A DNA stretch of 53,454 nucleotides, filler included, from Jimgerdemannia flammicorona (taxonomy: Eukaryota), in NCBI GenBank assembly GCA_003990765.1. It is 3 parts of 3 records of this genome, joined end to end, with 100 filler letters (N's around TTAATTAATTAA, not from the genome) between each part and the next. Parts side by side here need not be neighbours in the genome. Positions count along the whole stretch, not along the records: positions 1 to 17,753 come from RBNJ01002422.1; positions 17,854 to 35,604 come from RBNJ01002423.1; positions 35,705 to 53,454 come from RBNJ01002424.1. One strand, written 5' to 3'. How positions within the stretch are numbered: the first letter of the stretch is position 1; each line of letters opens with the position of its first letter. Below the pieces are notes generated by a model. It saw only the letters and a program-made list of their open reading frames with translations. It did no database searches and had not been told where the DNA came from. Shown here one piece after another: positions 1 through 53,454 of the stretch. The position numbers were made by a program, and so were the translations under genes.

Positions 1-2679
1 TTCATGATTGTGGATATCCCTAAAGTCTGTAGCAAGTACTTCTTCATTCTGGTGCAGGATCTTGAGAAGTTGTTCCTCCAGGGGAAAGTTTTCTCCAATG
101 GTATATGTGTGCTTGTTCTGGTCCTTGTCTTTCTTGTGCTCAAGTTTTGTAATCTTGATAGTAGCATAGGCTCCTCTTCCAGTAGATCCAAAGCCTTGTT
201 CTCCTCTCTTGGTCTTGATGAGTTTGATGGCTTCTATGATCTTAGGCTTCTTGATTTCGTGGATCAGCATCTGGCCAATCCTGTCATGCTTCTTGACTTT
301 GAAGAGAGTGGTGTGGTTGTGATTTCTGACTATGAGGAAGATCTCACCAGTGTAATCAGGATCAATTACTCCTCCTTCAACTGAGATTTCACTTTTGGCC
401 AGACTGCTCCTGGTCTTGATAATTCTGGCATGGTTTTCCGATAACTTGACTTCAATTCCAGTGCCAAGTAGGGTGGTGGTCTGTGGTTTGAGAGTAGCAT
501 CTTGAATGCTGGCAAGGTCCATTCCTATGGCTCCTTCAGTCTTGTATTCAGGGATCTTGGCTTCAGGGTGAAACTTCTTGACCTTGAGGGTGATGTCTGA
601 TTCTTGTTCCTCCTCATCATCACTATCAGCTTGAAGCTCTGGGGGCTTGTCATCTTCTTTGGCTTTCCTTTTTGCTTCAGCGGCTTCTTGCTCATATTTC
701 TGTTGGCAGATTTTCCTGACTTCACTGATACAGAACCAGCAGTCATTCAGGTGTTCGGAGCAGTACATTCTAGTACCATGGGGGCATCTTCCTTGAGGGG
801 CATACCCATCAATGATCTTGTTATACCACTGCTAATCTGTAAGCTTGGGTGTCTTGTTCTTGTTCTTGTTCACTGAGTGCATGAAGACCTCCATGTCCTC
901 TTCATCTCCTTCCTCCATGTCTGGTAGGACGCCTTTGTGGACATTGATAGAGACTTGTACCTTTCTTCCACTGTAGTTGATCTGCATCTTCTGAGCATTG
1001 AGGTCAATGATGACCTTAGCCTTGTGAAGCCATTGATTGCCAATGAGAATATCATAGTTGGTGGTGCTTATAACAATCATATCTACTGGAATGGTTGCTC
1101 CTCCTATCTTGATGGGGACTTCTTGGATTTTGCCAAGGAGGATAGCTCATGTATTATCTGCTGTGACATAGACCATCTTGGTAGACTCTTGAATGTCCCA
1201 ACCTAGGCAATCAATTGTCTTCTTGCTCATAAGGCATCCTCTAGCACTAGTATCAATGATGGCATCAAAGATACAATCTTCAATCTGACATAGGGTATAG
1301 GCTGATATCTTGCACTGGTCTTCGGATTCTTCACCTGAGTTCACAGATTCTTCCTGTGCATTGTGAGCTTCTACAATCTTGTACTCTTGATTCTTGGTGG
1401 TAGTTGCAAGTCCTACTCTCAACTGCTGTCTGAAGGCAGGGACTTCAGCTAGCTGTCCAAAGGTAGTATTGATCTTCTATTCCTTAAGGTTCTTATAGAT
1501 ATCATATTGGTGGATCTTGGTCTTGTATAGCTTCTGTTCCTTCTTGCTTTCACTTTCTCCTGAGACTGGAGTAGTGTCTTCAATAATTTGGCAGGCAGCT
1601 TCATCTAACTCCATGTCTTGATCAATCTCCTTGGGTTGAGTCTTGCTTTGAATAGTAATAGCTGGGGTCTTCTTTAGTCTTCCAACTGGCTTTCTGTTAC
1701 TCTTCTTATCATAGGGCTTGGACTGGATTCTGGTACCTTCAGTAGCAGAGTAGAATTCAAGCTCCTCATAGTATTCTTCATCATCAGTGTCACTGATCTT
1801 CTTGATGACTACTGCATTGGTTTGTTCTCTAGTTCTACTAACATTACTTAGTTGGGCTTTGCATCTTGTTTTGGTCATGCAACTCTTTGCATAGTGGCCT
1901 TCTTCACATCTAAAGCATGTGATATTGTGTTCTTCTGTAGCAGCTGTAAATCTCTGCACTGGTCTCCTGTTGGCACTTCAGACTTCTCTAACAACATCAC
2001 CAAGGTGTACAGTCATCTCAGCAAACTGCTTGGCATGTTCCTCCACTGGGTCAGCTTTGGCTGTCTTGGGGGTAGGTGGGGTTGGTTGTCTGTTTACAAC
2101 TGTGGCAGATAAAATACTAGTTGGCATTGATGGCTCCATCTTGATGCCAGTTATTTTCTCCATTGAGTGTTCGGCAGGGTGTCTGGTAGTCCAATATCTC
2201 TGTGCAAAGACCACTTTCTGATCAAGGGTCAGTGCAGCTAGGGTAGACCAGATTGCTAGGGCACTTTCAGGGTGAACTCCTTTGAGGAAAGTTGAATCTA
2301 CTATTTGTTCCTTGAGGCGATCATCATAGCCAACCAGGACAATCTGGTTGCAGATTCGGGTATAGAATGAGTTGGGATCTTCACTAAGTCCCTGGCAGAT
2401 AGTATTGAGTTGATCCTTGAGAGCTTGCTTGATCTCTTTGGTATAATATGTTATTCTGAGGAAGACCTTCATATTGGCAAGTTTGGCTGCACCAGCATCA
2501 GCAATAGTGGCTACATTGAACTTATCTCTGACAGATCCCCTAAGGCTGACTGGTAGAAGGACCAATTGAGCATCCACACTAAGGACTCGTATGGTGGTGA
2601 ATTGTTCAAAGTCTTCAATGAAGGTCAGGATTGACTCTTCAGTAGTATATCTATAGAATGTGGGGGGATGCATTTCCAT
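1..2679 (-). pseudogene. gag-protease-dUTPase-(pol) polyprotein of family A, with stops/frameshift
   Basis: ORF pieces 1978-2679, 1477-1959, 1147-1422, 832-1080, plus an unlisted open frame 831->1 that has no stop before the window edge (hand-translated). Confidence 0.85.
178..591 (-). CDS. dUTPase domain, downstream of protease (family A)
   Basis: Hand translation: LKVKKFHPEAKIPEYKTEGAIGMDL..GTGIEV..KTRSSLAK..GGVIDPDYTGEIFLIV..DRIGQML..RGEQGFGSTG. All five trimeric dUTPase motifs, no stop. Confidence 0.93.
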
Positions 2680-2785
2680 CTTGTCTTGAATTCTTACAGG
2701 GGTGACTCTTGTAGTCAGGGTAGTTATTGTGGGTATTGTTTGTTTTTCAGCTTGAAAGTGAGGGATTCATCTTGAATCACCAGCC

Positions 2786-2796
2786 AATGGGTACCA
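2786..2796 (-). promoter_or_regulatory. primer-binding site of family A
   Basis: TGGTACCCATT 3 nt (ACT) inside the LTR terminal CA, the same spacing as in families B and C; tRNA not identified. Confidence 0.6.
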
Positions 2797-2799
2797 AGT

Positions 2800-4378
2800 T
2801 GTCATGTAATGGTCGCTGAGTCCTTCAAATATGCCAGATTCTCTTCAAGGTGTATCTCTTAGACTAACTTAAGTTTGTTATAAGCAAGTTCTTATTGGAG
2901 TACCTTCCCAAGATCTTATAGTCCTCAAACTTCTTATCTTTAACTATCTTATTATCTCTTAGATTGCTTATAAGGAAGTGTGTGTAGATGAAACCAGAAC
3001 TGACTTTATTTCAGAAGAAATAAGAGGGGTATTTATACAAAATATAATTCAATGGTTACTAAGATATAAAGCTAAATACATATAAATTCCAATAACTAAA
3101 ACTACTAAGTTCCAGGGTCGGCACTGATAGTTGTACAGGTTCAGGATGCTGGTATTATCTAGTGTCACATCAAAATGCCAATGCTGGAACAATTTCGCAT
3201 CACCTCAGAATACAGTGCTGGCATTATCCAGTGTTATATAAGAATACCAGTGCTGGCATTATCCAGTGTTACATGAGAATACTGGTGCTGATGTTATCCA
3301 GTGTAACAAAGAACTTAGAGCAGAAAGTTCAGGACCATGGGGGCTTTGTCCTCATCATCATCATCATCACTGAAGGAGATGAGATCTGCGAATTTGTCAT
3401 ACAGGTCGTGCATCTCACATATGTTGAAGTTGTGCGGGATGACATCATCTCCGATGACATCATCTCATTTGGTGGGGAAATCAGGAACAAGATCTGGAGC
3501 TCTCCAGTCTATGAGGTTCTCTTCCACAAAATAGGGAACAAATGTGAGGTCTTGGGGAGATCTAACCTGGATGCTTGGGCCTTGGAATACTGAGATCAAT
3601 CCTTGCAGAAATTGGTCTGGGTTGTCCTGAAGGATAGGATGCCAGAAGTCTTCTACTTCTTTGCTGTTGAGAGTGATAGTAGACTGGGCTTCTGTAGCCA
3701 CCCTGGCTTCTAGCACATTGATATGGTGGGATGATAGGTCTCTGAAGTCTGAGACTCTAACATACTCCAAGTTGGGGATTGATCATGGTACATGTCTGAA
3801 GATCTGATGGATCTTCTTAGCTGTCCTTGTTTTGCATATATCCATGGAAGTGGCATCTTATAGCTCTTGAGTGCTGGCCTGTGGGATCTCCCAGTAGAGG
3901 AGGTTTCCTATTTCATACTCCTGCCACATTTGGAGGCATTTGATAGTAATAGTGATCCTTGTTTCCATTTCACAGCAATAGAGAATAAAGTGATAAGAGT
4001 CTGCAGTACCCAGGTTGACACTAGGAGTCCTTCTTGAGCAGGTCCCCATGGCTCTTCTGATGTCTTGGAACATCCTTTCCTCAACCAAGATACCTTGGTG
4101 ATTCCTTGACCTTGAGGTTTGGTGGGCAGCAGGCATTTCATTTGTGTTAAGTCTTTGAGCTATTTTGGGATTGGTGGTTCTTGTTAGTTGCTGCTACTGC
4201 AGTTCCTTGATCCTTCTTTTATATTCTTCAGGATGCTTGTACTGTGGTCACAATGACTCACAGTTGGTCATCATTGCTTGTCTCATATGCTGTATAATCT
4301 TCTTGTGCTCCAATCTGGTGGCTTGCAAGGAAAGGCTGTCTTCTGTGCTGATGTCATCATTCTGGGGTCACCATTATA
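2800..4378 (-). repeat. family A 5' LTR (~1.58 kb)
   Basis: Co-linear with 41976-43522 and 25074-26010. Ends T(G/A)TAA..GACA; contains TGTATAAATACCCC, AATAAA and ~5 tandem copies of a TGCTGGCATTATCCAGTG unit (3140-3305). Confidence 0.9.
3315..4136 (-). pseudogene. LTR-encoded accessory protein, family A copy 1 (~273 codons, internal stops)
   Basis: MPAAHQ..WQEYEIGNLL..RTAKKIHQIFRHVP..PILQDNPDQFLQGLISVFQGPSI..FADLISFSDDD..LNFLL* in one frame. Confidence 0.8.
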
Positions 4379-4469
4379 GTATCTAAAGTCTTGGTTAGAT
4401 GCAGGCCACTAAAATTGAGTAAGTTCTATAGTATTAAACAAAAAGAGTCACAATTTGTGCAAACACCTC

Positions 4470-5109
4470 TCTTCTGTACAATTCACATTACACCAATCTC
4501 AAGCAATGGTTTTTGACATAACTTGGAGAAAAGGTATTATAAAAATATCATTGAGCAAGTATTCTGATGAGTATGCTGGGTCAGGTAGACCTGGGGCTTT
4601 CAGCTGGCAGAATGTTGAGAGGGGTTATGGCCTGGGGATGAGGGTCTTTGGAGGGTCGAAGGGTGGCAAGGGCTCTGGAGATAGACCAGTATCTGGTGGC
4701 AATAGGAGGAGGCCAGGCCCCCCAAGTTTTGTGGATAAGGTGAAGGGGAGTGCATGGCTGGCTGGATCTAGGGCTGGTGCTGCTGTGGGGAAAGACAAGG
4801 AGAGCCTAGAGAGGGGGGGAGGTACTCAGGTAGAGGATGCAAGCATAGGTGCTGGAGGTGCTGTGGCTGGGGGAGAGACTGCTGATGGTGGTGTGACAGA
4901 CAATCAGAAAAAAAAAAGAGATGTGATGGTTGATAGAGGTGTGGTGCAGGGGTTCCCAATTTGGAAGGGGGATCTGACTGATAGTATAACTTGGCTGGCA
5001 GTGGCACCATTACTCAGGAAATTGATCTCAGAGTTTGCAGTGACACTGTGCTTCTGAGGCTTGGTAGTGACAGTGAGGATGGTCTTGGGGCTTATCTGGC
5101 TGGGGCTGT

Positions 5110-5110
<1 letters not shown>
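4470..5110. repeat. unclassified interspersed repeat (second copy ~17400-17753)
   Basis: ACAATTCA..ACTTGGAGAAAAGGTATTATAAAAATATCAT..GACCTGGGGCTTTCAGCTGGCAGAATG..CTAGAGAGGGGGG occurs at both places. Confidence 0.7.
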
Positions 5111-5112
<2 letters not shown>

Positions 5113-5145
<33 letters not shown>

Positions 5146-8100
5146 CACTTGGACTCCGCCATTTATTACTAGTCTATTGTTAAATATACAGTCTTCCTCC
5201 TACTACCCAATCCCCATAGGGGGGCCTCTCCCCATCCTGACCCAAGCAAAGACCAACTTCTCCCCAACTACTCCCACTCTTTCCCCACTCTGCCTACAAA
5301 TTTTCTCCACTAGTTTACATCTCTGAACCCTCTGCATCCCCCAACTGAGCCACCAGCCAGTCAAGATATCCTCTATAAGACTATGCTACTATTGCAGCCA
5401 GACCTCCAAGCCCAGTCTCCTCTCATCTTCAAATACAAATAGCCAGTGACTGGCCAACCCTACCCAAATGGCCAGTACCCAGCCTAGCATGAGCCATTCC
5501 TTTCTCACTCCCCCCACTAGTCTGTCTCTCAAATCCTCCCACCACCCCCACATACCTGATCCCCTGCCCCTCACCCCCAAATAATCCCCAACAGATTGCC
5601 AAAAGTCACTAAGTACCTCACACTCTCTTAGCCAATGTTCCGGCATCTGTATATAACCCCCTTCCTGGCCTATATTATAGCATTCCTCACAGTCAAAACA
5701 ACCCCCCTCGACAAGGTGACCTGGGCAGTAATTGAGCATGACATTCCTCCTCAATATGTACCACCAGATCACCCAATATGTTCAGCACTCCATGCCCAAA
5801 TGCTCCACCAGTCTCACCCCTCACCAATTCCTACACCTTGCCAACCACTGGGCCACAGATCCTGACCTGGTCCCCTCTAGCAGTCTATCCCATCACTACT
5901 GTCAAACTCAAGCAATGGGACTCTGCCTAGTAGCACCCAGTCCTATCACCACATCTCTGGGTCCCAATCCTCCTCTCTTTCATTACCCTGCCAACAGATC
6001 CCGATGTGGTGTGCCCCCTCTACTATCCCCTACTAGAAGCCTTTAAATCACAATTGAGTAGTATTCTGAAGTCCAACCAAAGATAGAAGATCACTAGTTG
6101 AACTTCTAGATATAGACTGCCTCTTCCCAACCTTCTGCAATAGGGGAACCAACCACCCCCTCTCAATTCCATAGCTCTCTTCAATCACCAAACCCTCAAG
6201 CAGTGTAGCCTCTTTGGAAAGTCCACCAGTCCTAGTCTGCCACTTGCCACTGGTAGGAACAAGACCTTCCAGCTTATCTGACTCCTCCTTCCAGCCCAGA
6301 TCCAACCCTTGGCAAGCTTCATCAGCCTCTTCACCACCCAGGATGGGAAGTCCAGATGGTATGCCAGATATGTACCACAGCTTTGATAGCCAGTAGATGT
6401 TCAAAATTATAACACACCCCACTAGAGATAATTGACAGCCCCCCCTGCTCGGTAGGGTCTCCCCCCAGATGCCAACCTGCTGCTCCTACCAAAGCCTGGG
6501 TAGTACTGACCCATATACTGAAAGATAGATACCCAAGTACCACACTGCCTTACCAGTCAGGACAATTGTTCCAATAACCTCCCCACCCACCAGACCATTG
6601 CCTAACACCATCGTTTCACACTTATGCCAGTTATGTCTTGCTCCAGAGTTCTCCTCATACTACTCCACTATCTCCTTAAGCTCCTCAACATCAGTAATTG
6701 ATCCCAGTCTGATCACTATGTCATCTGCAAAGGCCCCCCACCTTCCACTCAATGCCAAAGATAGAGAGCCCCACTATCTTCCATCTGATTCTATCCAGTA
6801 GCAGTTTCAGGGAAAGGGCATACAAAATGGGAGACAATGGGTCCCTCTGGGGCACCCCCCTGCCCAAGGGAAAAGCCACCCCTCGATGTATATTACATAT
6901 GATCGCCACCCTACTCACTTCCAGTAGACTGACCATTGCTGACTGGAACTGGTGTGGGACCTCAGCCCTATCCAAAACTTTCACCAGCCAGACTCATCTC
7001 TCCTGGTCATAAGCCTTCTCCTGGTCCAAGAAGACTAGATGCCCATCCAATCCACAAGCCTGTGCCTCTTCAATAACACCATGCACTCAGGCTGTACCAT
7101 CCCTAATAAGCCATTCCCCTACAAAGCCCCTCTGCTCAATACTCAAGATTTGCTGTGCCACCTTTTGTAGCCTTGCAACCACTACCTTAGTAACCAACTT
7201 CCTATCCATATCCAAGAGCATAATTAGCCTCCAGTTCTTTCAGTCCTCTCACCTTTCTTTGTTCTTATAGAGCAATGTCACAAACCCCAGATCCTGCTCC
7301 CCCACCAATCTCCCTGTCTGTAGAATAAGATCACACAATGCCATCATCTCCCCCAGTACTTCTGGGATCCCAATCATCTTCTTCCAAAAATCCCAGAGCA
7401 GACCATCTTCTCCAGGTGCTGTATCCGAGGTTGTCACAGAAAGAACCTGGTGGATCTCCTCCTCTTGGACTGGCAATACCAAGTCACCCATCCCATCTAC
7501 TTGTGGGAGTTGCCAATCTTCTAATACATGACCAATCACATCAGCATCTACCCCACCCTCCTCCTCACTCCACAATCTACTCCAGTGCTCCTTTGATGAT
7601 CCAAGAATGTCTTGAATACCATGGACCAGGACACCATCAGAATTGAGCACCTCCTCTCACCTTTGTTGTATCCTCCTAGCCCAAAGGGCCCTTGTGAGGA
7701 ACTTAGAGGGCCTCTCTCCTTCTTCCAAACTCTGCCACCATAGCCTAGCTGCTAAGCCCTTCACTCTTGCTTCCTCCTCCTCTCGCAGCACCTATTGTAG
7801 TTCACCAACCTCCTTTTTCACTCTTATGGACCTCCAATTCTCCTCCACCTCCAATATCACCAGTCTCGCTCAATCTCCTAAGAGCCTAGACAGTCTACTA
7901 GAGGCCCATCTCACTTTCCACCTCCTCTGTTTCCCAGCCTCCTTACCCGCCCCACTCCAGTATGTCTTGGCCATCTCCTTCATTCTCATCTACCAAATAC
8001 CAACTGGGGTACCTTCCTGCCTCCAATCTGCTATCTGTAGTTGAATGTCCACAGCCCACCTGTCCCATCAAATTCTATCATCTAACAAGGAGGAATTGAG

Positions 8101-8183
8101 GTGCCAATGTCCAGGCCCATCCCTACTTCCCCCAAACTGACCCTGTCCAAGAATCTCCCAGTGATCTGACCAAGGACACCATT
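5113..8183 (-). mobile_element. non-LTR retrotransposon (L1/Tx1-like LINE) ORF2 remnant with poly(A) tail
   Basis: T28 run at 5113-5140. Minus-strand motifs: endonuclease end WSDH..WHLNSSLL, RT APGEDGL..FWK, LLDQEKAYD, GVPQRDPLSP, AFADD, C-terminal EHWLREC. Cut at 8183 by element B. Confidence 0.88.
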
Positions 8184-8984
8184 TGTAATAACTCTCACTT
8201 CTATCCCTCTCTTATCCTTAGGATAATTAGGGAAGTGGACTATTACTTAGGGACTTAGTACACAATGTGTACCAAGAAGCCTTCAGTTTGAGAAAGCACT
8301 CACTTAAAGTAGTTGTAGCGGTAGTGTCTTATCTTTCAAAGGTCTTTCTGGTTTGCCTTCTGTTTCAAAGATCTTTCTCTTGTGCCCTATTTCGAGAGTC
8401 TTGTTCTTTGCTGTGCACAGACTGAATTTGCCTTGGAATTCAGGTTCAATGGGTTTACTTAAGTCTTTGGGGATATATATACTGGTCTCAGTTCTGGCAG
8501 AAGTTAGCTAGGCTTCTGGAGTTTAGTCAGAAACACTAGAGTCACTTAGATGTCATTACTAAGACTCAGGGGAATGTGTGTGTGTGGGGGGACTTAATTC
8601 TTGTATCAAGGACTGAACTAAAACTGCTTTATTTCAGATAGAAAACTGGGGGGTATTTATACAAGTTGGTCCGCGATTTCTGACTAAGTATGAGTGACTA
8701 ATTTGGTAACTATAATGAGGTTTGTGATTGCGACCTTTATCAGGTGGTTTTTGGTAAAAACAACTTTGTGATCAGGACCTCAATTACTAGGCAATGATCA
8801 ACTGCTGTGGCAACTGTTGCTGCGGCGCTGATTGTTGGGGATAAGCTGGATATCATTTTCCACATTATTTCACATTGTTCATCATTTATATATTGTGCTT
8901 CATTCATATGATGATGTCATTGCTCACCGGGTCACATGATCGCTTGTTGTTCATCATGTCCCATCTGTTTATTATTCTATTACA
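8184..8984 (-). repeat. family B 3' LTR (801 bp)
   Basis: TGTAATA...TATTACA ends, direct repeat of 16518-17328, abuts the PPT. Confidence 0.92.
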
Positions 8985-8997
8985 TCCTTCCCCCCTT
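8985..8997 (-). promoter_or_regulatory. polypurine tract, family B
   Basis: AAGGGGGGAAGGA immediately 5' of the LTR TG on the minus strand. Confidence 0.9.
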
Positions 8998-9805
8998 AGA
9001 AATCAACATCCTCATTGATTGAGAAATTGAGAACCAGGGGAGAGAAAGGTGGGGAATCGTCCTCAGGGGCAGGGGGGGTGGTTGTTGCTGATGGCTCACT
9101 GTCTAGGATGGAGAAGTCAATGAGGTCTGCAAATGGTTCTTGCATTGGAATAGGTGCTAGTGTAGGGGTTCTCCATCTGATGTGGTTGGGGCCATCCAAG
9201 TAGGGCTCTTGATCTTCATGCCTGGGAATATCCATTCGGATAGGTGGTCCTTCAAAGAGGTCAGAGAGGCCTTGGAGTCATTGGTCGGGGTTGTCATTCA
9301 GGAGGGGGCTCCAGTAGGGTTCACAGTCAGTAGACTTGAGGGTAATCCAGGAGTTGGCTTCTTGGGTGACCTTGACTTCTAGGGCATTGACCTCAGAGAA
9401 AGAGAGGTTCTGGAAGTCCTTCAGTTGAATGTAGTTGAGATTGGAGATCGCGAAGGGTGCATGGTATATGATTTGATAGACCTTCTTGGCAAGTCTTTGC
9501 TCGTGCCTATCTAGGTGAGTCCAGTCAGAGACTTGGTCTGTGGGTAGGCCACTTGTATGTTGGAGAAGCTGGTGACTGATTTCATATTCGTGCCAGATTT
9601 CTAGGTGGCTGGTAGCAAGGTAGGCCCTTTCAATAAGTTCATGGCAGTCAAGGACATACTGTCCTAGGTCTGGGCTGGAGAGGTTAAGGGCCTCTGAGTG
9701 GCAGTTCCTTCCTTGGATAGCAACCTGGATGTGTCCAAAGAGGCGGTCAACCTGGCTTGGGAGGGGCTGGCTATGGCAGGCAGTTTGGCAGTGGGTGGCA
9801 GGCAT
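8996..9805 (-). pseudogene. accessory protein at env position, family B (~269 codons, one TGA)
   Basis: ORFs 9278-9886 and 8996-9235 are one frame split by a TGA: MPATHC..WHEYEISHQL..RLAKKVYQII..PLLNDNPDQ*LQGLSDLFEGPPI..FADLIDFS..LNFS. The stop codon overlaps the PPT. Confidence 0.85.
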
Positions 9806-9866
9806 TCTTGTCTTGTCTTTTCTTTGTAAGGAAAGGGGGATGAGAGTTGCGGAGTATTCTTGCCTT

Positions 9867-9878
9867 GGGTATTTATAC
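9867..9878 (-). promoter_or_regulatory. internal TATA box upstream of the family B accessory ORF
   Basis: GTATAAATACCC, identical to the TATA core of the B LTR, ~62-73 nt before the ATG at 9805. Confidence 0.6.
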
Positions 9879-10479
9879 TTATTCACCCATCTGATGTGAC
9901 CTTCCTTTGGTCATGCTTTCTGGCAAAATGCATGACCTGTGCTGTAAGCAGAGCATGTGCTGGTCACATGAGGAAATCCTGATTTCAAAGATCTCGTCAC
10001 CTGTCTGTGGTTACACAGGGTTAACAGGTCTTGGTCCACTTTTTTTTTATCTGGCTAATGCATTTGCGAGGACTGGCCATCCTTGTCTAGGGTGAGGGCT
10101 CCCATTGTCATGGCTGGGGGTTCGAACCTCTCAGAAATAGACTTTTCTTGTAATCTGAGGCAATTCCTAGTAACAATATCTGTCATATAGATGGACTTAG
10201 ACTGGTTTCGACATTGTTGGCTTTCCTAAGTTTCACATGAAGCGTCTGTCATCATCCAGTGGAGATGATACAGATGGCATGAAATGGAGTTGTTCAAATG
10301 TGTTTTGCTGTACTGTACTAGATTGTTCTTTTGCTCAGATATCTTCTTGTTAGTTATCCATAGTGTTCCTTTTTTTGCAATGTTTGGTATTATATGTTTC
10401 CAGATAAAAATATGTGGTATCCTTCTGCTCACTGTGTGCTCCTATACTTAGAGCTGTAGTTCCTTCCTTTGCTGGGGGG

Positions 10480-10660
10480 TGAGTGTTTCCATGTAGTCCT
10501 GGAGGGCTTCGCATGCATTCTTCAGGGCTTCTTCTTTTTCCCAGATGGCATCATGGGTGGGGTAACCCTTCCACTTGATCAGGAAAAAGCGCTTGACTGT
10601 TTTGGGATATTTGCAGACCTTGTGGTCAAGTACTTCCTCAATTTCGAATTCCTCATGATC
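10480..10660 (-). other. chromodomain at integrase C-terminus (family B)
   Basis: EEFEIEEVLDHK..FLIKWKGYPTHDAIWEKEEAL. Confidence 0.9.
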
Positions 10661-13600
10661 ATTGATCCTAATTGGGGGTGGTGGTGGAACTGTACGCTTG
10701 GGGAATGGGTTCTCATGGTAGTCCACCAATTGGCTGATATGGAATACTGGGTGTACTTGGATATTGTGGGGAAGTTGCAACTTGTAGTTCACTTTGCTGA
10801 TTTTTTCCATAATCTTGTATGGTCTAATTCTTCTAGCACAGAGTTTCTTGGTTAGTTGTTGTGCCAGGGTGTCTGGGTGGAGGTGGTCTGTTCTAAGCAT
10901 GACCTTGTCACTAATATTGTAGGAGGCTTCTCTTCACTTAAAGTTCACGTACTTGGTCTGGTAGTCTTGTGCTTCTATGAGAGCATCTCTTGTCATTCGG
11001 GTAAGGTCAGAAATGGTCTCGGCCAGATCTTGGGCTGCTGGGACTGCTGATTTCGCAGTAGTACTTGGGGTCCTTGAGTGTTGACCATAGTTCAGGAAGA
11101 ATGGAGTCTTCTTTGTGGAGGTTTGCTGACTGTTGTTATAGGCAAACTCAGCATGAGCTAGGTACTTGTTCCAATCATTTTGCTTGTAACAGCAGAAGAT
11201 GCTAAGTATCTGTTTGAGAGTCCTGTTTGTTCGCTTGGTTTGACCGTCAGTCTGAGGGTGGTAGGGAGTAGAGAACTTTAGCTTGGTTCTATAGAGGGAG
11301 AAAAATGCCTTCTAGAAGTTACTTGTGAACTTGGCATCTCGGTCAGATACAATAGTGCTAGGCATACCATGTAGCCTGATTACTTGATTGAGGAAAATCT
11401 CGGCAATCTCTGGTGCTGTAGTAGTAGTCTTAGTGGGTACAAAATGGGCTTGTTTACTTAGGTGGTCTACAAATACCATGATGGCATCCCATCCTGCCTT
11501 GGTCTTGGGGAGTTGGACAATGAAGTCTATTGCAATCTGGTCCCAATTGTGACTCAGAATAGGCAGGATTGCAGGAGTCCTGCTGGTAGCTTGTTACCAC
11601 TTTTGAACCTTTGGCACATCTCACATGAGGCTACAAAGTCTTTGATATCCTTGGTCATCTTTGGCCAGTAGAACTCTCTTGAGAGGAGGTTGTAGGTCTT
11701 TTCAAAACCAAAGTGTCCTGCTGCAGAAGTATCATGGAGTTCTTGCATGATCTTGAGTCGCAGAGTATCATTGTTGGGTACAACCACTCTGTCATAATCT
11801 CTGTAGATAAGTCCATCATGGTAGATAAATCTCTTGGCCATTTGCCTCATGGGTTCTGAAACCTCGGCCTCTGGGTCTTGGCAGGATTGAAGGAAATTCA
11901 TCAGAGGACTGTCTTGCTAGTAGCCATCCTTGATCATTTGGGTAAGGTCTCCAATTACTTCGACTATGAAGACAAGGTCATCTTCTATGTATCTAGAGAA
12001 ATCATCAGCCACATGGTTGGTTTTTCCTGGGATATACTTGATTTCCATATCAAAGTTGGCAATGATTTTCATCCAGTGGGCTTGTCTGTGGGTCAGCATA
12101 AGCTGTGTGTGAATATACTGTAGTGCATGGTGATCAGTGTAGGCTACAAATGGCTGTCCTAGGAGGAAATGGTGCCATTCCTGGAGTGCAGTGACAATAG
12201 TCAGAAGTTCCTTCTTATGGGTAGTATACCGGATCTCAGCTGGCTTGAGCTTTTGGGAGAGGTAGGCTACTGAGCAGTCTTCTTGACTGAGTACTGCTCC
12301 AATATCAATATCAGAGGCATCTGTGGTCAGAGGGAATAGTCTGATAGGGTCAGGTGCAAGTAGCACTGGGGCCTCGGTAAGGAGTCTCTTGAGGTGGTCC
12401 ATAGCCAGTGTGTATTTGGGGGTCCATTCAGCTTTGATGTTCACTCCTTTGCAGGCCAGACTGGTTAATGGAGCTGCAATAGCAGAGTATCCTTAGATAA
12501 ACCTTCGGTAATAACTGGCAATACCCAGAAAGCACTGGAGTAGCTTGAGGGTAGTAGGGATAGAGATATCCTTAAGGGCTGATACCATTCAGGGGTCCAT
12601 ATTGATACCTTCAGCAGAGATGATGTGCCCTAGATATTCAATCTGGTCTTGGTAGAACTTGCATTTGCTCATCTTCGCATAGAGCTAGTGTTCTCACAAG
12701 AGGGTCAGTACTTGTCTGAGATGGGTGTAGTGTAGCTCTACTGTCTCACTGTAGATTAGTATATCATCAATATACACAAGGATACAGATGTTGAGGAGTG
12801 GTCCAAAGATGTCATTCATCAGATACTGGAATGTTGCTGGTGTATTGGTCAATCCAAATGGCATGACTCAGAACTGGTAGTGTCCAAACCGTGTTCAGAA
12901 AGCTATCTTCTCAATGTCCTTCTCATCAATGAGAATCTGGTGGTAGCCATTTCACAAATCCAGTAAAGAAAAGGTCTTGGCCTTGAAGATTTGGTATAGC
13001 AACTCATCAATCCTGGGCAAGGCATACTGATTCTTGATAGTAATCTTATTGAGGGCTCTGTAGTCAATACACATTTGCAGAGAGCCATCCTTCTTCTTGA
13101 CAAATAGAATGGGGGCTCCAAATGGAGAGCAGCTGGGTTCAATGTATCCTTGGACCAGTAGTTTGGTCAATTCATCCTTGAGGGTCTTGAGCTCAGGTTG
13201 AGCTAGTTGATAGATACTCTTGTATGGGGGTTCGGATCCTGGAATAAGATCAATTCTATATTGGATTTGGTGCTTGGGTGGGAGTCCTTGAGAATCTTGG
13301 AATACATCTTAGAATTCTTCAAATAGTTCTTGAGCTTCTGTTGGAATTGGACTACTTGTAGCTTCAGTGACTTCTTATACTATACAGATGAAGTAGGTGT
13401 TTCCCTTTTTTCAAGATAGTCTCTTCATTTGAATGACAGAGATGATTTCGATTCCTTAGTAGTTGGTACCTTCCTGGGGTGTCAGGGTGATCTTTCTGCC
13501 TTCATGGGTCAGGTTAACCTCATTGGTTCTCCAGTTGATGTCTGGGTTATGCTGGGTTAACCAGGCTTTTCCTAAGATAATGTCTTGTCTGGGGAGGTCT

Positions 13601-14163
13601 ACAATGCTGAAGTCCAACTTCTCTTGATATTTGCCAATCTTAAGCAAAAGGTCTTCACAGATCTTAGTCAATGGTGCAGTCTTTCCATCACCAAAGGTAA
13701 CACATATTTTCTCAGTAGTTGGTCTGCTTCAGGCTCCAATCCTCTTGGCAGTCTTGGTGCTGATATAGTTTCCAGTAGCACCACTATCAAGCAAGACATT
13801 GACATTTTGTCTGTGGACTTGGCCTGTGAACTTGATACAACTATCCTCCTTCTTGATGGTATTGAGCTCTTTATCCTCGTTGTGGTCCCAATTGCTGTCA
13901 GTCTCCTTGAAGTCAGTTTCTCTCCATCCTTCATAAGGAGGGTTGTCTTGTTTGGGTTCCTCAGTCTGTTGAGCTTGGTGCTTCTTGGATTGAATTTTGA
14001 AAACTTTGGAGAGGCATGCATGGCATTCACCAACATGTTCCATGCAGTACATTCAAATAGAATGAGGGCATTGTCCATATGATGCATAACCATCTGCAAT
14101 TCTCTTGTACTAGTTTTCATCATCTTCCTTCATGGTAGTGACCTTTTGACTGGGAGGTTTGTT

Positions 14164-14575
14164 GGTAGATCCAAACTCTTTCTTGCCATGATCTGTCTGG
14201 GAGAGTTCAGGGACTTCTTCAATGGTAAGATCTTGATGGATTTCTTCAATGATTGCTTGGGCAATTCTTTGGCCTACTTTGACTTCAAATGATGTGTCTC
14301 CAAAATTTCACAAGATGACATGGATTTCACCAGTAAATCCTTGGTCAACTACTCCTCCTTCTAGCCCAATGTTGAACTCTTTAGCTAGGCTGCTTTGCTC
14401 AGCAAGGCAGATATATGTACCTTTGGGGGCTTGTATTGTAATTTCTGTTTGCACTGTAGCATTGGTACTTGGTGGGATGGTGAGGTCTTGGCTGCTGTAG
14501 AGGTCATATCCAGCATCAGTTGGGTGGGCCTTAGTGGGGATGGTAGCCTTGTACCATATCTTCTGTACTTTGATG
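14164..14575 (-). other. dUTPase domain between Gag and protease (family B)
   Basis: IPTKAHPTDAGYDL..QSSLAK..GGVVDQGFTGEIHVIL*..GQRIAQ..HGKKEFGST. Confidence 0.9.
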
Positions 14576-16505
14576 ACATTCTCAGGGTTCTTCTTTCCTG
14601 GGCCTTCTCCAATGACAGTAATGTTCTGGTTACCAGGTTCACTTGCTCTATTCTTCTTCTCAGGGCATCTGAATGAGATGTGTCCTGCCTTCTTACAGAT
14701 AAAGCACAATCTCTTTTCCCAGAGCTGCCTCTTTTCATCCTCAGTGGGAGGTCTGGATCCCCTGGAGTTTCGCTGGTTCCTTTGATCATTGTGTAGATCA
14801 TATCTTTGATCATTTCTCCTGGTGGGGTTTCTCCTATCTTGATTATCCTTCTTGTGTTCTTGGTTTCGTGGAGCTTGTGCAGCAAAGATTTCATGAGCTC
14901 TTCTTTGTACTTGGGCAAAGTACCATGAGTAGTGGGGACATCCTTGGGGAAGACCTTGTTCCTTGATCTTCTTGGTGAGCCAGTCTGGTAGAGCTGCAAA
15001 GAGATGGTTGGCTCTGGTACCATTGATGGCCAAATTGTTTTCCTGATAGGTAAGTCCCACAGTTTTGAGATAGGCATCCATTCTGGTGGTAAAGGTCTCT
15101 AGATCCTCTTTGCCATTCTTGTGGAACTTTATCTGGGACAGTTTGTTCCATGTTTCTTGTATGTAGACTGCATTTCGGAATTTGGTCAGTAGCAAGGCCT
15201 TGAGTCCTGGGCCTGCTTTGTAGTCATCCCAACCTGGTCTATTATTGCCAGGTACTTGTCCATTGACTTGAGGGCAGGCTTCCCAGGTTACTGGGTGTTG
15301 TCCCAAGATTCGCCAGAATTCGGCTGCTGTTCCAGTAAAGAATGTGGCTACTGTTTCTACTTGTGCTGCTGATGTGGCAAACAGCTGTTGAAGGGTGCTG
15401 TTCTGGTTGTTGGTGAGCATTCCTATAGGTACTCAGTTGTCATTCCATTGGTTTGCTTGGTAGCCTGTGTCAACTACATTAATGAAGTTTTCAATATCAC
15501 TGTTTTTTCCACTGAATGTTGGGATTCACAAAGTCTTGGTTGGTTTGTTCTGTTCAGCAATCTGTCCTACTATCCCTGCTAGTGCTGCTAGCTGAGTGGT
15601 CAGTGCTGCAATATTGACATCTACTATTGTGCTGACTATTGGTGGTGGGCCTGTTGGGGTAGATTCTCCTGAAGATTGTTCTGCTTGATGGAGTTGTGGT
15701 GCTGTATGACTTGGAGTTACTTGGTTTCCAGATATTAAGTCAAAGAGTCCTGTGAGAGAGGGTAAACCAAACCTCTGTATAGGTGGCTGGATTGGTTCTG
15801 GGGTCTGATCTTCTTGACCTGTAGTTCCTTGGTAAATTCCTAGGCCTGCTGTTCCTTGTTGGCTATTGTCAGACTGGTAATGTGTAGAGTCTTTGTCTGA
15901 CTCCCTTCCCTGATGAGATAGTACATCCTTGTACTGACTAGGTCTTTCAAAGAGAATATCAGTCTCTGGCTGGGTTGATGGGCCTGCTCCTTGTTCAGCA
16001 GTAGGGGATGGATGGCCTGCTTGCTCATTCTCATACCTAGTTATGGCAGAGACATAGTATACAACTAGCCTGTAGTAGAGGGAGGTCTTGGTTGGTGTAT
16101 GATGATACCTGTCAGAGGCAATCCACTTGGCAGCTGCTTCTCTTGCAGCAGGGGGTGTAATATAATCTAAAAAATCCTGGGTGGCTACAGCAGTAGATTC
16201 TGGGGTCCTAGTGGTTCCAATGTGTCCTCGGAGGAGTTCGTAGAACCTATGGCAGCTAACAATATTCCTAAGTCCTGGGTGGTATGTCCTAAAGGCCTGG
16301 TATAGATCCTTGTAAGCCTGGTCAATTACAAGCTGGTGGGTTCTTGGGTCTGTGGTTTCCTGGTACCATCTGGTCCTAATGGCAAGAGCTTCTCTGGCTC
16401 TGGTTTGAGGATCCACAGTTATTTCTGGGGGTTACTCCTGTCCAAGGTTGGTCTTGTTCCAACTTCAGGAGTGTGTTCTTTGGTGCCTTCTTGGCTGGTA
16501 ATCTA

Positions 16506-16514
16506 CTGCTACCA
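16506..16514 (-). promoter_or_regulatory. PBS, compatible with initiator Met tRNA
   Basis: TGGTAGCAG 3 nt after the LTR CA; many eukaryotic tRNAiMet end in ..CUGCUACCA. Confidence 0.7.
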
Positions 16515-16517
16515 AGT

Positions 16518-17328
16518 TGTAATAACTCTCACTTCTACCCCTCTCTTATCCTTAGGATAATTAGGGAAGTGGACTATTACTTAGGGACTTAGTACACAAT
16601 GTGTACCAAGAAGCCTTCAGTTTGAGGAAGTGCTCACTTAAAGTAGTTGTAGTGGCAGTGCCTTATCTTTCAAAGGTCTTTCTCTGAGTTGTCTTCTGTT
16701 TCAAAGGTCTTTCTCTTGTGCCCTATTTTGAAGGTCTTGTTCTTTGGTATACACAGACTGAATTCGCCTTGGAATTCAGGTTCAATGGGTTTACTTAAGT
16801 CTTTGGAGATTTATATACCGGTCTCAGTTCTGGTAGAAGTTAGCTAGGCTTCTGGAGTTTAGTCAGAAATACTAGAGTCACTTAGATATCATTACTAAGA
16901 CTCAGGAAAATGTGTGTGTGGGGGGGACTTGATTCTTATATTAACGACTGAACTAAAACTGCTTTATTTCAGATGGAAAACTGGGGGGTATTTATACAAG
17001 TTGGTCCACGATTTCTGACTAAGTATGAGTGACTAATTTGGTAACTATAATGAGGTTTGTGATCACGACCTTTGTCAGGTGGTTTTTGGTAAAGAATATC
17101 TTTATGATCAGGACCTCAATTACTAGGCAATGATCAGCAGCTATGGCAACTGTTGCTGTGGTGCCAGTTGTCAGAGATAAGCTAAATATCATTTTCTGCG
17201 TCATTCATTTGTATCGTTTGTCACTCGTTATTCATATGCCATGCTTGATTGTATGATGACGTCATTGCCGGGTCATGTGATCATTCGTCTTGTCATGTCC
17301 CATCTGTTTGCTTGTTTGTTCTATTACC
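16518..17328 (-). repeat. family B 5' LTR
   Basis: Direct repeat of 8184-8984; outer ~130 bp visibly more diverged. Confidence 0.88.
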
Positions 17329-17753
17329 ATAATAACTATTATATAGTTCTGAAAGAGTTTTCTAGAAGTTCTGAATGTTCTGAAAGACTGTTTTCCACCT
17401 TTCTCCTATACAATTCATGTTATACCAACTTCAAGTAACAGTTTTTTGACACAACTTGGAGAAAAGGTATTATAAAAATATCATCAAGTAAGAGTTCTGA
17501 CAGGCATGCTGAGTCAGATGGACCTGGGGCTTTCAGCTGGCAGAATGTAGGGAGGGGTTATAGCCTGGAGATAGGGGTCTTTGGAGGGGTGAAGGGTGGC
17601 AAGATCTCTGGAGATAGATTGGTGTCTGGTGGCAATGGGAGAAGGCCTGGCCCCCCAAGCTTTGCAGATATAGTGAAGGAGAATGGGTGGCCAGCTGGAT
17701 CTAGGACTGGTACTGCTGAAGGGAAGGACAAGGCAAGTCTAGAGAGGGGGGGG

Positions 17754-17853
17754 NNNNNNNNNNNNNNNNNNNNNNNNNNNNNNNNNNNNNNNNNNNNTTA
17801 ATTAATTAANNNNNNNNNNNNNNNNNNNNNNNNNNNNNNNNNNNNNNNNNNNN
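17754..17853. other. assembly gap / contig linker
   Basis: 44 N + TTAATTAATTAA + 44 N. Confidence 0.97.
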
Positions 17854-20800
17854 CTCCATGGTTAAAACAAGAGAACCCCATGATCGATTGGGTAAACCAC
17901 TCTCTGACCATCAAGAAAGGATGCCACAACTTCAAACTACAAGGCAAAAAGGACCTACTCAACTCTAGTGACTCTGGACCAAAGATCACCCACATCAACA
18001 AGCTACAACTCAAGAAATTGGCCAAGAAATGCCCTCTCTTCGCCATCTCCATCCGACCATCCAAAGGAGAACCTGAGAACTCTGAAGAAGATTTTTCCAA
18101 AGTTGACAGCTGTGTCAGACCACTACTCCAGAAATTCTGAGACATATTTCCAAAGAAGCTCCCGAAAGGCCTACCACCCAAACGAGCAGTAGATCATGCC
18201 ATCAAGACTATCCCAGATGCCAAACCAGCCTTCAAGTCAATCTACCACATATCTCTGAGAGAAATTGATGCACTCAAGAAAGAAATCGATGAACTCCTAG
18301 AACAAGGATTCATCAGACCTAGCGTATCACCCTATGGTGCACCAGTTCTCTTTGTTGTCAAGAAAGGAGGAGACCTGCGAATGTACATTGACTACCGTGA
18401 TCTCAATGAGCAGACCATCAAGAACTATTGCCCACTACCAAGAATTGATGAAATATTCGATAGGCTCACCAACCCACAATTCATGAGCTCTTTTGACCTG
18501 CGAAATGGTTACTGGCAAATTGCCATGAAAGAAGAAGACATCTACAAGACAGCCTTCTGAACTTGCTATGGACACTTCGAGTTCCTGGTTATGCCCTTTG
18601 GCTTAACTAATGCTTCTGCAACATTCCAAACACTGATGAATACCATTCTGCATCCATACCTGGACAAATTCGTTGTTGTCTACATTGACGACATCCTAGT
18701 CTTCAGCAAAACCCTGGAGGAACATCTTGAACATCTTGAACTAGTACTACTGAAACTCCGAGAAAACAGACTCTTTGCAAAACTTAGCAAGTGTGAATTT
18801 CTTCTGAAAGAAATTCAATTCCTTGGATATATTGTCACTCTAAATAGAATCAAAGTGGACCCCAGCAAAATCTCTGCGATCAAAGATTGGCCTACACCCA
18901 AGAAGCTGAAAGACCTCCAGTCATTCCTGGGATTAGCAAACTATTACAGGCGATTTGTTGCCAACTTTGCTAAAATCGCTACTGCCCTCACTCAAATGAC
19001 CAAGCACAACAAGAAACAAGAACAACCCTGGACCATGAAACAAGAGAAAGACTTCAACAATCTTGTAAATTGGGGACCCAAACAAGATACTGCCTTTCAA
19101 GCACTGAAAGATGCCCTCATAACCACACCAGTACTTCAAGCGGCAAATCCTGCCCTACCATATGAAGTCACCACTGATGCCTCTGCCCTAGCTCTTGGAG
19201 CAGTGCTTATGCAAGAAGGACACCCTGTGGCCTATCACTCCCGCAAGTTCAATGATGCCGAAATCAACTACGCAACTCATGAAAAGAAAATGCTAGCCAT
19301 CGTAGACACTCTGATCAAATGGTGACTATACCTAGAAGGAGCACACTTTACTATATTAACTGACCACAAGTCACTAGTCAACATCAAGACGCAGGCTACC
19401 CTTTCTCAAAAGCAAGCCAGATGGATGAAAGTTCTTACCAACTTTGACTACGAAATCCAGTACTGCCCTGGCAAGGAAAATATTGTTGCTGATGCAATCT
19501 CCAGACCACCAATCGAAGAGGTTATCCAAACTCTGACCTTAGTTACCAACACTATCATGGAACAAATCATTGCAGCATGTGTTGATGATAAAGAAGCTCA
19601 AGCACTCCGAGAAATCCTGAACAATGATGACGCTGACAAGCATACCTGGTACAATCAATATCAACTCAAGGACAATGCGATCTACTACAAGGACAGACTA
19701 TATGTCCCAAACAACCGAGACCTCTGAAGGACTATCCTATTCGAATGTCATGATGCCCCTATAGCTGGACATTTAGGATTTGACAAATGCTATGAAGTTA
19801 TCTCCCGAAACTTCTATTGGCCCCGTATGGCAGATCAGCTCAAAACCTACATCACTTCCTGTGATGCCTGCCAATGAAACAAGTCCTCAACACTAGCAAA
19901 ACCCGGCTTACTCCACTCTATCCCAGTACCATCTACAAATTGGGAACAAATCTCTATGGACTTTATTGTACAACTACCCCAAACCAAGAACGGGAAAGAT
20001 GCAATTGTTGTCTTTGTGGACTATCTCAGCAAACAAGCCCACTTTGTGCCTACTATCACTACTGCAACAGTACCAGACATAGCCACACTCTTGTTTGACA
20101 ATATCTTCTGCTATCATGGTCTTCCTAAGATCATTATTAGTGACCGAGATCCAAAGTTCACTAGCCATTTTTGGAAAGCCCTCTATGCACACCTGGGAAC
20201 AAAACTTGCACTATCCACAGCCTTTCACCCAGAAACTGATGGCCAAACTGAAAGAATGAACCAAACTCTGGAACAAATGCTAAGGAACTATGTCTCCTAC
20301 AGACAAGATGATTGGCATGAACATCTCACCGCAGTCAAGTTTGCCTACAACAACAGCAAGCAAGCCTCTCTTGGAATGACCCCATTCTTCGCTAATACTG
20401 GACAAAACCCAAACACCTCTTTGACACTTATCCGAACCACTGAAGAACCCTCCACAGTCAAAGCAGTTGAAGAATTCCTACTCCGAATACACAATCTAAG
20501 CCAGATCGCAATCGAGAATTTATCACGAGCTCAAGAACAACAGTCACAGTATGTTAACCAACACTGCCGAGAAGAAACTTTTGATATTGGAGAAAAAGTT
20601 CTACTAGATATCAGAGGATATCAAGTCGACAACCTCAAGCACAGACCATCTACAAAGCTGAACAGCAAGTTCATTGGACCATTTGAAGTCATTGCACAAG
20701 TCTCTCCAACCTCCTACAAACTGGTGCTACCAGATACCATTAAGATTCACCCAGTCTTTAATGTTCAACGTCTCAAGTAATACAATGACAATGATGATGA

Positions 20801-21435
20801 GCTATTTCCAAATCGAACCACCAAACCACTTACACCTGTCATCATTAATGACCAAGAAGAATATGAAGTTGAACAAATCCTCAACAAACGTGGCAACAAG
20901 AACCATCCTGAGTACCTTGTCAAATGGAAAGGTTACCCGATCCACGATGCAACCTGGGAACCCAAGACCAATCTCCAGAATGCTACTGACCTAGTTCAGG
21001 AATATGATTCCTTGAACAACTAGAACCAAAAAACTCTACACCTATCTATATATACTATATATTACCCTCCTGAACATTATAGCTATCACGAACCAAGTCA
21101 AGAACTCAGCAAAACAAGACAAGAATACTGACCCTCTGAAAAAATAGCAAAACTGAAAGCAAGCCTATTCTCCCTATACCACTGGTAGGAAACAAGGCAT
21201 AGACATTTAAGAAGATTCCTTATAGGAAATTCTCCAGCAGTGAATAATGTCAGAATCACTTCCGGCATACGGCATTAAATACATGACCCTTTAATGTGTG
21301 AAACCAATGCGTTAGGCAACTGTACTACGAGCATGCCACTTTCTGAGAAAATGGACCTTACCAGACTTTTGACCTCCCAAATGGTGTAACAATACTAGAA
21401 CAAATTAGAAGGCCCCGACGAGGACGTCGAAAGCT

Positions 21436-21448
21436 AAGAAGGGGAGAG
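21436..21448 (+). promoter_or_regulatory. polypurine tract, family C
   Basis: AAGAAGGGGAGAG then T|TGTAAG; same at 34586-34598. Confidence 0.9.
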
Positions 21449-21449
21449 T

Positions 21450-23512
21450 TGTAAGCACACAACCTCCAAGCTACCGAAATTACACGTCACCCTCTAAACA
21501 AGCCACAGAAATACATGTGACCTCCGAATAAATCTGGAAATCACCTGCTTGATTACGAAGCTGAGTCAAACTGAAGTCACAGTGCACAAAGCTGAGTCAA
21601 TATGAAGTCACAGAACACAAGATCTACACAAACAGAACCTTACCAATCAGGACCAAATGCATATATACTGAGCACCAAGACGCGTTGAAATTAGAGAACC
21701 AAAACAAACAACAACTACAACTTCCAAACACACAAACATGACTACTGAGATCTACAACCATATCCGCGCTGACATTTGGAATGCCATTGTCAACCAAGCT
21801 ACACCCCCTCTGCCCCTCATGAATATCCATAGCCTGGCACCCCTCTACTTCGTGGAAGCCCAATGGAATGCCCTGAACATGCTTAGTGAGACCCACCAAA
21901 TTAGACAAATCTCAAGCTACTACCAGATTGGCCGCCTCCTAGAAGACATGGTCGAACACCACCATGATACAGACATTACCCAGATGTCTCAACACCAGAA
22001 GCTCATCGCCCACAAACATCGAGAACTCTTCTATAAGTACAACACCTTTATTCCCTGCCTCCGAGTCACTACCAGCGAAATGGTTGCTACCCTGTCCTAT
22101 GGCCAAATCAATGACATGATACAAGAACTCAACCACAAGTACCTCGAATACGTCCAGACTACAGACAGAACCTTCCCGCACCCTGATGACCATATCCTGC
22201 AAATGCCTCAAGTCAGATATGCTATGAAGGATGTCTACGATATAATCCACTTCGATGAAGATGAAGCAGAAGACAATGATCCCTCTGATGCTGACATGAC
22301 CTCAAGCCAAGGATCTCTGCCAACCCTGATCACTCCGCCAATCTTGCCAATGAACTTACAATAGTTCATAACTGCATATGAGACTTATTGGGACAATAAC
22401 CACTGGCATGAATACCAACTTGTGTTCACCCCCGATTATTTCAATTACAATGAAGAAACTGGAGAACACAACCTGTACCTCCAGACAACCCTAGAGATTG
22501 AACCAACAACCCCACTACCTGAGTATGAGCGACATGAACCACAGCCGCCAGCTTACTACAACCCTGTGACTCATAGTGCTATAACCTATAGAAGGTACGC
22601 AGACAGCGAATCCGATGAAAGCGAAGACAATACACCCATCCTTCGCTCACCAACACCTTATCCAGCATATGAAACAGACAATGCTATCCTATGGGATGGA
22701 GACAAAGTCTCGATATATTACTACCTCAGCCAATAAGGAGAAGTAATCCGCAAACCACTCTTCCTGGACGACTACTTCATCAGAGATGATGCAATCGATG
22801 GTGATGTCATTGAAGACTACCCAGATAGTGCCTAAACCTATAAATAGTCTAGCAGTCATAGTATAGATAGATTAGCATTGTACGACATGACTGTAAACTG
22901 ACTCAGCAGTCAGACGATCTCTTGACATATCAGAGCACACTTGTACTACGTGACTGCATTCTGACTCAGCAAGGCACTTAGTGCTACATCCATATTCAGC
23001 ATAGTCCAGATAGCCCCTCACTAGTATAAATACCCTCTCCCCCAGACCTCAGAATCTCAGACTTGAACAATCTGAACACAACTCCTAAGCACTTCCCCAC
23101 AATATCCCTTCACACAAATACTCCTAGTATAGCAATATCATGAATAGCAAATAAACCTATTCCATAACCCACAAACCACTCTTAAGTAAATCTACTCCCT
23201 GTTAGGTCCTACTCCTAACCCTGTCATGAAATTTCCTAATTGGGTATTGTCTGCAGCGATACACCAATTCAACTAAGCTGGTCTTAGTTTCTTGAACTTC
23301 CTGAAATATGGAAAATCCTGAACATCCAGAACTAGTCCAAAAAAGGACTTTGGTTGAGATGTCAACCCAATCTTGAAATCAATAAGCATAGAGGACATAC
23401 TCCATACGAAATTGATCTTGACCATAAGAAAACGGTCTTTCAGAACATCCAGAATATCCAGAAACCCTTCCAGAACTACGTAACGGTTATCCTAAAAAGC
23501 AACCCTCTTACA
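21450..23512 (+). repeat. family C 3' LTR
   Basis: TGTAAG...CTTACA inverted ends; matches 26011-28081 and 34600-35604; TATA AGTATAAATA ~23022. Confidence 0.95.
21738..22835 (+). pseudogene. LTR-encoded accessory protein, family C (365 codons; two stops)
   Basis: Same 1098-nt frame as 26305-27402. Stops at 22362 and 22734 are CAG/CAA in the other copy. Confidence 0.88.
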
Positions 23513-25064
23513 TTGAGATTCTCTATAAGAAGTATAAGATCCAGCACATTCAGACTACAGCCTATCACCCTCAAGGAAATGGATAAGCAGAAAGGACCAA
23601 CAAGACTCTCAAGAATGTTATTGCCAAGATCTGTGATAACTATGAAAACTGAGATCACTATCTGCCAATAGCATTATCTGCTCTCCGAGATATCAGATCA
23701 CAAAGTACCCACTTTACCTCTCGAGAAATGCTGTTTGGAGAAGAAAGTTCTCAAAAAAACCCTATCATCTAATGGGGATGCTGTATGGAAACATGTGGAT
23801 AGAAAAATATGGAGACTACACCAAATCAGGAAGAAGGCTGAGGATTACATAACGAAGGCACAGGCACTATAATGGAAGAATGCGGAAAAAACCCACAAAC
23901 CCCTGGAGATTATCAAGATAGGAGATAAAGTCCTGGTATATCGGAATATAGTAGAAGCCTCATGGTCACAAAAACTGGAGCCCAAGTGGGAAGGACCTTA
24001 CCTTGTACAAGATATAAAAGGAACCACCTTTTGGCTATGAAAACTCTCAGGTACAATTATCCCCACTACCATCCACTGAAACTGACTCAAGAAGTATCAT
24101 AATCAGTCAATGAAGTAATACTGCTGCCCTCAGAATTACTAGTGCGGCCCAGTGAGTCATTGAAAGACAGTAGTGTCCACTGAGCCACCAACAATGGAAG
24201 AATCCTTTGACAGCATCCAGAGTATAGTGCAAACACACTTATTATGAATCTCACATTTCAAGGCCTATCAGAACTGAACTGAGTTCCAGGAATACTTCAA
24301 GTTGGGACAGCTACTGAATTCAAGACTGAAGATGGGAAAAGAAGACTGGATTAGAGAATGTCAGCTCTCCTACACTCAGATCATAATTGCAAAAAGAGTA
24401 CACAAGTTATTCAAAGATGACAAGTCAGCCTTAGCCCATTTCTAAGGAGTAACCCTAGGAGACTTTGAATATGTCAAGAGACAACATTGGAAGAATGTAA
24501 TGATACAAATAACACAGTATAAGGAAATACAAATTGTAGAAGCCTGGGAATTCGAGTGAATAGGATACTCCTGAGACAAATCACCTATTCAGGAGGAAGA
24601 TGTGACAGCTGATCCAAATTAGTAACATGAAACAGGGGAATTAGACATTTGATTATGGTACCTGAATCCGATTCCCAATATAGCTTAGCTTCATAAATAG
24701 CAGCCATATTCCACAAAGTGCAGAAAATTTAATGTTTGCAAAGATTTAGGAGATGTTAGAATCTTTGCAATCAGTGAAATCTTAGCAGATGTTAAAGATT
24801 CAGCACTTGCAAAATGAGCTATTACTTAGCTACCTTATAGTTAGCAAAACTTGTATAAATAACCCAGTATCTTAGAGTGAATAAACCTCAGATCAAAATA
24901 GTTCAAAAGCAAAGAGATAGCAAAGGAACTAGTAAGCCTGTGGGCAGATACACTTCAAACTCACCCACCCCTGTATCCCAAGGACTTTGAGGAGTCAGAG
25001 AAGATCAAGTATTCAAGATACAGAAATCTGATGTACTTTCAAGAGTAAGTATCCACTATGTTAT
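23513..25064 (+). mobile_element. Ty3/Gypsy family D remnant: integrase C-terminus, accessory domain, PPT, 3' LTR
   Basis: HIQTTAYHPQGNG*AERTNKTL and GDKVLV..KLEPKWEGPY (GPY/F) with no chromodomain. PPT AGGAGGAAGA 24591-24600; LTR TGTGACAG.. from 24601 to ~25064. Confidence 0.8.
24110..24559 (+). pseudogene. accessory-family domain, family D, in the integrase frame
   Basis: Hand translation: ..LKKYHNQSMK*..MEESFDSIQ..FQEYFKLGQLL..IIAKRVHKLFKDDKSALAHF*GVTLGDFEYV..WEFE*. Confidence 0.65.
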
Positions 25065-25073
25065 AATATATAT

Positions 25074-26010
25074 TGTAATAGTGACCTCAGAATGATGATA
25101 TTAGCACAGAAGATAGTCTTTCTTATAAGCCACTAGATCAGAAAGAGGTCATATAGCATGACTCACCCAGGCTATAAGATAAGTAATGATGACCAACTGT
25201 GAGTCATTGTGACTACAGTATAGGTATCTTGAGGAATATAAAAAAAGGATCAAGGAACTGCAGTAGCAGCAACTCAACAAGACCCACCAATCCCAAAATG
25301 CTCAAAGACTTATCTCAAATAAAATGCCTGCTGCTCACCAAACCTCAAGGTCAAGAAACCACCAAGACACCTCAGTTGAAGAAAGAATGTTCTAAGACAT
25401 CAGAAGAGCCATGAGAACCCATGCAAGAAGGACTCCTAGCCTCAACCTAGGTACTAGGGATTCTTATTACTTTATCCTCTACTGCTATAAAATGGAAATA
25501 AGAATCACTATTGCTACCAAATATCTCCAAATATGGCAGGAGTACAAAATAGAAAACCTTCTCTACTGGGAGTTCTCACAGATCAGTCCTCAAGAGTTAC
25601 AAGATACTACTTCTATAGATATATGTAAAACAAGAATAGCTAAGAAGATATATCAGATCTTCAGGCATACACTATAGTTGATCCCCAACTTAGAGTATAC
25701 TAGAGTTATAGACTTCAGAGATCTGTCAGCCTACCATATCAATACACTAGAAGTCAGGGTGGCAACAGAAGCTCAGTCCACTATCACCCTTGATAGTAAT
25801 GAGGTAGTTCTAGTATTCCATCCTCTAGGACAACTCAGATCAATTTCTGTAAGGATTGATCTCTACATTCCAAGGCCCCAGCATCTAGGTCAGACCTCCC
25901 CAAGACTCTACATTTGTTCTCTATTTTGTAGAAAAGAACCTCATATATTGGAGAGTCCTGGATCTCCTCACTCTCCCCACCACTGCCAAACATGATGACA
26001 TCATCAGCAA
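25074..26010 (+). repeat. family A LTR (5' part) with decayed accessory ORF from 25324, interrupted by family C copy 2
   Basis: TGTAATAGTGACC start; WQEYKIENLL..IAKKIYQIFRH..IPNLEY. Confidence 0.85.
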
Positions 26011-28081
26011 TGTAAGCGCACAACCTCCAAGCCACCGAAATTACACGTCACCCTCTGAACAAGCCACTGAAATCACACGTGACCTCCGAACAAATCTGGA
26101 AATCACCTGCTTGATCACGAAGCTGAGTCAAACCGAAGTCACAGTGCATAAAGCTGAGTCAATACGAAGTCATGGAACACAAGATCTACACAAACGGAAC
26201 ATTACCAATCAGGACCAAATGCATATATATATACTGAGCACCAAGACGCATCGAATCAGAGAACCAAAAAACAAATAACAACTACAACTTCCAAACATAC
26301 AAACATGACCACTGAGATCTACAACTGCATCTGCACTGACATTTGGAATGCCATTGTCAACCGAGCCACACCCCCTCTGCCCCTCATGAATATCCATAGC
26401 CTGGCACCCCTCTACTTCGTGGAAGCCCGATGGAACACCCTGAACATACTTAGCGAGGCCCACCGAATAGAACAAATCTCAAGCTACTACCAGATCGGCC
26501 GCCTCTTAGAAGACATAGTTGAACACTACCATGATACAGACATTACCCAGATGTCTCAACACCAGAAGCTCATCGCCCACAAACATCGAGAACTCTTCTA
26601 TGAGTACAACACCTTTATCCCCCGCCTCCGAGTTACTACCAGCGAAATGGTTGCTACCCTGTCTTATGGGCAAATCGATGACATGATATAAGAAATCAAC
26701 CACAAGTACCTCGAGTATGTCGAAACCACAGACAGAACCTTCCCGCACCCTGATGACCACATCCTACAAATGCCTCAAGTCGGATATGCCATGAAGGACG
26801 TCTATGATATAATCTACTTCGATGAAGATGAAGCAGAAGACAATGATCCCTCTGATGCCGACATGACCTCTAGCCAAGGATCTCTGCCAACTCTGATCAC
26901 TCCGCCAACCTTGCCGATGAACCTACAACAGTTCATAACTGCATACGAGACTTATTGGGACAATGACCACTGGCACGAATACCAACCCGCGTTCACCCCT
27001 GATTACTTCAACTACAATGAAGAGACCGGAGAACACAACCTGTACCTCCAGACAACCCTCGAGATTGAACCAACAACGCCACCACCTGAGTACGAGCGAC
27101 TTGAACCACAGCCGCCAGCTTACTATAACCCCGTGACTCATAGTGCTGTAACCTATAGAAGGTATGCAGATAGCGAATCCGATGAAAGTGAAGACAGTAT
27201 ACCCATCCTTCGCCCACCAACACCTTATCCAGCATACGAAACAGATGATGCTATCCTGTGGGATGGAGATGAAGTTTCAATGTATTATTACCTCAGCCAA
27301 CAAGGAGAAGTAATCTGCGAACCATTATTCCTAGACAACTACTTCATCAGAGATGATGCAATCGATAGTGATGTCATCGAGGACTACCCAGATAGTGCCT
27401 AAACCTATAAATAGTCTAGCAGTCATAAGTATAGATAGATTAGCCTTGTACAACGTGACTGTGAACTGACTCAGCAGTCAGACGATCTCTTGACATGTCA
27501 GATCACACTTATACTACGTGACTGCATTCCGACTCAGCAAGGCACTTAGTGCTACATCCATATCTAGCATAGTCCAGATAGCCCCTCACTAGTATAAATA
27601 CCCCCTCCACCAGACCTCAGAATCTCAGACTTGAACAATCCGAACACAACACCTGAGCATTTCCCCACAATATCCCTTCACACAAATACTCCTAGTATAG
27701 CAATATCATGAATAGCAAATAAACCTATTCCATAACCCACAAACCGCTCTTAAGTAAATCCGCTCTCTGTTAGGTCCTACTCTTAACCCCATCACGAAAT
27801 TTCCTAATTGGGTATTGTCTGCAGCGATACGCCAATTCAACTAAGCTGGTCTTAGTTTCTTGAACTTTCTGAAATATGGAAAATCCTGAACATCCAGAAC
27901 TAGTCCAGAAAAGGACTTTGGTTGAGACGTCAACCCAATCTTGAAATCAATAAGTGTAGAGGACGTACTCCATACGAAATTGATCTTGACCATAAGAAAA
28001 TGGTCTTCCAGAATATCCAGAATATCCAGAAAACCCTCCCGGAACTACGTAACGGTCACCCTAAAAAGTAACCCTCTTACA
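26011..28081 (+). repeat. family C 5' LTR (2071 bp)
   Basis: TGTAAG..CTTACA followed by PBS. Confidence 0.95.
26305..27402 (+). pseudogene. LTR-encoded accessory protein, family C copy 2 (one TAA at 26689)
   Basis: ORFs 26305-26691 and 26770-27402 in one frame; acidic Tyr/Pro-rich C-terminal half. Confidence 0.88.
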
Positions 28082-28084
28082 ACT

Positions 28085-28096
28085 TGGTAGCAGCGG
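28085..28096 (+). promoter_or_regulatory. PBS, compatible with initiator Met tRNA
   Basis: TGGTAGCAGCGG 3 nt after the LTR CA. Confidence 0.75.
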
Positions 28097-28199
28097 TTTA
28101 CAATCCAATTCCACTTCAAGACGCTTCCTCACCCTGCTACAAACCCTTCTGCGAATTCCTACAAGTTGGTATAAAGCCCAACCTCTGAACTAGAATTTA

Positions 28200-31100
28200 T
28201 CCTGAACCATCTGACAATCTGAAGAGAATTGAACCTAACATACAAGGACAATTTGACCTCCATACCTGCAACAAGTGGGACAAACTTCATTCTAAGAAAG
28301 AAGTACTCCGGTTAAACCAGCAAATAGGCGAAACCCTATTCACCGAACTCCTTGCACTACACCCAGCAAGTCAAGATGAAGAAGGTCTTATTGAAGCCTT
28401 CTTTACTCTTCTCAACAAGAGTTTTGTCAGCTCCACAAATCCGAGCAACCTAGGACAACCAGTAGCAGTCTTTCTAGCCTTAGTTCCTCACGAAGCCCAA
28501 GCCTCTGTAGCCAAGTGGCTCAACTCTACCGACTTTCACTGCACCAGGACCAAGACCGCATTATACTACCGATTCCAGAACAGCAAGGCCCACCATATTC
28601 TTAAGAAAGAAGCAAGAGAAACCCTTCATCAACTACCTGACCCCGAACCTGAAGCAGGCCCTGCTACAGCCCTACCCGAATCTGAAACCAATACCGAATC
28701 TGAACTTGACTTTGAATTAAGTCCATCTGAAATCAGATATACAACTGATTCTGTCTATTTTGATGCTGAGCAAACCCAATTACATGGGGACCAAACCGAA
28801 GAAGAGGAGGAGTATCTCACCGAATTCAATCCCGGATATACCACCGAAGGAGACACACATCTATCAGGACAGAATACACCTATACAGCAACAAACAGCTA
28901 TCTATCAAGCCCTCACTCCAGATCCACAACTACTACTCCAGCAACTTACACAGACCCAAAGAACCCCATCACACTCTGCACCAGTACCTCAAGTAGTACC
29001 AGTAACACCACTACCAGCAGTCCAACCACCTCCAGTAAACAACATGGCGAACCAACAGATTCTAGACCTCACAGCCCAAGTAGCTATAATGGCAGCAACC
29101 ATTACTGCCTTAGCCGAACAGACCTGACCTACCAAAAATCTGAGCCTACCTACCTTTAATGGTACTGCACAAGAAGTCCAAAGCTTCATTAGTATAGTTG
29201 ATACCAACTTTGAAGCCAATCAATGGACCAATGAGCGAGTTGCTGACCGCATTCTGATAAACAATCAAGACCACACCCTGGAACAACTCTTTGCTACAAC
29301 TACAGCCTATGTCCGCCGAGTTGTTACATTCTTCCGAGGACCTGTCAAAGAATGGTGGCAAACCCTTCCTGAAAAACCCCTCACATGGGATACCCGACCT
29401 GCAGTAGTTGCTCAGAATGCAGCAAACAATGCCCCAGGATATGGAGCCCATCCTGCAGCTCCTGGACTCAAACAACTCATGATTGCTCAATATCGCAGCG
29501 AGACCATGATTGCCGAATCTCAAGTAAAACTCCATAACCTCAAATTTGATGTACATGGCAAGGAAGAATTCGAAACTTTCTGTACAAAACTCGAGTCACT
29601 CCTGAACACTGTTGGCCTAGGATACATTGCCAATGACGAAGCACAAAATGGTACAAGAGCAGACCATTTATTCAATGTCCTGCCTGAATGGCTTACTAGA
29701 AAAATCTGAGAACAAGGCCGCCCAGTTGGTTGCGATCACCAACAATAGTGCCTGGCAAGAATCAAGACCATGGTCAAGCGAATCCTAACAGCTGGACCAA
29801 TTCTGCCCCGAAGGCAATTCAACAACAAGGAAAAGACTTGGACCAAGAAAGAAGAACCCAAGTATGAAGCATCCCAAGCTCCCTCCACATCCACCTCTTG
29901 GACACCCCGAAATCATGAACCCACCCAGCCAAGTACCTTCAAGAAACTTACTGAAGGTGAAAGAAATGAACTTCAAAGAAGTGGAGCATGCTTCTATTGC
30001 CGAAAGACAGGACACATGGCCAGTGCCTGCCCTAACCGAAAACCCCGAACAGCAACACGAGCAACTGTTACCACTCTGTACCACCTCAACAACCTGACCA
30101 CCAGAACACTAGACTTTGTCAAGTTAAGACAAACTGCTAAGGCCCCAATCAAAGGAAGTCAAAAAGCAGCCGGATATGACCTGTATGCAGCCAAAGAAGC
30201 TACAGTTTCCAACTGAGAAGTCAAACAAGTCTATACAGGAATCAGTATCCAAATTCCTGAAGGACATGTTGGAAGAATATGCTGTCGCAGCAGCTTAGTG
30301 CTGAAAGGACTCTCAGTAGAAAGAGGAGTCATTGATGAAGATTATACAGACGAAATCATTGTCCTCATTTGAAACCACAGTTGGACACCCTTCAAGATCC
30401 CTATTGGTTTCTGCATCGCCCAGATCTTATTCGAAAAAATTGAGTCAACTCTGACAGTCAAGGAAGTCCCTGAACTACTACCCACCATTCGAGGATCCAA
30501 AGGATTTGGCTCATCAAACAAAGCCCCAGCCCAACCTACCATGAGCAAAGAAGAACAATTCTACAAGAAGATCGAAGATGGATATGTACCAAGTGGCCGA
30601 TGCCCTCATGGTATTGGAATGTACTCTTCCCGAATGATCGATGATTGCTTCTCTTGTGTCAACGAACTGGCTCAAAGAAGAACCAACAGAAGGAAAGCTC
30701 CTACAACTGAAATCACCAGCATTGGATCAGACAAACTGCTCACCCTTAAGGCTTTTGTCAACAGAGCACCTGTCAAGATTATGATAGACAGTGGTGCCTC
30801 AGGCAACTTCATCAATGAAGAGACAGCCAACAGACTCAAGGTCTTCACCTCCCCAGTACAGCAAACTCAAGCAGTTGCTACAGCTGACGGAACCTCGCAT
30901 GTTATTAGCAAAGAAGTCTGCAATCTACCCTTCCGAATTGGTGACTACCGAGTACATGTTACCCTCTAAATTGTACCACTTCCTGACAATGAAATCATCC
31001 TTGGGACTCCATGGTTAAAACAAGAGAACCCCATGATCGATTGGGTAAACCATTCTCTGACCATCAAGAAAGGACGCCACAACTTCAAACTACAAGGCGA

Positions 31101-34100
31101 GAAGGACCCACTCAACTCTATTGCCCCTGGACCAAAGATCACCCACATCAACAAGCTACAACTCAAGAAATTGGCCAAGAAATGCCCTCTCTTTGCCATC
31201 TCCATCCGACCATCCAAAGGAGAACCTGAGAACTCTGAAGAAGATTTTTCCAAAGTTGACAGCCATATCAGACCACTACTCCAGAAATTCCGAGACATAT
31301 TCCCAAAGAAACTCCCGAAAGGCCTACCTCCCAAACGAGCAGTAGATCATGCCATCAAGACTATCCCAGATGCCAAACCAGCCTTTAAGTCAATCTACCA
31401 CATGTCTCCGAGAGAAATTGATGCACTCAAGAAGGAAATCGACGAACTCTTAGAACAAGGATTTATCAGGCCCAGCGTATCACCCTATAGTGCACCAGTC
31501 CTCTTTGTTGTCAAAAAAGGAGGAGACCTGCGAATGTGCATTGACTACCGTGACCTCAATGAACAGACCATCAAGAACTATTGCCCACTACCGAGGATTG
31601 ATGAAATATTCGATAGACTTACCAACCCACAATTCATGAGCTCTTTTGACCTGCGAAACGGTTACTGGCAAATTGCCATGAAAGAAGAAGACATCTACAA
31701 GACAGCCTTCCGAACTCGCTATGGACACTTTGAGTTCCTGGTTATGCCCTTTGGCTTAACTAATGCCCTAGCAATCTTCCAGACACTGATAAATACCATT
31801 CTGCATCCATACCTGGACAAATTCATTGTTGTCTACATTGACGACATCCTAGTCTTCAGCAAAACCCTGGAGGAACATCTTGAACACCTTGAACTAGTAC
31901 TACTGAAACTCCAAGAAAACAGACTCTTTGCAAAACTCAGCAAGTGCGAATTTCTTCTGAAAGAAATTCAATTCCTTGGACACATTGTCACCCCAAATGG
32001 AATCAAAGTGGACCCCAGCAAAATCTCTGCAATCAAAGATTGGCCCAGACCGAAGAAGCTAAAAGACCTCCAGTCATTCCTGGGATTAGCAAACTATTAC
32101 AGGCGATTTGTTGCCAACTTTGCCAAAATCGCTACCGCTCTCACCCAAATGACCAAGCATAGCAAGAAACAAGAACAACCTTGGACCATGAAACAAGAGA
32201 AAGACTTCAACAATCTTGTAAATTGGGGACCCAAACAAGATACCGCCTTTCAAGCGCTGAAAGATGCCCTGATAACCACACCAGTACTTCAAGCGGCAAA
32301 CCCTGCCCTACCATATGAAGTCACCACTGATGCCTCTGACCTAGCTCTTGGAGCAGTGCTCATGCAAGAAGGACACCCTGTGGCCTATCACTCCCGCAAG
32401 TTCAATGATACCGAAATCAACTACGCAACTCACGAGAAGGAAATGCTAGCCATCATAGACACCCTGATCAAATGGCGACCATACCTAGAAGGAGCACACT
32501 TCACTGTATTGACTGACCACAAGTCATTAGTCAACATCAAGACACAGGCTACCCTTTCTTGAAAGCAAGCCAGATGGATGAAAGTCCTCACCAACTTTGA
32601 CTACGAAATCCAGTACCGCCCTGGTAAGGAAAATATTGTTGCCGATGCAATCTCCAGACCACCAATTGAAGAGGTTATCCAAACTCTGACCCTGGTTACC
32701 AACACTATCATGGAACAAATTATCGCAGCATGTGTTGATGATAAAGAAGCTCAAGCACTCCGAGAAATCCTGAATAATGATAATACTGACAAGCATACCC
32801 AGTACAATTAATACCAACTCAAGGACAATGCTATCTACTACAAGGACAGATTGTATGTTCCAAACAACCGGGACCTCCGAAGGACTATCCTATTCGAATG
32901 TCATGATGCCCCTACAGCTGGATATTTAGGATTTGACAAATGCTATGAAGTTATCTCCCGAAACTTCTATTGGCCCCACATGGCAGATCAGCTCAAAACC
33001 TACATCACTTCCTGTGATGCCTGCCAATGAAACAAGTCCTCAACACTAGCAAAACCCGGCTTACTCCACCCTATTCCAGTACTATCCGCAAATTGGGAAC
33101 AAATCTCTATGGACTTCATTGTACAACTACCCCAAACCAAGAATGGGAAAGATGCAATTGTTGTCTTTGTAGACTATCTCAGCAAACAAGCCCACTTTGT
33201 GCCTACTACCACTATGGCAACAGCACCAGAAATAGCCACACTCTTGTTTGACAACATCTTCCACTATCATGGTCTTCCCAAGATCATTGTTAGTGACTGA
33301 GATCCGAAATTCACCAGCCACTTTTGGAAAGCCCTCCATGCGCACCTTGGAACAAAACTTGCACTATCCACAGCCTTTCACCCTGAAACCGATGGCCAAA
33401 CTGAAAGAATGAACCGAACTCTGGAACAAATTAAGGAACTATGTCTCCTACAGACAAGATGATTGGCATGAACATCTCACCACAGTTGAGTTTGCCTATA
33501 ACAACAGCAAGCAAGCCTCTCTTGGAATGACCCCATTCTTTGCCAATACTGGACAAAATCCAAACACACTGTTGACACTTATCTGAACCACTGAAGAACC
33601 CTCCACAGTCGAAGCTGTTGAAGAATTCTTACTCCGAATGTGCAATTTAAGCCAGATTGCCATCGAGAATTTATTGTGAGCACAAGAACAACAGTCACAG
33701 TATATTAACCAACACTGCCGAGAAGAAACCTTTGATATTGGAGAAAAAGTTCTACTGGACATCAGAGGATACCGAGTTGACAACCTCAAGCATAGACCAT
33801 CTACAAAGCTGAACAGCAAGTTCATTGGACCATTCGAAGTTATTGCACAAGTCTCTCCAACCTCCTACAAACTGGCGCTACCAGACACCATTAAGATTCA
33901 CCCAGTCTTTAATGTTCAACATCTCAAGCAATACAATGACAATAATGATGAGCTATTTCCAAACCGGACCACCGAACCACCTGCACCTGTCATTATTAAT
34001 GACCAAGAAGAATATGAAGTTGAACAAATCCTCAACAAACGTGGCAATAAGAACCATCCTGAGTACCTTGTCAAATGGAAAGGTTACCCAATCCACGATG

Positions 34101-34174
34101 CAACCTGGGAACCCAAGACCAATCTTCAGAATGCTACCGACCTAGTTCAGAAATATGATTCCTTGAACAACTAG
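28200..34174 (+). pseudogene. gag-dUTPase-pol polyprotein of family C
   Basis: Gag homologous to B (NGTRADHLFNVLPEWLTRKI vs NGTRANHLFAALPDWLTKKI). Start approximate; scattered stops and a frameshift near 33430. Confidence 0.9.
30109..30516 (+). other. dUTPase domain between Gag and protease (family C)
   Basis: APIKGSQKAAGYDL..YTGISI..RSSL..GVIDEDYTDEI..IAQ..RGSKGFGSS. Confidence 0.92.
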
Positions 34175-34889
34175 AACCAAATACTCTGCACCTATCCATA
34201 CATACTATATATTACCCTCCTGAACATTATAACTATCATGAACCAAATCAAGAACTCAGCAAAACAAGACAAGAATACCGACCCTCTGGAAAAATAGCAA
34301 AACTGAAAGCAAGCCTATTCTCCCTATACCACTGGTGGGAAACAAGGCATAGACATTTAAGAAGATTCCTTAGAGGAAATTCTCCAGCAGTGAACGACAT
34401 CAGAATCACTTCTGGCATACGGCATTGAACACACAACCCTTTAACATGTGAATCCAATACATTAGGCAACTGTACTACAAGCATGCCACTTTCTGAGAAA
34501 ATGGACCTTACCAGACTTTTGATCTTCCAAACAGTGTAACAACACTAGAACAAATTAGAAGGCCTCGACGAGGACGTCGAAAGCTAAGAAGGGGAGAGTT
34601 GTAAGTGCACAACCTCCAAGCTATCGAAATTACACATCACCCTCTGAACAAGCCACTGAAATCACATGTGACCTCTGAACAAATCTGGAAATCACCTGCT
34701 TGATCATGAAGCTGAGTCAAACCGAAGTCACAGTGCACAAAGCTGAGTCAATACGAAGTCACGGAACACAAGATCTACACAAACGGAACATTACCAATCA
34801 GGACCAAATGTATATATACTGAGCACCGAGACGCGTCAAATCAGAGAACCAAAAAACAAACAACAACCACAACTTCCAAACACACAAAC

Positions 34890-35604
34890 ATGACCACTGA
34901 GATCTACAACCGCATCCGCGCTGACATTTGGAATGCTATTGTCAACCGAGCCACACCCCCTCTGCCCCTCATGAATATCCATAGCCTGGCACCCCTCTAC
35001 TTCATGGAAGCCCGATGGAATGCCCTAAACATGCTTAGCAAGGCCCACCGAATAGGACAAATCTCAAGCTACTACCAGATCGGCCACCTCTTAGAAGACA
35101 TGGTTGAACACCACCACGATACAGACATTACCCAGATGTCTCAACACCAGAAGCTCATCGCCCACAAACATCGAGAACTCTTCTATGAGTACAATACCTT
35201 TATCCCCCGCCTCCGAGTTACTACTAGCGAAATGGTTGCTACCCTGTCTTATGGGCAAATCGATGACATGATACAAGAAATCAACCACAAGTACCTCGAG
35301 TATATCGAAACCACAGACAGAACCTTTCTGCACCCTGATGACTACATCCTGCAAATGCCTCAAGTCGGATATGCCATGAAGGACATCTATGATATAATCC
35401 ACTTCGATGAAGATGAAGCAGAAGATAATAATCCCTCTGATGCTGACATGACCTCTAGCCAAGGATCTCTGCCAACCCTGATCACTCCGCCAACCTTGCC
35501 GATGAACCTACAACAGTTCATAACTGCATACGAGACTTATTGGGACAATGACCACTGGCACGAATACCAACCCGCGTTCACCCCTGATTACTTCAACTAC
35601 AATG
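34890..35604 (+). CDS. LTR-encoded accessory protein, family C copy 3 (open until gap)
   Basis: No stop in ~238 codons before the gap. Confidence 0.85.
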
Positions 35605-35704
35605 NNNNNNNNNNNNNNNNNNNNNNNNNNNNNNNNNNNNNNNNNNNNTTAATTAATTAANNNNNNNNNNNNNNNNNNNNNNNNNNNNNNNNNNNNNNNN
35701 NNNN
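35605..35704. other. assembly gap / contig linker
   Basis: 44 N + TTAATTAATTAA + 44 N. Confidence 0.97.
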
Positions 35705-36257
35705 GTTTTATATATTTTTTTTTTTTTTTTATAGTTGCTCGGACATGGACACATGCTATTCACAAACAACCATAAAAGGGTACCATGCGTGCAAATGAAA
35801 CCTATACCCATGTTGTTTCTATAACAGTACTTAGCCCCACTGTAGCAATGAACTTAGACGAGCGAAGTGGCAATAAAAATGAGAAAAATAGAATGGCAAC
35901 AATGAATGCAAAATTTACATCTCACCACAGCATATATTGTAACCAAGCCCTTGTTTTGAATTCTTGTTTTCAGCTCTTGTTTTATCACCATGAAAGGGAG
36001 ATCTGAATGTCAGGTGTTTGGTCATCACAAAATCACCACAAACAGGTTTGCCAAGAAGAAACCACTGCCATTGTGATGAATAATCACTGAATAATCACCA
36101 GTGAGAAGAAACCACTGCCTTCACTTGGTCAATGTGCCTATTTACATACTTGCTATTTGTGGGGTTTTTGTATGCAAACCCGAAGCTCTCTTTACACGGG
36201 GTTTGTAGTCAAAGTCTCTATGACTAGAGCCTGATCTCCTGGCCAGTGAAAGTCTCT

Positions 36258-37441
36258 TTTTTTTTTTTTGTTTAATGGACTCATGTCCCGCGGATTTTTA
36301 TTAGAAGGGAACCTAGACTATATAGGCCAAAACCCTCCCCCACCACCCACCAAGCACTGCCACCCCATTAACCTAGGCTAGCTATTGTCCAGCAGCTCAA
36401 CCATACTAGGCGCAGCAGGGCCAATGTAGGCCCGCACCTCATTCTGCACACCATGCTCTCCCTACTACCAGGGGAAACCCAACCATATGCCAACAACCAA
36501 AAGCGCATGCCTGAGAACCCAATGTATGTACAAGGCCATGCCTGAGCCAAATAGAATAGCCCCTGCCACCCTAAAGAGAATGACAGATAAAGAAAAAACC
36601 CTCATCAAAGTACAACATGGTGGGTAGGGCCTGGTTCTTCCAGTTGAGGTGAGTAAAGGACTTACACATGAGGCAGGAGGAAACCCCCAATACCCCACTA
36701 CTCAAGCCTGTGGGCCTTGATCACATTGCCATGTCAGCTCCCGGTTCTAGTTGAGTGCAGCCAAGATGCCTGAAATGGGTAGCCTCGGGCCTCCTGACCC
36801 CCCCTGATGACTGGGGCCCAACCCTGCTGACCGCCAAAAGAAGCTGATAGTGACACCTATCACCTAACCATGCCACACCAATCAAAAGGCCCCACCAAAG
36901 CAGCACCTGCCCCAGCCCCGATGACCACCCCCAGCCTGGCACCCCACTGGTTCACCGTAATTGCCCTTTCTCCTATCTGTGATGGCCATCTCCCCTTCCA
37001 TCCTGACAATACCCAAAAAACAGTCACCTACACCAGAACCGCGCTCACCAGGAAGCTCACCAAAGCCAGAGGGCCCCACCACAGGCACCAAGGACCTGCA
37101 GGTAACCTACACTGAGCACTTGATGCCCAAGGTCAGCCGACTCCCTATGTAGCCCGAGATACACCGAGACAACTCCTTGTTGGCAACAGCAAAAGGAAGA
37201 AGGTGCTGCACCAAAACAGATACATCCCAGATACAGCCAAAGGCACCAGAATCTGCAAAAAAGTGGAAGAAGCACCGATCTGACACCAATAAAGGGGCAA
37301 CTCATCACCATTGCCCTCCTCCCACCATGCCCCTACAGGCACAGCAAACCAACCCAAGGTAGAGGGAGTAATAATAGGGGAAAGAGGACTCAGAAGGTCG
37401 CCTACCAAACCTTGTGACTAGTAAGGTAGCAGAGAAAGAAG
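36258..37441 (-). mobile_element. 5'-truncated poly(A) retroposon (probable LINE fragment) with 19-bp TSD
   Basis: T run at ~36257-36269. CTGGCCAGTG(A/G)AAGTCTCT at 36239-36257 and 37442-37460. GGACTC close to the tail as in the other two LINEs; no clear RT motif seen. Confidence 0.6.
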
Positions 37442-37454
37442 CTGGCCAGTGGAA

Positions 37455-37695
37455 GTCTCTGTAACTGAAACATGTGGCCATTTGTTTCGCTGACTGTAGT
37501 TGAGGTCTCTGTGACTGAAAACCTCATGCCATTTTTCTGCAGCCAAAGTCCTTGTGACTGAAGCTATGTTTTTACAAGGGGTTACTGCTGAGGTCTCTGT
37601 GACTGAAGCCAGGACTCTTCATAGATTGAAGTCTCTATAACTGATACTATCTTTTATTGAGATTACTGGCTGAGGTCTCTGTGACCAATACTATG
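37455..37695 (+). repeat. degenerate tandem repeat (GAGGTCTCTGTGACTGA core)
   Basis: About 6 recurrences, plus one at ~36210 left of the retroposon. Confidence 0.6.
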
Positions 37696-39217
37696 ACTTC
37701 TCATGTTTTTTTTTTTTTTTTTTCTCATAATACTGATATTATGCATAAACTAATCTATATATCTCATGCTATGTAGGGCCTACAAACCACCAATATTGGC
37801 CATATTGAGGGCTCTATATACTGTATGTATGAAACTGGAGGTTGTATTCTCAAAAAATGCAAAATCAATAATTGTGCCAATGCAGTCTGTGTTACAAACA
37901 ACTAGACTCTATGTGCACCAACTGTTGCTAAAGGAATATGGGTGTGTCTACTGCATGATGGCAAGGTCAGCATAGCCTTATTCTATAATGCCAATTGCCA
38001 TGTTGACATCCAGACCATTGAGCTCATATCATTTTCCGATTGGGAGATTCTTCTGTCAGCAACCAAAATAATCTTTGCATCATATAGTATAAGTAATGAT
38101 GTCTATCAACAATATTATAAAAATTATTTGTCATCTATATCAATTCTGATAGAATTCTTATATCCAACTAGCAAGGACAAATCTAGTTTGCAAATCACTT
38201 ATTCTCCAGAGGAGACATGTTGCATATGATAGATGAAAGTGTAGATACAAAATAATGACCTAATATAAGCAAATGGCTGCTGATACTGATACATATAAAT
38301 GGTGATAGAGACTTGTGGTTTGAGATCAATGAAAGTGAACAACCATGGGCTACTCCACTCAAGCAATTCATTGGTACCATCTTTGATAATCAGAAAATCT
38401 GTAACATAAATCTGGTATTATTCATCTGTGGCTTGATCATTCACTTGACAAAAACCAATACAAAGAAAAAGCTACATAATGAGACCACATGTATAATCTC
38501 TGTACTGCAAAGATATGTTTTCTTTACTACCTCCAGTTATCAGACCTTTATGGGTCAGATTTAATTAACATACAATTTCCTGTAAATTTACAGATCACAC
38601 ATTGGAAAAGTCATCATGTTTACAAATTACAACCTCCAATCTGGTTGAGTTACTGGTAATATCCTGACAGTAATTGAGCAATATGAGATGTGTGGTGTCC
38701 CACTCTCAGATCAGATGCTGTTTACCAGCATAGTGATATATTGAGCCCTATCTGGGTATTGGAAAATGGAGAGAGGACATTTATCTACAGGAACTTGACA
38801 CTGTACTCCAAGTATCCTCAGGCATTAAAAGGTAGTCAAAAGTGTACATCAATCAATTAGAGCAAAGATGGTAGATATGTTGTAGAGGTGGTAGGATGCA
38901 AAGCATCTCGCTGTATATAATAAAATCAGATTTATTAATAGATAGAATTTCATATGTGAATAAACTACAAAACTTCGGTCATTTTCCAAGCAGAGAGAAT
39001 TTTGGCAGAGGAGACTTTAGTATTTCCCTTTACCCCATATTTATTCTATATATACCCTTTCTCTTCACTCCATATTTGTTCTGTACCAGCTCCCTCTCTC
39101 TTTGTTTAGTAATAAATAAAAATGGTTATTTATTAACCTGTGAAGTTATATATTTTTTTAATAAGTTCATTGTCTTGAAATAGAATTTTTAGATAATTAT
39201 ATATAAATAAAAACTTA

Positions 39218-39340
39218 TTAAAAGCATAAGCTAAAAGTATAATACATAAAAAATAAGTGAAATATATATGCAAAATTAAAAACTTGTTACAAGCATATTG
39301 AAAGCATAGGTTAAAAAGTATAATATATAGGAAACAAGTG

Positions 39341-39407
<67 letters not shown>

Positions 39408-41424
39408 TATATATACAAAAAGTATAAAGCATAAAAAATACATATAGTATGTGACTTGCAATCTTCAGTGGCTGAGGTTAGAGCAAGTGGATCCAAACGT
39501 TCACCTTTAGATACATATTTTTTGATATATGTCCAAGTTTTGAAGGAATCTTATATATTTTCCATACTCTTAAACTTTATATATTGTGAACTTAATTTGG
39601 AGTAAGCAAGGATATTATGTTATATATTTTTCAAGCTTGAAAAAGTGTTCTCTTTCGGTCTTTTTCTGATAACTCTGAAAACTCTTCTTGAAAACAGTTG
39701 GTAACAGCTCATTGTTGCAAAGTCTTGTTAGATGAAGAATCATGTTTTTCATCAATTTGCAGTCTTTTTCCTAATATATGTCAAGCATATGTCTCTTTCT
39801 TTTCTATAGCATTCATTGCTTATATATATAAATTGCAATATATTTTAGTTGGTTCTTCCTGTATTGGCTTCACTTGGTCTTGTGCTTTATGAAGAGCTGC
39901 TCCCACTTGCTCAGGGGTCTTTCTTTTTTTGGCTTTTCTTACTTTGACACTAGCAAGATGCTTGTATTTTCTAGTGACATCTTGTTTTGCCTTCTTGTCA
40001 AGAAGCCTTCATTCTTCATTCTTTTCATCTTCATTATCAGATGAAGAAGATAGAGATGGAGAGGGTGAAAAGTCAGTACAGTTTATACAAAATATACCAT
40101 TTAGTAAAATATGAAATTCTCCCCAAAGAGAGTTTTTAAGAAGAGCAGAAAGGATACCAAAATGTATCAAAGCTACTGATGAAAAGTCTGTATGAGTAAT
40201 GCATTGTTCCAGTATGAGATTATTTTATTTGTTTACAGTCTGGCCTCAGAAAATTAAAAGTAAGTATCTAATTTGGCCTTTGTATACAATTGAGCAATTT
40301 GAGCAGCTTGAGCAATTTGAGCAGCTTTCTAGTCTTTGTAAATAGAAAGGTGAGTAGAGATCAGTGGAGATTCAGTGGTTGCAATGCCCTCCAGTAAAGT
40401 GGATGGGTGGGTAGAGATCAGTGGAGATTCAGTGAGTAGAGATTTAATGGTAATGGTGGGCTTGAGCAATTTGAGCAATTTGAGCAGCTTGAGCTAAGCA
40501 GTTTGAGTAACTTGAGCAGCTTGAGTGATTTGGAAAAGGTTTTTTGGTTTAGCATGAGTGATTTGAGCAGCTTGAGCAGCCTTGAGCAGCTTGAGTGGCT
40601 TGAGCAATTTGAGCAGCTTGAGCAATTTGAGCAGCTTTCTAGTCTTTGTAAAGTAGATGGATGGGTGGAGATTGGTGGAGATTTGGTGGTTGTGATGCTC
40701 TCCAGTGAAGTGGATGAGTAGGTAGAGATTGGTGGAGATTCAGTGAGTGGAGATTCAATAGTAACAGTGGGCTTGAGCAATTTGGGTGGCTTGAGCTGAG
40801 CATTTTGAGTGGCTTGAACAGCTTGAGTGATTTGGAAAAGGTTTTTTGGTTTGGTATGAGTGATTTGAGTGGGTTGAGTAGCCTTGAGCAGCTTGAGTGG
40901 CTTGAGAAATTTGAGCAGCTTGAGCAATTTGAGCAGCTTGAGCAATTTGAGCAGCTTGAGCAATTTGAGCAGCTTGAGCAATTTGAGCAGCTTGAGCAAT
41001 TTGAGCAGCTTGAGCAATTTGTGCAGCTTGAGCAATTTGAGCAGCTTGAGCAATTTGAGCAGCTTGAGCAATTTGAGCAGCTTGAGCAATTTGAGCAGCT
41101 TGAGCAATTTGAGCAACTTGAGCAATTTGAGCAACTTGAGTGATTTGAGCAGCTTTCTAGTCTTTGTAAAGTAGATGGGTGGGTGGAGATTGGTAGAGAT
41201 TCAGTGGTAGAGATTTGGTAGTTACAACACCCTCTAGTGAAGTGGATGAGTGGGTAGAGATCAGTGGAGATTCAGTGAGTTGTAATTCAATGATAATGGT
41301 GAGCTTGAGTGATGAGCAGCTTGAGCAGCTTGAGTGATTTGGAAAAGGTTTTTTGGTTTGGCATGAGTGCTTGAGTGGCCTTGAGCAGCTTGAGTGGCTT
41401 GAGCAATTTGAGTGATTTGAGCAG
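39218..41424 (-). repeat. left arm of a long inverted repeat, with decayed unknown ORF
   Basis: Reverse complement aligns to 48662-50235 + 52726-52862. Confidence 0.85.
40905..41150 (+). repeat. 18-bp (2 x 9-bp) tandem array TTGAGCAGC-TTGAGCAAT
   Basis: About 12 near-perfect units; produces the LKL/EQFEQL/SNLSSL low-complexity ORFs. Confidence 0.95.
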
Positions 41425-41975
41425 CTTGTGGCTTGTGATAATTAACTAATTATACCTATTCTTGCATTTTTGCAAGTTTACAACCTTCTTCCATATATAT
41501 TGTACAAAATTTACCAAAGATTTTTTCTTCTTTTTGCCAACTTACTATCTTTATACTTTTAGTTTTACTTATATTAGTAATTTTAGAAAGACATCTTTCA
41601 TTCTTTCTTATAATAAAAAAACTACATCTTTCATCATCTGATACTATAGTTCTTTTATACTTCTTTTTTTTTTAGTATTTTCTTACTTATTTCCAATATA
41701 ACCATCATTATCTTATAGTTATATAGTTGATGCACATTGCTTGATAAACTTTTTTCTATTTGCAAGATATTTTTTTCTTTTTGCTGTTAAATTTAACTAT
41801 CGCATCTATTCCTCTTCTTTTGCAAGATGTAAGAAAAATTTGTTAGCATTTTCAGAAAGTGAAATATATTGAAGCTGGAATACTTCAATTACATATTATG
41901 GTCCTTCATTCTAGCATAAATCAGCTTCATGAATTCTGTTTGCAATATGCTTAAAGTGTTTAAACTTATATGCAG

Positions 41976-43522
41976 TATAACGGTGACCCCAGAATGATGA
42001 CATCAGCACAGGAGACAGCCTTTCCTTACAAGCCACTAGATCGGAGCACAAGAAGATTATACGGCATATGAGATGAGCAATGATGACCAACTGTAAGTCA
42101 TTGTGACCACAGCACAAGCATCCTGAAGAATATAAAAGAAGGATCAAGGAACTGCAGTAGCAGCAACCAATAAGAACCACTAATCCCAAAATAGCTCAAA
42201 GACTTATCACAAATGAAATGCCTGCTACCCACCAAACCTCAAGGTCAAGGAATCACCAAGGTATCTCAGTCGAGGAAAGGATGTTCTAAGACATCAGAAT
42301 AGTCATAGGGACCTGCTCAAGAAGGACTCCTAGTGTCAACCTGGGTACTGCAGACCCTTATCACTTTATTCTCTACTGCCACAAAATGGAAACAAGGATC
42401 ACTATTGCTACCGAATGCCTCCAAATGTGGCAGGAGTACAAAATAGGAAATCTCCTCTACCAGGAGTTCTCAGAGGCCAGCACCCAAGAGCTATAAGATG
42501 CCACTCCCATGGATATATGCGAAACAAGGACAGCTAAGAAGATCCATCAGATCTTCAGGCATGTACCATGGTCGATCCCCAACTTGGAGTATGTTAGAGT
42601 CTTGGACTTCAGAGATCTGTCATCCCACCGAGTCAATGCACTAGAAGCCAGGGTGGCTACAGAAGCCCAGTCCACTATCACCCTCAATAGTGAAGAAGTA
42701 GAAGACTTCTGGTATCCTATCCTTCAGGACAACCCAGATCAATTCCTGCAAGGATTGATCTCAGTATTCCAAGGCCCAAGCATCCGGGTTAGATCTCCCC
42801 AAGACCCCACATTTGTTTCTTATTTTGTGGAAGAGAACCTCATAGACTGAAGAGCTCTAGACCTTGTCCCCAATTTCCCCACCACAGCCAAACATGATGA
42901 CATCATCAATGACGTCATCCTGTATGACATACCTGAAGCACACGAAGTACATGAAATGTGCAACCTACATGACAAATTCGTGGATCTCATCTTCTTCAGT
43001 GATGATGATGATGAAGCCCCCATGATTCTGAACTTTCTGCTCTAAGTTCTTTATTATACTGGATAATGCCAGCACTGGTATTCTCATGTAACACTGGATA
43101 ATACTAGCACTGGTATTCTGAGGTGATGCAAAATTATTCCAGCACTGGCATTTTGATGTGACACTAAATAATGCCAGCATCCTGAACCTGTACAACCATC
43201 AATACCAGCCCTGGAACTTAGTAGTTTTAGTTATTGGAATTTATATTTAGCTTTATATCTTAGCAACCATTGAATTATATTTTTGTATAAATACCCCTCT
43301 TATTTCCTCTGAAATAAAGTCACTCTTCTCAGTGCAATACATACTTCCTTGCAAGCAATTTAAGAGATAACAAGATAGTTAAAGATAAGAAGTTTGAGGA
43401 CTATAAAACCTTGAGAAGGTACTCCAATAAGAACTTACTTATAACAAACTTGAGTTAGTCTAAGAGATACACCTTGAAGAGAATCTGGCATATTTGAAGG
43501 ACTCAGCAACCACTATGTGACA
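41976..43522 (+). repeat. family A solo LTR (1547 bp), 4-bp TSD GCAG/GTAG
   Basis: Full match to 2800-4378. Removing the LTR plus 4 bp restores the transposase frame (RLTFT|AYKFKH). Confidence 0.9.
42218..43045 (+). pseudogene. LTR-encoded accessory protein, family A solo LTR (275 codons, internal stops)
   Basis: MPATHQ..WQEYKIGNLL..TAKKIHQIFRHVPWSIPNL..DNPDQFLQGL..FVDLIFFSDDDDEAPMILNFLL*; TATAAAA at 42131. Confidence 0.82.
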
Positions 43523-45000
43523 GTAGTAAAAGTAAGTCTCTTATGATGTAAACTCTCATTTTGGTTTGTTCTAAGACTGTTTATATAAAAATCACAATCA
43601 TCAAGTAATATATGTATAATCTTCTTTATGCAATCTTGAGCATCTTGATAGATTTGAATTTCTCTTTCAGTAGTATTTGATAAAGGTTTATATAACTTAT
43701 CTTGTATCAGTGGTGGAATTTGAATAGTAATTAGTTGAAGAATATGATATAGAGAGTCTGTAGTAAAATAGAGATATTTTAATAATCTCATATTGTTTAT
43801 AGTTGATATCTCTTCTCTTAATTGTTTATGAGGAATTTGTAAATAATCTGCTTCAGCTTCTCTATAGTCATCATCTTTATTATCATTATTCTCATTAAGT
43901 TCTATATCTTCTTCTTCTTCTTTTTCTCTTTCAACTTCTTCTTCTTCTTCTTCTTATTCTCCAGTATTAGTTGTTATACTAATAAGAGTATCAGAGATAT
44001 TAACAATATAAGGTAAATTCTCAACTATTAAAATATCATCAGCTTGTTGATTCTGTAAAAACTCTTGCATAATTTGTTGATTACTTTTAGCAATATCCCA
44101 GATAAGATAGAAATTCTGTAAAGAATTATCTATATTATTAGAGTTATTATAATGTGACAAAATAGTATATTTATATTTACCAGTATTTAAAGGAATTAAT
44201 GTTGAGTTATTTTGTTCAGATCTATAAAGAATGTTGAATGGTTGATTGATTTTATATAATACTGATACTGATTGTAATTGTATAATATCACCTTTACAGA
44301 TATCATCTAAATTATCCATAGCTTGAAATAGTGATGTTGTTGTAGTGAGAATAATATCTCTAAATCGGTGAGGATATCCATCAGTACAGTTCTTATGATT
44401 ATCATAGAAAATATATTGTTCCAGATTTTTCAACAGCTTCTGTAGATTAGATTTATCTCTTTTCTGTCAAATATTCATCATTATATTGAGTATAATTTCT
44501 AATAATTGCTTCAGCAAACTTAGCTAAAACTAAGTTTTGTCCACATTCAGCAATAATAAATTTTCTTAAATTTTTCTTTTTGTGAGCAAAATCATGAGTA
44601 TTGAGTATTGTCTCACCATTAAGAAGAATTCCTTGAATTTCTTTAGCTTTTTTGAAAGCTTTTGCATCTGCATCTATACAGAGAGAGTGAATTCAAAGAT
44701 TTCTTCTTTTCATTTCTTTCATGATATTTATCAAAACTTTTCCTGCCATTGTATTACTAGATCCATGAAAGTTTTGATCTCCATGAGATTGAATTATCCA
44801 GTTTCCATTAGAGTCTTTTTGAGATATATCAATATTATTTCTTGATACAATACTTGTTGCAATAATTTTAGATTTTGAGTTTAGCTCCTGTCCTTGTACC
44901 ATTAGAGTTCCAGTATAGTCTTGTGTATTTCTTCTATGTGTCCAAGCTTCATCCCATGTAGCTTGCATAATGATATTATTTTTTGCAAGTAAATTACCTA

Positions 45001-46158
45001 TTTTTTTTTTTTTTTTATAGTCCCTTGGACTCCGTCTTTATTACCAGTCTATGAATAAGTATACAATATCACCACAATATAATATAATATTGCCACCCAC
45101 TATTTGATCCCCATCAGGGGGCCCCTCCCTCCCCACCTCTTCATGTATAAAGATCACCCTCTCACCAACAACTCCAACTCTCCCACCACTCTGACCACAG
45201 ATTTTCACCACCAAGCAGCGCCTCTGACCCCCCTGCAGCCCCCAACCCAGCCACCAGCCTGTCAAGGTATTCTCCATAAGGCACTGCCACCATGATAACC
45301 TGCTCCCCAAGCTCTGTCACCTCTCCTCCTCAAATACAAACAGCCAGTGACCAGCCAGCCCAACCCAAATAGCCAATGCCCAGCCTAAAGTAATCCACTC
45401 CTCTCCTACCCCTCCTACCAATCGATCCCTCAGGTCCTCCCACCTCCCTCGTACATTATCTCCCCTATGCCTCACCCCCAAGCAGTTCCCAATGGCCCAC
45501 CAAAAGTCTCTCAACACCTCATACTCCCCTAGCCAATGTTCTGGTGTCTGTACAAATCCCCCTTCCTGCCCTACATTATGGCACTCCTCACAGTCAAAAC
45601 AGCCCCCTATGACAAGGTGACCGGAGCAGAAGTTAAGCATTACATTTCTCCTCAGTACGCACCACCAAACCACCCAGTACTTCGGTGACATCCACATTTT
45701 CACTGCAGCACTCCAGGTCCAAACCCCATGCTAGTCCCACTCCTCACCAATTCCAACTCCTTGCCAACCACTAGGCCACAGATCTTGGCCTAGTCCCCTT
45801 TGGCACTCGATTCCATCACCAATGTCGAACTCAAGTAGAGGCATGCCTCCCAGAAGAATGCCATCCCAACTCTACATCGCCGGGCCCCAAGCCCTCTCCC
45901 CTTCATCCCCTTACCAGCAAATACCAATGCAGTGCGCCCCCTCAGCGATCCCCCACCAGAAGCCTTTGTATCTCAGTTGGGCAGTATTCTGAAGCCCAAC
46001 AAATGCAAGAAGATTGCCAGTTGAGCCTCTTGGCAACAACCGCCTCTCCCAGACCTTCTGCAGCAGGGGAACCCAGCCCCCTCCCCACAACTCCACCACC
46101 CTCTTAAGCCACCATGCCCTCAAGCAGTGTAGTCATTTGGGGAAGTCCACCAGCCCCA
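45001..46158 (-). mobile_element. 5'-truncated LINE related to the 5113-8183 element, ~16-bp TSD
   Basis: T run 45001-45017; homologous to 5141-6235 (GHLV.GGCFDCEEC.N.GQEGG..Q.PEHWL). TSD GCAAGTAAATTAC(C)TA at 44985-45000 and 46159-46173. Confidence 0.88.
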
Positions 46159-47058
46159 GCAAGTAAATTACTATATTTTTCTCTACTTTTTTGTGCTAGC
46201 AATCTGCAGATATTTCCATGACTTTGTTGTTGTTGATGAAAGGTTTTGTTGCTGTAAATGGAATATCCATTGCTGCAAAGAATTTCCTCATTTCTACAAA
46301 ATCTATAGTTGTAATAGTAGCAGTAACAGCAACTCTAGCTTGAGTTAATGATTGTTTCTTTTTTCTAGTTCCAGTAGAATATATCTTTAGTCCTCTATCA
46401 AATATACTAGATTCTCTACAGTTTGTACAAGTAAATATTAATTCTACAGATGGTGCATATTTTTGCTTATTATATGTAGTGCAAATAATTATTTTCTTTA
46501 CAAAACATTTATTATTTCCACAACTGAAAGTTTTTGTAATAAAGTTGATCAATACTTGCTGACTAATGATTGCCATTCTTGATTCTTCAATAATATCAAT
46601 AGATTGATATTGTTGTTGTTAATTATGTTCTGAACAAATAAATCTTTTATCAGAAGTTTGTTGAAAGTTTTCTATCATCTGCTTTGGTAATATAGGCTTA
46701 GAATGACAAAGATAACATTTTACAAATGATTTGTAAAATTCTGTATCAAGTCCAAACAACTTTGGTCCACTAATATTTTCTTTCAATGCTGAAGTCCATG
46801 GTCCTGATGGCTTCTTACTTTCAAATATCTGATTTATTGAGAGATTTTGTACTGAAAATAATAGTTGTCCCATTGATATAGAAATGTTGAAAGAATATTG
46901 TTGTTGATCTTTTTCTCATTTATATATTCCTGCCTATCCATCTCAAATAATATATTCTTTATAATGTTTTTCAACAATTTTGCCAAAATTTGTAATGTAT
47001 ATAGAATGTTCAATTGTTGTTGTCAGTTTGTATGTATCAGTGATATCTATAATTTGGA

Positions 47059-47820
47059 GCTGGAGGAAAATCAGTAAGCAGGAGGGAAATTGGCAAGCAG
47101 GAGAGAAATCAGCAAGAAGGAGGGAAATCAGCAAGCAGGAGAGAAATCAGTGAGCAGGAGGGGAATTGGCAAGCAGGAGGGAAATCAGCAAGCAGGAGGG
47201 AAATCGGCAAGCAGGAGGGAAATTGGCAGGCAGGAGGGAAATTGGTGAGCAGGAGGAGTAGAAGGGAAATTGGTGAGCAGAGGGAAATCAGCAAGCAGGA
47301 GAGAAATCAGTGAGTAGGAGAGAAATTGGCAAGCAGGAGAGAAATCAGTAAGTAGGAGAGAAATCAGTAAGCAGGAGAGAAATCAGTAAGTAGGAGGGAA
47401 ATCAGTGAGCAGAGTGTAGGAGGGAAATCAGTAAGCAGGAGAGAAATCAGCAAGCAGGAGGAAAATCAGCAAGCAGGAGGAAAATCAGTGAGCAGGAGAG
47501 AAATCGATGAGCAGGAGAGAAATTGGTGAGCAAGAGGGAAATCAGCAAGCAGCAAGCAGGAGGAAAATCAGTGAGCAGGAGAGAAATCAGCAAGCAGGAG
47601 AGAAATCGGCGAGCAGTGAACAGGAGGAAAATCAGTAAGCAGGAGAGAAATCAGTGAGCAGGAGGAAAATTGATGAGCAGGAGGGAAATCAGTGAGCAGG
47701 AGAGAAATTGGTGAGCAGAAGAGAAATCAGTAAGTATGAGAGAAATTGGCTAGCAGGAGAGAATTTGGCAAGCAGGAGAGAAATCGATGAGCAGGAGAGA
47801 AAATAGGGAGCAGGAGAAAA
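47059..47820 (+). repeat. 19-bp minisatellite (AGCAGGAGAGAAATCAGTG-like), roughly 35-40 units
   Basis: Direct reading; purine-rich on the + strand. Confidence 0.92.
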
Positions 47821-50442
47821 AATGACGAGTGAGTAGGAGAATAGTAAGATGAGTAAGCAGGAGAATAGTAAGAAAACAAGTGAGCAAAGTAATAAAACTT
47901 GAAAAGCAAAATAGAGATTTTACATAACTCAAAAAAGCAAAGTGAAATATTGGAGGTTAGAATGAGCAGTGAAATAGAATGAGCAGTGACGTCAAATATT
48001 GGAATATAAATAAAAACAAGATACATTGGACATAGGCACCTAATATGGACACCAGACATTAATTCAATTCTGGCAATAATCTGAGCAGTCCTGAGTCAAG
48101 TAAATTTGTCAAAGTCTCAAATTTAAGCAGGGAAATTTCTGCCAAAATTTTTTTTTATACTCTGATAAATTCTTCCGAAAATTACTTCTTACTCTGATAA
48201 ATGGTCTTCATTACATAGAAATAAATTCCTAAAAATCATAATTATACTTGCTAATATACCTTTTAACTAGTATAAGAATAAAAATATTACTACTATTATA
48301 CTTTTTTTAAAAATATAATATACATTTATATGTATATATGTATCTTCAGCAGAATGAAATAAGAATGAAAATTCTCAGTCTGATAATTGACACATATAGG
48401 TATAGCAGTCCCCAGATAGTGCAGACATAGGAATTGCTCTATGAGCACTAGTGATGAAAATATATCCTGAATCATAGCTTTCCAAAAAACCTTACAGCTT
48501 TGAACTTTTTGGTAAGATATATTCTAATAGGTGGCCAAATATATTAAATATATATTTTATCAATAAAATCACAAAAATACTATGAAATTTATTTCAATCT
48601 GGAAGTATTACATCATATAATTTGAACAGAATAATTAATAATTTCTACACAAAACCTATTCCTGCTCAAATCACTCAAGTCACTCAAATTGCTCAAGCTA
48701 CTCAAGCTGCTCAAGACTGCTTAACCCACTCAAATCACTCATACCAAACCAAAAAACCTTTTCCAAATCACTCAAGCTGCTCAAGCTACTCAAACTGCTC
48801 AGCTCAAGTCACTCAAATTGCTCGAGCCCACTATCACCATTGAATCTCCACTCACCAAATCTCCACCAATCTCTACCTACTCATTTACTTTACTGGAGGG
48901 TGTCGCAACCACCAAATCTCCACTGATCTCTATCTATCCATCTACTTCATAAAGACTAGAAAGCTGCTCAAATTGCTCAAGCTGCTCAAGCTGCTCAAGG
49001 CTGCTCAAGCCACTCAAATTACTTATGCTAAATTAAAAAACCTTTTCCAAATTACTTAAGCCACTCAAGCTGCTCAAACCACTCAGCTCAAGCTACTCAA
49101 ATTGCTCAAATTGCTCAAATTGCTCAAGCCCACCATCACCATTAAATCTCTACTCACTGAATCTCTACTGATCTCTACCCACCCATTCACTTCACTGGAG
49201 GGCATTACAACTACTGAATCTCCACTGATCTTTACCCACTCATCTACTTTACAAAGACTAGAAAGCTGCTCAAATTTCTCAAGCTGCTCAAATCACTCAA
49301 TTGTATACAAAGGCCAGATTAGGTACTTACTTTTAATTTTCTGAGGCCAGACTGTAAACAAACAAAATAATCTCATACCAGAACAACACATCACTTACAC
49401 AGACTTTTCATCAGCAGCTTTGACACATTTTGATACCCTTTCTGCTCTTCTTAAAAACTCTCTTTGGGGAGAATTTTATATTTCACTGAATGGTATATTT
49501 TATATAAACTATACTAACTTTTCACCCTCTCCATCTCTACCTTCTTCATCTGATAATGAAGATGAAAAGAATGAAGAATGAAGACTTCTTGATAAGAAGG
49601 CAAAACAAGACATCATCAGAAAACGTAAGTATCTTGCTAGTGTCAAAGCAAGAAAAGTCAAAAAAAGGAAGATCTCTGAGCAAGTGAGAGCAGCCCTTCA
49701 TAAAGCACAAGACTGAGTAAAGCCAATATAGGAAGAACTAACTGGAATATATTGTGATTTATATATATAAGCAATAAATACTTATATATATAAGCAATAA
49801 ATGCTACAGAAAAGAAAGAGATATATGCTTGATATATATTAGGAAAAAGACTGTAAATTGATGAAAAATATGATTCTTCATCTAATAAGACTTTGCGATA
49901 ATGAGCTGTTACCAACTATTTTCAAGAAGAGTTTCTGGAGTTATCAGAAAAAGATCAAAAGAGAACACTTTTTCAAGCTCGAAAAATATATGGCATAACA
50001 TCCTTGCTTGCTTCAAATTAAGTTCACAATATACAAAGTTTAAGAGCATGAGAAATATGCAAGATTCCTTCAAAACTTGGACATATATCAAAAAATATAT
50101 ATCTGAAGGTAAATGTTTGGGTCTAACTCCAGCCACTTGCTCTAACCTCAGCTACTGAAGATTGCAAGTCATATACTATATGTATTTTTTATGCTTTATG
50201 CTTTATGCTTTTTGCATATATATATATATATATATTGTGACGTAAGCAATTGACAACAGAGTACTGGTGACTGCTAAGATCAGATGACATAATGGCGTGA
50301 CAATCAAATAGACAGCCTGACCCATTAGGTGATCATCCCAAAAGAAGACAAAATGATCCGAGCCAAAATGAAGACCACGTTATTTAAGGAACCATACTCC
50401 GCCTCAGAAATCAGCACTAAAGAACCAAGTACCCACCACACA

Positions 50443-51390
50443 ATGCCTCCCATTCGCCGATCCAACCAGACCTCCCGCCGCTCTACCCCTTTGCCTGGCC
50501 CAAAGACCCTGATCTTTGAAGCTATCAAGAAGGCCATCTGGCGCCCAGATACTTCTGAACACTTGAACTTCTACACCGAAGACCTTGGACACTTCATCAA
50601 CTACTGGTATATAATGACCCAGCAGCTCAAAGACACTACTGAACGAATGACCCTCTGGCATGACTACGAAATCGGACACCGCCTTCGCAATGAGACTCAA
50701 GAAGACGACCGGGAAGGCCTTATTACCGAAATGTTAACCACCAGCCGGCTAATCAAGAGAGCCCTCCGTGTCCATCAAATCTTCCGCCATATTCCCTGGG
50801 CTATAGCACACTTGCAAGGAGTAACAGCTGGCAGCCTCTCCTGCCTTTCAACTGAAGATGCTGACTGGATAGAATCTGAAGTAGCCAACGCTATTGGCAG
50901 CAACCGCGTCGCCATAGGAAGCCAACAAACCGAACCTACTCAGCCAGGTTTCCACACCACCCCACTCCGAGACAACCATCAAGGTCACCTAATGAGTCTT
51001 ATGGAGATATTTGAAGGACCACCCATCACTATAGAGACACCTGTTGGAGCTACCCCAACCACCCACCACCCTGTCAGCCACAATTCACACCTCATAATTT
51101 GGGAACCGAATCAAGAAGAAGCCCAAGAAGTTCCTGTCTTTGAAGAGGAGGCCCAAGAACTCCAAGACCCTGCCTCTGAAGAAACCCCCTCTGACACTGA
51201 AACTGACGAGCCTTCAGAAGAAGAAGAGGAGCAACAGAGAGTCTACCAGTCCTCTGTCCGCATTCAAGCTGTTCAAGGGTTGGAGAATGTTGTTGAAGAT
51301 GACTGGCCACTTTTTTACCCCCTCACCTCTTGGCCGGCGCTTCCCCCTTTTGAGGAGAGATATGATGAAGAAGAAATCACAACCCAGTAA
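50443..51390 (+). CDS. intact accessory-family protein (315 aa from ATG 50443)
   Basis: MPPIRRS..LWHDYEIGHRL..RALRVHQIFRHIPWAIAHLQGVT..PLRDNHQGHLMSLMEIFEGPPI..Glu-rich tail; no stops. Confidence 0.88.
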   Translation: MPPIRRSNQTSRRSTPLPGPKTLIFEAIKKAIWRPDTSEHLNFYTEDLGHFINYWYIMTQQLKDTTERMTLWHDYEIGHRLRNETQEDDREGLITEMLTTSRLIKRALRVHQIFRHIPWAIAHLQGVTAGSLSCLSTEDADWIESEVANAIGSNRVAIGSQQTEPTQPGFHTTPLRDNHQGHLMSLMEIFEGPPITIETPVGATPTTHHPVSHNSHLIIWEPNQEEAQEVPVFEEEAQELQDPASEETPSDTETDEPSEEEEEQQRVYQSSVRIQAVQGLENVVEDDWPLFYPLTSWPALPPFEERYDEEEITTQ

Positions 51391-51830
51391 GATTTGCCCG
51401 CCATGGACGAAGGGTACTATTTCCTCTAGAGTACCGCCCATCAGCTGTGAGAACCCAGCTCATGTCAGCTCATCCGAATCCAGCGTTGCTACCCAGTACC
51501 ACCGTTTTCAGCATTTTTGTCAGCAGGTCCGAATTCAGCGTTACCACCCTCCACAACCGTTTCTGGCAACAATCATCGTATCATGTCAGCTCATCCAAAT
51601 CCAGCATTGCTACCCAGTACCACCGTTTTCAGCATTTTTGTCAGCAGGTCCGAATCCAGCGTTGCTATCCCCTACAACCCAATCCGTAGTAAACAATAGC
51701 CTGCACCTCACATCGTGCAAACCAATAGCATAAGTTCGCCACAACGTAGTATACCTTAGCCTTAGTCGCGCCCCCTCCCCCCATAGCTAGCAAACTTGTA
51801 TAAATAACCCATATTCTTAGAGTGAATAAA

Positions 51831-52192
51831 CCTCAGTCAGATAGTTTTACAGAGAAAACACACTGCCTCCAAGAGACCAGATAAATTCTGAGAACAAGAT
51901 AACTAGAGCAACGATCGCTCGAGGTTTGAGTTAAAGAATTTTCTCTTGCCACGGAAAACGTTCAAGACCCGCCGCTAAAGGAAAGCCGCACAAAAAACCA
52001 CCAACCGCCACCGAGATCCCGCCAGCCCAACTGTCGTGCATTCGACCCAACCGTTGTGCATTCGACCCGACCTCAGCCAGATAGTTTTACAGAGAAAACA
52101 CACTGCCTCCAAGAGACCGGATAAATTCTGAGAACAAGACAACTAGAGCAACGATCGCTCGAGGTTTGAGTTAAAGAATTTTCTCTTGCCAC
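51831..52192 (+). repeat. ~122-bp direct duplication inside LTR E (51831-51952 / 52071-52192)
   Basis: CCTCAG.CAGATAGTTTTACAGAGAAAACACACTGCC...CTCTTGCCAC twice, 240 bp apart. Confidence 0.9.
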
Positions 52193-52856
52193 AGAAAGAA
52201 AACGTTACCCGACCGCTGCCATTCGAGACCGCCATTCGAGATTCAAGACCCCGAAAACCCAAGAAACTCAAGGATACCAGTACAAGACCTGCCAGTTAGC
52301 AAGAACAACCACCAAGGACCCCAGTAAACCTGCCCTCAAGTTAACAAGTCAAGACGGACGAGCGAGCTGTCAATCTCCGCTTCTCTGATTCCCGACCTAC
52401 TGCGCCACGAACCGTTTAAAGTCAAGACCGTCATCGCCGAGTTTGCCGCCACCAGGAGACTGAGCCATGCATTGAACCAGAACAAGGAACCCAAGGATAC
52501 TTAGCTTAGGAAAGCCAGCACCGTCGTCATTCACCTAACAAGTCAAGATGGACGAGCGAGCCGTCAAACCCGTTTTCCCGCTATTATCACACGAATCGAA
52601 CGACCTGTCACGTGACCATCAACCCGCGAACGTCACCAACGCCTTCAGTTATACATCGCGCGCTTCACCAAGTGACACACATTGAGCCGTGCAGTCGAAG
52701 TTCATTATACATAACAAACGTCACAATATATATATATTTTACTTATTTCCTATATATTACACTTTTTAACTTATGCTTTCAATATACTTGTAACAAGTTT
52801 TTAATTTTGCATATATATTTCACTTACTTTTTATGTATTATACTTTTAGCTTATGC

Positions 52857-53172
52857 TTTTAAGGCCAAACACCATTTGGGCACATGATCCCCAAATGGTG
52901 CACCCAAATGGTATAGGTTTATTGATCTTTCGAGTTCTCCTTCACCAAGTTCTTTATTGATTTAAGGCCAAAATTATGAAACTGACTGGCTTGAAGAGAT
53001 TTAAGGCCAAATACTATTTGGGTACACAATCTCCAAATAGTGTACCCAAATGGTGAAGCTTTATGAAGGTTCACTGATCTTGTAGCTAAGTTCCCTTTTA
53101 CCAAGTTCTCTATTGATTTAAGGCCAAACACCATTTGGGTGCATGATTTCCAAATGGTGCACCCAAATAGTA
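52857..53172. repeat. degenerate repeat with hairpins (TTTAAGGCCAAA-CACCATTTGGG..CCAAATGGTG)
   Basis: TTTAAGGCCAAA four times; inverted CACCATTTGG/CCAAATGGTG pairs. Confidence 0.65.
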
Positions 53173-53454
53173 CAGGTCTGTGATATTTATATTTTATTTC
53201 TAACTCAGCTATAAGATCATTCATCTGTCAAAATTGTTAACAAACTTCTTGATATTGTACAAAACCAAGATATATAATATGTATTTTTTTTTTTCTAAGA
53301 AATAAATATAGAAATATTTATATATTCTATCTCATCTATCCTGTCTATCCTATCCTATCTATTCTGTTCTGTCTTATCTATTGTCTCATCCATCTTGTCC
53401 TGTCTTGTCTATTCTGTCTTGTCTTATCTATCCTGTTCTGTCTCTTTTTTTTTT

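Follow-up and report, generated by a model that had tools for sequence, protein, structure and literature searches.

The window, by which we mean the whole 53,454-nt stretch of Jimgerdemannia flammicorona DNA analysed here, contains nine open reading frames (ORFs) that the original prediction had grouped, as types A to E, into one unannotated accessory gene family of Gypsy retrotransposons (Table 1). All nine are found where they had been placed; A1 and B read on the minus strand, the remaining seven on the plus strand. Internal stops number 0-6 in the ORF frame, against 10-34 in most other frames, and all of them are TAA, TAG or TGA codons that match the expectation from C>T/G>A decay. The B and C elements are complete, with gag-pol, LTRs, PBS and PPT, and carry the gene between pol and the core of the 3' LTR, while in A the gene lies in a 5' LTR adjoining gag-PR-dUTPase. 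E and A3 are solo LTRs, and the ORF of E is intact.

Table 1. Accessory ORFs and associated element landmarks, in window positions.
Feature	Position	Strand	Details
A-type 5' LTR	2800..4378	-	Accessory TATAAAA ~4223; core promoter GTATAAATACCC at 3038, then AATAAA; LTR end ...ATGACA, then PBS-like TTGGTACCC; downstream gag, PR and dUTPase, running to window position 1
ORF A1	3315..4136	-	273 codons, 3 internal stops; within A-type 5' LTR; HMM 254-355 bits
B 3' LTR	8183..8984	-	Core promoter 8662
B PPT AAGGGGGGAAGGA	8985..8997	-	Overlaps ORF B stop codon; LTR start TGTAATAG immediately 3'
ORF B	8996..9805	-	269 codons, 1 internal TGA; between pol and PPT of complete chromovirus
ORF B promoter-like GTATAAATACCC	9867..9878	-	72 nt 5' of ORF B start codon
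B 5' LTR	16517-17327	-	Core promoter 16997; PBS TTGGTAGCAG at 16506-16515
ORF C1	21738..22835	+	365 codons, 2 internal stops; in C copy 1 3' LTR (21450-23512)
ORF D	24110..24559	+	149 codons, 6 internal stops; directly after integrase C-end, same frame
D PPT AGGAGGAAGA	24591-24600	+	Then D LTR, beginning TGTGACAGC (PPT + LTR = 24591..25066); core promoter at 24853; LTR interrupted by A2
A2, A-type LTR fragment	25067..26010	+	ORF A2 = 25324-26010; truncated at 26011 by C2 insertion; no PPT upstream of the fragment
ORF C2	26305..27402	+	365 codons, 1 internal stop; in C copy 2 5' LTR (26011-28081; TATATAT ~26224, core promoter 27592, PBS 28084)
C copy 2 PPT AAAGCTAAGAAGGGGAGAG	34580-34598	+	5' of LTR start
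ORF C3	34890..35604	+	238 codons, 0 stops, cut at 35604; copy 2 3' LTR (34600-35604)
A3, solo A-type LTR	41976..43522	+	ORF 42218-43045; TATAAAA 42131; core promoter 43285; 35-bp repeats x3.3 at 43063-43179; no PBS beyond LTR end
E, solo LTR	50236..52725	+	TGTGAC...GTCACA, inside (AT)n run; 121-bp repeat x1.8 at 51460-51679; core promoter at 51798
ORF E	50443-51390	+	315 codons, intact, no stop

The accessory gene lies 3' of pol and 5' of a conserved core LTR promoter, which consists of GTATAAATA[AC]CC plus AATAAA. The 12-mer core sequence of the GTATAAATACCC type occurs nine times in the window, eight times as a core promoter sited downstream of its ORF and once as the promoter-like element of ORF B, which is identical to the 12-mer of the core LTR promoter. 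The three different positions described originally thus reduce to one slot, from pol to the core promoter, with two positions relative to the PPT; D does follow integrase, as had been noted, but this is not a distinct position, since D, like B, sits between integrase and the PPT. The PPT is 5' of the gene in A, C and E, and 3' of it, directly after the stop codon, in B, D and the metagenome locus L001. In C the PPT precedes the LTR start and the ORF begins 295 nt inside the LTR; three A copies with different flanks likewise have the LTR start 5' of the ORF, as does E. A PPT placed before the gene puts it in U3, so that both LTRs carry a copy and solo LTRs retain one. The start of plus-strand priming would be the only structural change between lineages, with a U3 gene copied into both LTRs at every round of reverse transcription, and a single internal copy where the PPT follows the gene. 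Up to four of the five Gypsy lineages originally counted are borne out, because E is a solo LTR without pol, and its only basis for assignment to Gypsy is a core promoter shared with D (88% identical over 67 nt).

On protein sequence, we regard A, B and E as certainly homologous. Blastp E values are 1e-30 to 1e-51 for A-B, 1e-6 to 2e-20 for A-E and 4e-21 for B-E, and the motif originally proposed to unite the three types holds, as nine positions (L175, D177, N178, L183, L186, F190, G192, P193 and I195 in E numbering) are invariant in 5/5 aligned A/B/E-type sequences. The same motif, L-x-DN-x(4)-L-x(2)-L-x(3)-F-x-GP-x-I, is also present in P0012, P0013, P0034 and L001. D, which ends before that region and so is missing the motif, is likely a decayed relative that matches the family core only (HMM positions 50-157). 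Aligned by hhalign with the family built without it, D gives a probability of 92% (P 6.6e-7) and a score of 48.6, where the maximum among 60 column shuffles is 16.2 and none reaches the real score. Among the hhalign comparisons, reversed-sequence controls give P 0.17 and 0.49. An HMM built from non-window sequences only and run on the six-frame window finds exactly the nine loci of Table 1 and nothing else above -3 bits, D scoring 18.4 bits, while the best decoy domain in 21 window-equivalents scores 2.7 bits.

For C the evidence is divided, though we consider it a probable, distant member of the family. The match of C to the family (hhalign probability 54%, P 1.3e-4, 117 collinear columns, the same region that had been aligned by eye) ranges across runs from P 1.3e-4 to 3.6e-5 over 106-118 collinear columns that begin near both N-termini; its score of 38.8 compares with a maximum of 19.6 among 60 column shuffles, of which none reaches the real value. 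All three C copies score above every decoy with the external-only HMM, and C likewise has that slot, the TATA spacing and an acidic tail. The alternative, that C is an unrelated gene gained in the same U3 slot and resembles the others through similar helical composition, is unlikely, though not negligibly so. It draws on the blank blastp result between C and the other family ORFs, the failure of a shallow 5-sequence profile to detect C (P 0.049), a direct hhalign comparison of C with D that is not significant (P 0.037) and HMM scores of just 9.1-12.2 bits. Moreover, the DNPDQ..FEGPPI motif is not clearly present in C, the similarity is confined to its first ~130 residues with the last 235 unique, and its structure model (pLDDT 31) is unusable. 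The single family originally proposed is therefore certain for A, B and E, likely for D and probable for C; profile-profile comparison joins C and D each to the family and not to one another.

The accessory gene is under purifying selection. Between C1 and C2, omega is 0.16 in frame, against 0.89 and 1.22 when the other two frames are read, and the differences fall 29/12/55 over the codon positions (chi-square P 4e-7), and between C1 and C3 it is 0.14 in frame and 1.19 and 0.98 in the others. B compared with the intact 291-codon ORF of L001 gives dN 0.32 and omega 0.20, or 0.16 over the N-domain alone, with dS (1.6) saturated in this comparison. The signal between A1 and A3 is weaker (omega 0.35, against 0.75 and 0.80), with codon positions not significant. 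The copies thus do not show the dN/dS near 1 against which the original prediction was to be checked. That these are chance ORFs or conserved non-coding LTR sequence is scarcely credible: most copies do contain stop codons, but the in-frame omega values of the C copies and of B and L001 contradict a non-coding reading, intact ORFs of 205-342 codons exist in several divergent lineages, with intact relatives of 205-342 aa in databases, and protein-level similarity reaches far beyond DNA similarity. Decay of the TE copies in the window is heavy and consists of transitions only, in CpG and CpA contexts; 44/44 differences between the two LTRs of the C2 element are transitions.

The encoded protein comprises an all-helical N-domain of ~130 residues, a short conserved DNPDQxLQGLxxxFEGPPI motif, then a variable linker that leads to an acidic tail at the C-terminus; AF2 models residues 20-150 entirely as helices with pLDDT ~90. 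The acidic tails first described for A, B, C and E are confirmed, the last 60 residues having a net charge of -6 to -16 in 11/12 members, with D the exception. Such a tail predicts function only weakly. No transmembrane segment or signal peptide is found in 12/12 members, where the maximum Kyte-Doolittle 19-residue mean is 0.46-1.09; by this lack of a hydrophobic segment the protein is not like env or an env-like ORF3, as originally suggested. In Pfam, none of the window's accessory ORFs has a match at E<=0.01, and at E<=1 no family is common to the members (0/14), and PDB and fold searches with the accessory protein give no match, so that no already described TE domain is recovered by these searches. 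Nor does any search bring up a resemblance to Sag, Nef, Tas or VANC, or a recognisable fold for DNA binding or activation, and no capsid chain is among the fold matches listed. The 22 database members listed are all of metagenome origin, each either unnamed or annotated "hypothetical protein". Taken together, we hold it highly probable that this is a real, selected and so far unnamed accessory gene of fungal-type Ty3/Gypsy elements with dUTPase, occupying one slot.

The history of this gene may differ from that of gag-pol. B and C are 28-36% identical in gag, 50% in RT and 62-64% in IN, yet the accessory protein of B resembles that of A (34-39%) and not that of C, even though A gag has no detectable likeness to B or C gag at E<=0.1, in agreement with the original prediction. 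Module swapping is a fair reading of this incongruence in sequence relationships. Unequal evolutionary rates may instead be its cause, the RT and IN of A lying outside the window.

The gene also looks like its own transcription unit, as a TATAWAW motif match lies 72-97 nt before the ATG in 8/10 loci and 5/6 lineages, over a background of 9-10% of 100-nt windows. The strict motif is absent at E and C1, and that of D falls inside integrase coding sequence. Tandem repeats adjoin the ORF in U3 in A3 and E. From these motifs we infer, with moderate confidence, a separate Pol II unit. Transcription from the accessory TATA would run past the core promoter and stop soon after it, at the poly(A) signal of R, with a monocistronic mRNA of ~1.2-1.5 kb as the predicted product, and a U3-type LTR alone would hold promoter, ORF and terminator.

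Either role in the original prediction, trans-activator or silencing suppressor, would draw on gene position, a TATA box and an acidic tail. Our preferred but tentative suggestion is that the protein acts in trans in the nucleus and, through the adjacent U3 repeats, increases the expression of its own family, much as regulatory genes do in complex retroviruses; the explanation as a whole, a selected slot gene with its own transcription unit encoding a trans-acting regulator, we place slightly above even. More speculative still is an extension in which each LTR, solo LTRs included, would be a complete gene of promoter, ORF and terminator feeding the family with a trans regulator, recombination in the course of reverse transcription would carry the cassette and its core promoter from one Gypsy lineage to another, unrelated one, and the PPT would flip sides to give one or two copies per element.

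Against the regulator stands a replication or integration cofactor, whose helical domain would bind Gag, integrase or a host chromatin factor and aid particle assembly, entry into the nucleus or the choice of target. The D ORF shares the frame of integrase, so that the domain may be made within Pol there, and a part in replication or targeting would then be a better fit than regulation; the domain comes right after the integrase C-end, in an element without a chromodomain, at the place where B and C have one, and the N-domain has no recognised transcription-factor fold. We nevertheless judge the cofactor improbable, as B and C carry both a chromodomain and a separate accessory gene, in most lineages the ORF stands apart, 200-640 nt from pol, and has a TATA of its own, and D is a single decayed copy with six stops, which establishes no fusion. 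VANC proteins block silencing of VANDAL transposons, and a comparable counter-defence factor, acting against small-RNA, DNA-methylation or RIP-like pathways, would suit the heavy transition-only decay of TE copies described above, and expression from every LTR, solo ones included, would lend family-wide protection. Similarity to any known suppressor is lacking, however, and the gene-carrying copies are themselves mutated, so protection is not evident; we find this role a little less probable again than the cofactor. Self-restriction is the least plausible of these roles. Ty1 p22 is internally initiated and limits Ty1 copy number, and here too a putative promoter is internal to the element and more LTRs would mean a higher dosage, but the protein is probably not gag-derived (the family HMM matches no gag region of A, B or C in the window) and there is no other sign of restriction.

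The usual picture of an LTR retrotransposon is a gag-pol machine whose LTRs are pure control DNA. In vertebrate retroviruses, the coding sequences of MMTV sag and lentiviral nef lie within or overlap U3, and are expressed by splicing or from LTR promoters, with no TATA box specific to them; the Sag protein is a glycoprotein of membranes. The present gene shares with them protein-coding sequence in U3 of the LTR, though it has no hydrophobic segment, unlike Sag, and no Pfam match to Sag or Nef. The foamy-virus tas/bel genes are 3' accessory genes that reach into U3 and have an internal promoter and an acidic activation region. The gene described here resembles them in its location 3' of the structural genes and into U3, its putative promoter and its acidic region, but it belongs to a retrotransposon without env, no sequence or fold likeness was found, and transactivation here is putative. 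Among plant Gypsy elements, the Retand/Tat group is described as having additional ORFs of unknown function in the region from pol to the 3' LTR, often beside tandem repeats as here, with a regulatory role proposed by analogy with retroviruses (Vicient 2025, PMC11963269). Those ORFs are antisense with a TRP28 domain (PMC11963269), whereas ours are sense, have no Pfam match and lie inside U3 in three lineages. Fungal chromodomain Gypsy elements, some with dUTPase, have been drawn with an 'add. ORF' of unknown function (Novikova et al. 2010, PMC2864245); the text of that paper adds nothing further on this ORF, which could match the present family and position or differ from them. In bdelloid rotifers, ORF3 types are common to unrelated LTR lineages encoding dUTPase, which Rodriguez et al. 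2017 (PMC5408684) read as modular gene sharing. Here too one accessory ORF type occurs in unrelated LTR lineages with dUTPase, though the rotifer types are env-like, GDSL esterase or DEDDy exonuclease (PMC5408684) and ours has no recognisable domain.

Our findings highlight a selected protein gene inside U3 in several lineages, which departs from the view of the LTR as control DNA. Pipelines that mask LTRs hide a real gene family, and solo LTRs may still encode protein, possibly active in trans. A comparison of lineages whose PPT precedes the gene with those where it follows amounts to a natural experiment on the entry of accessory genes into LTRs, the step by which complex retroelements differ from simple ones. 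Should the protein turn out to act on transcription or silencing, it would provide a handle on how TE families persist in genomes that heavily mutate repeats. Fungal retrotransposons would have their own equivalent of the regulatory genes found in complex retroviruses if each LTR is a complete gene, in a cassette that moves between lineages.

The accessory ORF carried by the Gypsy-type elements of this window is a gene under selection that keeps to one slot, with the polypurine tract (PPT) on a variable side of it, and that persists in solo LTRs. Selection shows in the separate insertions of the C-type element, where C1, the ORF in the 3' LTR of copy 1, differs from C2, the ORF in the 5' LTR of copy 2, with a dN/dS (omega) of 0.16 in the accessory frame against values of 0.89 and 1.22 for the two alternative frames, and with 29, 12 and 55 differences at codon positions 1, 2 and 3 (P 4e-7). 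C1 gives the same pattern against C3, the ORF in the 3' LTR of copy 2, while C2 and C3, as two LTRs of one element that can have diverged only after insertion, show 29 differences and an omega of 0.39. A relative of B at the metagenome locus L001 is intact over 291 codons at 56% identity, with dN 0.32, a saturated dS of 1.6 and omega 0.20. The original prediction had looked to dN/dS among copies, which lies well below 1 in frame for C1 and C2; the signal between A1 and A3 is weak.

The window is made up of nested eukaryotic, fungal-type transposable elements, resolved by comparing the window with itself and by scanning its full set of 137 stop-to-stop ORFs of at least 85 aa with Pfam. In B the PBS is followed by gag, zinc knuckle, dUTPase, PR, RT, RNase H, IN and chromodomain. 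The N runs flanking TTAATTAATTAA at 17754-17850 have the look of an artificial contig joint, and the apparent loss of the 5' part of C-type copy 1 at 17854 therefore reflects the edge of an assembly and not biology. A dUTPase domain is common to A, B and C. It follows the protease in A, but in B and C it comes ahead of the protease and behind the zinc knuckle of Gag; the A domain is 37-38% identical to each of the other two.

Elements, domains and repeats resolved in the window
Feature	Description	Position	Strand	Other marks
A	third element type			1.58-kb LTRs
A1	A-type 5' LTR, then gag, PR, dUTPase	2800-4378	minus	
A2	A-type fragment			
A3	A-type solo LTR			
B	complete chromovirus	LTRs 8183-8984, 16517-17327	minus	PBS TTGGTAGCAG
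C	second chromovirus, two copies	LTRs 21450-23512, 26011-28081, 34600-35604	plus	2.07-kb LTRs
D	fragment beginning mid-integrase	23513-25066		
E	solo LTR within (AT)n run	50236-52725		2.49 kb, TGTGAC...GTCACA
dUTPase	domain in A, B, C	1-831 (A), 14311-15432 (B), 29749-30966 (C)		
Integrase C-end and ORF D	one frame	23513-24559		
12-mer before ORF B	promoter-like	9867-9878	minus	GTATAAATACCC
357-nt repeat	two copies, same orientation	4464-4819, 17396-17752		83% identical
Related stretches	repeat pair	5125-6235, 45001-46159		72% identity
A run	63 A	39341-39403		
Inverted repeats	~1.5 kb	39403-40936, 50227-48662		87% identical
Mutator-like transposase	fragment	46199-46618	minus	Pfam E 1.2e-5
19-bp tandem array	38.7 copies	47058-47802		

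All nine accessory ORFs were found where the original prediction had placed them, A1 and B on the minus strand. Internal stops, every one TAA, TAG or TGA, number 0-6 in the accessory frame against 10-34 in most other frames, and there are none in E (315 codons) or in the truncated C3 (238 codons). That the five element types carry one family was borne out for A, B and E, which are mutually homologous without ambiguity (blastp 1e-18 to 1e-51; tblastn) and have an invariant central motif in common. Run with a profile that contained divergent database members but not D, hhalign joined D at a probability of 92% (P 6.6e-7), and D very probably belongs to the family. For C the same profile gave 54% (P 1.3e-4), with an alignment that runs from both N-termini across 117 collinear columns, and 71% (P 3.6e-5) once D was included; blastp found nothing between C and the other accessory ORFs, a 5-sequence profile reached P 0.049 and direct hhalign comparison of C with D only P 0.037. 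Reversed-sequence controls gave P 0.17 and 0.49, and none of 60 column shuffles each for C and D scored above about half the real value. An HMM built from sequences outside the window recovered exactly the nine loci in six frames, with 133-321 bits for A, B and E, 18.4 for D and 9.1-12.2 for the C copies; the rest of the window stayed at or below -3 and the best decoy, among decoys 21 times the window size, reached 2.7. We consider C a likely member, its resemblance being confined to the first ~130 residues.

Relatives are few. The A, B and E profile retrieved only 11 of 1.84 billion representative proteins at E<=0.001, word-based searches added a few further close relatives, and one relative (L001) was found among 317 pattern matches in metagenome contigs and none among 71 in viral contigs. 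The ten database clusters have 22 listed members, all of metagenomic origin (JGI/IMG, ENA or read archives) and none from NCBI or UniRef, which are without name or labelled "hypothetical protein".

The original prediction placed the gene in three positions; the landmarks instead give a single slot, since all copies lie 3' of pol and 5' of a conserved core promoter, and it is the side of the PPT that varies. The window has nine occurrences of the 12-mer GTATAAATA[AC]CC, eight of these being core promoters of accessory elements with AATAAA within ~30 nt after each. In C the LTR start TGTAAG comes after the PPT AAAGCTAAGAAGGGGAGAG, and 295 nt of LTR lie ahead of the ORF; the three A copies, with three unlike flanks, begin to resemble one another at one same base 242 nt before the ATG; and in E 207 nt separate the LTR start TGTGACG from the ATG downstream of it. 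For A, C and E these LTR starts therefore put the gene within U3. The stop codon of ORF B shares bases with the PPT AAGGGGGGAAGGA, which leads straight into the LTR start TGTAATAG, L001 has the same layout, and in D the PPT AGGAGGAAGA and LTR start TGTGACAGC lie ~30 nt 3' of the ORF. An arrangement with ORF B inside a longer LTR, its 5' copy truncated, was excluded, as the PPT and TG start abut the stop codon in both B and L001. The D and E core promoters are 88% identical over 67 nt with the PPT on opposite sides, and the PPT has therefore switched sides between related elements.

The 3' module may have moved between lineages. B and C have the same domain order and are 28-36% identical in gag, 50% in RT and 62-64% in IN, whereas the A gag has no match to that of B or C at E<=0.1, the A PR is 22% identical to that of B, and the A dUTPase follows PR. 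The B accessory protein is nevertheless 34-39% identical to that of A and undetectably similar to that of C, and the B core promoter matches that of A at 84% over 38 nt. The module swapping originally proposed thus agrees with B being closest to A in its accessory gene and to C in gag-pol, and the data fit an exchanged 3' module of accessory gene and U3 core, though, with the RT and IN of A lying outside the window, unequal rates may also account for this conflict.

In an AF2 model from a 14-sequence alignment, residues 20-150 form a confident all-helical N-domain (pLDDT ~90) with one 40-residue helix, the remainder being of low confidence; a model of C was discarded at pLDDT 31. A DNPDQxLQGLxxxFEGPPI motif follows, and then the variable acidic tail that had been predicted, with a net charge of -6 to -16 over the last 60 residues in 11 of 12 members and, at the end of many, an acidic run and then P and hydrophobic residues. 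No hydrophobic segment was found in members, in keeping with the predicted lack of a TM segment. The search for a confident match to a described domain, on which the original prediction could have foundered, gave none in Pfam (137 window ORFs; 14 family members), in PDB sequence profiles at E<=1, or by Foldseek against PDB and BFVD at E<=0.001; the best Z from VIA-align over 48,161 chains was 3.4, and the ESM Atlas offered no usable match for E or C.

Retroviral ORFs in U3 include sag, nef and tas. This parallel with retroviral regulatory genes, the position beside U3 repeats and the helical domain with an acidic tail are why we favour, as a guess that is less likely than not, a putative nuclear trans-acting regulator of the element's own family. 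One rival is a putative integrase- or Gag-associated cofactor, suggested by D, whose ORF continues the integrase frame at the place of the chromodomain of B and C; a putative silencing antagonist and a putative copy-number limiter are further rivals. Between the SH3-like C-end of the D integrase and ORF D stand only TGA, TAA and TAG, of the kind produced by C>T decay, and in its ancestral form the D protein may have extended integrase at the C-terminus, replacing the chromodomain.

We infer that the accessory gene has its own promoter and terminates at R. TATAWAW lies 72-97 nt 5' of the ATG at eight of ten loci (A1, A2, A3, B, C2, C3, D and L001) and in five of six lineages, against a background of 9-10% of 100-nt windows; it is absent in C1 and in E, which has only TTATTTAAGG at -62, and in D, where it falls inside integrase coding sequence, it may be chance. 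The 12-mer before ORF B is identical to core LTR promoters, which hints that this accessory promoter derives from an LTR promoter. A transcript from the accessory TATA would cross the ORF and stop at the R poly(A) signal, such that a U3-type LTR would combine promoter, ORF and terminator, and the solo LTRs E, with its intact ORF, and A3 would still be potential genes. In the X1 contigs (weak, share 0.06) the ORF is covered thinly and in parts only and the core LTR heavily, which says nothing on transcripts.

Differences between LTR copies are nearly all transitions, with 44 of 44 in the pair of C-type copy 2 (26011-27019/34600-35604), 40 of them in CpG or CpA/TpG contexts, and 67/75, 139/154 and 121/139 in other pairs, including 8183-8983/16517-17327; the pattern reads as a RIP-like or methyl-cytosine deamination signature. 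The inverted repeats, rich in 9/18-bp TTGAGCAGC repeats, enclose the Mutator-like transposase fragment, the tandem array and A3, and 39403-50227 probably represents one large MULE whose TIRs are long; the stretch at 5125-6235 is related to part of it (45001-46159). The A run ends a 3.8-kb stretch beyond the 3' LTR of C-type copy 2, cut at 35604, and may have been left by a non-LTR retroelement or a retrocopy as its tail; Pfam found no RT domain among ORFs of at least 85 aa in that stretch. Both A1 and B have the 357-nt repeat beyond their 5' LTR edge, at a distance of 69-86 bp and with unlike spacers, possibly through a common target preference or by chance, and the window holds no tRNA genes as candidate integration targets.

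Post-pol extra ORFs are known in plant Retand/Tat elements but are antisense, with TRP28 (PMC11963269), unlike the sense family here. Rotifer LTR elements have ORF3 types common to several lineages (PMC5408684), and for fungal chromoviruses Novikova et al. 2010 depict an "add. ORF" whose function is unknown, the main text giving no description of it (PMC2864245). Literature available outside most subscription journals and Repbase/GyDB yielded no description of the family, nor of any sense ORF within a fungal LTR that carries a promoter of its own. What emerges is an orphan family of accessory genes in sense orientation, apparently with their own promoter, placed within U3 of fungal-type Gypsy elements or directly ahead of it.
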